Part shown: positions 1 through 55,089 of the stretch, piece after piece
How positions within the stretch are numbered: position 1 is the first letter of the stretch
Layout: the number at the start of each line of letters is the position of its first letter
Assembly: GCA_002293685.1 (NCBI GenBank)
Contig: DBDS01000004.1
Location: 100,479-155,567, forward strand
Direction of reading: 5' to 3'
From: Patescibacteria group bacterium UBA926
GTDB taxonomy: Bacteria > Patescibacteriota > Doudnabacteria > UBA920
DNA: 55,089 nt
The notes under the pieces: model-generated
The model's input: only the letters and a program-made list of their open reading frames with translations
What the model was told of the DNA's origin: nothing
The model's database searches: none
Program-made: the position numbers and the translations under genes

Positions 1-1
1 A

Positions 2-235
2 CGTCGTAAAGAAATGGTAAAGCTTGTTGGTCAAATCGAAGAACAAGCTCGCATTGGAATTCGTAAAGTGCGTGAAGAAATTATGAAAACAGTAAAGCAT
101 AGCGAAACAGAAGGGAAGAGCACAAAAGACGATGTAGCTGATGCACAGAAACAGGTTCAAGTGATTGTCGATAAATACAACGATCAGATTAAAGAAACAG
201 CCAAGGGTAAAGAAACTGAATTAATGACAGTTTAA
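2..235 (+). CDS. frr: ribosome recycling factor, C-terminal part (5' end lies outside the window)
   Basis: The frame is open from the window edge. The sequence RRKEMVKLVGQIEEQARIGIRKVREE...KETELMTV matches the conserved C-terminal helical region of Frr. Confidence 0.85.
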   Translation, partial: RRKEMVKLVGQIEEQARIGIRKVREEIMKTVKHSETEGKSTKDDVADAQKQVQVIVDKYNDQIKETAKGKETELMTV

Positions 236-242
236 ATTAACA

Positions 243-341
243 GTCATCCTGAGGCTGTAAGCCGAAGGATCTCGGATGAGATTCTTCGCTTCGTCCGCAC
301 AAAATCTTCGCGAGATTTAGGCGGACTACGCTCAGAATGAC
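243..341. repeat. convergent pair of hairpin elements (GTCATCCTGAG..CGAAGGATCTC on plus, GTCATTCTGAG..CGAAGAATCTC on minus)
   Basis: This was read directly. The plus copy is at 243-273 and the minus copy at 274-341. Confidence 0.85.
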
Positions 342-352
342 AATACTACTAA

Positions 353-1537
353 ATGATCATCACAATAATAATCTTCATAGCCGTACTATCCTTGCTTGTG
401 TTTGTACACGAGCTAGGTCACTTTGTTGTGGCGAAGCGTTCTGGTATGGGTGTTCATGAATTTGGGTTTGGATTTCCACCACGATTAATCGGTCTTCAAA
501 AAGTGCCCGTCTATAAAAATAATGCAGACGGGCATCCTGAGCCTGTCGAAGGATCAGGGCGATGGCGAGTTGTGTGGCGAAAACAAGAAACATCTACGGA
601 TGCCACTATATATTCCATTAACGCGATACCTCTCGGTGGTTTCGTGAAAATTATGGGCGAAGATAACGATGAGGCTTCTGATCCAAAAAGTTTTAGTAAC
701 AAATCTTTTGGTGCAAGATTTTTAACTCTCGCAGCAGGTGTTCTCATGAACGTGTTAACTGCGTGGGTGATCTTCTCGATAGGTTTTATGATTGGTTTAC
801 CTGTTGCAGTAAACGAATTAGCTGATTTACCTTCTGGTGGGAAATTCACCGAACAGCAAATCTTAATTGGGCAAGTTCGTGAAGGAAGTGCCGCGGAAAC
901 TGCCGGTCTAAAAGATAGTGATATTATTCTTTCAGTTGATGACCAATCAATCAATGAAATTACTAACTTACAACAATACATTCAAACTCAGCAAGGAGAA
1001 GTGATTAATTTCGAAGTAAAAAGATTAAATGAAGTACTCGAGATTCCAGTCACGACAAGCTTAGATGCAAGTCCTGAGCAGGGAATTGTTGGGATTGGTT
1101 TGGGATACTTTGGTAAACTGAGTTTTAACCCACCTCAAGCGATTTTTCAAGGAGCAAAAACCACAGTAAATCAACTCCAAGCAATTTTCACAGGATTGTA
1201 TAGTATTTTCACAACTTCTGAGGGTATAAAAGGTGTAGGTGGTCCAGTAAAAATTGCTCAACTCACTGGTCAGGTAGCTGATTTAGGATTATTACCACTT
1301 CTTCAGTTCACAGCTTTTCTTTCTTTAAACTTAGCAATACTTAACTCCTTACCGCTCCCAGCACTCGATGGCGGACGAATGTTATTCTTAATTATAGAGA
1401 AGCTTCGTGGCAAACCGAATAACCAGAAGATAGAACAGTACGCGAATGCAATTGGTTTCATGGCTTTGCTATTACTGATGTTAGTAATCACTGCGCGCGA
1501 CGTTTCTCAGCTCGAGTCAATTAAAAATCTTTTCTAG
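353..1537 (+). CDS. rseP: RseP-like site-2 (M50) zinc metalloprotease with PDZ domain
   Basis: It has an N-terminal HELGH motif in a TM helix and a central PDZ-like segment (GSAAETAGLKDSDIILSVDD). It also has a C-terminal NSLPLPALDGG motif and is multi-TM. Confidence 0.8.
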   Translation: MIITIIIFIAVLSLLVFVHELGHFVVAKRSGMGVHEFGFGFPPRLIGLQKVPVYKNNADGHPEPVEGSGRWRVVWRKQETSTDATIYSINAIPLGGFVKIMGEDNDEASDPKSFSNKSFGARFLTLAAGVLMNVLTAWVIFSIGFMIGLPVAVNELADLPSGGKFTEQQILIGQVREGSAAETAGLKDSDIILSVDDQSINEITNLQQYIQTQQGEVINFEVKRLNEVLEIPVTTSLDASPEQGIVGIGLGYFGKLSFNPPQAIFQGAKTTVNQLQAIFTGLYSIFTTSEGIKGVGGPVKIAQLTGQVADLGLLPLLQFTAFLSLNLAILNSLPLPALDGGRMLFLIIEKLRGKPNNQKIEQYANAIGFMALLLLMLVITARDVSQLESIKNLF

Positions 1538-1539
1538 CA

Positions 1540-2784
1540 ATGAAGCAATCACAATATTTTTCCAGAACTAGCAAGACTGCACCTAAAGACGACGTTTCGG
1601 TAAACGCGCGTTTGTTAGAGCAAGCTGGATTTGTTCACAAAGAAATGGCAGGAGTTTATTCCTACTTGCCACTGGGCTGGCGCGTTCTTCAAAAAATTGA
1701 AAATATAATCCGTGAGGAAATGAACGCAATCGGTGGTCAAGAAATTTTGATGCCAGCGATGCAGCCTAAAGAAAACTGGCAAGCAACTGGACGTTGGGAT
1801 AGTTTAGATGTGTTATTCAAGATTAAGTCACAGCATGATAACGAGTACGCGCTTGGCCCAACTCACGAAGAAATCGTAACTCCGTTAGGAGTTGGGCGAA
1901 TCAGTTCATACCGTGATTTGCCTTTAGCTGTTTACCAAATTCAAACAAAGTTCCGCGATGAAGCTCGTGCAAAATCTGGATTAATGCGTGGGCGCGAGTT
2001 TCGAATGAAAGATTTGTATAGTTTTCACACTACCGAAGAGGATCTAGCGCGATACTACAAAGTCGTCGCCGAATCTTACACAAAGATTTTTAATCGTCTA
2101 GGAATTCCTGCTTTGTATGTCGAAGCAGATGGCGGGACGTTTGCAAAATATTCTCACGAGTTTCAGGTGGAAACCCCAAATGGTGAAGACGTAGTGTATG
2201 TGTGCAATAAATGCCAACTTGCTGTAAATAAAGAAATCTTTTCTGATGAAAAAACTTGTACAGATTGTGGTGAGAAAGATTATCGAGAAACCAAAGCCAG
2301 CGAAGTCGGCAATATTTTTGAACTCAAAACCAAATTCTCCGAAAGCTTTAAATTGACTTATACAGACGAAGACGGTTCTCAAAAACCGGTATTAATGGGT
2401 TGTTACGGAATCGGACCTTCGCGTATCATGGGCGTTATCGTCGAGGAACATCATGACGAAGCTGGAATTATCTGGCCAGAGTCAGTTTCTCCTTTCGCCG
2501 TCCATCTAATTGCGTTGGGTGGGAAGGATGCAGAAGTATCAGAGCAGGCCGAAAAATTGTATTCCAACCTACTGGCGGCAGGCGTCGAAGTGTTATATGA
2601 TGACAGGACAGAAGCGTCAGCCGGGCAAAAGTTTGCGGATAGCGATCTGATTGGTATTCCCAACCGAGTCATAATTTCCAGCAAGACTATCGCGGAAAAC
2701 AGCGTAGAGCTTAAAAATCGCGCCTCGGGTGACACTAGTTTAGTACCTCTTAATCAAATCATGGAAAAGTTTAGCAATGCTTGA
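1540..2784 (+). CDS. proS: prolyl-tRNA synthetase, short form lacking the INS editing domain
   Basis: It has a class II catalytic core (GPTHEE, FRDEARAKSGLMRGREF, GCYGIG) and a C-terminal anticodon-binding domain. It is only 414 aa. Confidence 0.85.
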   Translation: MKQSQYFSRTSKTAPKDDVSVNARLLEQAGFVHKEMAGVYSYLPLGWRVLQKIENIIREEMNAIGGQEILMPAMQPKENWQATGRWDSLDVLFKIKSQHDNEYALGPTHEEIVTPLGVGRISSYRDLPLAVYQIQTKFRDEARAKSGLMRGREFRMKDLYSFHTTEEDLARYYKVVAESYTKIFNRLGIPALYVEADGGTFAKYSHEFQVETPNGEDVVYVCNKCQLAVNKEIFSDEKTCTDCGEKDYRETKASEVGNIFELKTKFSESFKLTYTDEDGSQKPVLMGCYGIGPSRIMGVIVEEHHDEAGIIWPESVSPFAVHLIALGGKDAEVSEQAEKLYSNLLAAGVEVLYDDRTEASAGQKFADSDLIGIPNRVIISSKTIAENSVELKNRASGDTSLVPLNQIMEKFSNA

Positions 2785-3829
2785 CTTCTTATTTAAAAGA
2801 TTTTCACAGGATTTAGGAATAGATCTTGGCACCGCTAATACCCTCGTCTATGTTAAAGGCAAGGGTATTGTTATCAATGAACCTTCTGTGGTTGCGATTA
2901 ACCAGCGTACCAAACAGATTTTGGCGATTGGAAACGAAGCGCAAAAAATGGTTGGCCGAACACCAACACATATTGTCGCTACCAGACCTTTGGTAGACGG
3001 AGTTATTTCTGATTTCGAAATTACAGAGGCAATGCTTCGTTACTTTATCGATAAAGTTCACAATCAAACTTATAGCTTCCTACGTCGACCTCGCGTCGTG
3101 ATTGGTATTCCATCCGGTGTCACCGAAGTAGAGAAGCGTGCTGTGCAAGACGCGGCGATTAACGCAGGCGCGCGCGAAGCATTCTTAATTGAAGAACCAA
3201 TGGCAGCGAGTATTGGCGCTAGGCTCCCTGTTCAAGATGCGCAAGGTTCAATGATTATTGACATCGGTGGTGGAACTACTGAAATCGCTGTGTTGTCTTT
3301 GGGAGGCGTGGTTATTGCGCGCAGTATGAGAATTGCAGGTGATACTCTTAACGAACATATCGTGCAGTACGCACGGGATAATTTTGGCATGCTAATTGGC
3401 CTTCGCACTGCAGAAGAAATTAAAATTAAAATTGGTTCCGCATATCCTTTAGCTGAACAGTTAACCGCTAGTTTACGCGGTCGCGATTTAGTTTCTGGTT
3501 TACCAAAAGAAATTATTGTTACCGATACTCATATCCGAGAAGCTTTGGCGCCAGCAGTTAAAACTATTCTTAACAGTGTGAAAGCTGTCATAGAAGAAAT
3601 TCCTCCAGAAATTATTTCGGACATTATGCATCGTGGAATTATGCTTGCTGGTGGCGGTGCTCAGCTTCGTGGGCTTGATCAGTTAATTCGCGATGAAACT
3701 AAAATGCCGGTAACAATTGCCGATGACCCTCTTACTTGCGTAGTACGAGGAACAGGAATCGTTGTTGAGGATTTAGAATCACTCCGTGACGTATTGCTTC
3801 CTACAGATTTTTCTCGAATTCCAAAGTAA
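2777..3829 (+). CDS. mreB: rod-shape actin homologue MreB
   Basis: It carries the MreB signatures DLGIDLGTANTLVY, DIGGGTTEIAV and MLAGGGAQLRGLD. It overlaps the proS stop by 8 nt. Confidence 0.92.
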   Translation: MLDFLFKRFSQDLGIDLGTANTLVYVKGKGIVINEPSVVAINQRTKQILAIGNEAQKMVGRTPTHIVATRPLVDGVISDFEITEAMLRYFIDKVHNQTYSFLRRPRVVIGIPSGVTEVEKRAVQDAAINAGAREAFLIEEPMAASIGARLPVQDAQGSMIIDIGGGTTEIAVLSLGGVVIARSMRIAGDTLNEHIVQYARDNFGMLIGLRTAEEIKIKIGSAYPLAEQLTASLRGRDLVSGLPKEIIVTDTHIREALAPAVKTILNSVKAVIEEIPPEIISDIMHRGIMLAGGGAQLRGLDQLIRDETKMPVTIADDPLTCVVRGTGIVVEDLESLRDVLLPTDFSRIPK

Positions 3830-3993
3830 TAGAAAGTAGATAGTAGGGAGTAGAAAATAGAGAATAGTAGATAGTAAATGGTAACTAGTAGCAGGTAAAG
3901 GGTAAGTCATAATAAACCTCTCAAATTTACAACCTAATTAAACATAACTGACTACTTATTACTTCCTATCTCCTACTTACTACTCACTAATCC

Positions 3994-4794
3994 ATGCGCT
4001 TTATATACACAAAAACATTCTTTATATTTGCTGCCGTTCTAGTGGGAATATTAATTGCGCTAGTCATGCAGGTGAAAGGTTGGTTTTCACCAATCGAGTA
4101 TTTGTTATTGCAATTACCAAGACCAGCTATTACTGCTGTGAATGCGGTAGTGAGACCTATATCTACTGTGACGAGTACACTAACAAGCCTTCCTGAGCTT
4201 GTCAGAGAAAACACAGCGCTTCAATCAAAGAATGCTGAACTCACTCAACAATTAGTTGAGCTTGAGCAATTGAGGGCGCAGAACGAAACTTTGCGTTCAG
4301 AATTAGAGTTCGTTGAAAGATCTCCGTTTACACTTGAGCCTTGTACAGTCCTCTCAATTGACCCTCAAAGCACAAGCGACGCAATTGTTATAAATTGTGG
4401 TGAGGATACCGGAATAAAACCAGGACAGGCTGTTATTAGTAATGGATACTTGGCTGCAAAAATTATTCATGTGGGCAGATTTAACTCAACTGCGATTCTA
4501 ATTACTAGCAGTCAATCTTCTGTAGATGCGCAATCATCTCGTTCTAATAATGAAGGTGTTGTTAAGGGTTCATTCGGCTCAGGATTAGTTCTCGATTTGG
4601 TTTCGCAATCAGCAGATATCAAACCAGGAGATTTAATTGTCACCGCAGGTATTAATCCTGAAGTGCCAAGAAATATTTTAATTGGTTCTGTTGATCAAGT
4701 TCTCTCAGGTGATAATGATTTATTTAAGCGTTTGACTTTAGTTTCACCAATCAAAACCCACCGTTTAGATTATGTCTTTGTAGTTAAACCGTAA
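3994..4794 (+). CDS. mreC: rod-shape protein MreC
   Basis: It has an N-terminal TM helix, a coiled coil (NAELTQQLVELEQLRAQNETLR) and a C-terminal beta-rich domain. It sits between mreB and mreD. Confidence 0.75.
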   Translation: MRFIYTKTFFIFAAVLVGILIALVMQVKGWFSPIEYLLLQLPRPAITAVNAVVRPISTVTSTLTSLPELVRENTALQSKNAELTQQLVELEQLRAQNETLRSELEFVERSPFTLEPCTVLSIDPQSTSDAIVINCGEDTGIKPGQAVISNGYLAAKIIHVGRFNSTAILITSSQSSVDAQSSRSNNEGVVKGSFGSGLVLDLVSQSADIKPGDLIVTAGINPEVPRNILIGSVDQVLSGDNDLFKRLTLVSPIKTHRLDYVFVVKP

Positions 4795-4799
4795 TTACC

Positions 4800-5330
4800 A
4801 TGAAATGGCTGTTATACATTTTAATAATCGTAATGGTGGTTTTGATCAATCAAACCATTTTTCGACTAACCGATTTTGGGTTTTTCGTACCAGACTTATT
4901 ATTGCTGTTTAGTTTGGTAGTAGTTTGGTCTTTAAACAATTTTGATTATTTAATTTTTGGAATACTCGGCGGGATCTGGCTCGAAATATTTTTAGGTTTA
5001 CCAATTGGTTCATTCAGCTTGGGACTAATCTTAGTAGGAAGTCTCGCCTACTTGGCAATCAACCGCTGGTTGTTCTCAGAAAAACCTTGGCAATATTTTT
5101 TGGGAGCGGTTTTCTTAGGAACTTTGTTGATTAGAATTTGGTTATGGCTATTTACGACTTTCTTGTTCAACATGGAGTTTACTAATTTGGTTGTGGGTAT
5201 CGACTATGTTTGGCGAGGATTCCTGCCCACATTATTGGTGAATTTATTGTTAATCTACCCAGTTTTCGCCATTGTGGAAATTTTTGCTAAATATTTACAA
5301 TCTTTTTCCCGAAATAAACTACAATTATAA
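4800..5330 (+). CDS. mreD: rod-shape protein MreD (polytopic membrane protein)
   Basis: This is a hydrophobic 176-aa protein located between mreC and mrdA. The call rests mainly on position. Confidence 0.55.
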   Translation: MKWLLYILIIVMVVLINQTIFRLTDFGFFVPDLLLLFSLVVVWSLNNFDYLIFGILGGIWLEIFLGLPIGSFSLGLILVGSLAYLAINRWLFSEKPWQYFLGAVFLGTLLIRIWLWLFTTFLFNMEFTNLVVGIDYVWRGFLPTLLVNLLLIYPVFAIVEIFAKYLQSFSRNKLQL

Positions 5331-5336
5331 GTACAT

Positions 5337-7307
5337 ATGAATCCTATTGAGAGAAACCCATTTTTTATAGAATCAGGTTCTTCGGCTAAGTCGGCGAAGC
5401 AGGGTTTGGAGTGGGAAGAAGGAGTTCAGGCAGGTTCTGGGGGTGTTGAGGGTTATGATGAAACCATTGAACGAACTCCAAACACATTCCGAAGTTTAAA
5501 AATCGGAGTTTTGTTCGTTGGTGCTGTTTTGGGACTACAGTTAGTAAACTTACAAGTTGTTCAAGGTGAAAAGATGCGAGCGCTTTCGGAAGGTAATCGC
5601 TTACGTCTTCAAACAATTTTGGCACCACGTGGATTCATTCAAGATCGTAACGGTGAAGTGTTGGCAAAAAATACTGCGAGTTTTAATTTGGCTTTGACTC
5701 CAATTGATATTCCCGATAACAACACAGCAGAAATTTTTTCAAAAGTTAGTGAGCAGTTTGGAATACCTCCTCAAGAGATTGTCGAGAAGCTTGAGAACCA
5801 TCGGGGAAGTCAGCTCGAACCGATTATTATCAAACGAAATATAACTCAGCAAGAAAGTATTGCGTTCGAAGTAAATGCACAAAGTCTACCAGGTTTTTCT
5901 TTAGTGAATATTCCGGTACGAGATTACCCGACTCCAGAAGTCTTTTCACACACTCTTGGATACACAGGTTTAATTTCCGATGCAGAATATAAGAATTTAC
6001 GAGACCAAAATTATTGGTTAAATGATTTTATAGGCAAGAGTGGTATAGAGCAATCTTACGAAAATTATTTGCGAGGAGTAAATGGAAATAAACAAGTTGA
6101 AGTAGATAGTAAGGGGAACGCAATAAAAGAAATTGGAATAGTTGAACCTGAGCCAGGAAATATTGTCGAACTTTCTATCGATGCGGGATTGCAAAGAAAG
6201 ATTTACGAAGACTTTACGAAGAGTTCTGTTGGGAATAAGGGTGCGGCTGTTGCTATGAATCCAAAGACTGGTGAGATTTTGGCTTTAGTTTCCGTTCCCG
6301 GGTTTAATAATAATTTATTTGCTCCTGGGATAAAAAACGAAGATTATCAGAAGATGCTTACCGATAAAAATCTTCCGCTGTTTAATCGAGCCATCGCTGG
6401 GATTTATCCTCCTGGTTCCGTAATTAAACCTGTTGGTGCGGCAGCTGTTCTTCAGGAAGGTGTTGTTACTAAAGATACTATCATCGTAGATAGAGGTGTG
6501 ATTGTGATCCCTAATCAGTTTAATCCTGCTATCACTTATAACTTCGTTGGTTGGAAGCGCGATGGTTTAGGACCGATGGATGTTCGAAGCGCGATTTCTG
6601 AAAGTAGCGATATTTATTTCTACATAGTGTCTGGTGGACACCCATCATCACCAATTAAAGGAATCGGAGCTGAAAAGTTGGCAGAGTATTACGAAAGATT
6701 TGGAATGGGAAAGCTGACCGGTATAGATATAGCTGGTGAGAAACCAGCCCGCATTGCCACACCCACATGGAAAGCAAACTATTACACCAACGACGCAATT
6801 ATGGCAAAGTGGTATTTGGGAGACACATACCACATTTCCATTGGACAAGGAGACATGTTAGCAACACCTCTTCAGGTTACAGCTTGGACAGCTGCAGTAG
6901 CTAATGATGGAGTCTTAAATAAACCACGATTACTAAAACAAGTTTTAGACCAAAACCGTCAGACTATATTTACACCAGAAGCCGAGGTATTTATTAATGC
7001 TGGAATCGATATGGAACACATGCGAGTTGTTCAAGCTGGCATGAGAGATAATGTAACTTCAGAAAAAGGTAGTGGGCGTTCACTTCAAAGTTTGCCAATC
7101 ACGGCAGCAGGGAAAACAGGAACTTCGCAGTTCGATGGCAGTGATCCTAAAAAGACTCACGCGTGGTACACAGCTTATGCGCCATACGAGAATCCCGAAA
7201 TTGCAATTACAGTTTTGGTCGAAGCAGGTGGTGAAGGTCACGCGGCGGCTGTACCAATAGTGAAAAATGCTTTACAATGGTGGGCAGAAAATCGAATGGG
7301 TAAATGA
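5337..7307 (+). CDS. mrdA: penicillin-binding protein 2 (elongasome transpeptidase)
   Basis: It has a PBP dimerisation domain plus a transpeptidase domain (PGSVIKP = SxxK, SESSD = SxN-like, KTGTS = KTG). It follows mreBCD. Confidence 0.85.
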   Translation: MNPIERNPFFIESGSSAKSAKQGLEWEEGVQAGSGGVEGYDETIERTPNTFRSLKIGVLFVGAVLGLQLVNLQVVQGEKMRALSEGNRLRLQTILAPRGFIQDRNGEVLAKNTASFNLALTPIDIPDNNTAEIFSKVSEQFGIPPQEIVEKLENHRGSQLEPIIIKRNITQQESIAFEVNAQSLPGFSLVNIPVRDYPTPEVFSHTLGYTGLISDAEYKNLRDQNYWLNDFIGKSGIEQSYENYLRGVNGNKQVEVDSKGNAIKEIGIVEPEPGNIVELSIDAGLQRKIYEDFTKSSVGNKGAAVAMNPKTGEILALVSVPGFNNNLFAPGIKNEDYQKMLTDKNLPLFNRAIAGIYPPGSVIKPVGAAAVLQEGVVTKDTIIVDRGVIVIPNQFNPAITYNFVGWKRDGLGPMDVRSAISESSDIYFYIVSGGHPSSPIKGIGAEKLAEYYERFGMGKLTGIDIAGEKPARIATPTWKANYYTNDAIMAKWYLGDTYHISIGQGDMLATPLQVTAWTAAVANDGVLNKPRLLKQVLDQNRQTIFTPEAEVFINAGIDMEHMRVVQAGMRDNVTSEKGSGRSLQSLPITAAGKTGTSQFDGSDPKKTHAWYTAYAPYENPEIAITVLVEAGGEGHAAAVPIVKNALQWWAENRMGK

Positions 7308-7406
7308 CACGTAAGTGTCATCCTGCTTGTCTTTCGAAGCTAAAGCGGACTGGGCTGCAAAGGCGCTCGTTTAGCACACAAACTAATCGTCAGATGGGGT
7401 AAAGGA

Positions 7407-8240
7407 ATGTTAATAGACGGACGCGCGATTGCGCATGATTTAAATTTGCACACCAAACAGCGAATTGAGAGATTATCTTTTAGACCGCTTTTGGTTGATA
7501 TAGTCGTGGGGAATGATCCTGCGTCTTTGTCGTACGTCAAAATTAAGGAGAAGAAAGCGTTGGAGTCTGGTTTATTATTTGAACTTCATCAACTACCTTT
7601 CGAATCTACAACTGAAGAAGTAATTTCAAAAATTGAAGAATTATCTGCTCGAGAAGAACTTTGTGGTTTGATAATTCAATTACCTCTACCTTCATATCTA
7701 GATACCAAACAAATTTTGGATACTATTCCCGAAAGAGTTGATGTCGATTTATTGAACTCGAGGTCGAGCGAAAAATTTTACAGTAACGAAAGTGACTTAA
7801 TTCCACCGACCGCTGGTGCAGTAGTCCAGATTTTAGATTCATTACCTGAAGATTGGAATACCAAAAAATTTCTTGTTTTAGGCCAAGGCGAGTTAGTTGG
7901 AAAGCCTGTGGCTCATTTATTGAAGCAGCGCGGTTATGATGTAGCTGTTGCTGATAATAGCACTACTGAGGTCGACCAAATGCTTCTAGAGGCCGATTGT
8001 GTGATTTCTGGTGTGGGTAAGCCTGGTTTGGTTACTGGGGATAAACTAAAGCAAGATGTGGTCGTGATTGATGCAGGAACTTCAGAGGCAGAAGGTTCAA
8101 TTAAGGGAGATGTTGAGCAAGAAACCGTAGAACTTAAAGCTAAATACTTAACTCCAGTGCCGGGAGGGGTTGGACCTATCACTGTAGCAAAGCTTCTTGA
8201 AAATGTTCTGTTGGTCGCTGAGAGCCGTCAAAAGGGTTGA
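7407..8240 (+). CDS. folD: bifunctional methylenetetrahydrofolate dehydrogenase/cyclohydrolase
   Basis: It contains VGNDPASLSYVKIKEKK, IQLPLP, VLGQGELVGKPVA and TPVPGGVGPITVA, which are typical FolD motifs. Confidence 0.85.
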   Translation: MLIDGRAIAHDLNLHTKQRIERLSFRPLLVDIVVGNDPASLSYVKIKEKKALESGLLFELHQLPFESTTEEVISKIEELSAREELCGLIIQLPLPSYLDTKQILDTIPERVDVDLLNSRSSEKFYSNESDLIPPTAGAVVQILDSLPEDWNTKKFLVLGQGELVGKPVAHLLKQRGYDVAVADNSTTEVDQMLLEADCVISGVGKPGLVTGDKLKQDVVVIDAGTSEAEGSIKGDVEQETVELKAKYLTPVPGGVGPITVAKLLENVLLVAESRQKG

Positions 8241-8278
8241 CCCTGTTAAACAAATCCGCCTAGGCGGGTTTAACAGGG
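8241..8278. repeat. second palindrome family: CCCTGTTAAAC-(inner hairpin)-GTTTAACAGGG
   Basis: It has 10-11 bp perfect outer arms and the inner palindrome CCGCCTAGGCGG. A second copy is at 37155-37191. Confidence 0.8.
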
Positions 8279-8388
8279 TTGACACCAAGCGAGAATAGTT
8301 GTAACATTAGCTCACTCAGATTGAGTAGCGAAACTAATAACTTTCTTGTTAATCAGCAGAAGTTGATGGCGAGGAAGTTTTAAATAAT

Positions 8389-8850
8389 ATGTCTAAAAAA
8401 TACTTACTGACCCAAGAAGGGTTACTAAAATTGAATGATGAATTAAAGGCTTTAGTTACCGAGAAGCGTCCTGGCGTTATTGAACGCATCCGTGAAGCAG
8501 CTGCGCATGGCGATCTTTCCGAGAATGCAGATTACGCTCAGGCTCGCGAGGAACAAAGTTTTATCGAAGGTCGTATCCAAGAAATTGAAGATATGATTAA
8601 AAACGCCGAGATTATTACAGCTGCAACTCAGCACAATAATGTTACAATCGGCTCAACTGTTACTGTAAAAACAGGTGGCGAAGAAAAATCTTATGCGATT
8701 GTTGGAAGCAATGAAGCTAATCCAGGCGCTGGAAAAATTTCCAACGAATCTACTGTAGGCAAAGCTTTGCTTAGCAAAAAAGTTGGCGATAAAGTCACAG
8801 TTTCAACTCCAGCAGGTGATAAAGAATACGAAATTGTCTCTATAAATTGA
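8389..8850 (+). CDS. greA: transcription elongation factor GreA
   Basis: It has the coiled-coil N-terminus with the acidic tip (HGDLSENADYAQAREEQ) and a C-terminal FKBP-like domain. It is 153 aa. Confidence 0.9.
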   Translation: MSKKYLLTQEGLLKLNDELKALVTEKRPGVIERIREAAAHGDLSENADYAQAREEQSFIEGRIQEIEDMIKNAEIITAATQHNNVTIGSTVTVKTGGEEKSYAIVGSNEANPGAGKISNESTVGKALLSKKVGDKVTVSTPAGDKEYEIVSIN

Positions 8851-8877
8851 CACAATTTTTTAAGTGATAAAAATTGT

Positions 8878-8935
8878 GTCATCCCGGAAGCCATAAGTCC
8901 TGAGAGAATTCGAAGGACGCAGGCTATCCGGGATC
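8878..8935 (+). repeat. nested hairpin element (GTCATCCCGGAAGCC[..TCCTGAG..CGAAGGA..]GGCTATCCGGGATC)
   Basis: The outer arms are identical in type to the 42375 copy, but the loop is replaced by a second element core. Confidence 0.8.
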
Positions 8936-8940
8936 TAAAA

Positions 8941-8968
8941 AACCGCTTTCAGTGAAGCGGTTTTTTTG
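8941..8968 (+). terminator. rho-independent terminator after greA
   Basis: The ACCGCTT/AAGCGGT stem is followed by a T7 tract. Confidence 0.8.
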
Positions 8969-9001
8969 TTATAATTAGGTAGTTATTTACAAATTTAGTA
9001 C

Positions 9002-10462
9002 ATGAACGAACGACTAGACGACATTATTGGCCACAGAAAGGCTAAACTCGAAAATTTACGATCCGCAGGGTACGAACCATTTCCATCAGAAACCGCTCGC
9101 ACACACTCAAACCACGAAGCTCTAGAGCAGTTTGAGTCTTTGGAAGGTACAAGCATAATCTTGGCAGGCCGAATCCGTAGTATGCGTGGCATGGGCAAAC
9201 TTTTGTTTTTACATATCGATGATGGCACAGGCCGTATTCAGGTCTTGCTTAAAAGCGACGACATCGGCGGCGAGCGCTTTGCGTTTTTCGTCGACAATTT
9301 TGACCTTGGCGATTTCATAGAAGCGACAGGAAAATTATTCATCACTAAGACTGGTGAAAAAACTTTGCAAGCACATGATTATAAAATCTTGGCGAAGAGT
9401 TTGCGCCCATTACCGAGCGATCATTTTGGTTTACAAGACACCGAACTTAAACTTCGCAAGCGTTACTTAGATATTTTGTTGGACAGCGAAACTAAAGAAT
9501 TGTTTGTGAAGAAAAATAAGTTTTGGCAGAGCATGCGTAAATTCCTCAGCGACCGCGGATTTTTGGAAATGGATATGCCAATTTTGGAATCTGTTCCAGG
9601 TGGTGCTGAAGCCGAACCGTTCATTACTCACCATAATGCACTAGACCGTGATTTCTTCTTAAGAATTTCTCTAGAACTTCCATTAAAGAAAATGTTGGTA
9701 GCAGGTTATGAAAAAGTTTTCGAGATAGGCCGCATTTTTCGTAACGAAGGAATATCCACAACTCACTTACAAGACTACACTCAAATGGAATTCTACTGGG
9801 CCTATGGAGATTTCGAAAAACTTCAGAAGATGCTTCAGGAAATGTATCAATTTGTAATCCAAGAAACTTTCGGTACATTGCAAATTACTTCCGGCGGCGT
9901 GACTTGCGACTGGAGCGGTGATTGGGAAAAAGTTGACTATATTGAACTATTCAAAGAACATACTGGCTTAGATTTGGAATCTTGCAGTGACGAAGATTTG
10001 AAAGCATACGCAAGCGAACAGCACATTAAGTTTGAAGACTTCGCGCAACGCGGTCGTTTAATCGATTTAATTTTCAAAAAGATTCGCGTTAATATTAAAA
10101 CTGATAAACCAGTATTTCTAATTAATCAACCGGTAGAGTTAGAACCTCTTGCCAAGCGCGACCCAAACAATCCAAAAGTTGTTCAGAGATTGCAAATCGT
10201 TGCTTACGGAACTGAACTTGGAAAAGGTTTTGGAGAACTCAACGACCCTCTCGATCAACGTCAGCGTTTCGAAGATCAAATGAAGTTACGCGCAGCAGGT
10301 GATAAGGAAGCGCAAATGATCGACGAAGATTATTTAGAAGCAATGGAATATGGTATGCCGCCAGCTGCAGGCTTCGGACTTTCAGAAAGAACTTTCAGTG
10401 TATTGGCAGATAAATCCATTCGCGAGACAGTGATTTTCCCGCCAATGAAAGAAAAGGAGTAG
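9002..10462 (+). CDS. lysS: lysyl-tRNA synthetase, class II
   Basis: It has an N-terminal OB fold and class II motifs ([28 protein letters not shown]). Confidence 0.9.
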
Positions 10463-10463
10463 A

Positions 10464-10997
10464 ATGCCTTTATACTTCATAACAGGAAACAAAAATAAGC
10501 TGTCTGAAATGCAGGCTATCATTCCCGAAGTTGAGCAGTTAGAAATTGAACTTCCAGAAATCCAAGACATCGATTCTCATGAAATAATTAAGGCTAAACT
10601 TCAAGAAGCCTTAAAGCACCACCCCGGACCATTTATTGTTGAAGATACTTCTCTCACTGTTTCATCTATGAATGGCTTACCTGGACCATTAATTAAATGG
10701 TTTCTGAGCTCTCTGGGAGTTGATGGGATTTGGCAAATGGTTTCTAAGTATGGAAGTACGAAAGCACAAGTAAAGGCATCAATTGGTTACGCAAAAGATA
10801 TAAACTCATTTCAATTTTTTGACGGAATTGTCGAAGGCGAGATTGTATCACCTAGGGGAGATGCCAGATTTGGTTGGGATCCAATCTTTCAACCTGATGG
10901 ATATACTAAAACGTTTGCTGAAATGACACCTGAAGAAAAAAATGCCATCAGTCATCGTAAGTTAGCAGCTATGAAATTAAATGATTTTCTGAAATAA
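10464..10997 (+). CDS. HAM1/ITPA-family non-canonical purine NTP pyrophosphatase
   Basis: It contains [24 protein letters not shown] and EKNAISHR motifs. It is the short 177-aa form. Confidence 0.8.
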
Positions 10998-10998
10998 A

Positions 10999-12492
10999 AT
11001 GTTAGACATAAAATTTATTCGTGAAAACGCAGACAAAGTAAAACAAGCGATTGTCGATAAATCAGTTGATTTAGATTTAGATAGATTGCTCGATCTCGAC
11101 GCACAACGTCGCACAGTTTTAGCAGAAGTAGAGTCTTTTCAAGCAACCAAAAATACTTTCTCCAAAGAACTTCCGTCATTATCTGAAGAAGATAAGAAGG
11201 CAAAGATTTTGGAAATGCAAGAATTGGATATTCGTCAGACAGAATTAAAAGATCAGTTGCGTAAATTGGATGCCGAGCTTAATGACTTGATGTTGTTGGT
11301 ACCAAATATTCCTTCACCAGAATCACCAGTTGGCAAAGACGACAGCGAGAACGTTCCTTGGAGTTACTGGTCTGTTGAACAGGGGCATGTAGACCCTAAA
11401 GATGCAGAAAAAGTAGCACTTATTCCGAAAAAGTTTGACTTCGAAGTGAAAGATCATGTCGCTTTAGGAACGAGTTTAAACTTGGTAGATTTTGATCGCG
11501 GCGTGGAAGTTTCAGGCTTCCGTGGTTATTATCTTAAAAACGAAGCCGTGTTGATGCAGAATGCGTTGTTCCATCATGCGATTACCAAGCTCCGCGAAAA
11601 AGGTTTCGAGTTAATGCAAACCCCAACGTTAGTGCGTGAGTTCGCGTTAATTGGAAGCGGACATTTTCCAACAGGCAAAGCAGAAGTTTATCAAGTTGGA
11701 AATGCGGCAAAGATGAACCCCCCTGTATCCCCCCTCGAAGAGGGGGGAGGTAAGGGGGGTGAACAAACTTTCTTGGCGGGAACATCCGAACCTTCTCTAA
11801 TTGCTTATTACGCAAACCAAATTTTAGATGAATCACAACTGCCAATTAAGTTGGTGGGAATTTCACCATGTTATCGCAGCGAAGTTGGTAGTTATGGTAA
11901 AGATGTAAAAGGCTTGTACCGCGTTCATGAATTTATGAAAGTCGAACAAGTTGTCATTTGTAAAGCCGACATTTACGAAAGTGATAAATGGCAAGAGGCG
12001 TTGCGTGAAATTTCTGAAGAGCTCCTTCAAGATTTAAAATTACCTTACCGTGTTCTGAATATTTGTACTGGTGATATGGGCGCCGGTAAATACAAAATGT
12101 ATGATATTGAAACTTGGATGCCAGGACGAAACAATTATGGCGAAACGCATAGTGACTCTAATCTAACCGATTGGCAAGCGCGTCGTTTGAATATTCGTTA
12201 TCGCGCGGCTGATGGCCAAATTAAATTTGCTTACACATTGAATAACACTGCATTTGCGAGTCCGCGAATTCTGATTGCTATTATGGAAAACTATCAGAAA
12301 GCAGATGGAAGTATTGAAGTTCCAGAAATTTTGCAAAGCTACGTTGGAACAAAAGTGATTATGCCAAAGGGTTCGAAGCAGAAAAGTGTTGATGAAGAAT
12401 CAGAACTTGTTGTTAAGTCAGAAAAACCAGTGACAGAAACACCTAAAGAGGAAACTAAAGCAGAAACTCCTGCTCCAGAAGCAAAAATCTGA
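10999..12492 (+). CDS. serS: seryl-tRNA synthetase with an internal 15-aa palindromic-element insertion and a K/E/P-rich C-terminal tail
   Basis: It has the N-terminal coiled-coil arm and class II motifs (CYRSEVGSYGKDVKGLYRVHEF, HSDSNLTDWQARRL, TLNNTAFASPR). Confidence 0.9.
   Translation: MLDIKFIRENADKVKQAIVDKSVDLDLDRLLDLDAQRRTVLAEVESFQATKNTFSKELPSLSEEDKKAKILEMQELDIRQTELKDQLRKLDAELNDLMLLVPNIPSPESPVGKDDSENVPWSYWSVEQGHVDPKDAEKVALIPKKFDFEVKDHVALGTSLNLVDFDRGVEVSGFRGYYLKNEAVLMQNALFHHAITKLREKGFELMQTPTLVREFALIGSGHFPTGKAEVYQVGNAAKMNPPVSPLEEGGGKGGEQTFLAGTSEPSLIAYYANQILDESQLPIKLVGISPCYRSEVGSYGKDVKGLYRVHEFMKVEQVVICKADIYESDKWQEALREISEELLQDLKLPYRVLNICTGDMGAGKYKMYDIETWMPGRNNYGETHSDSNLTDWQARRLNIRYRAADGQIKFAYTLNNTAFASPRILIAIMENYQKADGSIEVPEILQSYVGTKVIMPKGSKQKSVDEESELVVKSEKPVTETPKEETKAETPAPEAKI
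11716..11760 (+). repeat. GC-rich double hairpin (..CCCCCC TGTAT CCCCCCTCGAAGAGGGGGG AGGTAA GGGGGG..) inserted in frame in serS
   Basis: This was read directly. It encodes NPPVSPLEEGGGKGG. The core has the same architecture as GTATCCCCGGGCGAAGACCCGGGG. Confidence 0.8.
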
Positions 12493-12524
12493 ACCAGAAA
12501 CTAAGCCAGAAGAAAAGAAATAAT

Positions 12525-13784
12525 ATGAAGCAGTTCGTTGCTAAACGTTTGGCGATATTGGCACGACAGCTCATCGCTAAGCACAAACCTAAAATTATCG
12601 GCATTACTGGGAGTGTGGGAAAAACCTCCGCGCGTGATGCAATTTACGCGGTAGTATCTACCGCGTTTTGGGCTAGAAAAGGCCACGAAAACTATAACAA
12701 CGAGTTAGGGTTGCCTTTGGCTATCTTGGGGCAAAAGTCTCCTGGACGCAGCGCTTTTGGATGGGGAATGATTTTAGTTAAAGGTTATTTCAGTTTATGG
12801 TTTGGCTCTTTCCCGAAAGTTTTAGTCTTGGAAATGGGTGTGGATAAACCCGGTGATATGGATTATCTGCTATCAATCGCGAAGCCTGACATTGCTGTAA
12901 TCACTAATATCGGAATTTCACATTACGAATTTTTTGGTTCAACCGAAGCAGTTGCTCATGAAAAAGGAAAATTAGTTACAGCAGTGAGTTCTAGTGGAGC
13001 GGTAATTTTAAATGCTGATAACGAAACAGCTTATGCGCAAAGAACAAAAACTAGTGCTAAAGTAATCGGTTATGGCTTTGGTGATCAAAGTGATGTGCGA
13101 ATGCAAATTGAAACAGAAAAGTTTGTTGTCCCTGCTGAAACCAAATTAATTGTTCATACACCAACTCAAAATTTTGGGGTAACAGTACCTGCAATTGGAT
13201 TACCGCATATTAGTAGTTGCGGTTCCGCTGTGGCTGTTGGTTTGTATTTAGGTCTTTCAATAGAAAATATACAAAAAGGATTACGCTCGTACAAGCCCGT
13301 GCCAGGACGTTTGAATTTAATTAGTGGAATTCGGAAAACTTTAATCATTGATGATAGTTATAATGCATCACCTGATTCTGTCAATGAAGCTTTGCAAATT
13401 GTTAACCGATTACCACACCAACATAAAGTAGTTATCTTAGGCGACATGCTGGAATTGGGTGATTTAAGTGAATCGGCTCATAAGAAAATTGGTACTCAAG
13501 TTGGTGAAATGAAAATCGACAAACTTATTACGGTAGGTTCACTGGGAAAAATAATCGCTGAAGCCGCGAAGTTAGCTGGTATGGATTCGGAGAAAATAGT
13601 TTCATTTAATGATAGTAAGGAAGCCAGTGATCATATTCGAACTGGTTTAGTCCCTGAGAGTGCAATTTTGATTAAAGGCTCACAAGGTGTGCGAATGGAA
13701 AGAATTTCCAAAGAGTTATTAGCTGATCCAATGAGTGCTACTAATTTATTGCCAAGACAATACGGAAGTTGGCTGGAGAAATAA
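12525..13784 (+). CDS. murF: UDP-MurNAc-tripeptide--D-Ala-D-Ala ligase
   Basis: It has the Mur ligase P-loop GITGSVGKTS and the DDSYNASPDS motif typical of MurF. Confidence 0.8.
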   Translation: MKQFVAKRLAILARQLIAKHKPKIIGITGSVGKTSARDAIYAVVSTAFWARKGHENYNNELGLPLAILGQKSPGRSAFGWGMILVKGYFSLWFGSFPKVLVLEMGVDKPGDMDYLLSIAKPDIAVITNIGISHYEFFGSTEAVAHEKGKLVTAVSSSGAVILNADNETAYAQRTKTSAKVIGYGFGDQSDVRMQIETEKFVVPAETKLIVHTPTQNFGVTVPAIGLPHISSCGSAVAVGLYLGLSIENIQKGLRSYKPVPGRLNLISGIRKTLIIDDSYNASPDSVNEALQIVNRLPHQHKVVILGDMLELGDLSESAHKKIGTQVGEMKIDKLITVGSLGKIIAEAAKLAGMDSEKIVSFNDSKEASDHIRTGLVPESAILIKGSQGVRMERISKELLADPMSATNLLPRQYGSWLEK

Positions 13785-14897
13785 ATGTTTTTCAATAAAA
13801 AAAAGGCGAAGCTTGATTCTAAAGTTAGATTTCAGCACAAGCAATTTAAAACCAAATTAGATACTGCAAGGACTTATAAGCGTAGTAGTAAAGCAGTCCC
13901 GGATTCCGGATTCGGTAAATTTATGAGTTCAGTTGGTCTCCGCTCAAGATGGTCACAGGGTTTATTTTTTGTGTTACTTGGGACTTTGTTTTACTTAGCC
14001 TATATTCCGAATTTTTTGTCGGTGCAGAATATTTCAATTTCAGGATTATCTCAGGAGCAAACAGAACAACTCGATGCAGCAATCCGAAAGCAAATTTTAG
14101 ACAGTTCGTTTTTTAACCCCCAGAGGAATTTAGTAGTACTTCAAACTGAAACAATCATTGCCGCAGCAAGGACTATCCCATCAATCGATTACATCGCTTC
14201 AATAGACAAGGATCTTGGTTCACAAACTTTATATGTTAACGCTGCTAGTAAATACGAACGCTTTTTAGTTGCTACACCAGAAAAAGTTTATGACGTTTAT
14301 AATGACGGTTCGCTAACTAGAGAAGCAGGATTGATTAGGATGGATTGGTCGGGGACACTCACACCTTCAATGATTAAGGTTCAGTTGTATCAGGAGTTTG
14401 ATTTTGAAACTCATCGCCAACTCTTCCATCCCGATTTAATGAATTACCTGAACCGATTGTTAGAACAAGTTAATTTAATTGAAGGTCAACAGCTCGCGTA
14501 TTTAACATTTCGTGAACCAGAAGCGCCAGAACCAATTAATCAACCTACTGTCGAACAAATTCCCATAGAGACTGAGGTCGACGAGGAATCAGTGCCGGAA
14601 GGTGAGGAAACCTCACAGGCAGCAGAAAAGGTTGTCATCGAAGCTGAGCCGCTTCCTAAGTTATCTCTACCATACAATAGTAGTGAGGTTCATGTTGTTT
14701 ACTATAAAGATAATGATGTCCGTAGAACTTACAAAGTAATTTTTGATGCAACAGCTGATCCAGTGAAAACTATAGAGGAACTTCGCTTCCTATTAGCTCA
14801 GACAGCACCTGATCGTTACAATCGACTATTTTATATTGATATGCGTATTCCAGACAAAGCTTTTATTTGTTTAGAAAATACAGCTTGTTCAAATTAA
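13785..14897 (+). CDS. putative FtsQ-like cell-division protein (single TM helix plus POTRA-like segment)
   Basis: It has a basic N-terminus and one TM helix (LFFVLLGTLFYLAYI), followed by VQNISISGLS as in FtsQ POTRA domains. It sits next to murF. The sequence evidence is weak. Confidence 0.4.
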   Translation: MFFNKKKAKLDSKVRFQHKQFKTKLDTARTYKRSSKAVPDSGFGKFMSSVGLRSRWSQGLFFVLLGTLFYLAYIPNFLSVQNISISGLSQEQTEQLDAAIRKQILDSSFFNPQRNLVVLQTETIIAAARTIPSIDYIASIDKDLGSQTLYVNAASKYERFLVATPEKVYDVYNDGSLTREAGLIRMDWSGTLTPSMIKVQLYQEFDFETHRQLFHPDLMNYLNRLLEQVNLIEGQQLAYLTFREPEAPEPINQPTVEQIPIETEVDEESVPEGEETSQAAEKVVIEAEPLPKLSLPYNSSEVHVVYYKDNDVRRTYKVIFDATADPVKTIEELRFLLAQTAPDRYNRLFYIDMRIPDKAFICLENTACSN

Positions 14898-14916
14898 GTA
14901 CTTGATAGACTCAAAA

Positions 14917-14946
14917 CCCCGATTTGTGCGGCCGCACAAATCGGGG
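14917..14946 (-). terminator. perfect 30-nt palindrome between convergent genes; the U-tract is only on the minus strand
   Basis: The sequence is CCCCGATTTGTGCGGCCGCACAAATCGGGG, with AAAA on its left side. Confidence 0.7.
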
Positions 14947-14961
14947 TAGGTGTCTTATAAA

Positions 14962-16530
14962 TTAATTTACCTGATACTGGGTAACAGCTACCCATGTTCC
15001 GACATAAGGACGAACATCCGCCTCAGCGCGTTCATCAACTTGGATCCAGTTGGTTGGGACCAATGGCTTAGTTCCTCCAAAACCATTTGTCCAGATTAGC
15101 CATACTGTATCACCAGCTTGCGTACTTTCTTCAAAATCTAATACCAGTTCTTCATCAACTAAAATCGCAGTGCCAGCAAAGTGAGGCATGTCTTTAGTCA
15201 GACTACCATTGGTGTAGAGATATGGGCGATTAGTTTGTTTGTACACATGAGTGTTGTAATATTTGTAGTTAAAAAATTCAAAGTTACTACCAACATAAAT
15301 TTTATGCTCAGGTTCAACATTGGCATTTAAATACTTGGCAATAGCTGCCATGCCTGGTCGTTCATTGACATTTATTTCGTTCCAGTAATATCCGATGCTA
15401 AATATGAACGAACCAGTAATGACTAATAGCGCAAGAGTTTTTAGGACAGAGATTTGAATTCTGGCGATCCATAGTCCAAGCATTATCATCAAGAAAGGTG
15501 CCGCAAAAATAAAGTAACGCACCATGTAAACCGAAGAGTCACTTCCTTGAAGTTTGGCCATTATCAAAAACAGGAATGCACCACCAAATGGTGCCAAAAA
15601 TGCACCTAAGGTAAGCCATTTTTCGGTTTGGTGTATTTTTTTCATGAATCCCCAGACAAACCAAACCACAAAAATTGTAGTGAGCGCCATTACAATTTTA
15701 CTTGGCGCACCGACGTTGAAAGTAATTCTATAAAGTGTATCGGGAATACTCCAGATGTTCATAGGTGGAATCCAGTAACCCGCACCAACTTGATTGTATT
15801 GGTAGATGAACCAGTTAAGCCATGGAACATATAACAAAGCCATTCCGACAGCAGACAGAACTAACCAGATGTATCTTTTAATGTTCCATTTAAATGTAAT
15901 CCAAAGATATAAAATTCCATACAAGCCTAACGCGGCGACTGTGAACAATAGATAGTAGTGAGTGTACATCAAAGCTGAGCCAGTTAAAGTAAATCCTAGA
16001 TAGTAAAGGAACAATTTTAATCTGCTCGGTTTTAAACCCGAACCTGTGATGTAGTAATTTTTTGTTGCTTGTAATGCAAGTCCTAATAAATAAGCAGCGA
16101 GAACAGCGAAGAACGCACCCATTGTGTACATTCGAGCTTCAGTTACATACTGAACTTGAAAAGGATTCACAGCGATTAGTGTCGCAGTAATTAACGCAGC
16201 TCTGGTTCCACCTAAAAATCTTTTTACAAAAACGTAACCGATAATTATTGTTCCAACCCCGAAAGCAACCGACATGGCCCGCAAACTAAACAAAGAATGC
16301 CCAAAAACATAGTGCCAAACTCGGAGGAACATATAGTACAGAGGAGGGTGCACATCTAAGCCAATCCGATACAACATTTCACCCCAAGAGTATTTAATTA
16401 ACAAGGCCGAAAACGCTTCATCGTGCCAGAGTGAAATTTTAGTGAGATTGAACAATCGCAAACCGGTACCGCCGGCGATTATGAGTAATAGAATCCAATA
16501 CTTGTTAAGGAAGTTTAAGATACTTTGCAT
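14962..16530 (-). CDS. GT-C fold membrane glycosyltransferase (GT39/GT83, ArnT/PMT-like)
   Basis: It has more than 10 predicted TM helices and a first-loop motif LWHDEAFSAL like the DE motif of ArnT/PMT enzymes. It also has a soluble C-terminal domain. Confidence 0.7.
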   Translation of the reverse strand: MQSILNFLNKYWILLLIIAGGTGLRLFNLTKISLWHDEAFSALLIKYSWGEMLYRIGLDVHPPLYYMFLRVWHYVFGHSLFSLRAMSVAFGVGTIIIGYVFVKRFLGGTRAALITATLIAVNPFQVQYVTEARMYTMGAFFAVLAAYLLGLALQATKNYYITGSGLKPSRLKLFLYYLGFTLTGSALMYTHYYLLFTVAALGLYGILYLWITFKWNIKRYIWLVLSAVGMALLYVPWLNWFIYQYNQVGAGYWIPPMNIWSIPDTLYRITFNVGAPSKIVMALTTIFVVWFVWGFMKKIHQTEKWLTLGAFLAPFGGAFLFLIMAKLQGSDSSVYMVRYFIFAAPFLMIMLGLWIARIQISVLKTLALLVITGSFIFSIGYYWNEINVNERPGMAAIAKYLNANVEPEHKIYVGSNFEFFNYKYYNTHVYKQTNRPYLYTNGSLTKDMPHFAGTAILVDEELVLDFEESTQAGDTVWLIWTNGFGGTKPLVPTNWIQVDERAEADVRPYVGTWVAVTQYQVN

Positions 16531-16553
16531 CTAATTATTTTTTATTTATCAAC

Positions 16554-18224
16554 TTATTCTTGATAGATGTAGACGGCCATGACAGTTTGGCCAAACTTGT
16601 TTCGCTTTTCGATTTCTAGTCGTGCATTCGGATGATACTCCTTGAATTTGCGGATATCGAATAGGCTCGATTGAGTAAAGACAATTTTATCCCCATTTTT
16701 ATAATTTGGATATTCCCAAGCATTTTCCGGATCAACCTGAGTGTAAGGATTGTTGCGTGGATTGCTAGGATTTGGACCATCAACGAAAGTCATGTAATCT
16801 ACTGTTTGTTTTGAAAATTTATCGAGGATTAGATATGTGTTTTCTTTTTCACCAAACTCATTGAGATATTCGGTAACGACTGTTAAATCTGAGCGGAATG
16901 CGTATGCGTATTCAGGATTGTTGGCAATTTTTATGAAATATAAAATATATGCTTGAGAAGTAAGCGCAGCAACGAAGCTCGCAATTAACAAGGTTTTTAG
17001 GAAGATAATAAATTTTTGTTTCCATGGTGAAAGTAATGGCCAGTATTTATTGGAAATATTATGAGCTTTTTCCACAACCCAATATAAACCGATTGCAGTA
17101 ATGATAAATACCACAGGAATTGTCCCAATTGCCCTGAGTCCGTGAGGTATTCCTTCTGCTGTAGTGATAACAGGCAATAACATAGACCAGAACCAGCCTG
17201 CTAGTGCAAAGTAAGTCCAGTCACGTGGGTGTTTGTGAGGTAAGAACGTGTATCGAATTGCAAACCACATTACCAGAGCCATACCAATCAATAAGAATGG
17301 AGAAATTATTATAGATAGAAAAGGTTCGCCTGAAACATTGTGACGCCAGTTAAGATCTCCATCCCAGAAGTATGCTTTCAGACTAAGACCAGTAACATGC
17401 AGAATTGTTCCAACCAGATCACCTTGGTTCAATTCAGGATTGAAGACTGAAACCTGTCCGCTACGTCCGACGAAAGAACCAGGGTGTGTATAAAAATAAT
17501 GTGCGAGAGGGAAAATAAATATAACAAAAGCCAGCCCTGCCAGCATTGTGGGTGCAAAGTATTTTTTAATTTGCAAAAAGCGTGGTTGCTTGAAAATATC
17601 TACCAGCATTGGCCAAAGTACCATTATGCCGATTGCTGGCGCTAGAATACGGTATGCAATATATGTGTAAAATCCTAGTGCGAAGGCAATTCCTGTTAGA
17701 GCGGCCATCCAATATTGTTTAGCCCTGGAAGTAGCTTGCACTGTTGCAACCATGAAGTAGAGAGTGAGTGCGGCGAAAAACGGAATTAAGTTCGCACGAA
17801 AAGCAGTTCGTGAAAGAACGATGTGCCATGCCGATACAGCAACCATGAACATAGCGAGTAGTGCTATCCATGTTGCTCTGTCTTTATTCCCGTTTTCATC
17901 TGCAAGTAGTACCAAGCGGCGCGTTACAAAGAATGTAATAATTACAGTGAAGATACCTGCAAGACCAGAAACTAAATGATGAGCAAATGGAGTTTTACCA
18001 AAAGCTTCTACGCTAGCCCATTGCATATAAAAGAACAAAGCTTCACGTCCGTTACCACGTTCATAAAACGGTTGAAGATCACCTTGCTGCATGGAAATAA
18101 TATCTAGTCCGTTAGCAGCTTCATCTGGGAAGAGTCCTCCAGGGAGTTGGTTGATTAAAAATAATCTAAAAAATACGGCTAGGAATAAGATTCCAGCAAA
18201 AAGCAGTTTTTGTTTTTTTGTCAT
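16554..18224 (-). CDS. GT-C fold membrane glycosyltransferase (GT39/GT83, ArnT/PMT-like), paralogue of the neighbouring gene
   Basis: It is polytopic, has the first-loop motif LFPDEAANGLD, and has a C-terminal soluble domain. Confidence 0.7.
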   Translation of the reverse strand: MTKKQKLLFAGILFLAVFFRLFLINQLPGGLFPDEAANGLDIISMQQGDLQPFYERGNGREALFFYMQWASVEAFGKTPFAHHLVSGLAGIFTVIITFFVTRRLVLLADENGNKDRATWIALLAMFMVAVSAWHIVLSRTAFRANLIPFFAALTLYFMVATVQATSRAKQYWMAALTGIAFALGFYTYIAYRILAPAIGIMVLWPMLVDIFKQPRFLQIKKYFAPTMLAGLAFVIFIFPLAHYFYTHPGSFVGRSGQVSVFNPELNQGDLVGTILHVTGLSLKAYFWDGDLNWRHNVSGEPFLSIIISPFLLIGMALVMWFAIRYTFLPHKHPRDWTYFALAGWFWSMLLPVITTAEGIPHGLRAIGTIPVVFIITAIGLYWVVEKAHNISNKYWPLLSPWKQKFIIFLKTLLIASFVAALTSQAYILYFIKIANNPEYAYAFRSDLTVVTEYLNEFGEKENTYLILDKFSKQTVDYMTFVDGPNPSNPRNNPYTQVDPENAWEYPNYKNGDKIVFTQSSLFDIRKFKEYHPNARLEIEKRNKFGQTVMAVYIYQE

Positions 18225-18283
18225 TGGTTCTTTTAATTGCGATGTTGTTTTATAGAAAATATTGCTATAATATCCTTAGTTTT

Positions 18284-18658
18284 ATGGAAATTAACACTTC
18301 TACTGACAATAATCCTCAAACAGGTCGGCAGCAATTTTTGCGTATTGCCAACTTATTTTGGGTTTCTGCAATCGTTTCATTTATTGTAACATTGATTGTC
18401 ATTCTTATCAAAATAAATGGTTCATCAGAAATCGTTGCACTCCGCTATAATATAATTATCGGAGTTAGTGAAATTGGAAACCGTTATCAGTTACTACAAC
18501 TTCCTTTAGCAGGTTTGTTAGTTGGAGTTGTTAATTTTGCACTAACTAAATTGAATAAATCTAATCAACAAATTTTACCATTACTTGCGAGTACAGTTGC
18601 ATTAGCGGCAAACTTAATCTTGTTGTTCTCAGCATTGTTGCTGTTTCAGGTAAACTAG
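18284..18658 (+). CDS. small membrane protein (3 TM helices), start re-assigned to the internal ATG
   Basis: The track ORF starts at 18218 and overlaps the divergent gene start. TGCTATAAT at 18263-18271 lies 12 nt upstream of the ATG at 18284, which favours the shorter 124-aa product. Confidence 0.45.
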   Translation: MEINTSTDNNPQTGRQQFLRIANLFWVSAIVSFIVTLIVILIKINGSSEIVALRYNIIIGVSEIGNRYQLLQLPLAGLLVGVVNFALTKLNKSNQQILPLLASTVALAANLILLFSALLLFQVN

Positions 18659-18668
18659 AAATATCATT

Positions 18669-20339
18669 ATGTCAAAACCTGTTTTTCGTAAACGTAGTCG
18701 CAAAGATCGTTATTGGGAAGTTATTCCTGGATTAACATTCTGGACAGTATTCTTTGGCGCTATCACGCTATCTTATTTCAAACCAGTGTGGGCGGCAATT
18801 TTTATTGTCTGTTTTGATTTGTATTGGGTACTGAAAGCGATTAATGTTGCAACTCATCTAATCGCCAGCTATCGACGTTTTCGAATTTACGTTACCTGGG
18901 ACTGGCTTGAGCTGGTTGAACTTCTTCCAGAAAGACAGAAACTAATTGAACTCTTAGAAGGTCGGTTAAAAACTGCTAAGCGCAGATTGGTGCGAAATGT
19001 TTACAATAAACAGATTCAAAAACTTAAACAACCAATCGAAAACGGTATTATCGACAGGCCTTATCGTGATTTTTACCATGTAGTTGTCGTTCCTTTCGTG
19101 GATGAGAGTTATATGGTTTTGAAGTCAACTTTAGAAGCTCTTGCAACCGTGGAATATCCAAAGGATAGGATGATAATTTTACTAGCTAGCGAAGAACGGG
19201 CTGGTGAAGCAGCAGCTAGAACCGCAAAAACAGTGGAAAAAGAATTTGGTGATGTATTTTTCAAGCTAGTTACTACTGTTCACCCAGATGGATTGCCTGG
19301 AGAGATTAAAGGAAAGAGTGCTAACGCAAGTTATGCTGTCTCCTCCTTGTTACCGTACTTAGATGAGTGGGGAATTGATCACGACTTAGTGATGATTTCA
19401 AACTTGGACAGCGACACTATAGTACATCCTCAATACTTCGCACGCGTGATGTATGAATTCTTAACGAATCAAAAACCATATCGTCGCAGTTATCAACCTA
19501 TCGCCATCTATAACAATAACATTTGGGATAGCCCAGCATTCATCCGCGTTGTTTCGGTTTCCAATTCATTTTGGCAGTTTACAGAGAGTAGTCGTCCAAA
19601 TCGTTTGCGTACTTTTTCTTCTCACTCTATGACTTTGAAAGCTTTAAAGGAAGTTGGTTTTTGGAAGAAAGATTTAATCAATGAAGACGGATTTATTTAT
19701 TGGCAATGTTATTTGCATTACGAAGGTGATTACGAAGTTGTGCCGTTGTTTATTCCAATTTCTCTAGACACATGTTTGGCCGATACTTTCTGGCAGACCT
19801 TAATTAACCAATATAAGCAAAAACGACGTTGGGCATACAATGTTGAGTATTATCCACATTTAATTCCCGCTCTACTTAAGAGTAAAGCTCCTTGGCGTGG
19901 TCGTGTGTATCGCTTATTTCAATATGTAGAAGGAAACTTCAACTGGGCAACTGCAAGTTTGTTAATTGCTTTCCTAGGTTGGTTGCCGCTATTTATTGGT
20001 GGACCCGAATTCAAACAAACCGTAATTGCTTACAATTTACCGACAGCGACTCGTACACTGATGACCATCGCAACAGGTTTCTTGATTTTCAGTGTGTATA
20101 TCAATTTAATTTTATTACCTCCTCGTCCTGCAAGATATAGTTGGACTCGCAGTGTGATGATGTATCTACAATGGTTCTTAGTTCCGATTGTATCAGTGGT
20201 ATTCGGTTCGCTTCCTGCAATCGATGCGCAAACACGTTTGATGCTTGGGAAATATCTAGAGTTCTGGGTTACTCCGAAAGCAAGAAAAAGTGAAATTACA
20301 GCTCATTCTATGGATGAGATGAAAGGCGTTCAACGTTAA
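18669..20339 (+). CDS. membrane-embedded processive GT2 glycosyltransferase (cellulose/chitin-synthase-like signature)
   Basis: It has a D, DxD (NLDSDT), ED (NEDGF) and QxxRW (QYKQKRRWA) motif series flanked by N- and C-terminal TM helices. Confidence 0.7.
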   Translation: MSKPVFRKRSRKDRYWEVIPGLTFWTVFFGAITLSYFKPVWAAIFIVCFDLYWVLKAINVATHLIASYRRFRIYVTWDWLELVELLPERQKLIELLEGRLKTAKRRLVRNVYNKQIQKLKQPIENGIIDRPYRDFYHVVVVPFVDESYMVLKSTLEALATVEYPKDRMIILLASEERAGEAAARTAKTVEKEFGDVFFKLVTTVHPDGLPGEIKGKSANASYAVSSLLPYLDEWGIDHDLVMISNLDSDTIVHPQYFARVMYEFLTNQKPYRRSYQPIAIYNNNIWDSPAFIRVVSVSNSFWQFTESSRPNRLRTFSSHSMTLKALKEVGFWKKDLINEDGFIYWQCYLHYEGDYEVVPLFIPISLDTCLADTFWQTLINQYKQKRRWAYNVEYYPHLIPALLKSKAPWRGRVYRLFQYVEGNFNWATASLLIAFLGWLPLFIGGPEFKQTVIAYNLPTATRTLMTIATGFLIFSVYINLILLPPRPARYSWTRSVMMYLQWFLVPIVSVVFGSLPAIDAQTRLMLGKYLEFWVTPKARKSEITAHSMDEMKGVQR

Positions 20340-21406
20340 TGTGGTATGTAATCTTTTTTCTAATCTCAGGTGGGTTCGCATTGGCGGTTACGCCGTTGGT
20401 GCGTAAGTTTGCGGACCGTTATGGATTTATGGATATTCCACGTCCCCCTCGAAATTTGCACGCGTATCCTGTTGCAAAGCTTGGTGGTTTAGCAATTTTT
20501 TTAGCTGTCGCAGCAGCCATAATGGTTTTCTGGGTTTCTGGAGGAATTAATTTTGATATCGTTCCTCAGAAATTCATTTGGGCGATTTTACTTGGCGGCG
20601 CGATTTTAGTCGGTGGAGGTTTAATAGATGATAAATATGATTTACCTGCGAAGTACCTTTGGATAGCTCCTGTATTGGCAGCACTTGTTGTAGTGCTTAC
20701 AGGAATCGGTGTTGGAATAAAATTTTTATCCAATCCATTCGGTGATCCGATTAGTATGAACTTTTTAATTCTTGGTATTCCAGCATCAGGAATTTTTATT
20801 TTTATGTGGATGCTGGGAATGATGTTTACTACAAAGTTTTTAGATGGCCTCGATGGATTAGTAGCCGGCATCGGTTTAATCGCTGCACTTACGCTTTTTG
20901 CACTATCTTTAACTGAACATGTTAATCAACCAATCACTGCGACACTAGCAATTATTTTAGTCGGTGCGTTAGCCGGGTATTTAATTTACGCTTTTCATCC
21001 TGCCAAGATTTTTTTGGGTGAAGGTGGGAGTTTACTGATCGGATTCTTACTCGGAATTTTATCTGTAATATTAGGCGGGAAAATTGCGACAGCACTTCTA
21101 GTGATGGGGATCCCAATCTTAGATGTCGCTTGGGTGATTGCTCAGAGACTTTGGTATAGAAAGAGTCCGTTCATCGGAGATAGATTGCATTTACATTTTA
21201 AACTTTTAGATTTAGGTTTTTCTCAAAAACAGACAGCACTAATTTTATATGCGATTTCCGCGATGTTTGGATTCACTGCGGTGTTCCTGCAAAGCATGGG
21301 TAAGCTAGTTGCCTTAATTGTTTTATTTGGCTTAATGGCCACTCTTATCCTTGGGGTGATTTATGCTTATCGAAAGAAGCAGAGGATAACTCAATTGACA
21401 ATGTAG
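20339..21406 (+). CDS. polyprenyl-phosphate sugar-1-phosphate transferase (GT4, MraY/WecA/TagO family)
   Basis: It has the motifs PVAKLGGLAIF, IDDKYDLPAK and FLDGLDGLVAG and about 10 TM helices. Its start overlaps the upstream stop (TAATG). Confidence 0.8.
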   Translation: MWYVIFFLISGGFALAVTPLVRKFADRYGFMDIPRPPRNLHAYPVAKLGGLAIFLAVAAAIMVFWVSGGINFDIVPQKFIWAILLGGAILVGGGLIDDKYDLPAKYLWIAPVLAALVVVLTGIGVGIKFLSNPFGDPISMNFLILGIPASGIFIFMWMLGMMFTTKFLDGLDGLVAGIGLIAALTLFALSLTEHVNQPITATLAIILVGALAGYLIYAFHPAKIFLGEGGSLLIGFLLGILSVILGGKIATALLVMGIPILDVAWVIAQRLWYRKSPFIGDRLHLHFKLLDLGFSQKQTALILYAISAMFGFTAVFLQSMGKLVALIVLFGLMATLILGVIYAYRKKQRITQLTM

Positions 21407-21472
21407 GCCAATTTTTGTTAAGCTTGTGATTGTTGAAATTTAGACTCTATTCTGTAGGAGGAATGAAATATA

Positions 21473-21889
21473 GTGAAAGCAAAAACAGCTAAGATTTCTC
21501 AGGCAGCCTTTTTGGGTTTGCTAAGTGAACTTGGTGATGCAATGGATGAGAAAGACTACACTTTAGTCGACGAAATGTTGACTACTTACCCGGCATTGAT
21601 CCGTCATCGTGACGGACATTGTGAGGAGCCATTGATTATGGCTATACGCCGCTGGGATCCACGTCTCGTAAGTATTTGCATGAAGCACGGTTCAAGTCCA
21701 CAAGACACGCACCAGTGCTCCAAAGATTCGAAACCTAAGAATGCATACTTGATTGCTTCGAATATCTTAACTAGAAAGATCAAAAGTCTTTCTACTGATT
21801 CCAAGCAATACGAACTTGAATTCGCAAGGTACAGAGAAATCCTTCGTGAAATGGTGTGCTCTCAACCCTTCAAAGCAAGTGGTTCATAA
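21473..21889 (+). CDS. hypothetical protein (possible ankyrin-like helical repeat), GTG start
   Basis: It is an ORF of 138 aa with GGAGGA about 11 nt upstream. No recognisable catalytic motif was seen. Confidence 0.4.
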   Translation: MKAKTAKISQAAFLGLLSELGDAMDEKDYTLVDEMLTTYPALIRHRDGHCEEPLIMAIRRWDPRLVSICMKHGSSPQDTHQCSKDSKPKNAYLIASNILTRKIKSLSTDSKQYELEFARYREILREMVCSQPFKASGS

Positions 21890-21903
21890 GTTTTAGCTTT
21901 TTA

Positions 21904-21932
21904 TTGACAAAATCCCCACAGTTCGCTAGAAT
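21904..21932 (+). promoter_or_regulatory. sigma-70-type promoter TTGACA-17-TAGAAT upstream of rplU
   Basis: The -35 hexamer is exact at 21904-21909, followed by a 17-nt spacer and TAGAAT at 21927-21932. Confidence 0.6.
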
Positions 21933-22033
21933 TGTGGGGTATTTAATTCGACGAAGTCGTTCAGGTCTCCGCATTCGTGAGGATAAACTCCGGCGGGAAT
22001 CCAATAATATTAGTTTTTAAATAATTACATTAT

Positions 22034-22342
22034 ATGTCATTTGCAGTATTTGCGACCGGCGGCAAACAATATTTGGTTGCTAAAGGGGATAAAATTCAAG
22101 TTGAAAAGCTCGAAGGAGTCGCTGGAGACAAAGTCACTTTTGACCAAGTCCTAGCTACTATTTCTGATAAAGACGCTGAACTCGGCAAACCGGTCTTAAC
22201 AGGTAAGAGCGTGGAAGCTACTATCGTTAAGCAAGGCCGAGGAAAGAAAATCGAAGTGTTAAAGTACAAGCCAAAGAGCAAGTACCGACGCAAGATTGGA
22301 CACCGTCAAGCTTACACTGAAATTGAAATCACAAAGATTTAA
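22034..22342 (+). CDS. rplU: 50S ribosomal protein L21
   Basis: The sequence MSFAVFATGGKQYLVAKGDKIQVEKL...GHRQAYTEIEI is a typical bL21 sequence. Confidence 0.92.
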   Translation: MSFAVFATGGKQYLVAKGDKIQVEKLEGVAGDKVTFDQVLATISDKDAELGKPVLTGKSVEATIVKQGRGKKIEVLKYKPKSKYRRKIGHRQAYTEIEITKI

Positions 22343-22350
22343 ATTTTTAT

Positions 22351-22382
22351 AAAAACTACTCATTCTTAATGAGTAGTTTTTT
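22351..22382 (+). terminator. rho-independent terminator directly after rplU
   Basis: The CTACTCAT/ATGAGTAG stem is followed by a T6 tract. Confidence 0.8.
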
Positions 22383-22506
22383 GTTAAGAAAATTTAAACC
22401 CCCGCGAAGGCGGGGATCCACAAAATGAATACCGTAAGGGATTTTGTTTTTTTACCCCGCCTGTGTTTTTTAAACCCCCGCTAACGCGGGAGGTTTTGTA
22501 TAAGTA

Positions 22507-22620
22507 GTGGCACAAGTGATATCTTTCGTCGAGCCGCAGGGCTACGCTTCAAGTAATTTTCTTTAGAAAATTACTTGAGCTGGGCCCAGAGCCTCTCCTT
22601 TAAGATATCCCTTGCACCAC
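22507..22620. ncRNA. candidate structured RNA or MITE-like unit bounded by a 19-bp (16 paired) inverted repeat
   Basis: GTGGCACAAGTGATATCTT (22507-22525) pairs with AAGATATCCCTTGCACCAC (22602-22620). It encloses a perfect 12-bp hairpin at 22550-22577. Confidence 0.3.
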
Positions 22621-22671
22621 TTAAAAGAGAGGGGAAGAAGAATGTATTTCTCTTCCCATCACTTTTATTTA

Positions 22672-22775
22672 GCCAGTAGGTTTGCAGAGTGAAATCCTTT
22701 GGGCACAGTACGCCCAAATCGCTTTGCGATTTGAAGTGGACGTAGCCCAACAGATTGAGCGGCAAACCTACTGGC
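22672..22775. ncRNA. candidate structured RNA or MITE-like unit bounded by a perfect 14-bp inverted repeat
   Basis: GCCAGTAGGTTTGC (22672-22685) pairs with GCAAACCTACTGGC (22762-22775). The inner hairpins are 22698-22718 and 22718-22730. Confidence 0.3.
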
Positions 22776-22782
22776 GAATATC

Positions 22783-22806
22783 CAAAACCCCCGCGTCAGC
22801 GGGGGT
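22783..22806 (-). terminator. terminator after rmlA
   Basis: The CCCCCGC/GCGGGGG stem is followed by UUUU on the minus strand. Confidence 0.7.
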
Positions 22807-22816
22807 TAAATTAAAA

Positions 22817-23539
22817 TTATTTCTTTGCTCGGTTATAAGCCCACTCGTTGGCGCGATAGTAACTTTCAAAAGTTCCTGCATCAATCCAGTCTCCGTCCAT
22901 GATTTCTACATTGAGTTCGCCTTGATTTAGATACCAATTATTTAAGTCGGTAATTTCTAGTTCGCCACGCGCCGACGGTTTTAGACTTTTTGCTACCTCT
23001 ACTACGCGGTTATCGTAAATGTAAATTCCTGTGACTGCAAAATTGGAAATAAACTCTTTAGGCTTTTCAATAATTAGTTCAGCTTGTTTTTGATCATTGA
23101 ACTTAACCACTCCAAATCTTTCAGGATCTGGAACTTCTTTGGCAAATACTGTAGCGCCGCCTTTGAAGTTAGTAATCGCATCTGTTAAATCCGCTTCGAA
23201 CAAGTTATCTCCTAAAATCAAAGTCACATTGTCACCATCATCTAAAAAGTTTTCTCCTAAAATGAATGCTTGCGCTAGTCCATCTGGTGAATCTTGGATT
23301 TCGTATGTAAAGCGAACATCTTTACCGAACTCTTTTCCAGAGCCTAATACTTTCATGTAGTCACCGCAGTGATCTGGCGCCACGATAATTAAAATTTCTT
23401 TGACTCCAGCCGAAAGTAATTTTTCGAGTGGGTAGTATATCATCGGCTTGTCGTAAATCGGCAAGAGTTGTTTTGATGTAACTTTGGTTAAAGGGCGGAG
23501 TCTAGTACCAGCTCCACCAGATAAAATTATTCCTTTCAT
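22817..23539 (-). CDS. rmlA: glucose-1-phosphate thymidylyltransferase (short form)
   Basis: It has the nucleotidyltransferase signature MKGIILSGGAGTRLRPLT..KQLLPIYDKPMIYYPL and lies in the rml cluster. Confidence 0.85.
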   Translation of the reverse strand: MKGIILSGGAGTRLRPLTKVTSKQLLPIYDKPMIYYPLEKLLSAGVKEILIIVAPDHCGDYMKVLGSGKEFGKDVRFTYEIQDSPDGLAQAFILGENFLDDGDNVTLILGDNLFEADLTDAITNFKGGATVFAKEVPDPERFGVVKFNDQKQAELIIEKPKEFISNFAVTGIYIYDNRVVEVAKSLKPSARGELEITDLNNWYLNQGELNVEIMDGDWIDAGTFESYYRANEWAYNRAKK

Positions 23540-23673
23540 AGTTTTGAAACGACATTCAATTTTGGAAAACTTCTTTGTCGTAAGCTCCGCTACTCACTGA
23601 CCGTAACTTTTATTACGCTTCGTTCGCTGCTCGCTTACTTCGCGAACTTTCCTCAAAATTGAAAGCCTTGAAG

Positions 23674-24507
23674 TTAGTTATTTAAGTATTCTTCTAATGC
23701 CTCTTGCCACGAACGTATTTTTGGCAGCTTTGTGTTGTTGAGTAATTCGTAATTGGGGCGGCGAGCTGCTCTTTGGAAACTGGAGCCTAGTGCTTCTTCG
23801 CACTCGACATCCATATCCATGATTTGATAAATCTTTTTTGCCCAGTCGAGTCGGGAAGCTTGACCTTCATTAATTAAATGATAAATTCCAGAGGTTTGTT
23901 CAGAATTGATAAGCTCGAGAGTGGCCTCAGCAAGATCTTTTGCCCAGGTTGGCTTACCGATTTCGTCGGTAACACCTTTTACTTTACCAGACTTTCCCAA
24001 TTCTATCATCAATTCAACAAAGCTTTTTTTGGCTGTTTTGGTAGCTGGTTTGCCGTAAAGCCACTCTGTTCGGATGATAAAATATTTACCCCCAACTTCT
24101 TGAATTGCCTTTTCGCCGAGCAATTTACTTTCGCCATATTTATTGACGGGATTGGTTAGAGCTTCTTCGGAATAGCCTTCAGCATTAGTCCCATCGAACA
24201 CCATTCCTGTGCTGAAGTGAATTAAAGTTGAATTAGATTCCCTGCAAGCTTCGGCTAAATTTTTTACAGCGTCTGCGTTTAATAATTTTGCGGAATCAAA
24301 ATCTGTTTCTGCACCGTCAACATTAGTGTATGCCGAGCAATTAATTACCACTTCAAAATTATGCTGGTGAATGAAATTTTTTGTTGATTCAAAATCGGTT
24401 ACATCAAAATCAGGACGGTCGGCGAGAGCGATGTTATTCTTGGGAACAAGTTTGGCAAATTCGGAACCCAAAGTACCACGACTACCGATTAGTAAAATGT
24501 TAGACAT
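23674..24507 (-). CDS. rmlD: dTDP-4-dehydrorhamnose reductase
   Basis: It has a Rossmann N-terminus (ILLIGSRGTLGS) and RmlD-like length and motifs (YTNVDGAE, STGMVFDG). Confidence 0.85.
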   Translation of the reverse strand: MSNILLIGSRGTLGSEFAKLVPKNNIALADRPDFDVTDFESTKNFIHQHNFEVVINCSAYTNVDGAETDFDSAKLLNADAVKNLAEACRESNSTLIHFSTGMVFDGTNAEGYSEEALTNPVNKYGESKLLGEKAIQEVGGKYFIIRTEWLYGKPATKTAKKSFVELMIELGKSGKVKGVTDEIGKPTWAKDLAEATLELINSEQTSGIYHLINEGQASRLDWAKKIYQIMDMDVECEEALGSSFQRAARRPNYELLNNTKLPKIRSWQEALEEYLNN

Positions 24508-24512
24508 GGTAT

Positions 24513-25070
24513 TTAATTAAATTTATTTGGAAAAACTTCTCGCAACAATGGATGTTGTTTATCTGCGTCGGACACAATCGGTTCTGTAGTTTGCCAGTTA
24601 ATTCCTAAGTCGGGATCTTGAAAATTAACATAAGTCTCTTTCCCTGGTGCCCAGTAGTCAGTTGTGAGATAGCAGTAGTCGGCTATATCGCTGGTGACAA
24701 CGAAAGCGTTGCCCATTCCGGCTGGAACGAATACACTTCGGAAATTTTCTTCTCCTAAAGCTATCGAAATATGTTTGCCGAAAGTTTCAGAATCAGGACG
24801 AGTATCAACAACAACTTGTTGAACGTTACCTCTGTACACAGTTACCAATTTATTCCACGGCGCTATGTGAATGCCTCGCAGTATATTTTTTTCGGAGCGT
24901 GAGTGATTGGTTTGGACTGGTTCAAAAGAAAAACCTAAACGAGTATCCAAGTCAGTTTTACGGTAGAGCTCGCGAAAGAAACCGCGTTCGTCGCCATGGA
25001 CAGGGCGCTCTATAATAAATACTCCAGCTAACTCAGTTTCAGTTATGTAATCTTGATTTTGTTCGGACAT
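24513..25070 (-). CDS. rmlC: dTDP-4-dehydrorhamnose 3,5-epimerase
   Basis: It is a cupin with DERGFFRE, LRGIH and YWAPG motifs characteristic of RmlC. Confidence 0.9.
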   Translation of the reverse strand: MSEQNQDYITETELAGVFIIERPVHGDERGFFRELYRKTDLDTRLGFSFEPVQTNHSRSEKNILRGIHIAPWNKLVTVYRGNVQQVVVDTRPDSETFGKHISIALGEENFRSVFVPAGMGNAFVVTSDIADYCYLTTDYWAPGKETYVNFQDPDLGINWQTTEPIVSDADKQHPLLREVFPNKFN

Positions 25071-25076
25071 AGAAAT

Positions 25077-26087
25077 CTATTTTAAAACTTCCTCACCCTT
25101 AGTTTGATAAAACTGCTCACTTTCTTCGGCCAGTGGTTTCCACCAAGACTGATTATTTTTGTACCACTCAACTGTTTGCTCGAGCCATTCATCAAAAGTA
25201 TGTTGTGGTTCCCAGCCAAGCTCTTTATTAATCTTAGTCCAATCGACATCGTATTTAACATCATGACCTGGGCGGTCGGTGACAAGTTCAATTCGATCTT
25301 CTGGTAAATCCATAATCTTTAGTAACTTGTGAGCGACTTCAATGTTGCTAATTCCTTTTGCTAAACCACCAACGCAGTAAGTTTCGCCGAGTTTGCCTTT
25401 TTGTAAAATTAAATCTATTGCGCGGCAATGGTCATTAACATGAAGCCAGTCGCGAACTTGATTACCTGGTGTGTACAATCGAATATTTTCACCTTGCAAC
25501 AATCTTATAATGGAGCGGGGGATAAACTTTTCAGGATAGTGATACGGTCCAAAGTTGTTACTGCAGTTACTAATCGTGATTGGTAAACCAAAAGTGTGAG
25601 CGTAAGCACGCACCATGTGATCCGAACCAGCTTTGCTCGCTGAATAAGGGCTACTTGGTTTGTAAGAAGAGTCTTCGTTGAACTTCCAATCTGCTTCAAG
25701 TGGGATATCTCCAAAAACTTCATCAGTTGAAATGTGATGAAAGCGTGAAATTTTTAATCGACGGGCGGTTTCAAGTAACACGTGAGTTCCTAGTGCGTTC
25801 GATCGCGTGAATACATACGGGTCATGAATACTGCGGTCTACATGAGACTCTGCCGCAAAATGAACAACGCAATCTACTCCTGTCATCACTTTCGCAACCA
25901 ATTCTTCGTCTATAATATCGCCTTCAACAAAATTGATTTTGTCCTTAATTGAATCTAGCGTCGATAAATTCCCAGCGTAGGTGAGTTTATCTAAAACGGT
26001 AATCTCATCTTCGGGATGAGTTTTTACCCAGTAGTGAACAAAATTAGAGCCAATAAACCCAGCTCCGCCTGTAATTAATAGTTTCAT
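25077..26087 (-). CDS. rmlB: dTDP-glucose 4,6-dehydratase (start moved to MKLLITGGAGFIGS)
   Basis: It is an SDR with GGAGFIGSNF, STDEVFG and YSASKAGSDH motifs. The track start at 26144 adds 19 non-conserved residues. Confidence 0.9.
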   Translation of the reverse strand: MKLLITGGAGFIGSNFVHYWVKTHPEDEITVLDKLTYAGNLSTLDSIKDKINFVEGDIIDEELVAKVMTGVDCVVHFAAESHVDRSIHDPYVFTRSNALGTHVLLETARRLKISRFHHISTDEVFGDIPLEADWKFNEDSSYKPSSPYSASKAGSDHMVRAYAHTFGLPITISNCSNNFGPYHYPEKFIPRSIIRLLQGENIRLYTPGNQVRDWLHVNDHCRAIDLILQKGKLGETYCVGGLAKGISNIEVAHKLLKIMDLPEDRIELVTDRPGHDVKYDVDWTKINKELGWEPQHTFDEWLEQTVEWYKNNQSWWKPLAEESEQFYQTKGEEVLK

Positions 26088-26147
26088 ATAATTCATTTTA
26101 ACAAACCCGAAGCAAACAAAAAAGCGGACAAAAATCGTCCGCAAGAC

Positions 26148-26294
26148 TTACTTGGCATGAATATGATTATCTCGATTGATTGATGTCATAAATCGATCGC
26201 AGGCTTCCATGCCAAAGCAGGCGAAAATCATTAAAGTAGTAAGCAGTACTGGCTTCAACAGCCGAAAAATACTTTCCCATATTTTATTTTGCAT
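26148..26294 (-). CDS. small (48 aa) membrane protein at the head of the rml operon
   Basis: AGGAGGA lies 3 nt upstream of the internal ATG (MQNKIWESIFRLLKPVLLTTLMIFACFG...). It has one hydrophobic helix and ends 4-60 nt before rmlB. Confidence 0.35.
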   Translation of the reverse strand: MQNKIWESIFRLLKPVLLTTLMIFACFGMEACDRFMTSINRDNHIHAK

Positions 26295-26390
26295 AAATCC
26301 TCCTGCCTCCTCAATGTTGTATAGTATAGACGATTTTAGATTTTGGTCAATGCTGTGGGCTCGGTTGATGAAGTTTGATAAACTGTACTT

Positions 26391-27389
26391 ATGGCAAAAG
26401 TCGCTCTGATACAAGTGATTTACAATTCGCTCAGATTTATTCCTAAGGTTTTTCCAGCGGTTTTAGCGCAGTCTCATCCGGACTGTGATTTTTATGTAGT
26501 GGTTGCGGCGAATGATGATGGTGGTAAAGAATACATTCAGAAACACTACCCTCAAGTTAAGATTATTGACCCTGGTTACAATATTGGTTTTTCAAAAGGA
26601 CACAATGAATTATTTGCTTCAATCGACGCTGACTTTTTTCAATTGATTAATCCTGATTTAGTGGTTACTCCAAACTTTGTGGAAGAAATGTTGAAACCAT
26701 TTGATAACCCTAAAGTTGGAGCAGTTAGTGGGAAAATCCTTCGATATGATTTTGAGAAAGACGAGCCAACAAACTTTATTGATACAACAGGTGTAGTGAT
26801 TCAGAAATCAGGTCGCGGCCGCGATCGTGGCCAGCACGAACTAGACGAAGGTCAATACGACAGGCTCACCAATATTATCGCGGTTAGTGGTGCGGCCGCT
26901 ATGTATCGCAAAGCTGCCTTAGAAGATGTGAAATATTTACGTGCTGATGGTCGCATTGAATATTTCGACGAAGATTTCCATTCTTATTGGGAAGATGTTG
27001 ATTTGTCTTGGCGTATGGTTAACCGCGCTTGGAAAATTAAGTACGCTCCAGATGCCGTTGCATATCATGGACGTGCCGCTGGTTCAAATAAAGGCGGTTA
27101 TAAAAAAGTTTTTTCGTTCATCAAACATCACCGTGCAATACCCGAGCGAATTCGCAAACTTAATTACAAAAACCACTTGTTTCTGTTTATTAAAAATTCA
27201 CCGCACTGGTATTGGCAATTTTTTGCTCGCGAATTCTTTTACAATTGCTATGTGTTGATTTTAGAAACATCAACCCTAAAAGTTCTTCCGCAATTTTTTC
27301 GTCAATTGCCAACAATGTGGCGAAAGCGAAAATACATTCAACGTCATCGTAAAATCTCAGTTGATGAGATGGAGAAATTATTTTCATGA
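26391..27389 (+). CDS. GT2 family glycosyltransferase (rhamnosyltransferase-like)
   Basis: It has a GT-A N-terminal fold, the motifs YNIGFSKGHNELF and GAAAMYRK, and the ED motif WEDVDL. Confidence 0.75.
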   Translation: MAKVALIQVIYNSLRFIPKVFPAVLAQSHPDCDFYVVVAANDDGGKEYIQKHYPQVKIIDPGYNIGFSKGHNELFASIDADFFQLINPDLVVTPNFVEEMLKPFDNPKVGAVSGKILRYDFEKDEPTNFIDTTGVVIQKSGRGRDRGQHELDEGQYDRLTNIIAVSGAAAMYRKAALEDVKYLRADGRIEYFDEDFHSYWEDVDLSWRMVNRAWKIKYAPDAVAYHGRAAGSNKGGYKKVFSFIKHHRAIPERIRKLNYKNHLFLFIKNSPHWYWQFFAREFFYNCYVLILETSTLKVLPQFFRQLPTMWRKRKYIQRHRKISVDEMEKLFS

Positions 27390-28285
27390 AACTCTCAGTA
27401 ATTATAGTGCCGTATAAATGTAAAGATGTGCTCGATGTAACTTTGGAAGCAGTCTATGCTTCGAAAGTTAATTTTGATTATGAAGTAATCATTTTGGATA
27501 ACGATTCAAATGACGGCACAGTCGAAATGGTTAACGAAAAATATTTGAGTAAGCCAGAAATTGCCGCACGAACAAAATTTATTGAGAATGGCGCTAACTT
27601 AGGTTTTCCGAAAGCCAATAACATCGGAATGAAACAGGCCAAGGGTGAATACATCTTATTACTAAACCCTGACACTAAAGTTGATTCAGATAATTTCCAA
27701 GTTATGATGGATTTTATGGAGTCACGACCTGATGTTGGAATCTCAACTTGTAAGTTGATGTTAGCAAGTGGGGGAATAGACCCAGCATCCCGTCGAAGCG
27801 AGCCTGATCCGAAAACTGCTTTTTATCGACTTAGCGGTTTGCAATATTTATTCCCAAAAAAATTTGGCACTTACAATGTGTTAAATAGTAATCTTGATGA
27901 AGAAAGCGAACTTGATGCGTGTGTCGGTGCGTATATGTTCATCAGTAGGGCTTGTTACGAAAAAACCGGCGGCTTCGACGAACGCTTTTATATGTACGGT
28001 GAAGATTTAGATTTATGTAAGCAAGCTCGTGAGCTTGGCTTTAAAGTATGGTATTACCCAAAAACAAGTTGTCTACATTTTAAGGGGCAATCTTCAAAAC
28101 GCGCACCGCAGTTGGCGCTATATGCTTTTCATGATGCAATGTGGATTTATTACGACAAGCATTACCGAAAGCAATACAATTTTCTGATGGATAGTTTTGT
28201 TTATGCAGGTGTTTGGGGAAGATATTACTGGAAGAGTTTCCGAAATTTACTTCGCCCAAAATCGGAAAAGTTTGTGAGCAAATAA
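27386..28285 (+). CDS. GT2 family glycosyltransferase
   Basis: It contains LSVIIVPYKC, ILDNDSNDGT, NLGFPKANNIG and YGEDLDLC motifs. It is translationally coupled to the upstream gene by an ATGA overlap. Confidence 0.8.
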   Translation: MKLSVIIVPYKCKDVLDVTLEAVYASKVNFDYEVIILDNDSNDGTVEMVNEKYLSKPEIAARTKFIENGANLGFPKANNIGMKQAKGEYILLLNPDTKVDSDNFQVMMDFMESRPDVGISTCKLMLASGGIDPASRRSEPDPKTAFYRLSGLQYLFPKKFGTYNVLNSNLDEESELDACVGAYMFISRACYEKTGGFDERFYMYGEDLDLCKQARELGFKVWYYPKTSCLHFKGQSSKRAPQLALYAFHDAMWIYYDKHYRKQYNFLMDSFVYAGVWGRYYWKSFRNLLRPKSEKFVSK

Positions 28286-28373
28286 TTTATTTCTCATTTC
28301 GTTTTACGCTTGGGGTTGACTATGTGCTATAATTGTTGTAGAATAATATTTAATTTCTCTAAATTTTCATAAG

Positions 28374-29852
28374 ATGCCAGACGATAAGAAAAATTTGCAT
28401 GCTACTGATGGGGTTGCTGATTTACTTAATATGGGCAAAACCGAAGGTTATAAATCTGAAGATTCAGTGGCAGCTGAGGCTAGTTCAGAACGCGATACCG
28501 GTGGTTCAGCTATTAACTACGCCGAAAAATCTGTCACTGCTCCATCTAATCTTCCTATAGCGGAATCTTCTATTTCAGAATTACCGAAAGAGTTACAGCC
28601 AGTTGAACCAGTTGAAATCAAACCGGAAGGTGAAATTTCTGCTAAAGATTTTGAGACGGCCAGTTTAAAATCAATGCCCGACTTAAGTCAGCCAGCTACT
28701 CGCACTTTTGGCGGGGTTATAAAGTCCATCCTCCCTTACATTGCAATATTTGGTATCGGGATTGGTTTGTACTTTTTCTATTTCAGTGACTTCTCCTTCA
28801 ATAATTTATTTTCAGATAATCTGCGACTTGAATCATTAACTGCAGATGACCGCGATAAAAATGTTGCGCAAATTAAAGAGGATGTTCGAGCTGATTATAA
28901 TGTTTGGATTTCGCAATTCTTCGTTGGTGTGAACGATGAGTCCATTATCAGCATGGACACCGATGTTTCTGGAAACGGTTTAACTAACCTAGAAAAATAT
29001 TTGTTAAATTTGAACCCAAAAGTTTATTCGACACAAGGTGGTCAAAGCGATGGTCAGATGGTTATTTCGGATATCAACCCTTGGACAGGAAAACCTTTCA
29101 CTGAGAAGCAAAAAGAATTGGTTGATAAATATATTTACAAAGAACTAATTAGTAACCGAATTACTGCAGCAGCGATTACTCGCGGCGTTACTAAGTTCGC
29201 TCAGTACGTCACCGAAGACTCTCCTTACTACATAGATCCGCAGACTTTGGCTCAAGTTGGCGGCAATGGAAATGTTGTCGTAAACCCACCGCAAATTCCA
29301 ATGGGCGGGAACTCTCCAGGTAATAGCGGGTTGGAGCAAGTCACTCCGCCGCCTGCGCAAACTCCAAGCACACCAACCACGCTTCGACCAGAGCAGGGGA
29401 TTGATACTTCGAAACCAGGGCTTTTAGAAATTCCGGCTAACCGAATTTCGGTACCAATTATTTGGACAAAGGAAGTAAAAGATTTCGATGAAGATTTAAA
29501 GCGGGGAATTGTTCACTATCCAGGAACTGCTATGCCAGGTGAAGTTGGGCTATCATATATTTCTGGTCACTCGAGCGGTTACGTGTGGGACCGCAGTCCA
29601 TACAAAGAAGTTTTTGCAATTCTTGGACAGGTTACTGATGGAACTTCTTTCACTATCACAGCGACGCAGAACAACGGACAAACTGTAAGGTTCAACTATG
29701 TGGTGATTGGTAGGGCGGAATATGCAGCAAATGATCAGGCTCAGTTCGTTAGTACGGCCGAATCGCAGGTGGCATTGTCTACTTGTTGGCCTGTTGGAAC
29801 GGTTGATCGTCGTCTGGTTCTATACGCACAACTTACCCAAACTGAAAGATAA
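28374..29852 (+). CDS. membrane-anchored sortase-domain protein with a long N-terminal extension
   Basis: The C-terminal domain has YISGHSS (His), ALSTCWP (TLxTC-type Cys) and RRLVLYA (Arg). The N-terminal part has a disordered region, one TM helix and a TSP3-like DTDVSGNGLTNLEKYLLNLNP motif. Confidence 0.7.
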   Translation: MPDDKKNLHATDGVADLLNMGKTEGYKSEDSVAAEASSERDTGGSAINYAEKSVTAPSNLPIAESSISELPKELQPVEPVEIKPEGEISAKDFETASLKSMPDLSQPATRTFGGVIKSILPYIAIFGIGIGLYFFYFSDFSFNNLFSDNLRLESLTADDRDKNVAQIKEDVRADYNVWISQFFVGVNDESIISMDTDVSGNGLTNLEKYLLNLNPKVYSTQGGQSDGQMVISDINPWTGKPFTEKQKELVDKYIYKELISNRITAAAITRGVTKFAQYVTEDSPYYIDPQTLAQVGGNGNVVVNPPQIPMGGNSPGNSGLEQVTPPPAQTPSTPTTLRPEQGIDTSKPGLLEIPANRISVPIIWTKEVKDFDEDLKRGIVHYPGTAMPGEVGLSYISGHSSGYVWDRSPYKEVFAILGQVTDGTSFTITATQNNGQTVRFNYVVIGRAEYAANDQAQFVSTAESQVALSTCWPVGTVDRRLVLYAQLTQTER

Positions 29853-29963
29853 TCATATTCAAAATAGAAATAAATCCTGGAAGCGAAGCTATCCGGGATC
29901 TAGACCCCGGCTCTTCGGCTGGGGTTTCGTTTATATAAGCCAAATTTTCATTATTAGGTATAC

Positions 29964-29992
29964 TTGACAAAACCCCCTAAATATGATAGTAT
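29964..29992 (+). promoter_or_regulatory. sigma-70-type promoter TTGACA-17-TAGTAT (with TG at -15/-14) driving the GC-rich cassette
   Basis: The -35 is exact at 29964-29969 and TAGTAT is at 29987-29992. Confidence 0.6.
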
Positions 29993-30040
29993 ATGCAGTC
30001 ATACTAAAACAGTATGAATTCAATGGTAGATTGAACCTAA

Positions 30041-30097
30041 TTTAACAAAAGTCATTCTGAGTTTAACAAAAGTCATTCTGAGCGTTAGCGAAGAATC
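30041..30097 (+). repeat. hairpin element with a tandemly duplicated head (TTTAACAAAAGTCATTCTGAG x2, then CGTTAGCGAAGAATC)
   Basis: This was read directly. Confidence 0.85.
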
Positions 30098-30256
30098 TAG
30101 TGACAGACATATTTTTGCTCTTTTCCCCTGGTATTTAACTACAGTCAGGCCGGAAACGAGCAGAAACATGTCTGGCACCGCGCCAACAGTAGCCACGGCT
30201 GCCGTTCCACGGTATAGTCAAGACAAAGTTCTTTAAAAAATATCTTGGAGGATATC

Positions 30257-30940
30257 ATGAAAAAAGTTATTGTTTTAGCATTCGCACTCGTACTGGCCAG
30301 TTCAGCTTCAGCTCAGCAGCCTGCTGAGCGTCTAGCTGTTGTAGTATCTGGGTTCCAAAATGGACCCCAGGCGCTACAGATGATTGTAGATTACGCCCGG
30401 AATAAGGGCGGTGATCAATTTCAGATCGTTTCGCGTACAGACAACCCGGATTCCATTTTGGAAGTTCGGGCCTCGGTAACTATGACCAAATCTTGGTCAG
30501 AAGTTAACCGACGAGCGGTTACGCGTAACAGCGTTATGCGTGCTGGCAATCAAATCAGTCGAGATTTGATTTACTCTTTACCGGGTAATAATCGAATTGC
30601 TCGGACATTGAAAAACGCTGGTCAGAATGTCGCGCGCGGTCAATTTCAATCTCAAACTCGCCAAGAGTGGGAGCACTTCCAGAAATGGAGGGCTACCGTT
30701 GAGATTCGGATGATCGATACGAAGACACGAAAAGTGTATTCGTATGGGATTGGTCAAAAAAATGTCACCGTCCGAAATTATCGTGGCGGTGGCGAACCAC
30801 AAGTCATCCTGATCGAGGGTGATCTTAACAACGTGGATTTTGGTCAAGGCGCAAACCTTGACGGAAATCTTAGGCAAATCTTAGCCCTGTCGGCGTTCTT
30901 GGATGCCGACGCGGTTCAGAACCAGATCGTTCGTCAGTAG
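30257..30940 (+). CDS. secreted hypothetical protein (GC-rich cassette, gene 1)
   Basis: GGAGGA at 30247-30252 lies 4 nt from the ATG at 30257. It has the signal peptide MKKVIVLAFALVLASSASAQQ. The line-by-line G+C is about 50%. Confidence 0.6.
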   Translation: MKKVIVLAFALVLASSASAQQPAERLAVVVSGFQNGPQALQMIVDYARNKGGDQFQIVSRTDNPDSILEVRASVTMTKSWSEVNRRAVTRNSVMRAGNQISRDLIYSLPGNNRIARTLKNAGQNVARGQFQSQTRQEWEHFQKWRATVEIRMIDTKTRKVYSYGIGQKNVTVRNYRGGGEPQVILIEGDLNNVDFGQGANLDGNLRQILALSAFLDADAVQNQIVRQ

Positions 30941-30951
30941 GAGGTGAAACG

Positions 30952-31968
30952 ATGAAAAGATTTAGCGCCCTTGTTTTGTTACTGGCGATCGTCATTACGT
31001 CATTGCCAGTAGTTTCTTCCGCGCAAACGCGGAATCGGAATCGACCTGATCCTCGCGGGTTAGACCGTTACACACTTACGGGTGAAACCGCGTCGTTGTC
31101 GATTTTTTCGCTTCCGGCATGGAATGGAGATCCTGAGTTTTTCGATGGATGGGGTCGTAAGACCGCTTCCGAATTAGGACTTGCCGGTGCCGAATTCTGG
31201 AATGAATTCGGCCGGACGGCGCGAAAAGGGATTTTGCATCCCGATGCAGTCATTCGGTTTCCGAATGGATTTCAGTGGGACGAGGCATACCTAGAGGGCT
31301 GCCTCAAAAATGGCAGGGTTTATTTCAATCGGATTAAGATTGTGAAGAAGCCTACTGCCCCGGTTCCACCAGTTATAAAGGAGCTCTGCGTTAATATTCC
31401 TTTAGCGATTACAGATGTTCCTTCGGACTGGACAATCACGACTCTGCCAGACGGTAGGAAGTCGTGTCACTATCCTGTTCCTGAACCTGTTCAGCTACCG
31501 GCTCCGCCACCAATCGTGGATACGAAATATGTGTGTGAGCCAGGGACGTTGGACCCGACCCCTCTTTATGAGACGTCGAACGGCAAGCTTGGAAAAGCTT
31601 TTAGGGTAAGCGAGGTTATCTCGCATCTACCCCAAGCTATCCAGGTTCAGGTAAATGGACGCATTCCTGAAAAGGTCAATGCGCTTATCATTTATCGGGA
31701 GGCTTGCCCAGCGGATGAGAACAACATCCTCATCAAAGTTCACTACTTTACTAAAGCCGGCGGATGGTCGTGGGTTTCGTTTTTCGTCGGTGTAGGTGTT
31801 GGTTTCGTACTCGGTTACATTGTCAGGGGAAGCCCTGACAGACCGGTATTTAATCCGACAAATCCCACCCCTGCAAAGAGTGGAAGTTCTACTCGCCCCA
31901 CAGGCGCAGGGACAGGAAGCGGTTCGACAGCAGGCGGCACAATAGTGACTCGCCCTCGTCGGCCATAA
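30952..31968 (+). CDS. secreted / C-terminally anchored hypothetical protein (GC-rich cassette, gene 2)
   Basis: GGAGGTG lies 5 nt upstream. It has a signal peptide (MKRFSALVLLLAIVITSLPVVSSAQ), a C-terminal TM helix (WSWVSFFVGVGVGFVLGYIV) and a P/G/T/S-rich basic tail. Confidence 0.6.
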   Translation: MKRFSALVLLLAIVITSLPVVSSAQTRNRNRPDPRGLDRYTLTGETASLSIFSLPAWNGDPEFFDGWGRKTASELGLAGAEFWNEFGRTARKGILHPDAVIRFPNGFQWDEAYLEGCLKNGRVYFNRIKIVKKPTAPVPPVIKELCVNIPLAITDVPSDWTITTLPDGRKSCHYPVPEPVQLPAPPPIVDTKYVCEPGTLDPTPLYETSNGKLGKAFRVSEVISHLPQAIQVQVNGRIPEKVNALIIYREACPADENNILIKVHYFTKAGGWSWVSFFVGVGVGFVLGYIVRGSPDRPVFNPTNPTPAKSGSSTRPTGAGTGSGSTAGGTIVTRPRRP

Positions 31969-31985
31969 CAATAACTTTTAGGACT

Positions 31986-32020
31986 ACGCGGTTTCAGATT
32001 TCTGACACCGCGTTTTTATT
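31986..32020 (+). terminator. terminator after the GC-rich cassette
   Basis: The ACGCGGT/ACCGCGT stem is followed by a T5 tract. Confidence 0.7.
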
Positions 32021-32073
32021 TATCCAATTATCACACTTTATTATGATATAATGAAGAAAATTAACGAAATTCC

Positions 32074-32799
32074 ATGAAAAAGCTATCAGTTGTGATTCCG
32101 GCGTATAACGAAGAAAAGCGTATCGCCGAAACTCTAAAAAACCTTGATGGTTACCTAGAGAAACAAAATTATGAGTACGAAATAGTTGTAGTTGTTAATA
32201 ACACCAAAGATCGCACATACGAAATCGTTCAGGAGTTAGAAAAAACCACTGTTCAAAATGCAAAAGCGATGAACTTAAAAGAAGGTGGTAAGGGTAACGC
32301 CGTGAAGCGTGGAATTTTAGAATCTGCTTCAGGTGATATTATCATGTTTATGGACGCAGATAACGCCACTCCAATTTCTGAAATCGAAAAGTTTTTACCT
32401 TTCTTCGATCAAGGTTACGATGTTGTAATCGGCTCTCGTTACACCAATCCAGATTTAGTTAAAGTGAAACAACCATTTTATAGAATTTTGTTGTCTCGCT
32501 TGAGTAATATGTTAATTCAGGTAATGGCTGTTCCGGGAATCAAAGACACACAACTTGGATTTAAAGCGTTTACAAATACGGCAGCGAAAGATATTTTTCC
32601 TTTAGTTACGGTTTTACGCTGGGGATTCGATATGGAAGTACTAACCATTGCTTTAAAGCGCGGGTACAAAATAAAAGAAGTCGGCGTTTCTTGGACCGAA
32701 CACGGTGGCGGTCACGTTCCAATGATTGCTTACGTCGAATCACTTATAGATTTGTTCAAAATTAAATTGCGTTCTCTTTCGGGAAAATACAATAAATAG
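32074..32799 (+). CDS. GT2 polyprenyl-phosphate glycosyltransferase (GtrB/DPM1/ArnC-like, soluble form)
   Basis: It contains LSVVIPAYNEEKRI, MDADNATP and GSRY motifs and is 241 aa. Confidence 0.75.
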   Translation: MKKLSVVIPAYNEEKRIAETLKNLDGYLEKQNYEYEIVVVVNNTKDRTYEIVQELEKTTVQNAKAMNLKEGGKGNAVKRGILESASGDIIMFMDADNATPISEIEKFLPFFDQGYDVVIGSRYTNPDLVKVKQPFYRILLSRLSNMLIQVMAVPGIKDTQLGFKAFTNTAAKDIFPLVTVLRWGFDMEVLTIALKRGYKIKEVGVSWTEHGGGHVPMIAYVESLIDLFKIKLRSLSGKYNK

Positions 32800-32815
32800 A
32801 TTCCCTGAAACCCCT

Positions 32816-32890
32816 GTCATCCTGAGGTCGGAGACCGAAGGATCTCATGAGGGATTCTTCGTCCCGCCGTTGGCGAGACTCAGAATGACA
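32816..32890. repeat. convergent pair of hairpin elements, same architecture as 243-341
   Basis: The plus copy GTCATCCTGAGGTCGGAGACCGAAGGATCTC is at 32816-32846. The minus copy GTCATTCTGAGTCTCGCCAACGGCGGGACGAAGAATCCCTC is at 32850-32890. Confidence 0.85.
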
Positions 32891-32912
32891 AGAATAATAC
32901 TTGTACTAACCG

Positions 32913-34763
32913 ATGTTTAAAAATTATTTCAAACTAATACCATTTTTGATACTGCCGCTTATCACGGCAGTTTTGGTCTTCTCTGCTGAACCTGCGATTG
33001 CGCAAACTAATGAAAGTAAATCTTACATTGTTCAGTTAAATACTTCAGATGCAGGACTTCTTAATAGTATTGGTGAAAACATTCAACTAGAATTCAATTT
33101 CGCTCTAAACCAAAAGTTTGAAAACATTTTTACATTTCAATCCGAACTTTCATTATCCCAAATACAAACTTTTTTGGAAGGTGAGCTTAAATATATAGAA
33201 GAAGATAAAGAAGTTTCTGTTCGGCAGAATGCAATTACACGTTTACCAAATGATCCAGGTGTAACCACAAACGGAGCTAACATCGACAAGCAATGGGGTT
33301 TAGTTAAGGCTGGGTTCACTCGCGCATGGCGCACCACTACCGGAAGTGAAGATGTGGTCGTTGCAGTGATTGATACTGGTATTGATGCAACTCATGAAGA
33401 TTTTCGCAACACCAAATTTGTTGGCGGCTATGACGTCACTACCGATAGCCCTTTACGCTCTAAGGCAAATAGCGATGATAACGGTCATGGAACTTTGGTG
33501 GCCGGAGTTATTGCCGCAACTGGAAATAATGGCATAGGTATTGCTGGTGCAAGTTTTAACACCTCATTAATGGCTGTCAAAGCCCTCAACGCCCGAGGCA
33601 GTGGGACTAGCAGTCGAATTTCTCAAGCGATTGTTTGGGCAACAGATAATGGTGCGGATGTAATTAATTTATCACTGGGTGGAATTGGTTTTGCACACGA
33701 CACAACCTTAGCTAACGCAATCACTTACGCATTTGAAAGAAATGTAGTTATTGTTTCAGCAGCGGGAAATGATGTTGCAATCACTGGTGGCAATTTAGAT
33801 ATTGAGCCGGTATTCCCAATCTGTAACGATAATGGCTTAAATATGGTTATCGGTGTCACAGCAAGTGATGTTAATGATCTCAAACCAAGTTTTGCAAACT
33901 TTGGAAAATCTTGTGTTGATGTTACAGCACCAGGTCGTAGAATTTTGTCTACCATCAACCATGACCCAGCAACAGGAAGTTATTCACCCGATTCTTATGC
34001 CTATGCCTCAGGAACTTCACTGGCTACGCCGCATGTAAGCGCTCAGGCCGCATTATTAAAAGCGCTGTATCCTTTTGCATCCAATAGACAAATCCGCGAC
34101 AGAATTATTTCAACTGCGGACCAGATAGATCGCTTAAACTTAATTCAATGCACAGGTGGATCCTGTACTGGATTATTGGGTAGCGGTCGAATTAACGTCC
34201 CAGCTAGCTTAGAACAAAAAATTCCTCAACTTGGCGACGGTGATATTGTTCAGCTTATCAACACAACCGAAATTTATTTAATCAATGGTGGTAGACGCCA
34301 AAGAATTTCTCCGTTCGTTCGCAGTCAACGTTATTTTGATCGAACACCGAGTCTTGTTTACTTCTCCGAAATTCAAAATTTCCCAGAAGGCTCGTTCGCA
34401 CCACCACTTGATGGTACTTTAGTAAAATCTCAAGACAGCGCAACTGTGTTTTACATTTCTGGTGGTATTAGATTACCAATCACAGCTCCAGTTTTCGAAA
34501 TGCGCAATTTTAGCACAAGAGATATTGTCACACTTTCAAATTCAGAAGTAAATTCGTGGGTAGTAGGTAGTTTCTTAACCCCACCCGAGGGAGCTTTGGT
34601 GCGTACCCCCCAAAACCAAACTGTATATTGGGTTGTGAACGGAATGCTTCATCCAATAAACTTTGAGTTTTATAATCAAAGAGGATTGAATATCTTCCCA
34701 GTAATCTATATGCCAGAGCGAGATATTGATGGATTCCCTAAAGGCGAATCGTATGTTTTATAG
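32913..34763 (+). CDS. secreted subtilisin-like (S8) serine protease with three C-terminal ~58-aa repeats
   Basis: It has a signal peptide and the catalytic triad contexts VAVIDTGID, HGTLVAG and SGTSLATPHV. The C-terminal repeats are of the form DGTLVK..ATVFYISGG.R.PI. Confidence 0.85.
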   Translation: MFKNYFKLIPFLILPLITAVLVFSAEPAIAQTNESKSYIVQLNTSDAGLLNSIGENIQLEFNFALNQKFENIFTFQSELSLSQIQTFLEGELKYIEEDKEVSVRQNAITRLPNDPGVTTNGANIDKQWGLVKAGFTRAWRTTTGSEDVVVAVIDTGIDATHEDFRNTKFVGGYDVTTDSPLRSKANSDDNGHGTLVAGVIAATGNNGIGIAGASFNTSLMAVKALNARGSGTSSRISQAIVWATDNGADVINLSLGGIGFAHDTTLANAITYAFERNVVIVSAAGNDVAITGGNLDIEPVFPICNDNGLNMVIGVTASDVNDLKPSFANFGKSCVDVTAPGRRILSTINHDPATGSYSPDSYAYASGTSLATPHVSAQAALLKALYPFASNRQIRDRIISTADQIDRLNLIQCTGGSCTGLLGSGRINVPASLEQKIPQLGDGDIVQLINTTEIYLINGGRRQRISPFVRSQRYFDRTPSLVYFSEIQNFPEGSFAPPLDGTLVKSQDSATVFYISGGIRLPITAPVFEMRNFSTRDIVTLSNSEVNSWVVGSFLTPPEGALVRTPQNQTVYWVVNGMLHPINFEFYNQRGLNIFPVIYMPERDIDGFPKGESYVL

Positions 34764-34894
34764 TGACTTGTTTGTGTTTTATTACGTTGGTTAATTGAAC
34801 CCTAAATCAAGCAAGAAAAAATAAACTTTCGCATAGCTTGAAATAATATCGAAAATAACGCGTCTAAATATTTAGTCTTTTACAGAAATTAATG

Positions 34895-34903
34895 TGATAT
34901 AAT
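34895..34903 (+). promoter_or_regulatory. extended -10 (TGATATAAT) ending 9 nt before the ATG at 34913
   Basis: This was read directly. Confidence 0.5.
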
Positions 34904-34912
34904 TTATAAACT

Positions 34913-36805
34913 ATGATTACAAATAAACTCAAACTTATTGCTTTAGTAACGGTCTTGGTGACACCGTTATTATTACCAAACTCAGCTTTAGCTGCGTTAC
35001 CTGTAAGTCGCGATTTTAATCCAAACAATCTTATTTCGGATAGCGATTTCCGGAACTCTCGTTCCATGAATGGAGCTGCAGCTATTCAGAAGTTTTTGCA
35101 AGATAAAAATAGTATCCTTGCGAACACAAATAGTTCTTTTACTTCACTATTGAAAGAACCTGTTGGTAACTCTTCTTTAAAAACCACTCTTGAGGATCCA
35201 TCTACAAACAATACAACTCCTCGTTCTGCAGCAGAATTGATTTGGGATGCTAGTGCGCATAGTGGAATTAACCCGCAAGTTATTCTAGTCAAGCTTCACA
35301 AAGAACAAAGTTTAATCGGTGGTCATCATGGCTCAGCACCAGATAGATTGCAACGTGCATTAGATTTCTCGATGGGATTCGGTTGTCCTGACACTGCACC
35401 TTGTGGAGAATTGTACCGTGGCTTTTATTATCAATTATTCGGAAATGTTGACGCTGAGAACAACCGTTATTTGGGTGCAGCAAAATCTTTGATGCGTTCA
35501 CTTGAAACTCCAGGTGGTCGCGGCCCATTTTATAATGGGAAAGTGTCAAAAGTTGGTGATGTAATTGTTTTATCAAACACCCTTGGAGGTTATGAAGGAG
35601 TTCAATCTCAACAAACTATTACATTAGCAAACTCCGCAACAGCCGCTTTATATCGATACACTCCTCACGTGTTCAACGGAAACTATAATTTTTGGCGTTA
35701 CATGAATGAGTGGTTTGGTAGTGGCCGCACCACAGTAGACACCGGTCCACAAGTATTCGATAACGGAAGCATTGTAGAATACAATCGTGAGTATTTCATG
35801 ATACAGGATGGGAAGCGATTGGCAATTTCGGATTTCGTTATGAAAGCCCGAAACATCAATCCAAAATTCAGCAGTGCCGGTACTTTAAGCCGACGTGATG
35901 CAAGTTCTTATCCAGAAGAAGGCCGTCTTGGGTTAATGGACAACACTGTTGTGAAAACCGAGCAAGGTTATTACGTATTTGTTGGAAATAAAATCTTTGC
36001 AGCAACCGAAGCTTTATTAGCACAACGTGGCTTATCTGTATTCACAGCACTTACTGCAAAGCAAAGTGATATCCAGGACTTTGAAGACGGGGGATTATTG
36101 CCACCACAAGAAGGTTCTGTTCTTCGTGGTGTAAATGGTCCTGCTGTTTACGTGGTAGAAAATGCACAGCTTAGATTAGTTTCCGCGTTAGTGTTCGCAC
36201 AACGCAATCTTGCCGGAAAAGTTCAGATTATTCCTGATGCAGAATTAGATAAGTATCCAAAAGGTGGTTTTGTACCGCCGCTTGATGGCACAATGGTAAA
36301 GTCTCCAAGCGATCCAACCGTTTCTCTAATCGCAGATAGAATCAAACGACCAATTCCGAGTGTGTTAGTGTTTAAAACTTACGGAAAGACTTTTGCTGAC
36401 ATCCAAACAATTAGTGATGATGAATTAACCGCAATTCCGACTGGCGCTTTAGCAGAAGCTAGGGATAATACTTATTATCGAGTATCTGATAATAACGAGT
36501 TGTATGTTTTCCGAAACGGTTCACGTCACTTTATTTCAGCTTTTGTTGCGCGTCAGCGAGGTATCACTCCCGATGTAACTTTCACAGCAGCAGAAGTTTC
36601 CAGTTGGCCAGAAGGCGAGCCAATTTTACCTAAAGATGGAACGCTTATCAAAGCAAACAACAGTCCTGCGGTATACATTGTCGAAGGTGGTCAGTTTAAA
36701 GCGTTGTCTGGTGAATCTTTCAAATCAAGAGGCTTGAGTTTCTCTAACGTCAATTCAGTTCCTGCTGCAGAGATGGATAAGTATATCGCAGCTCAAGCAA
36801 GTTAA
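34913..36805 (+). CDS. secreted protein with six copies of the same ~58-aa repeat module
   Basis: It has a signal peptide (LLLPNSALAALP) and an N-terminal globular region, followed by six repeats such as PPLDGTMVKSPSDPTVSLIADRIKRPI and KDGTLIKANNSPAVYIVEGGQFKAL. Confidence 0.65.
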   Translation: MITNKLKLIALVTVLVTPLLLPNSALAALPVSRDFNPNNLISDSDFRNSRSMNGAAAIQKFLQDKNSILANTNSSFTSLLKEPVGNSSLKTTLEDPSTNNTTPRSAAELIWDASAHSGINPQVILVKLHKEQSLIGGHHGSAPDRLQRALDFSMGFGCPDTAPCGELYRGFYYQLFGNVDAENNRYLGAAKSLMRSLETPGGRGPFYNGKVSKVGDVIVLSNTLGGYEGVQSQQTITLANSATAALYRYTPHVFNGNYNFWRYMNEWFGSGRTTVDTGPQVFDNGSIVEYNREYFMIQDGKRLAISDFVMKARNINPKFSSAGTLSRRDASSYPEEGRLGLMDNTVVKTEQGYYVFVGNKIFAATEALLAQRGLSVFTALTAKQSDIQDFEDGGLLPPQEGSVLRGVNGPAVYVVENAQLRLVSALVFAQRNLAGKVQIIPDAELDKYPKGGFVPPLDGTMVKSPSDPTVSLIADRIKRPIPSVLVFKTYGKTFADIQTISDDELTAIPTGALAEARDNTYYRVSDNNELYVFRNGSRHFISAFVARQRGITPDVTFTAAEVSSWPEGEPILPKDGTLIKANNSPAVYIVEGGQFKALSGESFKSRGLSFSNVNSVPAAEMDKYIAAQAS

Positions 36806-36820
36806 AAGAGAATTTAATAA

Positions 36821-36860
36821 AAAACAACCGAGCGAAATATTTCGCTCGGTTTTATTTTTA
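36821..36860. terminator. bidirectional terminator between convergent genes
   Basis: The AACCGAGCGAAA/TTTCGCTCGGTT stem is flanked by A- and T-tracts. Confidence 0.8.
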
Positions 36861-36873
36861 CCTAACGTTGTCG

Positions 36874-37086
36874 TTAAGTGATGGCGTTGATGTATCCCCT
36901 ATGGGATCGGCCGATTTTGTTAACCCGTGGTTTCGTTTTGGAAATCTGCCTGACCGCAATTTCCTTTTCCGCCGTTTCGACCTCTGACTGGCATCGGCCG
37001 CAAATTTCGAGATGTTTCTCTCCTTTTGCCCAAAGCATTTTGCCTTCCGCTTTGTATCTGATTTGCTCAGGTTTTAAACAAGCCAT
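36874..37086 (-). CDS. small hypothetical protein (70 aa)
   Basis: GGGAGGA lies 7 nt upstream of the ATG, and the terminator at 36821-36860 lies downstream. It is preferred over the overlapping plus-strand ORF, which has no RBS. Confidence 0.4.
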   Translation of the reverse strand: MACLKPEQIRYKAEGKMLWAKGEKHLEICGRCQSEVETAEKEIAVRQISKTKPRVNKIGRSHRGYINAIT

Positions 37087-37154
37087 ATTTATATCCTCCC
37101 TTTTGGTTATTTAATAGAACTGTTTACTTTATCAAATTATACCACGCAGGTCAA

Positions 37155-37191
37155 CCCTGTTAAACTCGCTTTCGCGAAATGTTTAACAGGG
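37155..37191. repeat. second palindrome family: CCCTGTTAAAC-(inner hairpin)-GTTTAACAGGG
   Basis: It has the same outer arms as 8241-8278, with a different inner hairpin (TCGCTTTCGCGA). Confidence 0.8.
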
Positions 37192-37199
37192 CAAAGATT

Positions 37200-37208
37200 T
37201 GCTATAAT
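37200..37208 (+). promoter_or_regulatory. extended -10 (TGCTATAAT) ending 7 nt before the flippase ATG (leaderless-type)
   Basis: This was read directly. Confidence 0.5.
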
Positions 37209-37215
37209 ACAGCAA

Positions 37216-38673
37216 ATGGCAACGCCTTCTAAAAACATACTATGGCTTTCGGTCTCAAGGGTTTTCTCTTTGGGTCTTTTATTTTTGGCATACACTCAGC
37301 TGTTCCGTTACTTGGGACCAGAGCAAAGCGGGCAATTTCAGTTTGTGCTTTCGTATGTCACACTTTTCGGTGTTGTAATTGACTTCGGAATCCAGCAGTA
37401 CATCATCAAGAAAATTAGTGAAGACCGTTCAAAAGCCAAGCAATATTTCCATAGTTTCCTAGCTGTCGAAGTTGTGTTGGCGATTTTAGTTTATGGTGCG
37501 ATGGTAGGAGTGGCGTTTTGGAACGGCTACGAACCTATAGTCTTAAAAGCAATCATGGTCGCTGGGTTGGGTGTTGCATTGCACGGATTAATTTATCCGT
37601 TCTTAGCAGTTATTACCGCGTTTTATGATCTCAAGAAAGCCGCTCTGCTAAATTTCATCAGTTCGGTAATCAACGTAGGAATTATTTTCCTTACCATTTG
37701 GTTGAATGGAAGTATTGTAATGTTGGTGACCCAGCAAGTAGTGTATGCATTACTGGCACTGGTCATGTATTATCATTACGTCCAAGCACACATTGGCAAA
37801 CCAGAAATTCTGAAAGGAATTGCCACTCTTCGGCCAGGTCTTATAAAACAGATTTTAAAAGCCTCGCTGCCGTTTGCTTTGCTTGTAGGTTTCAGTACGA
37901 TTTACAATCGCATCGACATTATTATTATTTCGCAGATGCTTGGTTACACTCAAACCGGACTTTATACCGCGGCGTATAAGTTTTTTGATTTGCTTGGCTT
38001 TTTCCCGGCGGTGGTTTCCCATGCGTTGTATCCAGTGTTTGCAACTTTGATGGCGACGAATCAAATCAGCGCGGTGCGCGAAACTTTGGAAAGATATTTG
38101 CGATTCATGGCTGCAGTTGCCTTACCAATGGCAACTGGTGGAATGCTTTTGTCTGAGCCAATCATCCGAGTGCTAGCCGGCGAGCAGTTTATTGAAGCTG
38201 CAAACGTATTAGCAGTTTTGATTTGGGCCCCAGCGATATTGTTCTTGTATGTTGTTGTTAACGCTTTAGTGATTTCACAGTTAACTCGTTACGCAACTTA
38301 CATCACCGGCTTTAATGTTTTGGTGAACATTGTCGGTAATATTTTGTTATTACCACGATATGGAATCGTTGCGGCAGCTGCGACCACAATCTTTTCCGAA
38401 ACACTTCAGGGCGGATATTATTTCTATTTAGTAAAGAAGAAAATCACGCAGTTCACTTTTTTCAGAAATATTTGGCAACCATTTGTCGCCGCAGGGTTGA
38501 TGGGTATTGCTGTGTTTTTCTTACGCGATCAATTTTTACTAATTCCAATGGTAGTTGGTGCTGCGGTTTACGGAATTTTATTGCTAAGTTTTGGATTCTT
38601 CAGAAAAGAGGATTGGCAGTATTTAACAAAATTACTTCGCAGAGGATATGAACCAGACAAAACCGAAAACTAA
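37216..38673 (+). CDS. Wzx-like polysaccharide/lipid-linked oligosaccharide flippase (MOP superfamily)
   Basis: It has about 12-14 TM helices and a typical polysaccharide-biosynthesis-protein N-terminus (LWLSVSRVFSLGLLFLAYTQLFRYLGPEQSGQF). Confidence 0.75.
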   Translation: MATPSKNILWLSVSRVFSLGLLFLAYTQLFRYLGPEQSGQFQFVLSYVTLFGVVIDFGIQQYIIKKISEDRSKAKQYFHSFLAVEVVLAILVYGAMVGVAFWNGYEPIVLKAIMVAGLGVALHGLIYPFLAVITAFYDLKKAALLNFISSVINVGIIFLTIWLNGSIVMLVTQQVVYALLALVMYYHYVQAHIGKPEILKGIATLRPGLIKQILKASLPFALLVGFSTIYNRIDIIIISQMLGYTQTGLYTAAYKFFDLLGFFPAVVSHALYPVFATLMATNQISAVRETLERYLRFMAAVALPMATGGMLLSEPIIRVLAGEQFIEAANVLAVLIWAPAILFLYVVVNALVISQLTRYATYITGFNVLVNIVGNILLLPRYGIVAAAATTIFSETLQGGYYFYLVKKKITQFTFFRNIWQPFVAAGLMGIAVFFLRDQFLLIPMVVGAAVYGILLLSFGFFRKEDWQYLTKLLRRGYEPDKTEN

Positions 38674-39106
38674 AAAAGCATCAATCACTAAAGCTCCTCA
38701 AACTAAAATCATGGTATTTGGAACTTTCGATATGATTCACGAAGGTCACCGCAATCTTTTTGCGCAAGCACGCGCGCTCGCGAAGAATCCAAAGTTGATT
38801 GTATCTTTAGCCCGCACAAAAAATGTGACAAGAATTAAAGGCCGTGCCCCGCGCAGCACCGAAGCTGCTCGTCTAGCGCGAGTTAAAGCTCTTCCCGAAG
38901 TGGACCGTGCTATATTAGGCGCCGTGAGAAACTACTTCACTCCCATTTTACGAATTCAACCAGACATTATCGCGCTTGGTTATGATCAAAAAGCTTACGT
39001 TAAAACTCTCCGCGCCGACTTAAAAAAAGCTGGCTTAACAACCAAAGTCGTTCGCCTCAAGCCTTTCCAGCCAGAGAAGTACAAAACCAGTCTGTTGAGG
39101 AAATAG
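38648..39106 (+). CDS. cytidylyltransferase-like nucleotidyltransferase (RibL/TagD-like, HxGH motif)
   Basis: It has the motifs MVFGTFDMIHEGHRNLF and PDIIALGYDQ. The true start may be the internal Met at 38711. It overlaps the flippase gene by 26 nt. Confidence 0.65.
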   Translation: MNQTKPKTKKASITKAPQTKIMVFGTFDMIHEGHRNLFAQARALAKNPKLIVSLARTKNVTRIKGRAPRSTEAARLARVKALPEVDRAILGAVRNYFTPILRIQPDIIALGYDQKAYVKTLRADLKKAGLTTKVVRLKPFQPEKYKTSLLRK

Positions 39107-39152
39107 TTTCTCGTGCTATACTGTGGACGAATAAACAAGGAGGTAGATAAAT

Positions 39153-39557
39153 ATGAATGGTATGACCCAGTCTACAGGCTTTTTGAATGCCCAATTAGTC
39201 ATTGCGTTGGTGGTCTTGAAAGGATGTCAGCAGTTCGATGATGGCGAGACGGTGTCGCTCGCGGACCTGGCAGGTCACGTAAAGACTCTCAAAGAAAATG
39301 GCTTTGAGGTTGATAAAGTACCTCTCTCGCACCAAAGCGGCCGACCTTATTCTCAAGACATAGATAAATTTTTAAGCGAATCTGAAGTTTATGGTGACCT
39401 GTTGTATTACAAACAACAGACCATCGGCTTTAAACCACGCTTGAAGAAAATCTGTCTGAATGGCATCAAAGGTCAAGCCGAAAGAAACCCTGAGCTGTGG
39501 CCGATCATCGAGAATGCTCACCGCACTCTTGATATCCGATATCAAACTTTCTATTAA
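39153..39557 (+). CDS. hypothetical protein (134 aa) with its own promoter, strong SD and terminator
   Basis: It is flanked by TGCTATACT at 39114-39122, AAGGAGG 8 nt before the ATG, and a terminator at 39578-39608. No recognisable motif was seen. Confidence 0.5.
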   Translation: MNGMTQSTGFLNAQLVIALVVLKGCQQFDDGETVSLADLAGHVKTLKENGFEVDKVPLSHQSGRPYSQDIDKFLSESEVYGDLLYYKQQTIGFKPRLKKICLNGIKGQAERNPELWPIIENAHRTLDIRYQTFY

Positions 39558-39708
39558 GGTTTCGACCTTGAAGTTTCGCCCCGACAGATTTTCTGTCGGG
39601 CATTTTTGTTACTTCTCAAAAACCTCAGCGTAAGGCATTACGAAAACTAACTGCCGGCGGTTAGGACGATTCAACCCCTTAAAATATGGTACAATTAATG
39701 CTGAATTA

Positions 39709-40329
39709 ATGTTATTAGACGCAGTGACGTATAACAGTTCCATAAAAACTAGTGAGGCTCCAAGTGTTTCCGAACTCAAAGAGAGGGAGGCGCTTCGGGC
39801 TCTACAAAATGGTGATACCGAAAAATTCGTAATTCTTTACGATCTCTACATGGAGAAAATTTATCGCTACTTGTTTTTCCGCTTGCATCATAAAGAGTTG
39901 GCCGAAGATTTAACTAGTCAAACTTTTTTGCAAGCTTACAGCAAGATTCACCAGTACGATTCTACAAAAGGCGCATTCGGCGCTTGGCTTTACCGTGTAG
40001 CGAGAAATCTAATGATAGATGAAATTCGCCGCAAGAAGCCAACCGATAACATTGACCAGCACTTTGATTTAAAAGATGACACAAATATCGAAACAGAAAC
40101 CGACCGCACGCTCAATAGTGAAGCGGTTCAGAAACTTATGGAAACGCTCCCACTAGACGCTCGTGAGTTACTTACCTTACGGCTCTGGGATGAGCTTTCT
40201 TACGCTGAAATTGCAGCCGTTACCGGTAAAAACGAAGGTGCGTTAAAAATGCAGTTCTCTCGTTTGGTGAAGAAGCTGCAAGAAACAGCGCCAGCAATTT
40301 TATTAGCCTTGTTGATTATTAATATCTAA
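39709..40329 (+). CDS. ECF-type sigma-70 family RNA polymerase sigma factor
   Basis: Region 2 (IYRYLFFRL...AEDLTSQTFLQAY...WLYRVARNLMIDEIRR) and region 4 (LRLWDELSYAEIAAVTGKNEGALKMQFSRL) are present. Confidence 0.8.
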   Translation: MLLDAVTYNSSIKTSEAPSVSELKEREALRALQNGDTEKFVILYDLYMEKIYRYLFFRLHHKELAEDLTSQTFLQAYSKIHQYDSTKGAFGAWLYRVARNLMIDEIRRKKPTDNIDQHFDLKDDTNIETETDRTLNSEAVQKLMETLPLDARELLTLRLWDELSYAEIAAVTGKNEGALKMQFSRLVKKLQETAPAILLALLIINI

Positions 40330-40333
40330 ATCG

Positions 40334-42088
40334 ATGAACACTCAAGAATTACAACAACTCATCATGGAACTCGGCTTAGATCCTAATGATCAACAGCTTC
40401 AAAAATTGCTTATGCAAATTTTGGAAAGCAAGCCGCAAGTGGAAATTAGTCAGGGTTTCAAAGAACAACTCCGAACGCAGTTGGTTCAGCAAACAACTGT
40501 TGCAAAAGCAGGAGCAACAAATTCTCTTTCTCGTCATGCTGAGCAAACAACAAACTCTTCTTCTCGTCATGCTGAGCAAACAACAAACTCTTCTTTTCGT
40601 CATGCTGAGCAAACAACAAACTCTTCTTCTCGTCATGCTGAGCGAAGCGAAGCATCTCCAAAAAATAATTTATTAACAAATCTTATGCAAAAAATAATGA
40701 TCCCAGCTCTTGTGGCGGTAGTCGTCCTAGTAGCTGGTGGTGCGTGGTACGCAAATCAACAAAACCCAGGTTTAATTGATTTCGGCGGCGGCGACGAAAT
40801 CTTGTCTGGTAAATATTCCGTGGACCAACTTGACGCTGGTTCTTTCGGAGATTTGAGCAAAGTCGCTATCGTTTCAGGTGGTCCTGCGACTGGAATGGGA
40901 AGTGGCGGCGGAACTAACTTAACAAGTGACGCTCAAAAAGCAACCGAATCCGAACGGATGGCAATCGCTCCAGTTGGTTCAGGCGGCGGTTCAGATGCGA
41001 GCATCTTACCTTACCCTGATGGATATAATTTTATGTACGAAGGTGAAGAAATATCTGGTCTTGCCGAAACACAAGATGTGTTGAAGCGTCAAAAACCAGA
41101 GCAAAGCGAAAGCGTGGTTAGTCGAATTATTCGAATTTTCAGTTTTGGTCTAGTTGATTTAACAAAGTTCACTAATACCCGTATTCAAAGTTTTGCTTTC
41201 ATGGAAGATAAAGACTTAGGATTAAGTGTTAACATTGATTTACATCAGGGTAATATTGGAATTTATCAGAACTGGGAGAAGTGGCCACAACCTCAATATG
41301 GATGTGAAGGTAGCTACTGTGGTGCGTTACCACGTATTACTGAATCAGATTTACCAAGTGACGAAGAAGCTTTACGAATCGCAAATCAGTTCGTTAGTGA
41401 TTACGGAATTTCGTTGGAAGGTTACGGCGCTCCGATGGTTTATGAACCACACAACTGGCGTATCGCTTACGAGCGAGCAGAAGACAAAGCAGGATTTTAT
41501 ATTCCAGAAACAGTGAATGTAATTTACCCAATTGAAATTGAAGGTCAGAGAGTATTTGATGAAAACGGCCACCCAACTGGAATGAATATCAATATTGACG
41601 CTCGTACACGTCGTGTTTCTACTATGTACGGACTAGAAACCAAGCAGTTCCAACGTTCGGCGTATCAAGGTGAAACAGATGCGAACCGAATTTTAGGAAT
41701 TGCTAATCGCGGCGGTTACCGTAATCAGTTATGGGAAGGAACTAATCGTCAAACATTGATTTTGGAAACCCCGACTGTACAGTTGGTCCGCATTTGGTAC
41801 TCTAACGATCCAACTCGCATGGGTGAAGAATTATACGTACCGGCTCTTGTTTTCCCAATTCGCAATGTTGAGCAAACTAACTACTGGCGTAAGAGTGTAG
41901 TGGTTCCTTTGGTGAAAGAATTGTTAGACAATGAAAACCAAGGCGGTGGACCGGTGTATCCGATGCCAATGCCTGTGGACGATGGGCCGATGCCAGTTGA
42001 ACCAGATGGCGGAATTGGTGACACACCAGACGCACCTCAATCTACCGAGCCAAGCGCTCCGATAACTTTACCTGCTCCTAGAGGTTAA
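40334..42088 (+). CDS. putative anti-sigma / membrane protein with a large extracytoplasmic domain and an internal 33-nt tandem repeat
   Basis: It lies 4 nt downstream of the ECF sigma gene. It has a single TM helix (IMIPALVAVVVLVAGGAWY) and about 440 aa outside the membrane. No zf-HC2 motif was seen. Confidence 0.5.
   Translation: MNTQELQQLIMELGLDPNDQQLQKLLMQILESKPQVEISQGFKEQLRTQLVQQTTVAKAGATNSLSRHAEQTTNSSSRHAEQTTNSSFRHAEQTTNSSSRHAERSEASPKNNLLTNLMQKIMIPALVAVVVLVAGGAWYANQQNPGLIDFGGGDEILSGKYSVDQLDAGSFGDLSKVAIVSGGPATGMGSGGGTNLTSDAQKATESERMAIAPVGSGGGSDASILPYPDGYNFMYEGEEISGLAETQDVLKRQKPEQSESVVSRIIRIFSFGLVDLTKFTNTRIQSFAFMEDKDLGLSVNIDLHQGNIGIYQNWEKWPQPQYGCEGSYCGALPRITESDLPSDEEALRIANQFVSDYGISLEGYGAPMVYEPHNWRIAYERAEDKAGFYIPETVNVIYPIEIEGQRVFDENGHPTGMNINIDARTRRVSTMYGLETKQFQRSAYQGETDANRILGIANRGGYRNQLWEGTNRQTLILETPTVQLVRIWYSNDPTRMGEELYVPALVFPIRNVEQTNYWRKSVVVPLVKELLDNENQGGGPVYPMPMPVDDGPMPVEPDGGIGDTPDAPQSTEPSAPITLPAPRG
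40533..40658 (+). repeat. 33-nt tandem repeat (3 head-only units plus 1 complete GTCATGCTGAGCGAAGCGAAGCATCTC element) inside a CDS
   Basis: The units start at 40533, 40566, 40599 and 40632. They encode SRHAEQTTNSS three times and then SRHAERSEASP. Confidence 0.9.
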
Positions 42089-42094
42089 GAATAA

Positions 42095-42409
42095 GTATCC
42101 CCGGGCGAGCGCAGCGAGACCCGGGGTCTACAATGTCATCCTGAGTCCGCCATGGGCGGACGAAGGATCTCTCTCTGTCATCCTGAGGCGCTATTAAACT
42201 GTCATCCTGAGTCCGCCATGGGCGGACGAAGGATCTCTCATGTCATTCCGGCCTTGAGCCGGAATCTCCTGAATGCCATCACGGCATTACATATGTCATC
42301 CCCGCGAAGGCGGGGAATCCAAAAAATACATCAGTAAAACCCGCTCTGCAACAGAGCGGGTTTTTGTTTTCCATGTCACCCCGGAAGCCCGAAGGGCTAT
42401 CCGGGGTCC
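42095..42409 (+). repeat. array of seven same-orientation hairpin elements, including two identical 37-mers
   Basis: The copies start at 42095, 42135, 42177 (head only), 42201, 42242, 42295 and 42375. A canonical terminator at 42336-42366 lies within the array. Confidence 0.9.
42336..42366 (+). terminator. rho-independent terminator inside the element array
   Basis: The sequence is AAAACCCGCTCTG-CAAC-AGAGCGGGTTTTT. Confidence 0.8.
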
Positions 42410-42469
42410 ATTTTTCCAAACCACTACATTAATCTCAGATATCTAGTCCCTCTGTGGTAAAATTAAACC

Positions 42470-42865
42470 ATGAACGAATATACTCAGTATGCTGAATTGA
42501 TTAAACCCGCTTGGGCGCCGCCAGCATTCTTGTTTGGTCCGGTTTGGACTTTCCTTTACGCAGTTATTATAGTGAGTTTTGGATACGTGTTTTATCTTGC
42601 TTGGAAGAATGTCATTCCGAGAAAAGTCGCGTTGCCGTTTGTATTAAATATTATTTTTAATGCAGTATTTACTCCACTGCAGTTTGGACTTAATAACAAT
42701 TTCCTAGCCTCGATAGATATTCTGTTGGTACTCGCAACATTAATTTGGTTAATGAAGGCAGTTTGGCCTTATCGCCGTTGGGTTGCGTTAGTGAATATTC
42801 CGTATTTAGCATGGGTGAGTTTCGCTACAGTTTTGCAAATTACTATTACATATTTAAACTGGTAA
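42470..42865 (+). CDS. TspO/MBR family tryptophan-rich sensory protein (short)
   Basis: It has the motif PAWAPPAFLFGPVWTFLYAVI, further Trp-rich TM helices and WVSFATVLQ. Confidence 0.75.
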   Translation: MNEYTQYAELIKPAWAPPAFLFGPVWTFLYAVIIVSFGYVFYLAWKNVIPRKVALPFVLNIIFNAVFTPLQFGLNNNFLASIDILLVLATLIWLMKAVWPYRRWVALVNIPYLAWVSFATVLQITITYLNW

Positions 42866-42872
42866 CCCCAAT

Positions 42873-42979
42873 GTCATCCTCGGCCAAAGGATAAGTATCC
42901 CCGGGCGAAGACCCGGGGTTTCTCATATCATCCTGAGGCGCTATTAAATTGTCATCCTGAGGCGCAGCCGAAGGATCTC
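42873..42979 (+). repeat. cluster of four hairpin elements
   Basis: The copies start at 42873, 42895, 42927 (head only) and 42951. Confidence 0.85.
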
Positions 42980-42988
42980 TCTATAAGT

Positions 42989-43300
42989 ATGACACCACAA
43001 GAAATCAAACACGCAGTCGAACAAGTGAAGAAAGGCGAGGCACTGCTTTTAGATGTCCGTAGGCAAGAAGAATGGGACAAGGGGCATGCCGTAGGCGCAG
43101 AGTTGTTCCCGTCCGAAAGGATTCTTATTGGCGGTGAAGTTCCAAAAGTTCCAACAGAGAAAACTATTTACACGTATTGCCAGAGCGGCGGCCGTGCTGG
43201 ACGAGTTCGCGCCGAATTAGAACGCAAAGGCTTCACTGATGCTCATAATCTCGGCGGCTTGCTCGACTGGTCTGAGGCCGGCGGGGAAGTAGAGAGATAA
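42989..43300 (+). CDS. single-domain rhodanese-like sulfurtransferase
   Basis: It contains LLDVRRQEEWDKGHAVGA and the active-site loop YCQSGGRAGR. Confidence 0.8.
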   Translation: MTPQEIKHAVEQVKKGEALLLDVRRQEEWDKGHAVGAELFPSERILIGGEVPKVPTEKTIYTYCQSGGRAGRVRAELERKGFTDAHNLGGLLDWSEAGGEVER

Positions 43301-43311
43301 ATCTATATAAA

Positions 43312-43343
43312 GTATCCCCGGGCGAGCGAAGCGAGACCCGGGG
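43312..43343 (+). repeat. hairpin element GTATCCCCGGGCGAGCGAAGCGAGACCCGGGG
   Basis: It is a near-identical copy of 42095-42128. Confidence 0.85.
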
Positions 43344-43554
43344 ACTAAACCCACCATGTGGGTTTTTTGCTTGTTCTGGCGGGATATTTGTTTAGATTTT
43401 CTTCAGTTTTTGTTATGCAAAATTTGAGAAAACCTTGATAAGGTTTTTATTTCGTTTTGTTAGGATGAGAATAAGTATTTTTCTAGTGCCTCGAGTATTC
43501 CCTCACAGCGAGTAAGCTAGGGAAAACTATCTAACCTAAAAAAGGGTGGTTTAG

Positions 43555-44052
43555 ATGTATACTAAGAACCCCAAAATAGGTAGAATTAGATATATGTGGA
43601 AGAAAAGAAGACTATTATACTTACTCTCGAAACTAGAGAATAGGATTATTGAAGACGCTCATTCATTATTTCTGGGGAATGTAGCATATGAAAAAGGTGT
43701 GGATTCTGTAAGACTTATGTTGTTTTATATTCAGTATAATAAATGGTATTGGTTATTGCTTTTTAGTGTAGGTGTTGTGAGGGAGGGAGGATTAACCGTG
43801 AGCTATCGAGAGTATGAAAGGTCTAGATTAAAATACAAAAGATTGATAAAGGAATTAGACTCAGAATATATTGAGATATCTAATATAGGGGCGAGCGAAT
43901 ATGTAAGGATTTCTCCTATAGGTGAGGAATATATAAAGCCCTTATATTTCTGGACTGCTGTATTAGAGAAGTTTAAAATATGGCAAATTGTACTATTCTC
44001 AATACCAATAGGTCTTGTTATTAGGGAGATATACGAATACATTAGTAAATAG
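43555..44052 (+). CDS. hypothetical membrane protein (accessory island)
   Basis: It is a 165-aa ORF with a weak RBS (AGGGTGG) and two hydrophobic segments. It has no recognisable domain. Confidence 0.4.
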   Translation: MYTKNPKIGRIRYMWKKRRLLYLLSKLENRIIEDAHSLFLGNVAYEKGVDSVRLMLFYIQYNKWYWLLLFSVGVVREGGLTVSYREYERSRLKYKRLIKELDSEYIEISNIGASEYVRISPIGEEYIKPLYFWTAVLEKFKIWQIVLFSIPIGLVIREIYEYISK

Positions 44053-44160
44053 GTGTGGATAATTGATATGTCAAAATGTATCTAATTGATATATAATAGA
44101 TATATCATAGAGTTCTTTCCCAATGAAAGAAGAAATAGAAACAAATGTAGATATGAATAA

Positions 44161-44195
44161 ATAAAAGAAAAACCCGCTTGTTTATAACAAACAGG
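44161..44195 (-). terminator. minus-strand terminator after the tRNA-like gene
   Basis: The stem 44173-44180/44188-44195 has two C-A mismatches on the plus strand that are G-U on the minus strand. A U-rich tract follows on the minus strand. Confidence 0.6.
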
Positions 44196-44273
44196 TTGAC
44201 TTTTATTTTTGTATGGTTATATAATAAGCTTCTTGCTTTTATTGCCTAGACGCTAGGTAAGTTGATTGTTAAT

Positions 44274-44366
44274 TGGTACTGATATCCAGATTCGAACTGG
44301 AATCTCTTCCTACGACGGAATACCACTTTACTAGAGTGTTGTTTTATCCAATTAAACTATATCAGC
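44274..44366 (-). tRNA. type II (long variable arm) tRNA-like gene with encoded CCA; formal anticodon AGU; identity uncertain
   Basis: The reverse complement folds as GCTGATA/TATCAGT acceptor (G1-U72), GTTT-AATTGGATA-AAAC D arm and ACACT-CTAGTAA-AGTGG anticodon arm. It continues with a 21-nt variable arm, a TCCAG-TTCGAAT-CTGGA T arm, A73 and CCA. Confidence 0.7.
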
Positions 44367-44535
44367 TGAACAACTTACCTAGCGTCTGAGCAACAAATGC
44401 TCACAGTATTTCTTTTTCTTTTATCTCTAAGTTTTCTCAGTGGCTACAAGGGGATAACTGATTAAAAGTGGTACAACATTTCTTATTGTGTTTTAAACAA
44501 TAACCTGAAATGAGGTTAGAATCGGAAGCGTCTTA

Positions 44536-44676
44536 CTAACGCTTCTTTTTTTTGTTCGTGTAAGCTGGGAATTTCCACCATCCACCGTTTTTGCGATATA
44601 CGGTTTTGCCGTTACGCACTACGAATGGACAGTATATAAACCCGTCTCTAAAGAAGCAATGATTTGGATTTCCCAT
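44536..44676 (-). CDS. possible small basic protein (46 aa, MGNPNHCFFRDGFIYCPFVVRNGKTVYRKNGGWWKFPAYTNKKKKR)
   Basis: It was hand-translated and is below the ORF-track cutoff. AAGGGAG lies 6 nt upstream of the ATG. It lies inside a 17-bp inverted-repeat bracket. Confidence 0.3.
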   Translation of the reverse strand: MGNPNHCFFRDGFIYCPFVVRNGKTVYRKNGGWWKFPAYTNKKKKR

Positions 44677-44760
44677 ATCATACTCCCTTCTGCCTGTCGT
44701 TACCGGTTAGGCATCCCTTGCAACCGTGTTGTAGCCACTGAGAAAGCTCAAAGATATTAC

Positions 44761-44870
44761 AAAACCGTTCTAAAGCCAACGCTTTGGGAATTAATAAAGG
44801 CAAAACTTAATCCCCAAGTTAGGGCTTGAGGGATAAAAATATCCCCAAAGCGCCAGCTTCAAAACGGTTT
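44761..44870 (-). ncRNA. long RNA hairpin (27-bp outer helix) in the leader of a minus-strand transcription unit
   Basis: The arms are 44761-44788 and 44844-44870. All five mismatches are A-C or C-A on the plus strand and G-U on the minus strand. Confidence 0.55.
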
Positions 44871-44941
44871 CACTCCTGGTTAGTGTATTGGCTATTCGAC
44901 CCTAATCGAATTTAATTTATAAAGGTACTACAACTAGAATA

Positions 44942-44950
44942 ATTATAACA
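44942..44950 (-). promoter_or_regulatory. extended -10 (TGTTATAAT on the minus strand) for the structured RNA / small ORF / tRNA-like unit
   Basis: This was read directly. It lies just downstream of the minus-strand terminator at 45041-45068. Confidence 0.4.
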
Positions 44951-45040
44951 TGACACTATCTCAGTCCTGCAAATAGAAAAAAATAAAATAACTTGGCTCA
45001 GTTATGGCACTTTTTACTTTCTTGGAAAATATATCCACAA

Positions 45041-45068
45041 AATTGAAAAGCCCTCGTCCTAACGAGGG
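45041..45068 (-). terminator. minus-strand terminator after the transposase remnant
   Basis: The CCCTCGT/ACGAGGG stem is followed by CUUUUCAAUU on the minus strand. Confidence 0.55.
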
Positions 45069-45163
45069 TAGTCTTACTTATAATTATTGCAATTAAATTA
45101 ACAAATTTGAACCAACCACTCCAATTCCCGAAAGAGAAGACTTCTTCGACCTCATCCACGAAG

Positions 45164-45425
45164 CTATTGGCGAACCATACGGTTTAAAAGCACCGAGAAA
45201 ATTGGAAAAGGAGAGCGAGAGTGAGTTAGACGAAAGCTAAACTCGTTTAGATAGCCTTGTAGATACTTAGGCGAAACCCTGTGATAAGTGCCATCTATTG
45301 ATTGCTTAATTTGAGAGAAGAACCCCTCAACTGAGTTAGTATGAACTACACCAAAAGCGTATTCTTTCTTGCTTTAAAGGTATGGTTGGACCGAGTGTTG
45401 TTGATAACTCTTATTGAACGAATGT
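45164..45425 (-). pseudogene. IS1595-family (ISXO2-like) transposase remnant, C-terminal part only
   Basis: The start-less open frame 45164-45373 reads SKKEYAFGVVHTNSVEGFFSQIKQSIDGTYHRVSPKYLQGYLNEFSFRLTHSRSPFPIFSVLLNRMVRQ*. This matches the HTNxxEGFWSxxKR...YHxVSxKxLxxYLxEFxFRxNxR signature. The upstream part is out of frame or absent. Confidence 0.6.
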
Positions 45426-45478
45426 ACACCATAGGATATAATAGATATAGTTGTCTTAAGTTTTAACTCAAATTTCCT

Positions 45479-46507
45479 ATGAAATTAATTTCATTATTCT
45501 CAGGTTGCGGTGGTCTTGATCGAGGTTTTGAAAATGCCGGATTCAATGTAGTTTGGGCAAATGAATATGATAAGACCATTTGGGAGACTTTTCAAAAAAA
45601 CTTTCCTCACACCTATTTAGATACGAATGACATTAGGAATGTGAAGTCGGACTCTGTACCAGAAGCTTTAGGGATCATTGGTGGACCTCCTTGCCAGAGT
45701 TGGAGCCTTGCTGGTTCCATGCGAGGTATTGATGATCACAGAGGTCAATTGTTCTACGAATATTTGAGGCTGTTAAAGGATAAAAAGCCTTTGTTTTTTC
45801 TAGCTGAAAATGTAGCTGGTTTGATATCTTCCGCTCATCGGTCCAGCTTTGACAATATAATTGAATCATTTTCGGAGATAGGCTATAACGTCTCGTTTAA
45901 GCTATTAAATGCGGCTCATTACGATGTACCGGAAGACAGGTTGAGGGTTATAATAGTCGGATATAGAAAAAATGTTGTCAAAAAGTTTTTTGAGTTTCCA
46001 GAGCCTAGTAATACTCGTTTAAATTTACATCATGCTATAGGTGACTTACCAAAAGCTATTCCTGCAAAAGAAAAAAATAAGACGAACGGTTTGTATAGAA
46101 CAATTTTGCCAAATCATGAATATATGATCGGTGGTTTCTCAACAATGTATATGTCCCGAAATCGTAAGCGAAATTGGGATCAGCCTTCTTTTACAATTCA
46201 AGCTGGTGGTAGGCATGCTCCTTTGCATCCATCGGGTCCTCCAATGGAAAAATTAGGAGCTGATAAATGGATATTTAAAAAAGGAAGCGAATCTAAATAC
46301 CGTCGCTTATCAGTGAGGGAATGTGCCCGAATTCAAACTTTCCCAGATGACCATATTTTTTATTATAACGATGTAGCTGATGGTTATAAAATGATCGGCA
46401 ACGCGGTACCGGTAAAATTTGCCGAAGCTATAGCTAAGGCGATAAAAGTAGATATAGAACCATTTGTTGCTCAGACCTCAAAAGCTAAGTTAAAAGTTGT
46501 TATTTAA
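45479..46507 (+). CDS. DNA (cytosine-5)-methyltransferase, HaeIII-like
   Basis: It has motif I FSGCGGLDRGF, motif IV GGPPCQSWS, motif VI ENVAGL, motif VIII RVIIVG, QTFPDD and motif X GNAVPV. The variable region (KNKTNG..PNHEY..MSRNR) resembles M.HaeIII as I recall it. Confidence 0.9.
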   Translation: MKLISLFSGCGGLDRGFENAGFNVVWANEYDKTIWETFQKNFPHTYLDTNDIRNVKSDSVPEALGIIGGPPCQSWSLAGSMRGIDDHRGQLFYEYLRLLKDKKPLFFLAENVAGLISSAHRSSFDNIIESFSEIGYNVSFKLLNAAHYDVPEDRLRVIIVGYRKNVVKKFFEFPEPSNTRLNLHHAIGDLPKAIPAKEKNKTNGLYRTILPNHEYMIGGFSTMYMSRNRKRNWDQPSFTIQAGGRHAPLHPSGPPMEKLGADKWIFKKGSESKYRRLSVRECARIQTFPDDHIFYYNDVADGYKMIGNAVPVKFAEAIAKAIKVDIEPFVAQTSKAKLKVVI

Positions 46508-46572
46508 TTAGTCGCATATAATAGCGGTAAATTGTAAAGAATGCTAAACTGCGTGTAAGTTTAGTATTTTTT

Positions 46573-47454
46573 ATGCCACAATCAAACCAATCAGGAAGAA
46601 CTTTAGAATATGCAATAGTTGCAGTGATAATAAGTAATCACCCTAAGGATAAAATTGAATTATCCGCCCGTTTGGTGAATAACCAAAAAAAAGATCAGGT
46701 AAGTTTTTTGGCATTACCTGAAAAGGTACGGCTACAGCATATGAAGTATGCATCGATTGTATATCAATGGCTTAGCGATGATTTCAGAATTTCTCAAAAA
46801 GAAATTGTATTGGACAGAATGTCGGATGTTGATGCAAAATACGGAGACGTTACCGATATAAGAATAACTATGGATGGATCTAACCTCAATCTTTCAGTCA
46901 AGCATAATCATTTTGCATTGAAACACCAAAGACCATCTACTACTGCTATTAGATGTGGGTTTGCGCCTAAGTCCAAAGAAGATTTGGAATTTAGAAAGGA
47001 CTTGGGAAATATTACCGGTGCCTTTATAATTAATTCATCAAAAGATTATCCCGATGCTACACTGTTTAATGAAATAAAATCACAATCACCGACTTATATT
47101 AATAAAAATTTATATTTCCCGGTATGTAACCTAATTTCTGGTTTTATAAATAAGTATTCAGACCGAATAAACGTTGTCACACTCTTTAAATTTTTGGTAG
47201 GAGACACTGATTTCTATAAGGTAACAGCATTTAAGAAGCAAATTGTTATTGAGGAGTTCGCTAGACTTCAAAAGCCTACTTCGGTGACAACGAGACTTAA
47301 AGGTGATAGCTATATAATCTTAAATTTTTCAAATGGATGGGATATTAGTTTACGTTTACACACGGCGTCTTCAAAGATTGGAAAAAATCCAAGCCTGAAA
47401 TTTGATACTCTATTAATTAATTCGGATATGCCTAGTAAGTATATTAATGTATAA
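46573..47454 (+). CDS. putative type II restriction endonuclease partner (PD-(D/E)xK-like)
   Basis: It lies immediately downstream of the C5 methyltransferase. The candidate catalytic motif is GDVTDIRIT...NLNLSVKHN. No other domain was recognised. Confidence 0.6.
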   Translation: MPQSNQSGRTLEYAIVAVIISNHPKDKIELSARLVNNQKKDQVSFLALPEKVRLQHMKYASIVYQWLSDDFRISQKEIVLDRMSDVDAKYGDVTDIRITMDGSNLNLSVKHNHFALKHQRPSTTAIRCGFAPKSKEDLEFRKDLGNITGAFIINSSKDYPDATLFNEIKSQSPTYINKNLYFPVCNLISGFINKYSDRINVVTLFKFLVGDTDFYKVTAFKKQIVIEEFARLQKPTSVTTRLKGDSYIILNFSNGWDISLRLHTASSKIGKNPSLKFDTLLINSDMPSKYINV

Positions 47455-47595
47455 GAATAATACTTGATTGGTCTGGATATGGCATGAGGTGTTCCATTAA
47501 TCCCTTTACAAACATAGCTTACCAATACTGGGTTAATTATATGTTCGCCTGCCTAGATCTCAAAATTAATCAAAATATTCATTAACAAAATACAT

Positions 47596-48051
47596 ATGCA
47601 AAAAATACATCAATCAATCACAATCAACGCGCCTGTAGCAAAAGTATGGGATGCGATGCTGGGCAAGGGCACTTACGAAGAATGGACAGCAATGTTCAAT
47701 CCCGGTTCTCGGTATGAAGGCGACTGGAGTGAGGGCTCGAAGATTCTCTTCATCGGACCGAGTGGTGACGGCACCGACGGTGAAAGCGGAATGGTTAGCA
47801 GAATTGCTGTTAATAAACCTCATGAATTCATTTCCATAGAGCACTTGGGAATTTACGCTAATGGAGTAGAGGATACCACAAGTGAAGAAGCTAAGAAGTG
47901 GTCTCCGGCTTTCGAAAATTATACTTTCTCGGAAACAGATGGCGTTACTACTGTCACCATCGATCAAGATATTGAAGATGAATACAAGGAAGAATTCGAA
48001 GCGATGTGGAAGAAAGCTTTAGCGAAGCTTAAAGAAATTTGCGAGAGATAA
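47596..48051 (+). CDS. SRPBCC/AHSA1 (START-like) family protein
   Basis: The N-terminus SITINAPVAKVWDAMLGKGTYEEW is typical of Aha1/BPI-like SRPBCC domains. It is 151 aa. Confidence 0.75.
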   Translation: MQKIHQSITINAPVAKVWDAMLGKGTYEEWTAMFNPGSRYEGDWSEGSKILFIGPSGDGTDGESGMVSRIAVNKPHEFISIEHLGIYANGVEDTTSEEAKKWSPAFENYTFSETDGVTTVTIDQDIEDEYKEEFEAMWKKALAKLKEICER

Positions 48052-48060
48052 ATTGATTAA

Positions 48061-48092
48061 AAAAACAGTCGACGGTGAGGTCGGCTGTTTTA
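48061..48092. terminator. bidirectional terminator between convergent genes
   Basis: The ACAGTCGAC/GTCGGCTGT stem is flanked by A5 and T4 tracts. Confidence 0.7.
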
Positions 48093-48109
48093 GTATGGTT
48101 TGAAAAAAT

Positions 48110-48796
48110 TTAGTCATCATTCTTTGTTCCGAAAATCGACAGAAGTCGCAGAAACAAGTTGAGGATGTTGAGGTACATGCCGACTGCGAAGCGCAACGCG
48201 TTATAGGTTGTGTACTCTGCTCTCATCGCTTGGTTCATATCGTAAAATATGTAAAGCGAGAAAAGGAATATTCCCACCCAATCGAGTGCGGTAAACGCCG
48301 TTTGCATAGAGTAGCCGAACATTGTGAGGATGATTGAGCCAAATTGGCAAACGATCAGCGCGGTGAGTCCTGTAAAAAGGAATCCACCCCAATGTGCTAC
48401 CGATTTAGGGTATATCATTCCGGCGATGCCGATGACTCCGGTGATTACTATGGTGGCAAAAAAGATGGTTGCGACTGACTGGAGTTCGTACATTGCCAGT
48501 ACAGGACCAATCATCGCACCGAAAGCCATGGTTAGGATTGTGTACCCTATCGCAGCTATGAAGGTCGACTCAACAAAAGTAATGAAGAGTCCGATCATTG
48601 CCACTACGAAACATCCTAGTATCAGAATCCAACCTGGTTCCCAAGTGTAACTCACCATCGATGCGAAGCCACTGAGCCAAAGCCCTCCGGCTATGAATAA
48701 AACCATCTGAAGGATGTACAGTCTTGCTGATGCTCCTTCAGTTTGATAGTTGCGCCCGTCGCGAAAACGGTGCTGCTGCTGATAACTTTCAAACAT
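48110..48796 (-). CDS. Bax inhibitor-1/YccA family membrane protein
   Basis: It has seven TM helices and the C-terminal signature MYLNILNLFLRLLSIFG. Confidence 0.8.
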   Translation of the reverse strand: MFESYQQQHRFRDGRNYQTEGASARLYILQMVLFIAGGLWLSGFASMVSYTWEPGWILILGCFVVAMIGLFITFVESTFIAAIGYTILTMAFGAMIGPVLAMYELQSVATIFFATIVITGVIGIAGMIYPKSVAHWGGFLFTGLTALIVCQFGSIILTMFGYSMQTAFTALDWVGIFLFSLYIFYDMNQAMRAEYTTYNALRFAVGMYLNILNLFLRLLSIFGTKNDD

Positions 48797-48933
48797 TAAT
48801 TATCTAACCTCCTTCTGTATATGTATCGAAACAACTAGCTATTGTACGATACTTTATAAGTTAAGTCAATGCAATGGGGATTGGACTGGAATTTAGATTG
48901 TTGTTAAAATAACCATAATTAAGAACAAAATGC

Positions 48934-49683
48934 ATGACTATTTTAATATTTTTGTTGCCGTTTCTGTTGATGTTGCTACTCGCATCTATCAAGCAAATCA
49001 ACCAATACCAACGTGGCGTAAAATTCACCCTTGGTAAATACACCGGCATTATGGAGCCAGGTTGGCGTATTGTGATTCCGATTTTTCAGAGTTATCAAAA
49101 AATCGACATGCGTATCAAAGCTGTCGACGTGCCGAATCAGGAAGCTATCACTAAGGACAATATCTCTGTAAGCGTGAACGCCGTAATTTATTACCGTGTT
49201 GCCAGCGCAAATAAAGCTGTGATCGAAGTTGAAAATTTCTATTACGCTGTTTCTCAGCTTGCGCAAACAACTATGCGTAACGTGGTTGGGGAAGTCACTC
49301 TTGATGAATTGCTTTCTAATCGTGTAGAGACTGCTGAAAAAATCCGCGCGATTGTCGATGAAGCCACCGATCAGTGGGGAGTTGTAGTGAGTTCTGTCGA
49401 GTTAAAAGATGTGTTGTTGCCTGAAGACTTAAAGCGAGTGATTGGTAAACAAGCAGAAGCTGAACGTGAACGTCGTGCTGTAATCATCAAAGCTGAAGGT
49501 GAAGTTGCTGCTGCGAACAATCTCGCTGCCGCGGCGAAGACTCTGTCTGAATCTGAAGGAGCGCTCCACTTGCGTACGCTTAACACCATCAATGACATAA
49601 GTTCCGATCAGTCGAATACTATTATTTTCGCCGTTCCGATTGAAGTTCTACGAGCTTTCGAGCGACATAATAAGAAGGAGTAA
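48934..49683 (+). CDS. SPFH/band-7 (stomatin-like) protein
   Basis: It has an N-terminal anchor, an SPFH core (QYQRGVKFTLGKYTGIMEPGW...TKDNISVSVNAVIYYRV) and a coiled coil AEAERERRAVIIKAEGE. Confidence 0.85.
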   Translation: MTILIFLLPFLLMLLLASIKQINQYQRGVKFTLGKYTGIMEPGWRIVIPIFQSYQKIDMRIKAVDVPNQEAITKDNISVSVNAVIYYRVASANKAVIEVENFYYAVSQLAQTTMRNVVGEVTLDELLSNRVETAEKIRAIVDEATDQWGVVVSSVELKDVLLPEDLKRVIGKQAEAERERRAVIIKAEGEVAAANNLAAAAKTLSESEGALHLRTLNTINDISSDQSNTIIFAVPIEVLRAFERHNKKE

Positions 49684-49708
49684 TAGTTTTCATAAGTGGA
49701 TAAATAAC

Positions 49709-49738
49709 AAAAGCCAGATACGAATATCTGGCTTTTTG
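49709..49738 (+). terminator. terminator after the SPFH gene
   Basis: The sequence is AAAGCCAGATA-CGAA-TATCTGGCTTTTT. Confidence 0.8.
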
Positions 49739-49818
49739 ATTTTCTTAGCTCAAATTTGAGGAAAAATTAATCCGGACTTCAGGTTCCGTTTGTCATAATT
49801 CCAGTGTATAATTAATTT

Positions 49819-50136
49819 ATGATTGCGATGGCAAACAAAAAATCAGAATACGGTGAACTAATCGAGTTTTTAACTGATCAGTTTTTCAAAATCGAGGAAA
49901 ACTTTAGAAAGATTGATGAACGTTTCGACAAGGTTGATGAACGTTTCGACAAGGTTGATGAACGTTTTAACAAAATTGACGAGCGACTTGACCGTCTTGA
50001 AAATGGTCAAGATCATATTTTGGGAGAACTGCAGAAGTTGCAGTTGGAAAATACAGTGGGTGTGCACCGCTCTCACCGCATGGAAGAATGGATAATCAAG
50101 GCTTCCAAGAAAATTGATGTTCCGTATAAACCGTAA
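49819..50136 (+). CDS. small coiled-coil protein with a heptad tandem repeat (ERFDKVD)n
   Basis: It is a 105-aa ORF. The repeat is encoded by 21-nt tandem units at about 49915-49977. The start could be the ATG at 49828. Confidence 0.5.
   Translation: MIAMANKKSEYGELIEFLTDQFFKIEENFRKIDERFDKVDERFDKVDERFNKIDERLDRLENGQDHILGELQKLQLENTVGVHRSHRMEEWIIKASKKIDVPYKP
49915..49977 (+). repeat. 21-nt tandem repeat (GATGAACGTTTCGACAAGGTT x2 plus diverged units)
   Basis: This was read directly. It encodes DERFDKV heptads. Confidence 0.85.
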
Positions 50137-50154
50137 AACAGCCTCACGGCTGTT

Positions 50155-50901
50155 TTAAATTTGATAATCACCAATCGAAGTTCGCTTTAGCTGATAGAGC
50201 AGTGCTGGGCAATTTAATTTCTTACCGAGCTCGACCGCGAGAGTGCGAATGTATGTTCCGCTGGAGACTTGGAAGTTAATATCTAGAATAGTTAGCTCGT
50301 CGCCTGATTTAAACTGCTGGTTTAACTTCTCCCACGAATTGAAAACTTCTGTTTGTCTGAAATCGCCGGACAGTTTATTAATAGCGGTAGTTGCGTATTG
50401 AAATATATTTTTCCATTGTTCGGGGGAGTTGCTAGTAAGTTCCGCGGATAATACCGTCATCTCACGAGTAGGGATTGTAATCTGATCTTGCTTGTTTTCT
50501 TTGGTCCACAACCAAAGCGGCTTGCCATCTACAGTCTTGGACGAAAATGCAGGATAAGGGAGTTGGTGTATACCAATCAGTGAGCTCACAGCGGTTTGAA
50601 TTTCGAATTCGGTTGGCCGTGTAAATTCTTCAGAAGAAACCAAACCCAAAATATCATAGCTATCCGAATTCACGCCGAGCAATATCTTCGCTTCGTAAGT
50701 TTTAGGCAAAGCCAAAAATTGTTCCTTTTGGTGCACAGCATCGCCGATTAATAATAACAACAATCCTTCGGCCATCGGATCGAGTCGGCCTGCGTAAGTG
50801 ATTGACTTATTAGCAAGTTCTGGGTGTTGTTCGCGCAAAGCATCGATTGCTTCAAGCGGTGTTTGCCCTAGTAATTTATTTACAACAACAACTTCATTCA
50901 T
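50155..50901 (-). CDS. truB: tRNA pseudouridine-55 synthase-like (TruB family)
   Basis: It has the catalytic Asp motif AGRLDPMAEGLLLLLIG followed by KTYEAKILLG, and is 248 aa. Confidence 0.75.
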   Translation of the reverse strand: MNEVVVVNKLLGQTPLEAIDALREQHPELANKSITYAGRLDPMAEGLLLLLIGDAVHQKEQFLALPKTYEAKILLGVNSDSYDILGLVSSEEFTRPTEFEIQTAVSSLIGIHQLPYPAFSSKTVDGKPLWLWTKENKQDQITIPTREMTVLSAELTSNSPEQWKNIFQYATTAINKLSGDFRQTEVFNSWEKLNQQFKSGDELTILDINFQVSSGTYIRTLAVELGKKLNCPALLYQLKRTSIGDYQI

Positions 50902-50959
50902 TTGTTAATTTTAGCTGAGTCAACAGAGAAGAGGAAGAGTTTCGGTTTGCTTAACTCGA

Positions 50960-50968
50960 TGATATAAT
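50960..50968 (+). promoter_or_regulatory. extended -10 (TGATATAAT) ending 6 nt before the msrA ATG (leaderless-type)
   Basis: This was read directly. Confidence 0.5.
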
Positions 50969-50974
50969 CAAAGT

Positions 50975-51514
50975 ATGAATAATGGCTTGAAAACAGCAGT
51001 TTTTGCAGGGGGCTGTTTCTGGTGCACTGAAGCGGTTTATCAGAAGCTACGTGGCGTTACTGAAGTTATTCCAGGGTATACTGGTGGTCAGACGCAGAAC
51101 CCAACTTACGAGCAAGTTTCGAGTGGAGCAACAGGACACGCCGAAGCCATTCAATTTACTTTTGATCCCGGGCAAATTAGTTACGAAGATTTATTAAACG
51201 TGTTTTTCGCGACTCACGACCCGACTACATTGAATCGACAAGGAAATGACGTGGGCCCTCAATACCGCTCCGTCATTTTTTACACAAATGATGAACAGAA
51301 ACAACAAGCCGAAAAATTCGTTGCACAGTTAAGCGAAGATAAAGTTTTTCCCAATCCAATTGTTACTACAATTGAACCGCTAGGCGAATTTTACGAAGCA
51401 GAGGATTATCATAAAAATTATTACGAACGAAATTCAGGACAAGCATATTGTCAGTTAGTAATTTCACCCAAACTACATAAACTAAAAGAAAAGTTTGCGT
51501 CATTAATAAACTAA
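50975..51514 (+). CDS. msrA: peptide-methionine (S)-S-oxide reductase
   Basis: It has the GGCFWCTEAVY active site, HDPTTLNRQGNDVGPQYRS and EDYHKNYY. Confidence 0.9.
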   Translation: MNNGLKTAVFAGGCFWCTEAVYQKLRGVTEVIPGYTGGQTQNPTYEQVSSGATGHAEAIQFTFDPGQISYEDLLNVFFATHDPTTLNRQGNDVGPQYRSVIFYTNDEQKQQAEKFVAQLSEDKVFPNPIVTTIEPLGEFYEAEDYHKNYYERNSGQAYCQLVISPKLHKLKEKFASLIN

Positions 51515-51515
51515 A

Positions 51516-52202
51516 ATGAAGTTAAAATGTCCTGCTTGTAATGTGCAAATGAGTCATGTGAACACTCACTCACATTATAAAATTCCAATCGAGTTGGATC
51601 AGTGTAAAAAATGTGGAGGGGTTTGGTTTGATTCGTCAGAGTTATTTACTTCTCACTTTGAAGCTCATAAAGATTTACATGAAATTAACTCTAAACTGTT
51701 AAGTAAGGGAGTAATTCTGAAAAGTGATAAGTTACTTTGCCCAAGAGATAAAGTCCAGTTAAAGAGATATAAAGACTCGTCTTTTCCAGAAGAATTATTA
51801 TTGGAAAGTTGTGAAGTTTGTAACGGATTTTTTTTCAATCGAGTACACTTTGCGAATTATCAAAAGCTGCGTGTCAAAAAAGCCGTTGTCAAAGATATTT
51901 CCGACGATGCTTTAAAAGCAAAGATTCAGGTTTTACTGGAAGGACAGTCTGATAAAGCGTTTAATCAGACTATTGAAAAGGTTTCAAAAACATTAAAAAA
52001 ACCAGTTCCACCTATCGCCATTGCGTCATATGCACTTTTTGGTTTACCCGTCTTTATCTTATTCGCACTGACTATAGTTTTTAAAGAATTATTATTTAGC
52101 CTTTCGGGTTCTGATGTTAGGCTTAGAAAATCGAAGCACAAAGAAAAAAAACTTGCTTCAATGGTAGATTTCATTTTGACACCTGAGAATACTAAGAAGT
52201 AA
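51516..52202 (+). CDS. double zinc-ribbon protein with a C-terminal TM helix
   Basis: It has two CxxC...CxxC(G)xWF(D/N) modules (CPACNV..CKKCGGVWFD and CPRDKV..CEVCNGFFFN) and then a hydrophobic helix. Confidence 0.5.
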   Translation: MKLKCPACNVQMSHVNTHSHYKIPIELDQCKKCGGVWFDSSELFTSHFEAHKDLHEINSKLLSKGVILKSDKLLCPRDKVQLKRYKDSSFPEELLLESCEVCNGFFFNRVHFANYQKLRVKKAVVKDISDDALKAKIQVLLEGQSDKAFNQTIEKVSKTLKKPVPPIAIASYALFGLPVFILFALTIVFKELLFSLSGSDVRLRKSKHKEKKLASMVDFILTPENTKK

Positions 52203-52206
52203 AATT

Positions 52207-52539
52207 ATGACCGTCACACCAAGCTTTATAGAATATGTTTTGGTAGATTTGTTTGCGGGTGACCCTGCGATTACAGCGCGCCCGATGTTTGGTGCCGTTG
52301 GATTATATTTTGAGGGTAAAATTTTTGGAATCATTTCTGCGGATCAAGTTTACTTCAAAGCAGATAAATCGAATATTCGTAGCTTTGTCTCACGTGGAAG
52401 CGAACAATTTTCCTATATGAAAAATGGCATTGAGCATAGATTGCCATATTGGTTGTTACCAGCGGAAATTTTGGAAAATCCTCACTTGTTAATGAAGTGG
52501 GCAAAGAAATCCTCTATGATAGAATTAAATAGTAATTAA
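52207..52539 (+). CDS. TfoX N-terminal domain protein
   Basis: The motif RPMFGAVGLYFEGKIFGIISADQVYFKAD is typical of the TfoX_N domain. Confidence 0.7.
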   Translation: MTVTPSFIEYVLVDLFAGDPAITARPMFGAVGLYFEGKIFGIISADQVYFKADKSNIRSFVSRGSEQFSYMKNGIEHRLPYWLLPAEILENPHLLMKWAKKSSMIELNSN

Positions 52540-52549
52540 TTATAATTTT

Positions 52550-52918
52550 ATGAAACTAATTTTTCACTGGATTGTTTCCACTATCGCGATTTTAATCGCA
52601 GCTTACTTAATTCCTAATGTGGAAGTTGATACTTTTGTCACAGCGTTAATTTTGGCTGTTGTGCTTGGCGCTCTAAATATGTTGGTCAAACCAATTTTGC
52701 TTCTACTAACTTTCCCGATTACCATAATTACTTTAGGATTGTTCACAATTGTTATCAACGCCGCTTTAGTTTGGTTGGCTCAGTTGGTCGTTCCAGGATT
52801 CACTATCCAAAATTTTGGCTGGGCAATATTGTTCGCTCTTGTGCTATCAATTATTAATTTGGTGTTCCGACAGATGAACCGTTCAGATGACAAGCCAAGT
52901 TTTCGGGTGAATAATTAA
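52550..52918 (+). CDS. DUF360 / phage-holin-4_2 family membrane protein (YvlD-like)
   Basis: It has four TM helices and the motif VVLGALNMLVKPILLLLTFPITIITLGLF, characteristic of this family. Confidence 0.7.
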   Translation: MKLIFHWIVSTIAILIAAYLIPNVEVDTFVTALILAVVLGALNMLVKPILLLLTFPITIITLGLFTIVINAALVWLAQLVVPGFTIQNFGWAILFALVLSIINLVFRQMNRSDDKPSFRVNN

Positions 52919-52977
52919 TTGAGCCATTCCTTATTGTGGATTCGGATAGTAATTTTGTAATAACATTAGACTAGTTA

Positions 52978-53048
52978 GTACCCCCGGAAACCCGAAGGGT
53001 TATCCGGGGTCCAATCAATTCAGACCCCGGGTCTTCGCCCGGGGATAC
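52978..53048. repeat. convergent pair of hairpin elements (GTACCCCCGGAAACCCGAAGGGTTATCCGGGGTCC plus; GTATCCCCGGGCGAAGACCCGGGGT minus)
   Basis: This was read directly. Confidence 0.8.
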
Positions 53049-53078
53049 TAATCTTTCAGCAAGGAATGACACAATAGC

Positions 53079-53480
53079 ATGGATACAATAATAAAATCTG
53101 AAGATGAGTGGCGGAAGGATTTAACTCCTGAGCAGTATGCTATCTTGCGTGAGAAGGGCACCGAGCTACCGTTTACAGGAAAGTATGTAGATAATCACGA
53201 TGAAGGTTTTTATACCTGTGCTGCGTGTGGTCAGCAGTTGTTTTCTTCAGAAGCAAAGTTCGATTCTGGTACAGGTTGGCCAAGTTTCACTGACCCGATG
53301 AACTTAGAGCACGTGGAATTACTTGCTGATAATTCGCATGGTATGCGACGAACTGAGGTTATTTGTAAGCGCTGTGGTTCTCATCTTGGCCATTTGTTTA
53401 ACGACGGGCCGATAGATAAGGGTGGTAATCGTTACTGTATAAACTCCTGCGCATTAAATTTCGAAAAAAGTGACACGTAG
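53079..53480 (+). CDS. msrB: peptide-methionine (R)-S-oxide reductase
   Basis: It has two CxxC zinc sites ([18 protein letters not shown]) and the SelR motif GWPSF. Confidence 0.9.
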
Positions 53481-53481
53481 T

Positions 53482-53659
53482 GTCATCCCTGGCGAGCCTG
53501 AGTAAGCGAAGGCGAGACCGGGGATCCAATGATAGATTCACTGTAAGCGCTTTGCGGTTCCGGGAATGACAGAGTTTCGTGATATAATACTCAAGTTATT
53601 AAAGATTAGATTCCGGATAGTTCAATCCCGCGTTGCGGGATTTTCGCTTCCGGAATGAC
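53482..53659. repeat. three hairpin elements (one plus at 53482-53527; two minus, ending at 53570 and 53659, the latter nested)
   Basis: This was read directly. Confidence 0.75.
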
Positions 53660-53669
53660 AAGGGAGTTT

Positions 53670-54020
53670 ATGAACGAATTACAAACAGTCTTTGGACGCA
53701 TGAAAGAAACGCGTCAGAAGCAAAAAGAAATCCGCGCGATGTATAAAGATCAACTAGTGGGAAATCAGGAATATCAGAACATCATAGATAAATTGAACGA
53801 GCTCAAAGAAAAGAAAAAAATGATTGAGAACGAGATTCAGAATGAAATGGAAGCGGACTTTCAAAAATTAGATGCCTATAAAATGCACTTGGTGAACGAT
53901 CAAGAACTTTTAGCCGACCTAGCATTAAATCAATTGGTGTCTGGTGAGACTGTAGAAATTGTTGACGAGAATGATCAAAAGTATGAACCAATCTTCAGCG
54001 TTAAATTCAAAAAAGTTTAA
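53670..54020 (+). CDS. hypothetical coiled-coil protein (start moved out of the repeat element)
   Basis: The track start at 53655 lies inside a hairpin element (GGAATGACA). The ATG at 53670 follows AAGGGAG. The terminator-like hairpin at 54030-54066 follows the stop. Confidence 0.5.
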   Translation: MNELQTVFGRMKETRQKQKEIRAMYKDQLVGNQEYQNIIDKLNELKEKKKMIENEIQNEMEADFQKLDAYKMHLVNDQELLADLALNQLVSGETVEIVDENDQKYEPIFSVKFKKV

Positions 54021-54357
54021 TACTACTAAAAAACCTCTCAACCTTTTCCGGTTAGAGGTTTTGCGTTTGATTACAGAATACACTTCGGAGTTAAATGTTC
54101 AGTGTAAGCAGATCAAACTGAAGTCTCTTCGCAGCAGATGGGGGAGTTGCACGCGCGCTGGTGTGATTACAATCAATCTCAAACTGAACGAACTGCCTTC
54201 CGAACTACTTTCTTATGTTGTGTATCACGAATGCTTGCATCTAATTTATCACAACCACGGCGCGGAGTTTCAATCAAAGCTCTCTTCAAAATTTCCTCAG
54301 AAGAGGGAATTAAATAAAGCTCTGAAAGTTTTAGGAACTCAGTTACTTCGCAAATAA
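53959..54357 (+). CDS. YgjP/DUF45-like HExxH metallopeptidase, C-terminal domain only (probably truncated; start uncertain)
   Basis: The sequence SRWGSCTRAGVITINLKL...YVVYHECLHLIYHNHGAEF matches the WGSC...HExxH...H core of DUF45. The annotated 5' part overlaps the upstream gene and spans its terminator hairpin. Confidence 0.5.
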   Translation: MLTRMIKSMNQSSALNSKKFNTTKKPLNLFRLEVLRLITEYTSELNVQCKQIKLKSLRSRWGSCTRAGVITINLKLNELPSELLSYVVYHECLHLIYHNHGAEFQSKLSSKFPQKRELNKALKVLGTQLLRK

Positions 54358-54390
54358 AAAACCGTCCTTTATACGAAGGGCGGTTTTTCT

Positions 54391-54452
54391 GGATCCCGGA
54401 TAGCCCTTCGGGCTTCCGGGATGACATTTGAGGTTCGGGCTTCCGGGATGAC
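54391..54452 (-). repeat. hairpin element with a duplicated head (minus strand AACCTCAAATGTCATCCCGGAAGCCCG x2 ..AAGGGCTATCCGGGATCC)
   Basis: This was read directly. Confidence 0.85.
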
Positions 54453-54495
54453 ATTTGAGGTTAGGACTAATGAGGGCAGGACGCGGTAAATTGTA

Positions 54496-54999
54496 TTAGA
54501 GTACTTCGAATGAAGTCATTACTGCTGAACCTTCAGACATTACCGGTAAATCGGTTGTGGCGCTGAATCTACCATCGCCATCATCGTAATGAAGCATTGC
54601 GATGTAAGTTTTCCCACTAGAAATATTTACATTAAGTTCTAAATCTTGACCACGATTATTTGTAAGTAATCCAGATTGGCCGATGATTCTTCCTGCACTG
54701 CCATCCGCATTGGCTTCATGAATTACAATGAAGCCTGGTCGGCTAAGTACAAAATTATCTACTGTTACGAAACTTCCAGCGGATTGACTTGAAACAGCAA
54801 CCGCATCGCCATTAGGAAGTTGGTTAGTAGCGCTTCCTTCTGGGATTGGTTGATTAGGATCATCCATAGGGACTTCTTCGGTGTTTGAATCGTTAGTGTT
54901 AGTTGGAGCGGTGGCTTCGTTGCCTTGAGTGACAAACCACCAGACAAGAACGACTCCTAGAATGACTGCGATTGCAATCCAGATATTTTTATTGTTCAT
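54496..54999 (-). CDS. membrane-anchored extracytoplasmic protein (DUF7282-like beta domain)
   Basis: It has an N-terminal TM helix (IWIAIAVILGVVLVWWFV), a low-complexity linker, and then the motif GFIVIHEANADGSAGRIIG...AMLHYDDGDGRF. Confidence 0.55.
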   Translation of the reverse strand: MNNKNIWIAIAVILGVVLVWWFVTQGNEATAPTNTNDSNTEEVPMDDPNQPIPEGSATNQLPNGDAVAVSSQSAGSFVTVDNFVLSRPGFIVIHEANADGSAGRIIGQSGLLTNNRGQDLELNVNISSGKTYIAMLHYDDGDGRFSATTDLPVMSEGSAVMTSFEVL

Positions 55000-55089
55000 A
55001 TTTTTAAGATTAATTGTATATACATTATAGCACTATATTTTTCGAGTTATTTGTGGAGATTATTATACTACGTATTCTTAACAATAGCT

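Follow-up and report, generated by a model that had tools for sequence, protein, structure and literature searches.

Miniature hairpin repeats in a Patescibacteria genome are probably Ssn-related motifs, tagged REPs recognized as single-stranded DNA

The stretch of DNA analysed here (the window; 55,089 nucleotides of a Patescibacteria genome) contains a window-wide set of about 30 miniature hairpins that is confirmed as a real family. These elements are likely to be Ssn-related motifs (CGTC/TGTC-tagged REPs), that is, hairpin repeats that work as single-stranded DNA (ssDNA), are recognized by an Ssn nuclease and spread as satellites. The repeat class is a known one and, judged by its sequence, the window family is a member of it. 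The sequence-only reading of this DNA had called the elements REP-like, which their CGTC-tagged REP architecture bears out, and had taken the family to be undescribed; the latter does not hold, as the same head-stem-tail plan has been published for the CGTC-tagged REP superfamily (PMC3733652) and for the NTS/SRM repeats (PMC11893778).

In these elements, whether full, partial or decayed, the head (T/A/C)GTC is unpaired, the stem opens with A-Y and the base 3' of it is C (Table 1). Pattern counts were compared with those in shuffled sequences, which gave 1.3 to 2.2 matches where the window has 20. GTCATYCTGAG with at most one mismatch matched the window 18 times against 1.23 expected (shuffle maximum, 4), the generic pattern TCAY-x-C-Y ... 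R-G-x'-R-TC 20 times against 1.27, and GTC with a 5-bp stem, its complement and C 20 times against 2.2. The tally came to 31 parts (~15 intact GTC-headed hairpins, 4 of the 'GTAT' subtype, ~5 degenerate copies and ~7 left halves), in agreement with the earlier estimate of roughly 30. Every coordinate given in that reading carries a copy, and further copies lie at 7317, 53482, 53535 (minus strand) and 53609 (minus strand). Its description of the heads needs correction: the 52978 copy has GTAC, not GTCAC, and copies of the GTATCCCCGGG subtype, credited with the shared GTC head, lack the C of GTC. Four dimers are present in the window, all of them tail-to-tail.

Table 1. Repeat copies and related features in the window, with strand and setting.
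Position	Strand	Element	Setting
243..273	+	Full subtype-A hairpin GTCATCCTGAG-GCTGTAAGC-CGAAGGATCTC	7 nt past frr stop codon
280..341	-	Full subtype-A (ATTCT/AGAAT), long interior	Tail-to-tail partner of 243 copy
531..558	+	Degenerate subtype-A, head GGC	Inside rseP, part of in-frame 16-aa insertion
7317..7345	+	Decayed copy GTCATCCTGCTTGTCTTTCGAAGC...	~9 nt past mrdA stop codon
8878..8937	+	Subtype-C ATCCCGGAAGCC...GGCTATCCGGGAT, loop filled by nested GTCCTGAG..CGAAGGAC module	Between greA stop and conserved terminator
30051..30071	+	21-nt tandem duplicate: 10 nt of flank plus left half GTCATTCTGAG	
30072..30099	+	Full subtype-A (ATTCT/AGAAT)	
32816..32846	+	Full subtype-A	16 nt past GT2 stop codon
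32853..32889	-	Full subtype-A	Tail-to-tail partner of 32816 copy
40533..40631	+	Three 33-nt in-frame tandem units, left half CGTCATGCTGAG in each	Inside orf584
40632..40658	+	Minimal 25-nt core GTCATGCTGAGCGAAGCGAAGCATC (ATGCT/AGCAT)	Inside orf584
42095..42129	+	Subtype D GTATCCCCGGG...CCCGGGG, without C of GTC head	
42135..42173	+	Full subtype-A, upper stem TCCGCC/GGCGGA	
42177..42200	+	Left half GTCATCCTGAGGCGC plus spacer TATTAAACT	Module seen again at 42927
42201..42239	+	Full subtype-A, identical to 42135 copy	
42242..42268	+	Perfect 8-bp stem, 5-nt loop, GTCATTCCGGCCTTGAGCCGGAATCTC	Geometry of classical CGTC REPs
42295..42320	+	GTCATCCCCGCGAAGGCGGGGAATCC, near NTS/CGTC-1 type	Canonical terminator after, 42336-42364
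42375..42410	+	Full subtype-C	
42869..42890	+	Short A-like GTCATCCTCGGCCAAAGGATAA, tail A instead of C	3 nt past tspO stop codon
42895..42921	+	Subtype D	
42927..42950	+	Left half (ATCATCCTGAGGCGC) plus spacer TATTAAATT	
42951..42979	+	Full subtype-A	
43312..43346	+	Subtype D	11 nt past rhodanese stop codon; terminator after, 43347-43365
52923..53070	-	Composite insert of ~150 nt, bounds GTCATTCCTT...AAGGAATGG	Contains 52978 and 53022 copies
52978..53012	+	Subtype-C, head GTAC	Within 52923..53070 insert
53022..53048	-	Subtype D	Within 52923..53070 insert
53482..53528	+	C-like full hairpin, nested CCTGAG..CGAAGG module	1 nt past orf133 (msrB) stop codon
53535..53570	-	Decayed copy, right arm mutated	Intact in relative L216
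53609..53659	-	C-like full hairpin	
54392..54425	-	Full subtype-C	Convergent spacer after orf167
54426..54452	-	27-nt tandem duplicate, flank plus left arm	Three such units in L216

In the main subtype, T-GTC is followed by a basal stem of 5 bp (A-Y-N-C-T opposite A-G-N'-R-T), a tandem G.A/A.G internal loop and an upper stem that is variable, sometimes nested and usually closed by a GNA triloop, with GCGNAGC as the minimal form; the base 3' of the stem is C, usually followed by T. The commonest core is GAGCGNAGCGAAG, in which a C-G pair closes a GNA triloop whose middle base is free, and the loops in a multi-phylum sample were CGCAG (27), CGAAG (22), CGTAG (9) and CGGAG (6). Hirao and co-workers reportedly found that d(GCGNAGC) forms extra-stable DNA mini-hairpins. 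We take the GNA loop within GCGNAGC of these elements to be that motif; the triloop core is the same, whereas the mini-hairpin is a structural motif and not a repeat family, and the likeness is a hint only that the hairpin is shaped for DNA.

Compensatory covariation of the stem had been proposed from the window, where ATCCT/AGGAT, ATTCT/AGAAT and ATGCT/AGCAT bases all occur, and it extends across phyla: among 188 copies from 120 loci in many phyla, the variable pair was C-G in 101, T-A in 83 and mismatched in 4. A second sample, collected with an anchor that left every paired position free, had 91.5% of cells paired versus 81.0% in shuffles (0/500 shuffles) and 20-51% in slid controls, and both sides changed in 6 of 7 pairs. 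When hairpins were sought without a flank constraint, 279 of 426 had GTC 5' of the stem and 321 of 426 had C 3' of it. The minimal 25-mer is weakly stable in nearest-neighbour models (DNA, -2.7 kcal/mol; z -0.6), and conservation therefore reflects recognition, not stability. The earlier view that the hairpin is under selection stands as far as compensatory upkeep of the stem is concerned. Selection on an RNA hairpin is not needed, because the bases conserved best are unpaired (GTC, the post-stem C, the tandem G.A and the GNA loop), and GTC and the post-stem C are required by the ssDNA nuclease in Neisseria (PMC11893778).

A link to a nuclease emerged independently of the published description. 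Among the 278 neighbouring ORFs of 188 copies, the sole recurrent family was a GIY-YIG protein of 93-109 aa with inverted copies on its flanks, found in Saccharibacteria, Bacteroidota and Gracilibacteria. In 80 metagenomic loci picked by homology to this protein only, 57 had an element within 200 nt upstream of the gene and 59 had one downstream; in 50 the gene was flanked on both sides, by elements of the window's main subtype. Element density was 6.7 per kb near the gene versus 0.43 per kb farther off, and the elements around it point their heads outward. The repeat-flanked protein matched the product of gonococcal ssnA (E 4e-16), the single GIY-YIG gene of that genome, which has 7 NTS copies within 1.4 kb.

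Chenal et al. 2025 (Nat Commun 16:2388, PMC11893778) described the NTS/SRM repeats together with the SsnA family of GIY-YIG ssDNA nucleases (cd10448), single-domain enzymes that bind SRMs only as ssDNA and cut just upstream. Like those repeats, the present elements form hairpins of 20-50 nt in which an unpaired (C/T)GTC precedes a stem opening with AT and a C follows the palindrome; they likewise number in the hundreds, are clustered and mostly intergenic, and have an SRM-gene-SRM layout around a ~95-aa single-domain GIY-YIG gene whose product is 46% identical to the gonococcal one. However, the NTS stem is ATTCCCGCG-N-CGCGGGAAT, whereas here a 5-bp base, a tandem G.A loop, a variable upper stem and a GNA triloop are found; the host belongs to the CPR; and the published degenerate SRM search string is blind to the window copies (0 matches in the window). 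No ssn gene was found in ~75 kb, comprising the window, 9.6 kb upstream and 10 kb past the window end in a close relative (~9% of the ~0.85-Mb genome), and a cognate nuclease in this genome is therefore putative.

By homology with Neisseria NTS/SsnA, an Ssn-family GIY-YIG nuclease of ~95 aa and a single domain would bind the folded hairpin on one strand only and recognize unpaired GTC together with the post-stem C. The predicted enzyme would nick ssDNA on the 5' side of the head, a few nucleotides away, and, as with the Neisseria and Wolbachia enzymes, would be inactive on dsDNA and RNA. The repeats may multiply as non-autonomous satellites of an IS-like SRM-ssn-SRM unit, which probably moves between phyla. 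Their likely cellular role would be to modulate ssDNA transactions, including recombination, local rearrangement and the restriction or trimming of transforming ssDNA as it enters the cell. A copy transcribed within a 3' UTR may also act somewhat at the RNA level, as a side effect only.

Similar likeness was seen to the CGTC-tagged REP superfamily of Di Nocera et al. 2013 (BMC Genomics 14:522, PMC3733652), which comprises families CGTC-1 to -4, includes Neisseria dRS3 and Rickettsia RPE-6 and RPE-4, and is defined by an unpaired CGTC/TGTC head, a stem opening with A-T then T-A, and a short unpaired tail. Tag, first pairs and tail are the same here, as are intragenic copies, several families per genome, the lack of a linked transposase and, at 42242 and 42295, the classical geometry; a copy in relative L213, GTCATCCTGAACTTGTTTCAGGATC, has CGTC-2 geometry (8-bp stem, 5-nt loop). 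CGTC REPs have perfect 8-9-bp stems, 4-5-nt loops and mostly head-to-head dimers, whereas here the stem of the dominant subtype is interrupted by a G.A internal loop, its interior spans 5 to 40 nt and can contain nested modules, and the dimers are tail-to-tail. They were reported from five phyla (Proteobacteria, Chlorobi, Bacteroidetes, Spirochaetes and Thermotogae), whereas the exact motif of the main subtype occurs in dozens, CPR included.

It is unlikely that the elements are instead RNA elements of 3' UTRs, in which hairpins kept by RNA-structure selection shield mRNA from 3' exonucleases or tune termination or translation, as E. coli REPs do. In keeping with such a role, the first copy past a stop codon is always sense-oriented in the window, the folds obtained with RNA parameters are the same, and convergent spacers across phyla hold more copies than divergent ones (33 versus 16). 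The first copy also lies 1-60 nt past the stop, as had been claimed, at 9 of 10 loci. Contrary to the earlier listing, 30051/30072 lie 198-219 nt past the sortase stop and beyond the sortase terminator (29902-29927), and the copies at 531 and 40533-40658 are inside ORFs. Protein comparison placed in-frame intragenic copies in RseP and GatB. Separate terminators often follow, as the sequence-only reading had noted (8937-8966, 42336-42364 and 43347-43365), and the elements lack T-tracts, so that they are not simply terminators.

The orientation argument is weaker than had been supposed. The whole window has positive GC skew and genes mostly on the plus strand, and therefore transcription and replication orientation are inseparable there. 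The sole minus-strand first copy sits between convergent genes, so that either orientation would count as sense for one of them, and across phyla co-directional spacers show only a weak bias (42 to 27). Also against an RNA role, close relatives keep the terminators of the orthologous 3' UTRs but have no element there, copies occur within ORFs and as inverted pairs, the unpaired GTC and post-stem C are best conserved, the GNA loop sits in GCGNAGC, and the elements are tightly linked to an Ssn-family nuclease gene, the Neisseria SsnA being without RNA binding (PMC11893778). The strong sense bias immediately past stops in the window is compatible with a function at the RNA level as well.

Copies are gained and lost fast between close relatives, since they are missing from orthologous sites. 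Within 21 kb of shared synteny, 10 copies in the window strain compare with 0, 0, 2 and 4-5 in relatives at 95%, 90%, 88% and 87% MreB identity. The whole frr-rseP spacer insert is missing from L210, L211 and L213, and protein alignment showed that four relatives lack the 16-aa RseP insertion with the 531 copy. At the greA 3' site, L210 has the terminator without an element and L213 has a different element in the same place. At 95-98% DNA identity, the site 52923-53070 is already empty and the number of left halves at 54426-54452 differs; in the close relative L216 no spacer is present at 52923-53070, the holin stop abutting the msrB start. The repeat has expanded recently in this Patescibacteria (CPR) lineage, and copies accumulate where insertion is tolerated: past stop codons, before terminators, and in spacers, protein linkers and the loops of older copies.

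Such turnover makes it quite improbable that the elements are orphan relics of Ssn-type origin, whose nuclease was lost in this lineage and whose copies change only by slippage, recombination and drift. An SsnA homologue is missing from 19% of SRM-rich genomes (PMC11893778), no ssn gene was found in the ~75 kb searched, and the copies at 531, 7317, 42869 and 53535 are decayed, as a relic population would predict. However, that search covered only ~9% of the ~0.85-Mb genome, identical copies lie at separate sites (42135 and 42201; 42895 and, on the minus strand, 53025-53048), and whole insertions differ between strains at 95-98% identity. The presence of 10 copies in the window strain versus none in the relative at 95% MreB identity points to recent activity.

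REP/BIME and REPIN elements carry a GTAG tag, and RAYT is a Y1 HUH transposase. The Ssn-related motifs proposed here resemble them as short extragenic hairpins with an unpaired tag, inverted dimers and clusters, and in having a small nuclease, encoded between repeat copies, that would read the hairpin in ssDNA; they differ in the tag and in the enzyme, GIY-YIG rather than Y1 HUH. Mobilization as classical REP/REPINs by a RAYT (IS200/IS605-type) is scarcely credible despite the similar look, intragenic copies included, as the tag is GTC, no Y1 transposase (Y1_Tnp) gene was found in the window or flanking loci, no transposase is flanked by CGTC repeats according to Di Nocera et al. (PMC3733652), and GIY-YIG is the sole gene family that these repeats flank.

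A recurrent footprint consists of truncated left halves arrayed in tandem units of 21-22 nt. In the MAG contig L003, foreign sequence directly follows the 40632..40658 core. The 42295 copy aligns to the hairpin of Rfam FtrB, below the FtrB threshold.

Thirty-one parts were tallied in the window, counting intact, degenerate and half copies, in agreement with the figure of about 30 reached by hand in the sequence-only reading, and a copy was present at every coordinate listed there. Four further copies were found (see table). Enrichment was assessed with three independent motif definitions, each against dinucleotide-preserving shuffles. The string GTCATYCTGAG with at most one mismatch occurred 18 times versus 1.23 in shuffles, a generic head/tail rule requiring a single complementary pair 20 times versus 1.27, and GTC followed by a 5-bp stem, its complement and C 20 times versus 2.2; a chance origin of the elements was rejected. 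The copies assigned to subtypes by eye are real, but the head of the 52978 copy reads GTAC and the C of GTC is missing from the GTATCCCCGGG subtype. The observation is real: the elements are a REP-like hairpin family under structural constraint.

Hairpin features of the window, positions in window coordinates
Feature	Position	Detail
Subtype-A hairpin		GTCATYCTGAGCGNAGCGAAGRATCT
Tail-to-tail dimers	243/280, 32816/32853, 52978/53022, 53482/53609	
Left-half units	30051, 42177, 42927, 54426 (minus strand)	3'-truncated copies
Left-half units, in-frame array	40533	33-nt unit
Copies beyond the first list	7317, 53482, 53535 (minus strand), 53609 (minus strand)	
Separate canonical terminators	8937, 42336, 43347	downstream of elements

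The commonest form of the hairpin is T-GTC-[A-Y-N-C-T]-GA-[GC]-GNA-[GC]-GA-[A-G-N'-R-T]-C-T. In subtype A, the main one, a G.A/A.G internal loop separates a 5-bp base from a variable upper stem, while subtype C has a bulged 13-bp stem; the same fold was obtained from DNA and RNA energy models. Nested CCTGAG..CGAAGG modules are common in the loops, as at 8878 and 53482 and at other loci. Across 188 copies from at least 120 loci in many phyla, the variable position of the stem paired as C-G in 101 and T-A in 83 and was mismatched in 4, and the 5-nt centre was CGNAG with any base at N. A second sample was drawn with an anchor that fixed the unpaired bases alone, which gave 110 matches in 278 kb versus about 0.5 expected, with 42 distinct cores. 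In the alignment of these cores, 91.5% of cells were paired compared with 81.0% in shuffles, a level reached by none of 500 shuffles, and slid controls paired at 20-51%. Change on both sides was observed at 6/7 pairs, and the 43 compensatory cells, versus 11.6 in shuffles, bear out the compensatory covariation that had been proposed for the stem.

The minimal 25-mer is only marginally stable (-2.7 kcal/mol as DNA, z -0.6), which suggests that the conserved tandem G.A, GNA loop, GTC head and trailing C reflect recognition rather than bulk stability. At least 15 intact copies in the window carry (T/A/C)GTC, whereas subtype D (GTAT) lacks the C. GTC stood 5' of the stem in 279 of 426 hairpins from an unconstrained sample, and C stood 3' of the stem, at a base that was likewise unconstrained, in 321 of the 426. 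Position -1 was T in 144/187 copies, and window copies end in ..ATC or ..GTC followed by T or C. The first stem pair was A-T in 34 and the second T-A or C-G in 38 of the 42 aligned sequences.

The sequence-only reading had not recognised the family as a described one, yet its class is already in the literature under two names. CGTC-tagged REPs were defined by Di Nocera et al. in 2013 by an unpaired CGTC (often TGTC) head, a stem whose first pairs are A-T and then T-A, and a short tail that is also unpaired; some are intragenic, a linked transposase was not found, and the superfamily includes dRS3 of Neisseria and RPE-6 and RPE-4 of Rickettsia (PMC3733652). Chenal et al. in 2025 extended dRS3 to an oriented Neisseria motif, NTS (CGTCATTCCCGCG..GCGGGAATC), and broadened this into Ssn-related motifs (SRMs), which lie near 71% of the genes for homologues of SsnA, a 94-aa single-domain GIY-YIG protein, and on both sides of 42% (PMC11893778). 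In that work SsnA bound the hairpin of one strand, as ssDNA only, and cut a few nucleotides upstream; RNA and dsDNA were not substrates. In Neisseria, cleavage required GTC, binding required the C that follows the palindrome more critically than any other base, and knockout of ssnA gave about five-fold more transformation by NTS-bearing DNA (PMC11893778).

Like SRM/NTS, the window elements have an unpaired HGTC head directly 5' of the palindrome and a C immediately after it, and they share with CGTC-tagged REPs the tag (CGTC, TGTC or CCTC in that superfamily) and the A-T/T-A opening pairs. They differ from the latter in two respects: a perfect 8-9-bp stem with a 4-5-nt loop is seen at 42242 alone, and nearly at 42295, and the dimers are tail-to-tail in 4/4 cases, whereas published dimers are mostly head-to-head. 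The published SRM string, HGTCWYN(0-2)YYVSBRHN(0-5)WNVSBRGN(0-2)RNCYNB, was derived from NTS-like palindromes; it gave no match in the window versus 0.1 in shuffles, and the 42295 copy departs from it at the last base alone. The main subtype of the window thus lies outside the published operational definition of SRMs. The likening of the elements to REPs nonetheless stands, as hairpins of the CGTC-tagged REP/SRM class.

Searches of the window with Rfam at gathering thresholds returned one tRNA and nothing else. At permissive E-values there was one meaningful match, below threshold, to the Francisella sRNA B model FtrB (RF02748) at 42293-42384. The FtrB consensus includes GUCAUUCCCGCGUAGGCGGGAAUCUC, which has a head, stem and tail of the NTS/CGTC-1 type comparable to the 42295 copy, so that at least part of this sRNA model is apparently a copy of this DNA repeat class. 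A full-text literature search with the exact element sequences returned primers and unrelated matches only.

Scanning one genome per species for GTCATYCTGAG-N(3-30)-CGAAGRATC recovered at least 120 loci. Among the matches listed were Nitrospirota, Chloroflexota, Acidobacteriota, Bacteroidota, Firmicutes, several proteobacterial classes, Verrucomicrobiota, Omnitrophota, Melainabacteria, Saccharibacteria, Gracilibacteria, Paceibacterota and others. The repeat is not lineage-specific, and its main subtype occurs in dozens of phyla, CPR included. The host of the window is itself a member of the Patescibacteria (CPR) with a small genome. The window forms one end of JGI contig Ga0119928_1000004, which comes from a sludge or bioreactor metagenome, and the MreB it encodes is identical to that of an 851,616-nt NCBI contig and shares 81-88% identity with proteins named Candidatus Doudnabacteria.

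When the 278 ORFs adjoining the 188 copies were clustered, independently of the published link between SRMs and ssn, the sole recurrent family was a 93-109-aa GIY-YIG protein with inverted copies on both sides, in three phyla. Eighty metagenomic loci were then chosen by protein homology alone, from an alignment of these repeat-flanked proteins. An element lay within 200 nt upstream in 57/80, downstream in 59/80 and on both sides in 50/80, with heads pointing outward, and element density was 6.7/kb near the gene versus 0.43/kb elsewhere (15-fold). The flanking repeats are exactly the subtype of the window; ATGCT/AGCAT is among them, as are two more covarying variants, ACCCT/AGGGT and ACTCT/AGAGT. 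The SRM-GIY-YIG-SRM layout also occurs in four loci with ssn-type genes (L012, L031, L056 and L215). The repeat-flanked protein matches the Pfam GIY-YIG family (5e-17) and the single gonococcal GIY-YIG ORF (46% identity, E 4e-16, 95% coverage), which has seven NTS copies around it within 1.4 kb and corresponds to the NTS-ssnA-NTS locus described in N. meningitidis. Flanking at loci picked by homology and the gonococcal homology therefore link the subtype, though not this genome, to the Ssn family.

No ssn gene turned up in the window, its 9.6-kb upstream flank or, in a close relative, the 10 kb past its end, out of a genome of about 0.85 Mb. Searches by tblastn with the GIY-YIG proteins likewise gave no match in the window, the upstream flank (L208), four syntenic relatives (L210-L213) or the close relative L216. 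A 277-aa GIY-YIG protein with a DUF4357 domain, next to HsdR in L216, was rejected as an Ssn because it belongs to a different family, and the PDB held distant UPF0213 relatives only and no Ssn structure. The best-supported mechanism would be ssDNA recognition by Ssn-type GIY-YIG nucleases, with the repeats spreading as satellites of an IS-like SRM-ssn-SRM unit. On a Planktothrix agardhii plasmid (L215; NZ_LR882964.1, 18247-19713), an Ssn-type gene with subtype-A repeats and left-half arrays lies inside a defence island, between an MmeI-type restriction-modification gene and the DISARM gene drmA.

The sequence-only reading had placed most copies shortly after stop codons, with those first past a stop in the sense orientation. 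The first copy lies 1-59 nt past the stop at 9/10 loci. The copies at 531 and 40533-40658 are inside ORFs, and those at 30051/30072 lie beyond the sortase terminator. The first copy past a stop is always sense, the sole one on the minus strand being in a convergent spacer and so uninformative, and 24 parts are on the plus strand versus 6 on the minus. A link to transcription is nevertheless not established, since GC skew is uniformly positive and the genes are mostly on the plus strand. A bias toward the lagging-strand template would look identical in the window, and replication and transcription are inseparable as causes of orientation in 55 kb of uniform skew. Across phyla, copies in co-directional spacers were sense in 42 cases versus antisense in 27, and convergent spacers held 33 versus 16 in divergent ones.

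Function as intrinsic terminators was rejected, since the tails are CTC or CC rather than a T-run and separate terminators lie downstream; canonical terminators follow three of the first-after-stop copies, and the initial remark that the elements are not simply terminators holds. A terminator scan flagged one element, the subtype D copy at 42895. Membership of the GTAG-tagged REP/RAYT class was dismissed, because the tag is GTC and no Y1_Tnp is present among the window genes.

Because near-identical strains (L001-L006, L207 and L209) offered no informative polymorphism, turnover was read from more distant relatives. Along the 21 kb that run from gatCAB to murC, 10 copies are present in the window strain, compared with 0, 0, 2 and 4-5 in four syntenic relatives whose MreB identities are 95, 90, 88 and 87%, respectively. 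Between frr and rseP, the window has 117 nt with two copies, and three relatives have 0-16 nt with none. Downstream of greA, L210 keeps the terminator and the aspS -10 box without an element, and L213 has a different subtype there. Insertions also occur within proteins: by alignment, RseP has 16 extra in-frame residues that include the 531 copy, and the GatB linker has about 30 extra residues, where gatB carries a plus/minus element pair and a left half in frame (L208 4382-4468; ..VILSDSE..DPSASPQDDGK ISQDDGK..). Among the relatives, the GatB linker carries an independent insertion at this site in L212, no insertion in L210 or L213, and a stretch of only 4 residues in L211. L216, on an 851-kb contig with 95-98% DNA identity to the window strain, lacks the whole composite insert at 52923-53070, carries three left-half units against one in the window, and retains intact the 53535-53570 copy that is decayed in the window. 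The elements are fast-turnover repeats, not conserved cis-regulatory sites.

Copies truncated at the 3' side stood directly 5' of complete copies far more often than the reverse arrangement occurred (70 head-head versus 8 tail-tail cases), the commonest period being 21-22 nt. Over the 10 nt that precede them, paired heads matched at 6.3/10 positions versus 3.05/10 for random pairs, which indicates that the left halves duplicate, in tandem, about 10 nt of flanking sequence together with the left arm. Such arrays also occur on a Nitrospirales chromosome, the Planktothrix plasmid and elsewhere. Speculatively, Ssn would nick about 10 nt 5' of GTC, and strand-displacement synthesis would then come to a halt within the hairpin; once ligated, the flap that the hairpin protects would leave the segment from nick to stall duplicated. 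A bolder and rather doubtful proposition is that the main subtype, with its own Ssn clade, is the most widespread bacterial SRM class and that the recurrent left halves are the first physical footprint of its multiplication. In the upstream flank, the miaA ORF as called (386 aa versus 301-343 aa in relatives) has at its 5' end minus-strand subtype-A copies in a 42-nt tandem array, plus one right-half remnant, adjoined by subtype D and C copies (L208 6241-6350 and 6373-6439); the L209 assembly turns to Ns there.

What is new relative to the published class is the CPR host clade, the breadth of this subtype and its escape from the published search string, together with filled versus empty sites in close relatives and directional half-copy duplications. 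A repeat that riddles CPR and many uncultured genomes is thereby assigned to an experimentally characterised ssDNA-hairpin/Ssn system, in a class under-detected by its published motif definition. Filled and empty sites and left-half duplications provide concrete material for testing how CGTC/SRM repeats spread, and the hairpin/Ssn pairs are candidate sequence-specific ssDNA nucleases for biotechnology. For annotation, the repeats give rise to small ORFs that are spurious, lengthen essential genes in frame (RseP, GatB) and yield chimeric contigs in metagenomes.

One public MAG contig of a near-identical strain (L003 17740-19777; GCA_002343965.1, DDSW01000062.1) matches the window up to 40658, the end of the 25-nt element at 40632-40658, and continues past that junction as GC-rich unrelated sequence with another element copy; it appears to be a chimera, assembled across a repeat that different organisms share. 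The anti-sigma-like gene orf584 (40334-42088), which holds the 33-nt repeat array, is one 584-aa gene in the window and two or three ORFs in the near-identical L002 and L003, with 2-3 substitutions, and may be polymorphic or decaying. L216 also differs at 45479-47454 and 51516-52202 in ways that do not involve the hairpins: a Dcm-type methylase with a HaeIII-like endonuclease is encoded in the window strain, as is a Zn-ribbon ORF (51516-52202), and L216 lacks this ORF and instead has type I HsdR with the GIY-YIG/DUF4357 gene. The mreB-mreC spacer contains an insert of about 160 nt (3830-3993), a purine-rich AGTAG-like run followed by its pyrimidine-rich complement (CTACT...), which forms a long imperfect inverted repeat; the spacers of relatives are 11-123 nt and, by eye, have no such repeat.

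Follow-up and report, generated by a model that had tools for sequence, protein, structure and literature searches.

A compact RNA module with a small-protein gene and a helix-clamped tRNA, probably carried as cargo by an IS1595-family insertion sequence of Patescibacteria

What occupies the 0.8-kb gap at 44161–44950 of the window, the whole 55,089-nt stretch of Patescibacteria DNA analysed here? The original prediction read the gap as a single minus-strand unit running from a promoter to a terminator, with long hairpins, a small open reading frame (ORF) and a tRNA-like gene in between. Every feature on that list is present, and one repeat arm is the only one that had been misplaced. We compared the window with eight relatives, giving nine distinct loci that are mutually distant; copies within each locus are identical, and about 19 contigs carry the window locus at 100% identity. 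The P0004 locus is 83% identical.

Architecture of the minus-strand unit

The gap is probably one minus-strand transcription unit with a predicted promoter and a predicted terminator. Specifically, an extended −10 element, TGTTATAAT, is read from the minus-strand sequence at 44942–44950, exactly where the original prediction had placed it. The minus-specific terminator predicted at 44195–44161 is found as a hairpin (44197–44171) followed by a T run, together occupying 44161–44197. The reading as one minus-strand unit is upheld by the fold, which is far stronger on this strand: the sense RNA folds at −263 kcal/mol (z = −13), and the antisense RNA at −225 kcal/mol (z = −6.5). The sense strand is the better folder in 9/9 loci, with module z-scores of −3.9 to −12.7 in the eight relatives, and the long stems contain 10 G-U pairs on the sense strand versus 2 on the antisense strand. 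These G-U pairs, together with the higher stability of the sense strand, indicate that pairing takes place in RNA and not in DNA. The structure thus operates in the minus-strand RNA.

Near the 5' end of the unit, a short hairpin (H0; 44894–44911) is present in both the minimum-free-energy and the centroid structures, and similar short leading hairpins are found in L131 and L141. The 110-nt hairpin predicted at 44870–44761 is recovered at 44762–44870 (H1) as a 30-bp stem with a small apical hairpin. Counted by hand, the H1 stem has no mismatches and six G-U pairs on the minus strand, while complementarity at the DNA level is 80%. Counterparts of H1, unrelated in sequence, are present in L130, L131, L134, L135, L136 and L141.

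Two further helices each enclose a segment of the transcript. H2 closes the ORF segment, with its 5' arm at 44729–44764 and its 3' arm at 44414–44449. The perfect 17-bp repeat that had been predicted here, TTGTAGCCACTGAGAAA, is real and lies at 44729–44745 on the plus strand; its second arm lies at 44433–44449 on the minus strand, 10 nt away from the predicted 44443–44459. The 17 perfect base pairs extend to 36 nt at 83%. H2 was judged from contiguous helices, as RNAduplex z-scores are noisy with long inputs. H3 clamps the tRNA between a 5' arm at 44371–44400 and a 3' arm at 44235–44264, and contains the perfect 17-bp clamp (44371–44387 with 44248–44264) that had been predicted around a tRNA-like gene at 44387–44248; it extends to 30 nt at 87%. 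Between the CCA and the H3 3' arm lies ATTAACAAT in the window, and CTTAACAAT at the equivalent place in L141.

Each of the two 17-mers is unique to its own pair within the 55 kb, where about 0.2 matches would be expected even allowing three mismatches, and of the six inverted repeats that reach 20 nt or more anywhere in the window, two fall inside the unit. Taken with the fold z-scores, this indicates more than chance. In IMG/VR, the two 17-mers gave only single chance matches. H1 (30 bp), H2 (17 bp perfect, 36 nt extended) and H3 (17 and 30) all have the form of RNase III substrates, in which the flanks of a segment pair over some 20 bp or longer. Comparable helices are found in L141 (H2 and H3, about 19–27 bp) and L134 (H3, about 30 bp).

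The small protein, the clamped tRNA and the predicted antisense RNA

Inside H2, a basic 46-codon ORF preceded by a Shine-Dalgarno sequence had been predicted at 44676–44536. The ORF is found there on the minus strand, with AAGGGAG at 44684–44690, 7 nt upstream of the ATG; in the predicted fold, AAGGGAG is paired with the first codons. A search for relatives of the small protein, also proposed in the original prediction, returned 24 matches at E ≤ 1e-3 with phmmer (best 54% identity, E = 1e-10), and a profile search with the family returned 13 members, one of them from a Patescibacteria MAG. The relatives share a conserved core, Q.CF..DG..C N..R.G...G.W.[KR]FP, followed by a Lys-rich tail (alignment A1). 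Judged from this conservation, the ORF is a real conserved gene and belongs to a previously unnamed small-protein family with a core of about 40 residues. A single 46-aa query in a word-indexed protein search returned only itself; the family emerged with exhaustive phmmer. No credible match to the protein was found in Pfam, PHROGs, PADLOC, NCBIfam, PDB sequences or Foldseek, and scans of IMG/VR with the small protein or a sub-alignment found no relatives, alignment A1 being too diverse for scanning. Gene finders almost never call the small ORF.

The 46-aa protein is basic and aromatic and has no hydrophobic stretch. Its AlphaFold2 model is a meander of five beta strands (pLDDT 75). A basic, beta-rich protein with a Lys tail would fit nucleic-acid binding.

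The gene clamped by H3 lies at 44274–44366 on the minus strand and was identified by ARAGORN as a 93-nt tRNA-Thr(AGU). The clamped gene of the original prediction is therefore real, but "tRNA-like" is too weak a term for it: it scores 52.3 bits against the Rfam tRNA model RF00005, for which the gathering score is 29. Elsewhere in 43900–45300, Rfam gave nothing at or near threshold (all other matches had E ≥ 0.29, far below gathering scores). The alignment shows the conserved core (U8, A14, G18G19, U33, the T-loop TTCGAAT, A73 and an encoded CCA), a 21-nt variable arm and a G1-U72 pair. A tRNA-Thr would be of class I, with a variable loop of 4–5 nt, G1-C72, C2-G71, G35 and U36. The window tRNA has G35, U36 and C2-G71; it departs from this pattern in its variable arm, which contains a hairpin, in its 1-72 pair and in A34. 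By its sequence it is a Thr anticodon on a long-variable-arm body, a combination to which sequence alone cannot assign an amino acid. In the Rfam alignment it fits the standard 7/5 arrangement of acceptor and T stems; by eye, an 8/4 alternative with a 4-bp T stem is also possible (GCTGATAT/ATATCAGT).

A helix-clamped tRNA with a long variable arm is present in four of the nine loci, and the tRNA is absent from the other five, where the ORF and the RNA structure stay. The L141 tRNA has a tRNA-Leu body and the anticodon UGA. Exact-pattern scans with the anticodon loop and T arm found nothing in viral contigs or GTDB genomes. The same pattern gave 14 matches in a metagenome collection that excludes the window's own contigs, all of them unrelated tRNAs.

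The original prediction also contained a hairpin overlapping the stop codon of the ORF at 44524–44546. The hairpin is found there, and its role is best read from the opposite strand. Followed by a T8 run, it forms a predicted intrinsic terminator on the plus strand (44524–44554), and it is paired with a conserved candidate antisense promoter, a layer that had been missed. This promoter, TTGACT-18-TATAAT (11/12), lies at 44196–44225 on the plus strand and faces the tRNA and the ORF. Antisense promoters are predicted in seven of the nine loci, with a 12/12 match in L130 (Fisher combined p = 8e-5); those of L135 and L141 are below threshold. A comparable A-rich Lys tract precedes a hairpin in the relatives as well. 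Promoter and terminator together predict a convergent antisense RNA of about 320 nt, which would be complementary to the tRNA, to the 3' arm of H2 and to the stop region of the ORF.

Carriage by IS1595-family insertion sequences

Upstream of the unit lies the remnant of an IS1595-family DDE transposase, comprising its last 66 codons (45167–45364, minus strand; stop codon at 45164–45166). The remnant matches positions 112–152 of the 153 in PF12762 (DDE_Tnp_IS1595; E = 6e-14), is 48% identical to residues 223–287 of the L130 transposase, and has an in-frame stop further upstream. Between the remnant and the module promoter is a terminator-like hairpin (45051–45068, minus strand). The 930-bp contig L001 begins right beside this hairpin, at window position 45069.

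Full-length PF12762 domains are present in L130, L134 and L141. The L130 element has the ends CACAGTTATCCCTTGACAACATAA ... TTATGTTATGTAGGGATAAGCCCG (2841–2859 and 4640–4658) and an 8-bp target duplication, GACAAAAT, and its ends enclose the transposase, the module and a tRNA-Ser(UGA). The L134 element has the same terminal repeats (3559–3577 and 5524–5542) and an 8-bp target duplication, AAGTAATC, and encloses the module, a tRNA-Leu(GAG) and the transposase. Neither the side of the transposase on which the module lies nor their relative orientation is thus fixed. In L141 the order is transposase, module, clamped tRNA. Terminase, DUF5906 and HNH genes give L134 a phage-like character. The viral contig L143 carries an element with the same terminal repeats and a different cargo, including a Lar-like restriction-alleviation ORF that is below the Pfam cut-off. 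Five loci (L131, L135, L136, L140 and L142) contain the module with no transposase in view.

Near the module in the window, searches detected neither an L130 or L134 terminal repeat (at up to five mismatches) nor any flanking inverted repeat, which makes the window copy a remnant and not an intact element. By analogy with the complete copies, and given the adjacent transposase fragment, 44161–44950 is probably the intact cargo of a decayed Patescibacteria IS1595-family insertion sequence. The earlier suggestion of mobile-element cargo thus stands in part: the carrier is an IS1595-family insertion sequence, complete in L130 and L134, and not the restriction-modification island as such. Similarly, of the two proposed associations, that with IS1595 holds (L130, L134, L141 and the fragment in the window), whereas restriction-modification genes adjoin the module in only two of the nine loci.

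The suggestion of a self-contained RNA/protein system is supported as well. The small ORF and the RNA structure recur together across loci, and the module is conserved as a unit: the relatives keep the promoter, the long 5' hairpin, the 5'–3' closing helix around the ORF and the stop-codon hairpin, with near-consensus predicted sense promoters 206–266 nt upstream of the ORF. Despite this conserved architecture, the relatives' modules have no common non-coding sequence and no conserved RNA motif. Comparison of the module with phage and plasmid records by blastn gave nothing meaningful.

Passenger genes are known in IS1595-family insertion sequences, for example in the ISfinder subgroups ISPna2+ and ISNwi1+. 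The elements described here share with them an ISXO2-like DDE transposase (PF12762), terminal inverted repeats and an 8-bp target duplication (in the relatives), and extra genes between the transposase and one end. They differ in that the cargo is a hyper-structured sense/antisense RNA unit with an unnamed protein and often a tRNA, and in that the window copy lacks ends. Full-text literature searches turned up no description of an IS1595 element carrying a tRNA or an RNA module.

Possible roles of the module

We infer, with a probability of about 55%, that the gap holds a self-contained, antisense-controlled small-protein module with a layout like that of type I toxin-antitoxin systems and with a hitch-hiking tRNA. 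The sense RNA would be kept closed and poorly translated: H2 would join its two ends, and the predicted fold also ties up the ribosome-binding site in base pairs. The predicted antisense RNA would pair with the 3' part of the sense RNA and there compete with the H2 5' arm, with which it is identical in sequence in this region. As the original prediction suggested, the long perfect duplexes may be cut by a double-strand-specific nuclease such as RNase III. Closure, antisense pairing and putative cleavage would jointly set the amount of small protein and release the pre-tRNA. Such a layout would match a type I toxin-antitoxin or addiction module, with the tRNA as an optional extra. The persistence of the module beyond the transposase, in the window and in the transposase-less loci alike, would then be accounted for. 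Both promoters, both terminators and all cleavage steps in this scheme are predictions. A closed, poorly translated mRNA would also be compatible with non-toxin roles, and so would a strongly conserved protein fold.

Type I systems with a convergent or 3'-overlapping antisense RNA include txpA/RatA, bsrG/SR4 and par of pAD1, and hok-type mRNAs have a 5'–3' fold-back. The module resembles them in its small ORF, long structured 5' leader, paired mRNA ends, paired ribosome-binding site and a predicted cis-antisense RNA ending within the 3' end of the ORF, as well as in its carriage by a mobile element and its persistence after decay of the carrier. It is unlike them in that its product looks soluble, basic and beta-rich, whereas most type I toxins are hydrophobic membrane peptides, and in that the overlap region contains a tRNA in four of the nine loci. 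The helices resemble the RNase III processing stalks of rRNA operons and phage T7 early transcripts, with leader-trailer helices of 17–30 bp bracketing each functional segment of one precursor. Unlike in those stalks, the segments here comprise one mRNA and one tRNA, G-U pairs are the only departures from perfect pairing in the helices, and cleavage is putative.

The 0.8-kb gap, anonymous until now, thus becomes a defined, recurrent genetic unit that probably travels on a DDE insertion sequence. Its components are a protein of a new small family, a tRNA, a predicted antisense RNA and a sense transcript whose fold is as tight as that of a viral RNA. The unit occurs in Patescibacteria, a little-studied group, and in one or more phage-like contigs, and the protein family provides an annotation handle for an ORF that gene finders almost always miss. 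Should the module serve addiction or regulation, it would represent a type I-like system whose product does not reside in the membrane. Functional tRNAs would make insertion sequences, alongside phages and plasmids, carriers of tRNA genes in organisms with minimal genomes.

Could the module instead serve transposition? Its place within the terminal repeats beside the transposase in L130 and L134, a basic protein suited to nucleic-acid binding and the predicted antisense RNA would all fit an accessory or copy-number regulator, in which the protein helps or restrains the IS1595 transposase and the antisense RNA gives multicopy inhibition in trans, as RNA-OUT does for IS10. We consider this unlikely, as the module is intact where the transposase is truncated or not in view, its side and orientation vary between L130 and L134, and the L143 element works with an entirely different cargo between the same repeats. 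Distinctly doubtful is a role in host range, translation or anti-defence, in which the tRNA would supply or replace a host tRNA (for example the target of an anticodon nuclease) and the protein would inhibit host defence, with spread by phage and insertion sequence. The phage-like nature of L134, the Lar-like ORF of L143 and the match of AGU to the host's commonest Thr codon (ACT, 42%) point this way, as does a similar tRNA with an extra variable-arm hairpin in L125, inside a dense cluster of seven tRNA genes; against it stand the five loci with ORF and RNA structure but no tRNA, the negative IMG/VR, PADLOC and PHROGs searches for the protein, and the rarity (8%) of UCA, read by the L130 tRNA, in the L130 host. 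Very improbable is an ordinary host tRNA operon with an insertion sequence that landed next to it by chance, and so is an inverted-repeat device working in the DNA, for instance a cruciform or an invertible promoter. tRNA genes are common insertion hot spots, two segments of the unit are bracketed by inverted repeats, and Moraniibacteriota relatives have a tRNA-Thr near a Band_7 gene, but the target duplications in L130 and L134 place the tRNA inside the element. A syntenic host tRNA was rejected since the closest syntenic relative, L022, has no tRNA here, and an invertible DNA element was rejected on the G-U asymmetry, the greater stability of the sense strand and the lack of a recombinase gene nearby.

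A further reading places the RNA itself at the centre: a hyper-structured RNA of about 0.7 kb with a tRNA-shaped domain would be the product, acting as scaffold or guide for the transposase or the small protein, with the ORF secondary. The extreme fold z-scores in all loci and the retention of structure without conservation of sequence would suit such an RNA, as would the L134 clamp, which runs on from the acceptor stem almost coaxially and thereby argues against simple RNase P maturation. We nevertheless regard it as quite improbable, given a protein clearly under selection, no conserved RNA motif for protein binding or target pairing, no RNA cofactor known for DDE IS1595 enzymes, and an L143 element that has the same repeats without the RNA. 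Like GOLLD and ROOL, large structured RNAs that neighbour tRNAs in phages, and like the element-encoded omega RNA of TnpB and bridge RNA of IS110, the module is a long structured mobile-element RNA that adjoins or contains a tRNA. Unlike them, it consists mostly of long plain helices and encodes a conserved protein; its partner enzyme is a DDE transposase and not TnpB/IscB or an IS110 recombinase, and there is no Rfam match of the GOLLD or ROOL kind to the module even at E ≤ 10. GOLLD, ROOL, tmRNA, Y RNA and group I/II introns were rejected for want of Rfam or ARAGORN support, and a retron because there is no reverse transcriptase; YrlA and ribozyme models likewise gave no match.

More speculatively, and at long odds, the module may be an RNA-centred accessory system of the DDE transposon, in one of two versions. 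The hyper-structured RNA, with its helix-locked tRNA-shaped domain, could form a particle with the basic protein for spread or target choice. Alternatively, the clamped tRNAs could be mobile decoding agents with mismatched body and anticodon, by which the element deliberately alters host decoding. Body and anticodon would disagree in L141 (Leu-type body, Ser anticodon) and in the window (long-arm tRNA, Thr anticodon). Such disagreement occurs in ProX-type mistranslating tRNAs and reportedly in the allo-tRNAs of Mukai and colleagues (2017), and the anticodon is not read by SerRS or LeuRS. tRNA genes are carried by phages, plasmids and integrative elements, and the tRNAs described here are likewise mobile cargo. 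They differ from these known cases in being locked between long leader-trailer helices; allo-tRNAs have an 8/4 or 9/3 arrangement, and the window tRNA is aligned by Rfam as 7/5, with 8/4 as the alternative noted above. It is also possible that tRNA cassettes clamped by helices move on their own in Patescibacteria, a possibility suggested by tRNA-inside-tRNA loci.

Layout and fold of the module

Every element named in the original prediction was found in the window sequence. Read along the minus strand, the module starts with an extended −10 element (TGTTATAAT, 44950–44942), followed by the long 5' hairpin H1 (44762–44870, inverted-repeat search) and by a 46-codon ORF preceded by a Shine-Dalgarno sequence (44676–44536, sequence and translation), with a hairpin across its stop codon (44524–44546). 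The ORF is bracketed by the 17-mer TTGTAGCCACTGAGAAA at 44729–44745 and its inverted copy at 44433–44449; a repeat search places the first arm as predicted and the second 10 nt away from its predicted coordinate. Downstream, a perfect 17-bp clamp (44371–44387/44248–44264) encloses a tRNA (44274–44366), and the module ends with a predicted terminator (44197–44171). The repeats are not chance: each 17-mer is unique to its own pair in 55 kb (~0.2 matches expected even at 3 mismatches), and of the six inverted repeats in the window that reach 20 nt or more, two fall in the module.

The module is an RNA with the minus strand as sense. Specifically, the fold energy is −263 kcal/mol (z = −13) for the minus strand versus −225 kcal/mol (z = −6.5) for the plus strand. 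The 30-bp stem of H1, read by hand, has six G-U pairs and no mismatches on the minus strand, and the same six positions would be C-A mismatches on the plus strand. Across the three long helices, namely H1, the helix closing the ORF segment (H2), and the helix clamping the tRNA (H3), the sense RNA has 10 G-U pairs and the antisense RNA 2, by our count.

Gene neighbourhoods of the small-protein relatives yielded nine distinct loci, window included. The layout recurs in the relatives, in agreement with the earlier suggestion that the module could be a self-contained unit. The architecture is conserved and the sequence is not: no shared non-coding sequence is detectable among the nine loci, while all modules fold far better than shuffles (z = −3.9 to −12.7), and the sense fold is better than the antisense fold in 9/9 loci. 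An H1-type long 5' hairpin is present in seven loci, H2 in six or seven, and H3, as a leader-trailer clamp, in 4/4 tRNA-bearing loci (7 bp in L130; 19 bp with two G-U pairs in L141; ~30 bp in L134; 17–30 bp in the window). In most loci, predicted sense promoters lie 206–266 nt 5' of the ORF start; that of L134 lies ~350 nt away. At locus L135, a strongly paired stretch of ~170 nt (4520–4690) separates the module terminator from an N6/N4 methyltransferase gene.

IS1595 carrier and host setting

The module is cargo of an IS1595-family insertion sequence, which fits the earlier suggestion that it could be mobile-element cargo. In L130, the small ORF and tRNA-Ser(UGA) come after an IS1595 DDE transposase (PF12762) on the same strand; CACAGTTATCCCTTGACAACATAA and TTATGTTATGTAGGGATAAGCCCG bound all three, together with the 8-bp direct repeat GACAAAAT. 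On the phage-like contig L134, the same terminal repeats, with the 8-bp duplication AAGTAATC, enclose the module, tRNA-Leu(GAG), and a transposase in the opposite orientation. An 8-bp target duplication is a hallmark of the IS1595 family. The order in L141 is transposase, module, clamped tRNA. The viral contig L143 (1–1340) carries an IS1595 element with terminal repeats (TTATCCCTTGACAACATAA) as in L130 and L134 and, in place of the module, a pair of 72-aa ORFs, one with a Lar-like (restriction-alleviation) match that falls short of the Pfam cut-off (E = 2.6e-4). Thus, the module is one of several alternative passengers.

In the window, 66 codons (45167–45364) encode the C-terminal end of an IS1595-type transposase. 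They immediately precede the module and run in its direction, the arrangement also seen in L130 and L141. The window copy yielded no terminal repeat, which, together with the 66-codon remnant, indicates a decayed element with intact cargo.

The window organism belongs to the Patescibacteria; its Band_7 protein shares 90% identity with the counterpart in a Doudnabacteria MAG. About 19 contigs, drawn from several studies, carry the locus with 100% identity. Between rhodanese and Band_7, the closest syntenic relative contains different genes and lacks a tRNA. Neither module nor ORF occurs in any of 80 related loci, which makes the module a lineage-specific acquisition at a variable site that also holds a HaeIII-like restriction-modification pair.

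DnaA-box-like 9-mers (TTATCCACA/TGTGGATAA) lie near several module copies (window 44047–44055; L130 ~2665–2673; 3' of the module in L136 and L142), a proximity that may be chance; locus L131 adjoins rpmH-rnpA, near the usual site of replication origins. Elsewhere in the window, a 584-aa ORF (40334–42088) contains a tandem ~11-residue unit, RHAEQTTNSS., and the spacer after it (42150–42450) translates to repeated CHPE.../GGRRIS strings, as in the comparison contig L022; the pattern resembles a GC-rich palindromic repeat scattered through these genomes. Two GC-rich, terminator-like palindromes, mutually inverted (22470–22496 and 22784–22810), flank a 287-nt segment.

Small protein and tRNAs

The predicted 46-codon ORF is a real gene of a family so far without a name. 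A word-indexed protein search with the 46-aa sequence returned only the self match; phmmer, run exhaustively against 1.84 billion representatives, returned 24 proteins with E ≤ 1e-3 (best 54% identity, E = 1e-10). These relatives, of 44–149 aa, share a ~40-residue core, Q.CF..DG[FY].[FY]CN[FY][VI].R.G..[IV]...K.G.W[LF][KR]FP, followed by a lysine-rich tail. A profile search found 13 family members, one in a Patescibacteria MAG. The protein has no match in Pfam, PHROGs, PADLOC, NCBIfam, or PDB; its AlphaFold2 model is a five-strand beta meander (pLDDT 75), for which Foldseek returned no match. Many members are on ~1-kb contigs (930, 1004, 1071, 1163, and 1199 bp), the 930-bp contig L001 being exactly window 44140–45069; such contigs fit a repeated unit in assemblies, although the fit is only suggestive.

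The gene inside the clamp, originally described as tRNA-like, is more than that: it scores 52.3 bits in Rfam against a threshold of 29 and is a real tRNA by sequence criteria. It is the sole tRNA in the 55 kb and has U8, A14, G18G19, U33, a canonical T loop, A73, and an encoded CCA. G1-U72, A34, and a 21-nt variable arm with a hairpin are all atypical of tRNA-Thr. The anticodon arm resembles tRNA-Thr(CGU) of related genomes, and the anticodon AGU fits the commonest Thr codon of the host, ACT (42%). The tRNA cargo varies by element: L130 has Ser(UGA), L134 has Leu(GAG) with an odd T loop, and L141 has a clear Leu body with anticodon UGA, the Thr, Ser, and Leu labels being putative assignments from sequence. 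A long variable-arm hairpin is present in 4/4 module tRNAs. Five loci have no tRNA, which makes it an optional part. The L141 tRNA (1352–1438), with A73 and CCA, has a D arm and an acceptor that almost match those of tRNA-Leu in Patescibacteria. Its UGA anticodon pairs with UCA, a Ser codon that would be misread were this tRNA charged by LeuRS.

Among the long tRNAs compared, the nearest neighbour of the window tRNA is a 91-nt tRNA-Asn(GUU) within a cluster of seven tRNA genes (L125, 51–141), whose extra variable-arm hairpin, TATTCCCCGAAAGGGGTATG, resembles that of the window tRNA. In Moraniibacteriota, a tRNA-Thr(CGU) beside a Band_7 gene is nested in an outer, decayed tRNA-Thr-like sequence, and a tRNA-Gln(UUG) from a different Patescibacteria genome shows the same arrangement. 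These cases lie at L056 ~9520–9790, L051 ~9650–9880, L030 ~7810–8050, L029 ~9640–9880, L055 ~9560–9960, L026 ~3870–4130, and L061 ~965–1190. The D arm or anticodon loop of the outer sequence houses the inner tRNA together with the leader and trailer that pair around it. Acceptor, D, and T parts of the outer sequence can still be made out, and other loops hold extra GC-rich hairpins, e.g. CCTGCCTGCCGGCAGGCAGG. ARAGORN did not call the outer tRNAs. The flank duplexes have energies of −30 to −41 kcal/mol versus a median of −14 kcal/mol for 52 tRNAs. These observations suggest that helix-clamped tRNA cassettes may be mobile.

Predicted antisense RNA and proposed working

In 9/9 loci, a hairpin located at or across the stop codon comes after an A-rich run of tail lysine codons. 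On the opposite strand, the order becomes a hairpin followed by a U run, namely a predicted intrinsic terminator (called by a strict script at four loci and by eye at the rest). A predicted, near-consensus antisense promoter is aimed at the ORF in seven of the nine loci, 3' of the ORF and past the tRNA clamp where a tRNA is present. That of L130, TTGACA-17-TATAAT, matches the consensus at 12/12 positions, and that predicted in the window is TTGACT-18-TATAAT (44196–44225, plus strand). Combining all nine loci by Fisher's method yields p = 8e-5 versus locally shuffled sequence. Together, terminators and promoters predict a convergent antisense RNA of ~75–140 nt, or 230–330 nt where the tRNA is also covered. 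Over the 3' arm of H2, this RNA is identical to the 5' arm and would thus compete with the closing helix.

The module belongs to none of the described RNA and protein families, and full-text literature searches found neither such a combination nor an IS1595 element with a tRNA and such an RNA module. Its workings would resemble known systems. Like IS passenger genes, it is IS-carried; its predicted antisense RNA would work like type I antisense control; its long helices resemble RNase III processing stalks and may likewise be cleaved; and its tRNA resembles mobile tRNAs. In layout, the unit corresponds to a type I toxin-antitoxin or addiction module.

We propose that the sense RNA is closed and poorly translatable and that the antisense RNA would oppose it. 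Long perfect duplexes, within and between the two RNAs, would be substrates for a dsRNA nuclease, and duplex cleavage together with antisense pairing would set the output of the small protein and free the pre-tRNA. In rival readings, the module could act as a regulator of transposition, as an anti-defence or translation cargo, or as an RNA cofactor, or could reflect coincidence. What speaks most strongly for a self-maintaining role is the survival of an undamaged module at loci with a truncated or missing transposase; the protein, which does not resemble a membrane toxin, speaks against it.

Follow-up and report, generated by a model that had tools for sequence, protein, structure and literature searches.

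What does a bacterial chromosome do with a tRNA gene that joins a long variable arm to the anticodon AGU and that lies enclosed between the arms of a long inverted repeat? The gene, here called tRNA(AGU), is found in a stretch of 55,089 nucleotides that was analysed as a whole and is referred to as the window. A preliminary description of the locus had pointed out the anticodon, the long arm and the flanking repeat, and had suggested a double-stranded stalk around what could be a mobile-element tRNA, a decoy or target in tRNA-directed defence or counter-defence, or a recoding tRNA. We re-examined the fold, the amino-acid identity, the relatives and the surroundings of the gene. With moderate confidence, we read it as an acquired, phage-derived accessory gene that most likely specifies a working tRNA-Thr(AGU), released from a stalked precursor.

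The tRNA gene and its amino-acid identity

The gene is a real tRNA gene with an intact cloverleaf (Table 1). ARAGORN reported it as the sole tRNA in the window, a tRNA-Thr with anticodon agt; a 10-kb extension of the contig contained none. Rfam family RF00005 matched positions 44277-44366 on the - strand with 52.3 bits against a gathering score of 29, and a search at permissive thresholds of 43900-45500 gave no Rfam family besides tRNA. The ends, as read from the sequence, are a G1.U72 pair, A73 and an encoded CCA. The D stem consists of four pairs (G10-C25 to U13-A22), the acceptor and T stems are in a 7/5 arrangement and the T loop is UUCGAAU. The variable region of 21 nt, UAUUCCGUCGUAGGAAGAGAU, forms a stem of 3-4 bp with a 5-nt 3' tail. 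The elements of an elongator tRNA are present, i.e. a 7-bp acceptor stem, a 7-nt anticodon loop, U33, a purine at 37, a T loop of the UUCRANY form and G18G19, and so are the invariant bases U8, A14, A15-U48, A21, A37, U54U55C56 and A58. The complete cloverleaf with its AGU anticodon and encoded CCA, as well as the terminal pair, discriminator base, arm length and T loop, agree with the preliminary description.

The anticodon arm was aligned by RF00005 as ACACU / CUAGUAA / AGUGG. This is the register proposed earlier, but the 5-bp stem that went with it did not hold, as the stem consists of four Watson-Crick pairs and an A27.G43 mismatch. A better-scoring alternative fold of the arm, which would have turned the gene into an ordinary isotype, was sought with ARAGORN and Rfam; none was found and both gave the AGU register. 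Because two independent programs agree on one fold, that objection fails. A 9-nt loop or an amber-reading CUA anticodon was rejected separately: the stem would then carry an internal A.G mismatch and lack residue 26, and both ARAGORN and Infernal prefer the 7-nt loop.

More than 15 contigs, from public assemblies that were deposited separately, carry the locus in identical form, and an assembly artefact is therefore ruled out. The contig breaks that adjoin it end in Nextera adapter sequence and are artefacts. Since all public copies are 100% identical, they give no within-species sign of selection.

Table 1. Features of the tRNA(AGU) locus and its neighbourhood, in window coordinates
Feature	Position	Strand	Remarks
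165-aa ORF	43555-44052	+	convergent with the tRNA; no homologue, no Pfam match
Intrinsic-terminator-like hairpin	44171-44197	-	12 pairs, then UUUCUUUUAU; 38 nt past the stalk
Sigma-70-like promoter match	44196-44225	+	TTGACT-18-TATAAT, 11/12; at the stalk base, antisense direction
Stalk 3' arm in tRNA-sense RNA	44235-44264	-	inner 17 nt (44248-44264) pair perfectly
tRNA gene	44274-44366	-	93 nt including encoded CCA; from ARAGORN, Rfam RF00005 and segment comparison with other tRNAs
Stalk 5' arm in tRNA-sense RNA	44371-44400	-	inner 17 nt (44371-44387) pair perfectly
Second inverted-repeat module	44414-44764	-	arms 44414-44449 and 44729-44764; 36 nt, 83% complementary
Terminator-like hairpin	44524-44554	+	followed by eight T; could end an antisense RNA
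Extended -10 promoter motif	44942-44950	-	TGTTATAAT, directed towards the tRNA; likely start near 44935
IS1595-family transposase remnant	45164-45373	-	Pfam DDE_Tnp_IS1595, E = 1.7e-14; C-terminal ~70 codons only
Restriction-modification pair	45479-47454	+	C5 cytosine methylase 45479-46507, HaeIII-like endonuclease 46573-47454

For the amino-acid identity, the parts of the molecule were compared separately with those of other tRNAs. The acceptor stem, discriminator and CCA are identical at 17 of 18 positions to E. coli tRNA-Thr(GGU), with C72 to U as the sole difference, and at 17 of 18 to a tRNA-Thr(GGU) from a phage (in L173). In the T arm, 15 of 17 positions agree with E. coli tRNA-Thr(GGU). 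The main identity elements of the E. coli threonyl-tRNA synthetase (ThrRS) are G35, U36 and C2-G71, all of which are found in tRNA(AGU). The G1-C72 pair is also an identity element for this enzyme. The gene has G1.U72 in its place, like every member of the phage family described below, and this counts against charging by ThrRS.

The preliminary description held that an AGU anticodon does not match a type II body. This was not borne out. Leu, Ser and Tyr tRNAs typically have a 3-bp D stem; tRNA(AGU) resembles tRNA-Thr in its acceptor stem, discriminator and T arm, its D stem has one pair more, and on this comparison only the variable arm is class-II-like, the rest of the body not being of the Leu, Ser or Tyr kind. 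Even the arm fits that class in length alone, as the anticodon, the D stem and the 5-nt 3' tail all depart from it. Taken part by part, the call of tRNA-Thr by ARAGORN therefore fits the body, and the variable arm alone is unusual. A long arm could hinder a class II synthetase.

The A73, the A15-U48 pair and the AAUUGG D loop of tRNA(AGU) also occur in tRNA-Leu, and charging by the leucyl enzyme (LeuRS) is therefore conceivable.

A phage-borne family of long-arm tRNAs

A scan of viral contigs with the D arm found that the AT-rich form seen in tRNA(AGU) is common in phage tRNAs, and also gave genes of 92 nt, called tRNA-Arg(tct), whose variable arm is long. After further scans aimed at them in viral and metagenome collections, these long-arm tRNA-Arg(UCU) genes amounted to about 15 loci with six distinct sequences, found only in uncultivated phage contigs from several metagenomes. 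One sequence is common to L035, L060, L066, L137, L138, L144, L146, L149 and L150; the variants are L041/L148/L152, L145, L147 and L151. In this analysis, the family was defined by the D arm UAGUUUAAUUGGAUAAAACA, the G1.U72 pair and the variable-arm motif AUYCC-RUCGWA-GGR. All three are found in tRNA(AGU), which departs from the phage members in having AGU, A73 and a chromosomal island as against UCU, G73 and a phage genome.

The D arms of tRNA(AGU) and the phage tRNAs are identical at 17 of 17 positions and the variable arms at 13 of 21, with the motif in both. The G1.U72 pair is present in all six phage sequences, the phage variable arm has 20-21 nt with a 5-nt 3' tail, and the A15-U48 (Levitt) pair and the 7/5 arrangement are common to both sides. 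Even the 3' trailer AUUAAC is common to tRNA(AGU) and the L035 type, the commonest phage type. As the long arm is common to the family, it is a family trait and not a sign of Leu, Ser or Tyr identity.

About 10 stem pairs differ between the window and the phage copies by compensatory changes. Such double changes were seen at acceptor pairs 3-5, anticodon-stem pairs 4-5 and T-stem pairs 1-4, and at acceptor pair 6 against two phage variants only. Double changes that preserve pairing are the expected product of selection on a working cloverleaf. The phage copies also bear on the allo-tRNA type, in which an 8/4 arrangement of the acceptor and T stems occurs. This candidate was rejected: pair 49-65 covaries (U-A in the window, C-G in the phages), the putative 8-65 pair does not, and the discriminator is A73. 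The covariation of pair 49-65 therefore argues for 7/5 and not 8/4.

The phage copies keep the arginine features A20, C35 and U36, an argU-like acceptor stem and G73. With these on one side and the Thr-like parts of tRNA(AGU) on the other, the family therefore appears to be one scaffold with two identities. Phage contigs of about 75 kb that carry the gene encode an N4-type virion RNA polymerase and a primase, and in a 184-kb contig and a 20.8-kb contig (L145) the family gene sits among otherwise normal tRNAs.

Searches for closer relatives gave little. BLAST with the 411-nt locus found no match in deposited phages or plasmids, the 93-nt tRNA gave no more than partial tRNA-arm matches in deposited phages, and deposited phage genomes had no full-length match to the phage Arg(UCU) tRNA. 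A metagenome scan for further family members returned phage Arg(UCU) copies only; a viral scan with the anticodon loop and T loop combined had no match; and no other locus with a Thr-type acceptor and a long arm was found. A pattern scan of a set with one genome per species, which did not include the locus of the window, gave five matches and no family member among them, four having no tRNA call and one being an ordinary 74-nt archaeal tRNA-Arg.

Judged from these relationships, tRNA(AGU) is phage-derived and horizontally acquired. The mobile-element origin proposed earlier fits: the sole relatives found are phage-borne tRNAs, and the gene lies in a low-GC stretch with deviant arginine codons. 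In literature searches the nearest concepts were the allo-tRNAs and the V-arm tRNAs of eukaryotes, and nothing matched the long-arm family. To our knowledge, a long arm on bodies of the Thr and Arg kind, a G1.U72 pair common to both and a stalk around a single tRNA have not been described. As the Arg(UCU) relatives are found in N4-like and large phages across several metagenomes and gave no full-length match among deposited phage genomes, the family is worth describing regardless of the copy in the window.

The stalk, the transcription signals and the island

The sequence AGACGCTAGGTAAGTTG (44248-44264) returns as an exact complement at 44371-44387. Between the stalk and the tRNA lie a 5' linker of 4 nt (UUCA, 44367-44370) and a 3' linker of 9 nt (AUUAACAAU, 44265-44273), the first six bases of the latter being the 3' trailer of the L035-type phage tRNA. 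For a 17-nt repeat, the expected number of matches in the window at up to three mismatches is 0.12, and no shuffle gave two, so that the repeat is well outside what chance would produce. The complementarity extends to 30 nt with 87% identity (44235-44264 / 44371-44400) and the predicted fold is a stalk of about 28 bp, composed of 2+9+17 bp with two 1x1 internal loops (-61.2 kcal/mol, z = -6.9). The perfect 17-bp repeat with its two linkers had been reported exactly, and it is longer than was claimed.

Upstream of the tRNA stalk, at a distance of 13 nt, comes a second inverted-repeat module, which encloses 279 nt and would share the putative transcript; the two are the only long inverted repeats in the window. 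The 46-aa ORF inside the second module has no homologue, and no Rfam match was found there. The arms of the two repeats are alike at 11 of 14 positions (p ~0.07 by shuffling) and therefore we claim no relation between them. A 17-mer of the second repeat had 12 matches in viral contigs, none with extended BLAST similarity to this region of the window, and these are therefore taken as chance.

Transcription in the sense of the tRNA is predicted from two signals. The window has 11 copies of the extended -10 motif TGnTATAAT where 2.7 are expected, an enrichment of about fourfold, and nine of these copies lie 7-67 nt upstream of an ORF start on the same strand, so this is evidently the usual promoter form of the organism. 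The copy at 44942-44950 has no protein ORF downstream and is followed, after 576 nt, by the tRNA. Together with the hairpin 44197-44171, it is predicted to frame a tRNA-sense transcript of about 765 nt with both stalk modules inside. Against a simple course of transcription, there is a weak terminator-like hairpin (44831-44812) in the interval from the proposed promoter to the tRNA. On the + strand, the hairpin 44171-44197 could end the transcript of the 165-aa ORF too.

The surroundings are those of an acquired stretch. The region 43300-47454 has a GC content of ~35-36% against 40.5% for the window, and AGA and AGG make up 66% of the arginine codons in its genes against 21% in the rest of the window. 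Its order is an ORF with no homologue, the tRNA, the second repeat module, the IS1595 remnant, and the methylase with the HaeIII-like endonuclease. The IS remnant and the restriction-modification system had both been noted beside the tRNA, and the Pfam match and the methylase-endonuclease pair corroborate them. The 165-aa ORF is probably part of the acquired stretch, or no gene. ACU is the commonest threonine codon in the window (42%).

The host chromosome, in the window and the contig extension, carries genes for LysRS, SerRS, MreB, PBP2, rhamnose synthesis and an ECF sigma factor. With a complete genome of 943 kb as its nearest relative found, the host is probably an uncultivated bacterium with a small genome, and its probable source is wastewater. 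Some source records name bioreactor sludge. Gene order differs in the nearest genomes (~72-79% identity over one neighbouring protein), so an empty insertion site is not visible.

The preliminary description compared the stalk with those that RNase III processes around rRNAs. Part of this stands: the repeat is real, a tRNA-sense promoter and terminator bracket it, and a duplex of about 20 bp or more that flanks the RNA within one transcript is present, although by prediction only. A stalk around the tRNA is in this respect plausible as an RNase III substrate, given the promoter and terminator. The other part, conservation, did not stand. The flanking repeat is absent from all homologous phage loci (none of the six distinct sequences, ~15 loci) and from one ordinary tRNA seen in two related genomes. 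This counts against a conserved role in RNA, and the repeat may therefore be an accident at the DNA level. No RNase III gene was found in the window.

Such an accident would suit a gene that is a silent relic, i.e. a phage-type tRNA left on a decayed mobile island, with no RNA role for the repeat. The AGU anticodon would then have arisen in a normal Thr(GGU) or Thr(UGU) gene by a change of G34 or U34 to A, and the repeat would be a by-product of events such as insertion into a palindrome, inverted duplication or a MITE with terminal repeats. A single base change does lead from GGU or UGU to AGU, and A34 is rare in bacterial Thr tRNAs. The debris in the neighbourhood, namely the truncated IS1595 element, ORFs lacking homologues and a second module of unassigned content, is what a relic would be expected to sit in. 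The strand is not told by the G.U pairs of the stalk either (two in - sense and one in + sense RNA). Against this, the tRNA shows no decay, its invariant bases and stems being intact save for A27.G43, and its G1.U72 pair is a family trait; the bracketing promoter, which is of the organism's own type, and the terminator are in its sense. The repeats of 30 nt with 87% identity are terminal, as in a MITE; no target-site duplication is visible at the ends, and the stalk 17-mer has no second copy in the 55-kb window and none in viral contigs. We consider a silent relic unlikely, yet a serious alternative to a working tRNA-Thr(AGU).

The promoter match at the stalk base raises the question of the opposite strand. 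It is one of six matches of at least 11/12 in the window on both strands, it lies exactly at the base of the stalk, and two terminator-like sites follow on the + strand, so that an RNA could run from 44196-44225 to 44403 or 44554 and either regulate the tRNA or be merely a long hairpin RNA. The + strand fold is stable (-57.6 kcal/mol, z = -6.8). Given the weak hairpin 44831-44812 in the path of the tRNA transcript, the + strand promoter and the + strand terminators, an antisense RNA is therefore conceivable as the functional product. The promoter lacks the TGn extended -10 typical of nearly all evident promoters here, and the T loop, D loop, CCA and family homology are all in the - sense, which leaves this reading with little probability.

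Proposed maturation and relation to known systems

For the preferred reading, a working tRNA-Thr(AGU), we propose the following route. Transcription would start at the extended -10 promoter and end at the hairpin 44197-44171, giving a precursor in which the tRNA is enclosed by the ~28-bp stalk, with the second 36-nt stalk module just upstream. RNase III, or a like nuclease specific for double strands, would cut the stalk as it does at rRNA stalks, and RNase P together with 3' trimming to the encoded CCA would then complete the tRNA. The mature tRNA would be charged with threonine and read ACU, and may weakly read ACC and other codons too, like the A34 tRNA-Thr of Mycoplasma. Expression, charging by ThrRS and cleavage by RNase III are here predictions from sequence. 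Besides G1.U72, further observations count against this reading, among them that no second long-arm locus of the Thr type was found, that the stalk is absent in the homologues and that a promoter match on the + strand opposes the tRNA.

A tRNA of this kind might serve defence rather than decoding. Its arm and G1.U72 pair could resist or bait enzymes that attack tRNAs, as a spare or a decoy, and the stalk could keep it inactive until needed. The sole relatives are phage-encoded, and a restriction-modification system adjoins the gene. There are reports of phage tRNAs that rescue infection from tRNA-targeting defences (PMC10264068, PMC11464382, PMC11555353), and the toxin FaRel2 is reported to choose tRNA-Thr and tRNA-Gly by their acceptor stems (PMC11245113). 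The neighbours are nonetheless a plain type II restriction-modification pair and housekeeping genes, with no tRNA-targeting nuclease or toxin gene nearby, and the association with restriction-modification comes from one clonal population only; a defence role is thus improbable. A wider form of the idea is that the fixed arm and G1.U72, carried on Arg-UCU bodies in phages and on a Thr-AGU body here, mark an undescribed mobile phage-borne tRNA lineage with a non-decoding purpose, such as evading or baiting tRNA-attacking enzymes, and that the chromosomal copy is clamped until RNase III frees it. We offer this as speculation, with small expectation that it is right.

Deliberate misreading, in which LeuRS or another non-Thr synthetase charges the tRNA and ACU is sometimes read as another amino acid, as with nematode V-arm tRNAs or bacterial allo-tRNAs, could draw on the long arm, A73, A15-U48 and AAUUGG D loop and on the charging of long-arm allo-tRNAs with class I anticodons by their body (PMC5389517), but is very improbable in view of an acceptor and T arm nearly identical to those of genuine tRNA-Thr, a 4-bp D stem, a variable arm that differs from those of tRNA-Leu and tRNA-Ser in its stem of 3-4 bp and its 3' tail of 5 nt, and sister phage tRNAs whose retained Arg A20, C35 and U36 suggest that the arm does not override identity.

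If tRNA-Thr(AGU) is made and charged, it would be a second natural bacterial A34 threonine tRNA. It would also mean that a class I tRNA can bear a long arm and keep its identity, and that a single scaffold of phage tRNAs has come to serve two amino acids. Cleavage of the stalk by RNase III would add an unusual route of tRNA maturation. Should the gene be silent, it would be a well-preserved but ordinary phage-tRNA relic on a decayed island. In either case the long-arm family is real and odd, and its Thr form is known from one clonal copy.

The phage tRNA-Arg(UCU) genes are among the nearest known systems; they differ in their Arg-like acceptor and T stems, in UCU and G73, in their phage setting and in having no flanking stalk. 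Ordinary tRNA-Thr(GGU), represented by the E. coli gene (in L169) and the phage gene (L173:896-971), matches in the acceptor stem (GCUGAUA/UAUCAG-, 17 of 18 with A73 and CCA), in the T arm (15 of 17 for E. coli), in G35 and U36 and in the anticodon loop xUxGUAA. Unlike it, tRNA(AGU) has U72 and not C72, A34 and not G34, a variable region of 21 nt and not 5 nt, and a D arm of the AT-rich phage type.

The RNase III stalks of rRNA operons and phage early transcripts likewise consist of a long, near-perfect duplex that flanks a stable RNA within a longer transcript. The present stalk differs from these in that it is not conserved in homologous loci and that its cleavage is predicted. We know of no described case of a single bacterial tRNA in a long stalk, and a literature search for one found none.

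The anticodon itself has a counterpart in Mycoplasma, where a tRNA-Thr with unmodified A34 is reported to work and to decode ACU, ACC and ACG (PMC11066159). Both genes are found in bacteria with reduced genomes (as we infer for the present host); the Mycoplasma gene is an ordinary class I core gene, whereas the present one has a long arm and lies in an acquired island.

A long variable arm with an anticodon other than those of Leu, Ser and Tyr is common to tRNA(AGU), the allo-tRNAs and the V-arm tRNAs. The V-arm tRNAs with class I anticodons come from nematodes and other eukaryotes (Hamashima et al., as outlined in PMC5389517). In the allo-tRNAs (Mukai et al. 2017, PMC5389517) the acceptor and T stems are in an 8/4 or 9/3 arrangement, the D arm is Sec-like and the discriminator is G73 or U73; they are charged by SerRS and are often found near mobile or toxin-antitoxin elements. 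Unlike them, tRNA(AGU) combines the 7/5 arrangement with A73 and a Thr-like acceptor.

Length-variable and unmatched coding sequences of the window

The 584-aa ORF that directly follows the ECF sigma factor gene (see table) has counterparts in the public contigs that measure 573, 562 or 467 aa, or are split into reading frames of 138 and 422 aa or of 72 and 487 aa, and the remaining region is identical among the contigs in which it differs in this manner. The ORF is possibly a variable or phase-variable gene. Three of the public MAG and metagenome contigs (L007, L012 and L014) terminate in the Nextera adapter CTGTCTCTTATACACATCT, with the adapter-bearing ends falling within or just past the 165-aa ORF (43555-44052, forward strand); this sequence is adapter contamination of the deposited assemblies.

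The match of the seryl-tRNA synthetase to the serS model (418 positions) was limited to residues 1-449, and the protein of 497 aa therefore carries extra residues, including approximately 48 at the C-terminus past the match. The basic 46-aa ORF in the second inverted-repeat module has GGGAG, a good ribosome-binding site, 6 nt upstream of its ATG; no homologue of the ORF was found in the protein collection searched.

Features of the window and long-arm viral tRNAs
Feature	Position	Strand	Remarks
Seryl-tRNA synthetase	10999-12492	+	497 aa
584-aa ORF	40334-42088	+	directly 3' of ECF sigma factor gene; same gene in public contigs L003, L008, L013, L014, L015
46-aa basic ORF	44536-44676	-	within second inverted-repeat module
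Promoter-like match	47563	-	TTGAGA-16-TATAAT, 11/12; between endonuclease gene and next gene
TGnTATAAT extended -10 motifs	8967, 28325, 32044, 34895, 37136(-), 37200, 50960, 53580, 55024(-)		7-67 nt 5' of ORF starts
Viral tRNA-Asn(GUU)			85 and 90 nt
Viral tRNA-Lys(UUU)			87 and 91 nt
Viral tRNA-Lys(CUU)			89 nt
Viral tRNA-Asp			87 nt; example, Asp(gtc) in viral contig L073
Viral tRNA-Cys			89 nt
Viral tRNA-Phe(AAA)			96 nt
One long-arm class I viral tRNA locus	L173:3205-3294

Promoter motifs

As several of the extended -10 motifs lie just 7-10 nt from an ORF start, leaderless or very short-leader mRNAs are suggested to be frequent in the host organism. The promoter-like match at 47563 faces back into the endonuclease gene from its 3' side, and an RNA antisense to the restriction-modification pair may be transcribed from it.

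Unusual tRNA genes of phages and viruses

A tRNA-like gene in four phage contigs (L069:~2893-2985, L092, L107 and L120) has the same D arm as the studied tRNA and direct repeats containing GGTCAGTGGTGGAG on both sides; the 7-nt anticodon loop is replaced by approximately 25 nt, possibly an intron. The phage tRNA at L092:9827-9898 (reverse strand), called Thr(agt) by ARAGORN, has A rather than U at position 33.

Long variable arms on tRNAs with class I anticodons were also observed in other viral contigs, which had been gathered for unrelated reasons, and such phage tRNAs may be commoner than generally noted. The arms of these other viral tRNAs bear no sequence relation to that of the studied tRNA-Thr(AGU).

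Follow-up and report, generated by a model that had tools for sequence, protein, structure and literature searches.

The window, that is, the whole 55,089-nt stretch of DNA that was analysed, belongs to the UBA926 genome, which is ~1 Mb in size and comes from bioreactor sludge. On its minus strand we found a single unit of ~770 nt in which three long helices, H1, S2 and S3, follow one another. These are the three strongest inverted repeats of the 55-kb window, they lie side by side, and the whole unit (781 nt) folds with z = -13.7. H1 comes first, S2 surrounds a small protein gene and S3 surrounds a tRNA gene; we refer to the arrangement as the cassette. The ~4 kb around it is lower in G+C, and a HaeIII-like restriction-modification pair is located upstream on the opposite strand. 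The features are as follows:

45170..45364, minus strand: remnant of an IS1595-family transposase, its last ~65 codons (tblastn with the intact transposase of the related locus L214; no long open reading frame on this strand)
45051..45068, minus strand: terminator-like hairpin after the transposase remnant (consensus scan)
44942..44950, minus strand: predicted extended -10 promoter TGTTATAAT, with an inferred transcription start near 44935 (sequence)
44895..44910, minus strand: H0, a small 5' leader hairpin, UUCGAUUAGGGUCGAA (fold of the whole unit)
44761..44871, minus strand: H1, a 31-bp basal helix with an apical part, then a U-rich tract (fold; kept in 10 related loci)
44729..44764, minus strand: 5' arm of S2, the long-range helix around the microprotein gene (inverted repeat I1, 36 nt)
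44536..44676, minus strand: microprotein gene, 46 aa, with a GGGAG ribosome-binding site (open reading frame; relatives by protein search)
44414..44449, minus strand: 3' arm of S2 (inverted repeat I1)
44371..44400, minus strand: 5' arm of S3, the helix around the tRNA (inverted repeat I2, 30 nt)
44274..44366, minus strand: tRNA gene, 93 nt, anticodon AGU (ARAGORN; Rfam tRNA, 52.3 bits)
44235..44264, minus strand: 3' arm of S3 (inverted repeat I2)
44171..44197, minus strand: predicted intrinsic terminator of the sense unit, a 12-bp stem with 2 G-U pairs, then a U run (consensus scan)
44196..44225, plus strand: predicted convergent antisense promoter TTGACT-18-TATAAT (11/12), pointing into the cassette (promoter scan)
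44524..44554, plus strand: predicted intrinsic terminator of the antisense strand (a stem followed by T8), which overlaps the microprotein gene at its 3' end (scan)

An earlier prediction made from the raw sequence had placed the promoter TGTTATAAT upstream of the hairpin and a small open reading frame downstream of it, and both are found there (44950-44942 and 44676-44536, minus strand). The motif TGNTATAAT occurs 11 times in the window and mostly precedes open reading frames, with 7 of the 11 occurrences sitting 15-50 nt upstream of a long one on the same strand; judging from this placement, it is evidently a working promoter motif of the UBA926 genome, which makes TGTTATAAT a credible promoter. 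The plus-strand promoter opposing the cassette is one of only 6 sites in the window that score at least 11/12.

S2 encloses the microprotein open reading frame together with its ribosome-binding site; its 36 positions include 4 non-pairs, with just one A-C over the inner 28 positions. S3 has 30 positions with 2 non-pairs. The tRNA within it carries a Thr anticodon (AGU), a long variable arm, G1-U72, A73 and an encoded CCA, at 37.6% G+C. The wobble asymmetry that had also been claimed for the terminator is present as two further minus-strand G-U pairs at 44197-44171.

H1 is single-copy: one contig per ~1-Mb assembly matches at 80% likeness or more, and the window contains no second copy, which rules out a MITE or other dispersed repeat. 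Another match of the helix filter, at 47502-47605, was a false positive that does not fold (z = +0.5). Sequencing runs of the same organism are all identical and show no variation. The syntenic nearest relatives examined, Saccharibacteria MAGs with 43-64% identity in a 584-aa neighbour, are without the cassette, and the stretch between the rhodanese gene and the open reading frame at 50975 is variable.

Fold and strand asymmetry of the H1 hairpin

The helix first noticed in the sequence, with 27 positions pairing on the minus strand as 22 Watson-Crick and 5 G-U pairs, returned at the same coordinates in the minimum free energy fold, where 44870-44844 pairs with 44762-44788 without mismatch; the G-U pairs are 44862/44770, 44860/44772, 44855/44777, 44854/44778 and 44853/44779. 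This core is part of an uninterrupted basal helix of 31 bp, from 44871/44761 to 44841/44791, with 24 Watson-Crick and 7 G-U pairs, so that H1 spans 44871-44761 of the minus strand. The apical stem of 9 bp with a bulged U that had been described above the core is likewise present in the minimum, pairing 44834-44825 with 44810-44818. In the window copy the apical part has two near-isoenergetic folds, the second of which consists of two tandem hairpins, lies 0.7 kcal/mol above the minimum and resembles the Y shape of the related loci. Directly 3' of H1, after the last G/C pair, there is a U-rich tract with 6 U in 9 nt.

The minus-strand segment 44876-44755 folds at -56.2 kcal/mol, against a shuffle mean of -28.6 (z = -8.1; none of 200 shuffles as low). 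The plus strand of H1 reaches -40.2 kcal/mol (z = -5.1), with three internal loops at A-C mismatches, at the very positions where the original prediction had put them. All seven transition-type non-Watson-Crick positions of H1 favour the minus strand (two-sided binomial p = 0.016), two of the seven being terminal pairs chosen by the fold itself; when the four helices of the unit are pooled, the count is 13 to 2 for the minus strand (p = 0.007). The wobbles had been called direct evidence for a minus-strand RNA. This was an overstatement, as five such pairs in one sequence correspond to a p of about 0.03. We consider the asymmetry within a single sequence moderately significant, suggestive and not decisive, and compelling only once the related loci are added. 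In the window the plus strand has positive GC skew, so that a replication-linked C-to-T bias would produce G-T on the plus strand, the opposite of the minus-strand G-U pairs observed. Strand-biased G-U pairs in the raw sequence were a valid lead in the case of H1.

The view that H1 belongs to no known RNA family agrees with our Rfam search of the hairpin, which gave no match. Across the whole unit no Rfam 15 family except tRNA reaches its gathering threshold, and a permissive search linked H1 only to a plant microRNA precursor, as a generic hairpin, at 19 bits (threshold 117 bits).

Conservation of the hairpin and of the microprotein

Related loci were found via the small open reading frame, by an exhaustive phmmer search followed by a profile search for members with fetchable contigs. 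The phmmer search gave 24 small proteins at E < 1e-3, and a metagenome scan contributed two extra loci. Eleven independent related loci have usable sequence (L226 contains a run of N). The proteins share the core Q.CF..DG....CNFV.RNGK.I..K.G.WLRFP, followed by a lysine-rich tail; they are basic and beta-rich, with no hydrophobic or membrane helix. With an alignment, AlphaFold gives a five-strand all-beta model (pLDDT 76.7), and the single-sequence model is poor. Nothing significant was found for the microprotein in Pfam, PHROGs, NCBIfam, a PDB sequence search or Foldseek against PDB. Word-indexed protein searches with the microprotein and a neighbouring 165-aa open reading frame returned self-matches only, and a scan of viral contigs with the microprotein profile detected no relative. 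Between L230 and L231 the core shows 14 synonymous and 1 non-synonymous codon differences, indicative of purifying selection. By these searches the microproteins form a small, unannotated and previously undescribed family.

At the nucleotide level, a BLAST search with the 796-nt unit returned nothing but short chance matches from phage records, and no match from plasmids. In viral contigs, an exact-pattern scan with the H1 arm gave no match, and those with the S2 and S3 arms and the tRNA pattern gave chance matches, with no real AGU tRNA.

A hairpin of the H1 type lies in the same place, on the microprotein strand, in 10 of the 11 related loci (L214, L215, L218, L219, L220, L225, L227, L228, L230 and L231). 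These hairpins are 100-135 nt long, are situated 35-140 nt upstream of the microprotein gene, and fold at -50 to -73 kcal/mol (z = -5.2 to -11.4). The basal helix ranges from 19 to 31 bp in the family and usually carries two or three small apical hairpins, in which GNRA-type loops recur as read from the folds. The 5' arm begins with a weakly conserved AAAaCCGUUU and the arms otherwise differ between loci; the apical sequence is not conserved and gives no clue to a ligand or partner. In L224 the microprotein gene leaves no room for H1.

The surroundings of the hairpin are also maintained. The tract after H1 averages 7.0 U in 9 nt over 11 loci, with at least 6 in 10 of the 11, at a local T frequency near 0.29, while the 5' end is A-rich and a run of A precedes the helix. 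Sense promoters scoring 10-11/12 were predicted upstream of H1 in L214, L215, L220, L227 and L228, and a small leader hairpin like H0 appears in the leader folds of most related loci, as does an S2-like long-range helix around the microprotein gene. Five loci, including the window, have an extra helix enclosing a tRNA, with the anticodons Thr-AGU (window), Ser-UGA (twice), Leu-GAG and Ala-UGC; the variable arm is long in 4 of these 5 tRNAs. A convergent promoter of at least 10/12 is found within ~110 nt beyond the last helix in 6 of 11 loci, namely the window (11/12) and five related loci (12/12 in L214, 11/12 in L215, 10/12 in L218, L220 and L228), and an antisense-strand terminator at the 3' end of the microprotein gene was detected in L228 as well as in the window. 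If transcribed as predicted, the antisense RNA would overlap the 3' arm of S2 and also the tRNA in loci that have one.

We then asked how far the fold itself has been kept. MAFFT alignments of full-length H1 were structurally inconsistent; in place of a covariance model we used the basal 24 positions of 10 loci, each anchored on its own helix bases, with artificial clamps in MAFFT and two bulged bases removed. In this alignment 93.3% of cells are paired, against 39-47% with slid partners and 55% after shuffling, a percentage inflated by the fitting of the anchored alignment to the structure. Both sides have changed in 22 of the 24 basal pairs, and the covariation score is 1.04, against 0.17-0.25 in controls. 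The comparison of L230 with L231 is the only one free of the anchoring bias: the two hairpins align without a gap over 107 nt, and their 17 differences comprise 3 pairs with double compensatory change, 5 one-sided changes kept via G-U, no broken pair and 6 differences at unpaired positions.

With a strand-neutral helix finder, which scores G-T and A-C alike, the ratio of sense-strand G-U to A-C was 39:6 in H1, 19:12 in S2 and 13:7 in S3, and in each of the 11 loci the sense strand folded more stably than the antisense strand. For the background we searched unrelated contigs for helices with at least 22 of 24 pairs and a span of 90-146 nt, and found ~25 distinct ones (collapsed from 42 raw matches) in 3.87 Mb of strand; a helix of this quality occurs within the expected ~300 nt in 8 of 11 loci. 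Based on these comparisons, we conclude that the related loci show H1 to be a strand-specific conserved RNA structure, as judged from predicted folds, kept by compensatory change across loci. The same comparisons show that the excess of G-U pairs and the more stable fold are found on whichever strand encodes the microprotein. The original prediction had H1 functioning as a minus-strand RNA, to be followed up by homology and covariation and to be abandoned if homologues carried substitutions that break the pairing. The 10 related loci, with their same-strand hairpin, compensatory changes and 39:6 ratio, support it, and in the ungapped L230/L231 comparison no pair is broken.

Association with IS1595-family transposons

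The transposase remnant in the window shares 47.7% identity with residues 223-287 of the L214 transposase (tblastn, E = 2.7e-13). In five loci an IS1595-family transposase is found less than 1 kb from the cassette; these transposases share 56-63% identity, and Pfam assigns PF12762 (DDE_Tnp_IS1595) to the neighbours in L214 and L218. The transposase is upstream and co-directional in L214, L225 and the window, and downstream and convergent in L218 and L230; L215, L219 and L231 have the cassette without a transposase. A weak terminase match was also seen near the cassette in one locus (L218).

A left transposon end, TTATCCCTTGACAACATAAT, is identical in L214, L218 and L230, with matching right ends in L214 and L218. 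In these two loci, 20-nt terminal inverted repeats surround the transposase and the cassette, delimiting elements at 2841-4658 (1818 bp, L214) and 3559-5542 (1984 bp, L218). Both elements are flanked by 11-nt direct repeats, GGACAAAATCA and AAGTAATCCAC, respectively; repeats of this kind are expected by chance in ~0.1% of random flank pairs. L230 and L231 have in common a ~640-nt cassette and a 38-nt segment ~320-490 nt upstream, with otherwise unrelated flanks. These boundaries show, at the level of genome comparison, that the cassette is cargo of IS1595-family transposons of CPR/Patescibacteria and moves inside them. In the window we found no terminal repeat, and only the last 65 transposase codons survive; by this reading, the window holds a decayed copy of such a transposon with its cassette.

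Possible roles of H1 and relation to known systems

We favour a model in which H1 is the 5' structured domain of a self-contained transposon-cargo cassette and acts in cis on its own transcript, and we put the probability of this at roughly one half; the most likely function would be that of a cis leader for processing, stability or attenuation. The putative cassette would run from the promoter through H0, H1, S2 around the ribosome-binding site and the 46-aa microprotein gene, and S3 around the tRNA, to the terminator, with the convergent antisense promoter opposed to it. The long duplex of H1, with its A-rich and U-rich ends and the U tract, has the anatomy of an attenuator or terminator. 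As such, H1 may end some transcripts early, as a short, stable hairpin RNA, and let others continue into the microprotein gene. H1, S2 and S3 could also serve as RNase III-type sites, at which a precursor would be cut into H1 RNA, microprotein mRNA and pre-tRNA. Several findings count against this model. H1 greatly exceeds ordinary intrinsic terminators in size, and part of its U tract is base-paired with the 5' run of A; the microprotein is without a membrane helix, unlike typical type I toxins, and has no structural match; and L224 indicates that the microprotein gene can exist without H1.

A bolder possibility, which we advance only tentatively, is that H1, the basic microprotein, the convergent antisense RNA and the optional tRNA together constitute a new RNA-protein accessory system of IS1595 transposons in CPR. 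This might take the form of an addiction module, in which the structured RNA and the antisense RNA would jointly control a non-membrane microprotein toxin, or of an RNA-microprotein complex engaged in transposition or in host translation. In such a system the cargo tRNAs would be functional and, with a long variable arm and A73 combined with Thr or Ser anticodons, may decode against their identity.

In decreasing order of likelihood, we ranked the other roles of H1 as a partner RNA of the microprotein, a terminator or insulator, an element working at the DNA level, and a cofactor of the transposase. A trans-acting partner RNA, produced in excess through stops at the U tract and neutralising or titrating the basic, lysine-tailed microprotein, would suit the conserved order of promoter, structured RNA, U tract and small protein gene, the purifying selection on a basic protein, the recurrence of GNRA-type loops in the apical hairpins, and the presence of the cassette on transposons, where addiction modules are common. 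We nonetheless think this unlikely: H1 is a single hairpin and not a tandem repeat array, its loops have no conserved sequence to serve as a binding site, the 45-aa protein is predicted to be all-beta and not an endoribonuclease, and L224 has no H1. More doubtful again is the view that H1 is punctuation only: a large terminator or insulator that blocks transcription running on from the transposase gene or entering from outside, and that takes no part in regulation or as a partner. The run of A before the helix and the U tract after it in 10 of 11 loci are what one would expect of such a signal, as is the position of H1 between the transposase gene and the cargo in co-directional loci. H1 is, however, downstream of the cassette's own predicted promoter in every locus, so that as an insulator it would terminate the cassette's own transcript; moreover, a separate small terminator already follows the transposase remnant, and a branched structure of 100-135 nt with compensatory change exceeds what a terminator needs.

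Strand asymmetry by itself does not distinguish an RNA from the corresponding DNA strand. G-T pairs stabilise DNA hairpins too, and H1, as part of a transposon's cargo, could function in the form of a cruciform or of single-stranded DNA, for instance when the element transposes or is replicated. We regard this as highly improbable. Cassette and transposase point the same way in L214 and towards each other in L218, and the G-U bias tracks the microprotein gene and not the ends of the element; this bias, following the cassette strand in both orientations, argues for a role at the level of the transcript and not of transposition. In addition, a predicted promoter and terminator frame the hairpin on the G-U strand, and the element possesses, apart from H1, the terminal inverted repeats on which DDE transposases of the IS1595 family act. 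A role as RNA cofactor of the IS1595 transposase, whether as guide, bridge or regulator of transposition, would be in line with the closely related transposases within 1 kb in 5 of 11 loci and with the structured RNAs that transposons of other IS families are known to encode. The chances of this seem very slim as well, given that the hairpin can face either way with respect to the transposase and is also found in loci with no transposase (L215, L219, L231), that its loops are not conserved, and that the element has ordinary terminal repeats and flanking duplications. Lastly, the adjoining IS remnant and the modest wobble asymmetry within one sequence might have pointed to a functionless chance or decaying DNA palindrome or MITE. 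The comparative data refute this: H1 is single-copy in ~1-Mb assemblies, compensatory conservation extends to 10 other loci with a strand bias of 39:6, and helices of this kind are far too rare in the background. The cis-acting leader of a transposon-borne cassette remains our preferred reading.

We dropped several further candidates: an integron attC site (no core sites), a retron (no reverse transcriptase), a tmRNA (ARAGORN negative), a T-box or riboswitch (no Rfam match) and leader-peptide attenuation (a 23-codon UUG open reading frame inside H1 is not conserved).

Full-text literature searches on IS1595, covering tRNA or hairpin features, passenger genes and Patescibacteria, turned up no description of a cassette of this kind. 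The combination of structured RNA, microprotein gene (46 residues) and odd tRNA is previously undescribed, and both the RNA motif and the microprotein family are new. The tiny genomes of CPR/Patescibacteria are poorly understood and have yielded few known non-coding RNAs; here a structured RNA and a conserved 45-residue protein without known relatives, often joined by a tRNA, travel together on a transposon. The genetic link between RNA motif and microprotein makes both directly testable in a heterologous host. Should the cassette prove to serve addiction or regulation, it would illustrate how insertion sequences maintain themselves in genomes of very small size; should the cargo tRNAs be charged against their anticodon, they would be a case of mobile, deliberate mistranslation.

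Comparison with known systems indicates that the cassette fully fits the definition of no named family, apart from generic terminator and RNase III-substrate anatomy. At ~110-120 nt, with a long helix made of both ends and two apical hairpins, H1 recalls phi29 pRNA and Y RNA (YrlA), the latter also through the association with a tRNA-like module; it differs from them in having no Rfam match and, apart from the weak terminase match in L218, neither a packaging motor nor a Ro/Rsr gene nearby. IS10 RNA-OUT, IS200 art200, IS605 omega RNA and IS110 bridge RNA are likewise stable structured RNAs within insertion sequences. In contrast to these regulatory and guide RNAs, H1 is not antisense to the transposase start, varies in position and orientation, shows no conserved guide-like loops and accompanies a DDE transposase with ordinary terminal repeats. 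The marks of an IS1595 carrier, terminal repeats and a target-site duplication around the cassette, were found in L214 and L218 and not in the window.

The type III toxin-antitoxin systems ToxIN, CptIN and TenpIN share with the cassette the order of promoter, structured non-coding RNA, terminator-like signal and protein gene, as well as the residence on mobile elements. Their hallmarks are a tandem-repeat RNA and an endoribonuclease, whereas the cassette RNA is one branched hairpin and the protein, of ~45 aa, is no recognisable endoribonuclease; a direct-repeat search for a tandem array gave only short two-copy chance matches. As to intrinsic terminators and attenuators in leaders, H1 has their stable, G+C-containing helix followed by a U-rich tract, their position between promoter and gene and, in the window, two near-isoenergetic apical folds reminiscent of leader attenuators. 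It is far larger than these, with its 100-135 nt, basal helix of 19-31 bp and branched top, and we identified no ligand or leader-peptide logic for it. The predicted 31-bp duplex also has the anatomy of an RNase III substrate (~20 bp or more). As in the RNase III stems of rRNA operons and phage T7 polycistronic mRNAs, where helices of 25-40 bp join the sequences on either side of a functional RNA, several helices would stand in series on one precursor, here around an mRNA and a tRNA; the cassette differs in that it contains no rRNA, H1 encloses no gene and cleavage is predicted from the duplexes.

The closest analogy, in our view, is to sense/antisense small-gene modules of the type I toxin-antitoxin kind (txpA/RatA, bsrG/SR4; hok), here carried as transposon cargo. 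In common with them, the cassette has a small open reading frame on a mobile element, a helix pairing 5' and 3' sequences around the mRNA (S2), a strong predicted convergent promoter just downstream, a predicted antisense-strand terminator at the 3' end of the open reading frame and long duplexes suited to RNase III. The differences are that type I toxins are usually hydrophobic membrane peptides, whereas the microprotein is without a hydrophobic helix, that the antisense RNA is here predicted from the sequence, and that the cassette has a large extra 5' hairpin (H1) and a tRNA. By this analogy, the cassette may be best described as a transposon-borne, antisense-controlled small-gene module with a structured leader.

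Cargo tRNAs and a predicted antisense RNA of the cassette

The tRNA genes carried by the cassette, the small minus-strand unit under study, lie at the following positions:

44274-44366 (-), window: cargo tRNA
L225 1352-1438, L214 4389-4474, L218 4281-4369 and L227 750-822, related loci: cargo tRNAs

We found that the window tRNA combines an AGU (Thr) anticodon with a body whose variable arm is long, has a G1-U72 pair, A73 and an encoded CCA end, and reaches a G+C content of only 37.6%. G73 is usual in bacterial tRNA-Ser; the cargo tRNAs of L225 and L214 combine A73 with the Ser anticodon UGA. The identities of anticodon and body may be mismatched in these cargo tRNAs. Such oddities may point to mistranslation or to decay; alternatively, CPR bacteria may use an identity code that differs from the usual one.

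On the opposite strand, two signals delimit a possible transcription unit:

44196-44225 (+): near-consensus promoter, TTGACT-18-TATAAT
44524-44554 (+): intrinsic terminator, stem and T8

From this pair of signals, an antisense RNA of about 320 nt is predicted; it would span the tRNA, its enclosing helix S3, the 3' arm of S2 (the helix around the microprotein gene) and the end of that gene. The convergent promoter is present in six of the eleven loci.

In the window, the hairpin H1 also holds a 23-codon ORF starting with UUG (about 44866-44795, minus strand), which spans its 5' arm and apical part, and an AGGAG lies 9 nt 5' of the start codon (44880-44884, minus strand). This ORF has no conserved counterpart in the other loci, and we consider the combination probably fortuitous.

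Surroundings and mobility of the element

The cassette shares a variable island with a 165-aa ORF that adjoins it and, among 5.8 billion proteins, matched only itself; no Pfam domain was found in it. Moreover, the site expected for the remainder of the IS1595 element is filled by a HaeIII-like restriction-modification pair. The G+C content of the 44-48 kb region is 36%, below that of its surroundings.

43555-44052 (+): 165-aa ORF
45479-47454 (+): C5 methylase followed by RE_HaeIII

The IS and cassette of L218 are set in a phage-like context (L218 1-3600 and 5746-8156), with a DUF5906 primase-helicase, an HNH protein and a weak terminase match. Phages or prophages of these bacteria thus also carry the element along.

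Besides the cassette, the only sequence common to L230 and L231 is a 38-nt segment (L230 1822-1859, L231 957-994; 87% identity) about 320-490 nt 5' of it. Its terminal GACATAAT resembles the interior of the IS terminal repeat, and the segment may represent a diverged transposon end.

In 8 of 13 loci, the neighbourhood of the cassette contains a motif of 7-8 nt, TATCCAC(A)/GTGGATA, which often forms a palindrome just 3' of the cassette. The motif is similar both to a DnaA box and to TTATCCC, which forms the core of the IS ends.

45032-45038 and 44055-44061, window: TATCCAC(A)/GTGGATA
L214 4573-4590, L230 2794-2821, L231 2085-2149 and L218 3040-3190, related loci: TATCCAC(A)/GTGGATA

Recurrent motifs elsewhere in the window

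The extended -10 motif TGNTATAAT occurs at seven sites that lie 15-50 nt 5' of ORF starts:

8967, 28325, 32044, 34895, 37200 and 50960 (+): TGNTATAAT
55032 (-): TGNTATAAT

Three of them lie so close to the ORF start (34895 to 34913, 37200 to 37216, 50960 to 50975) that, judging from these spacings, the corresponding mRNAs would be leaderless or almost leaderless.

Finally, a cluster of about 400 nt contains G+C-rich palindromic units that are repeated in both orientations, an arrangement like that of REP elements:

22394-22810: units TTAAACCCCCGC...GCGGGGGTTTAA
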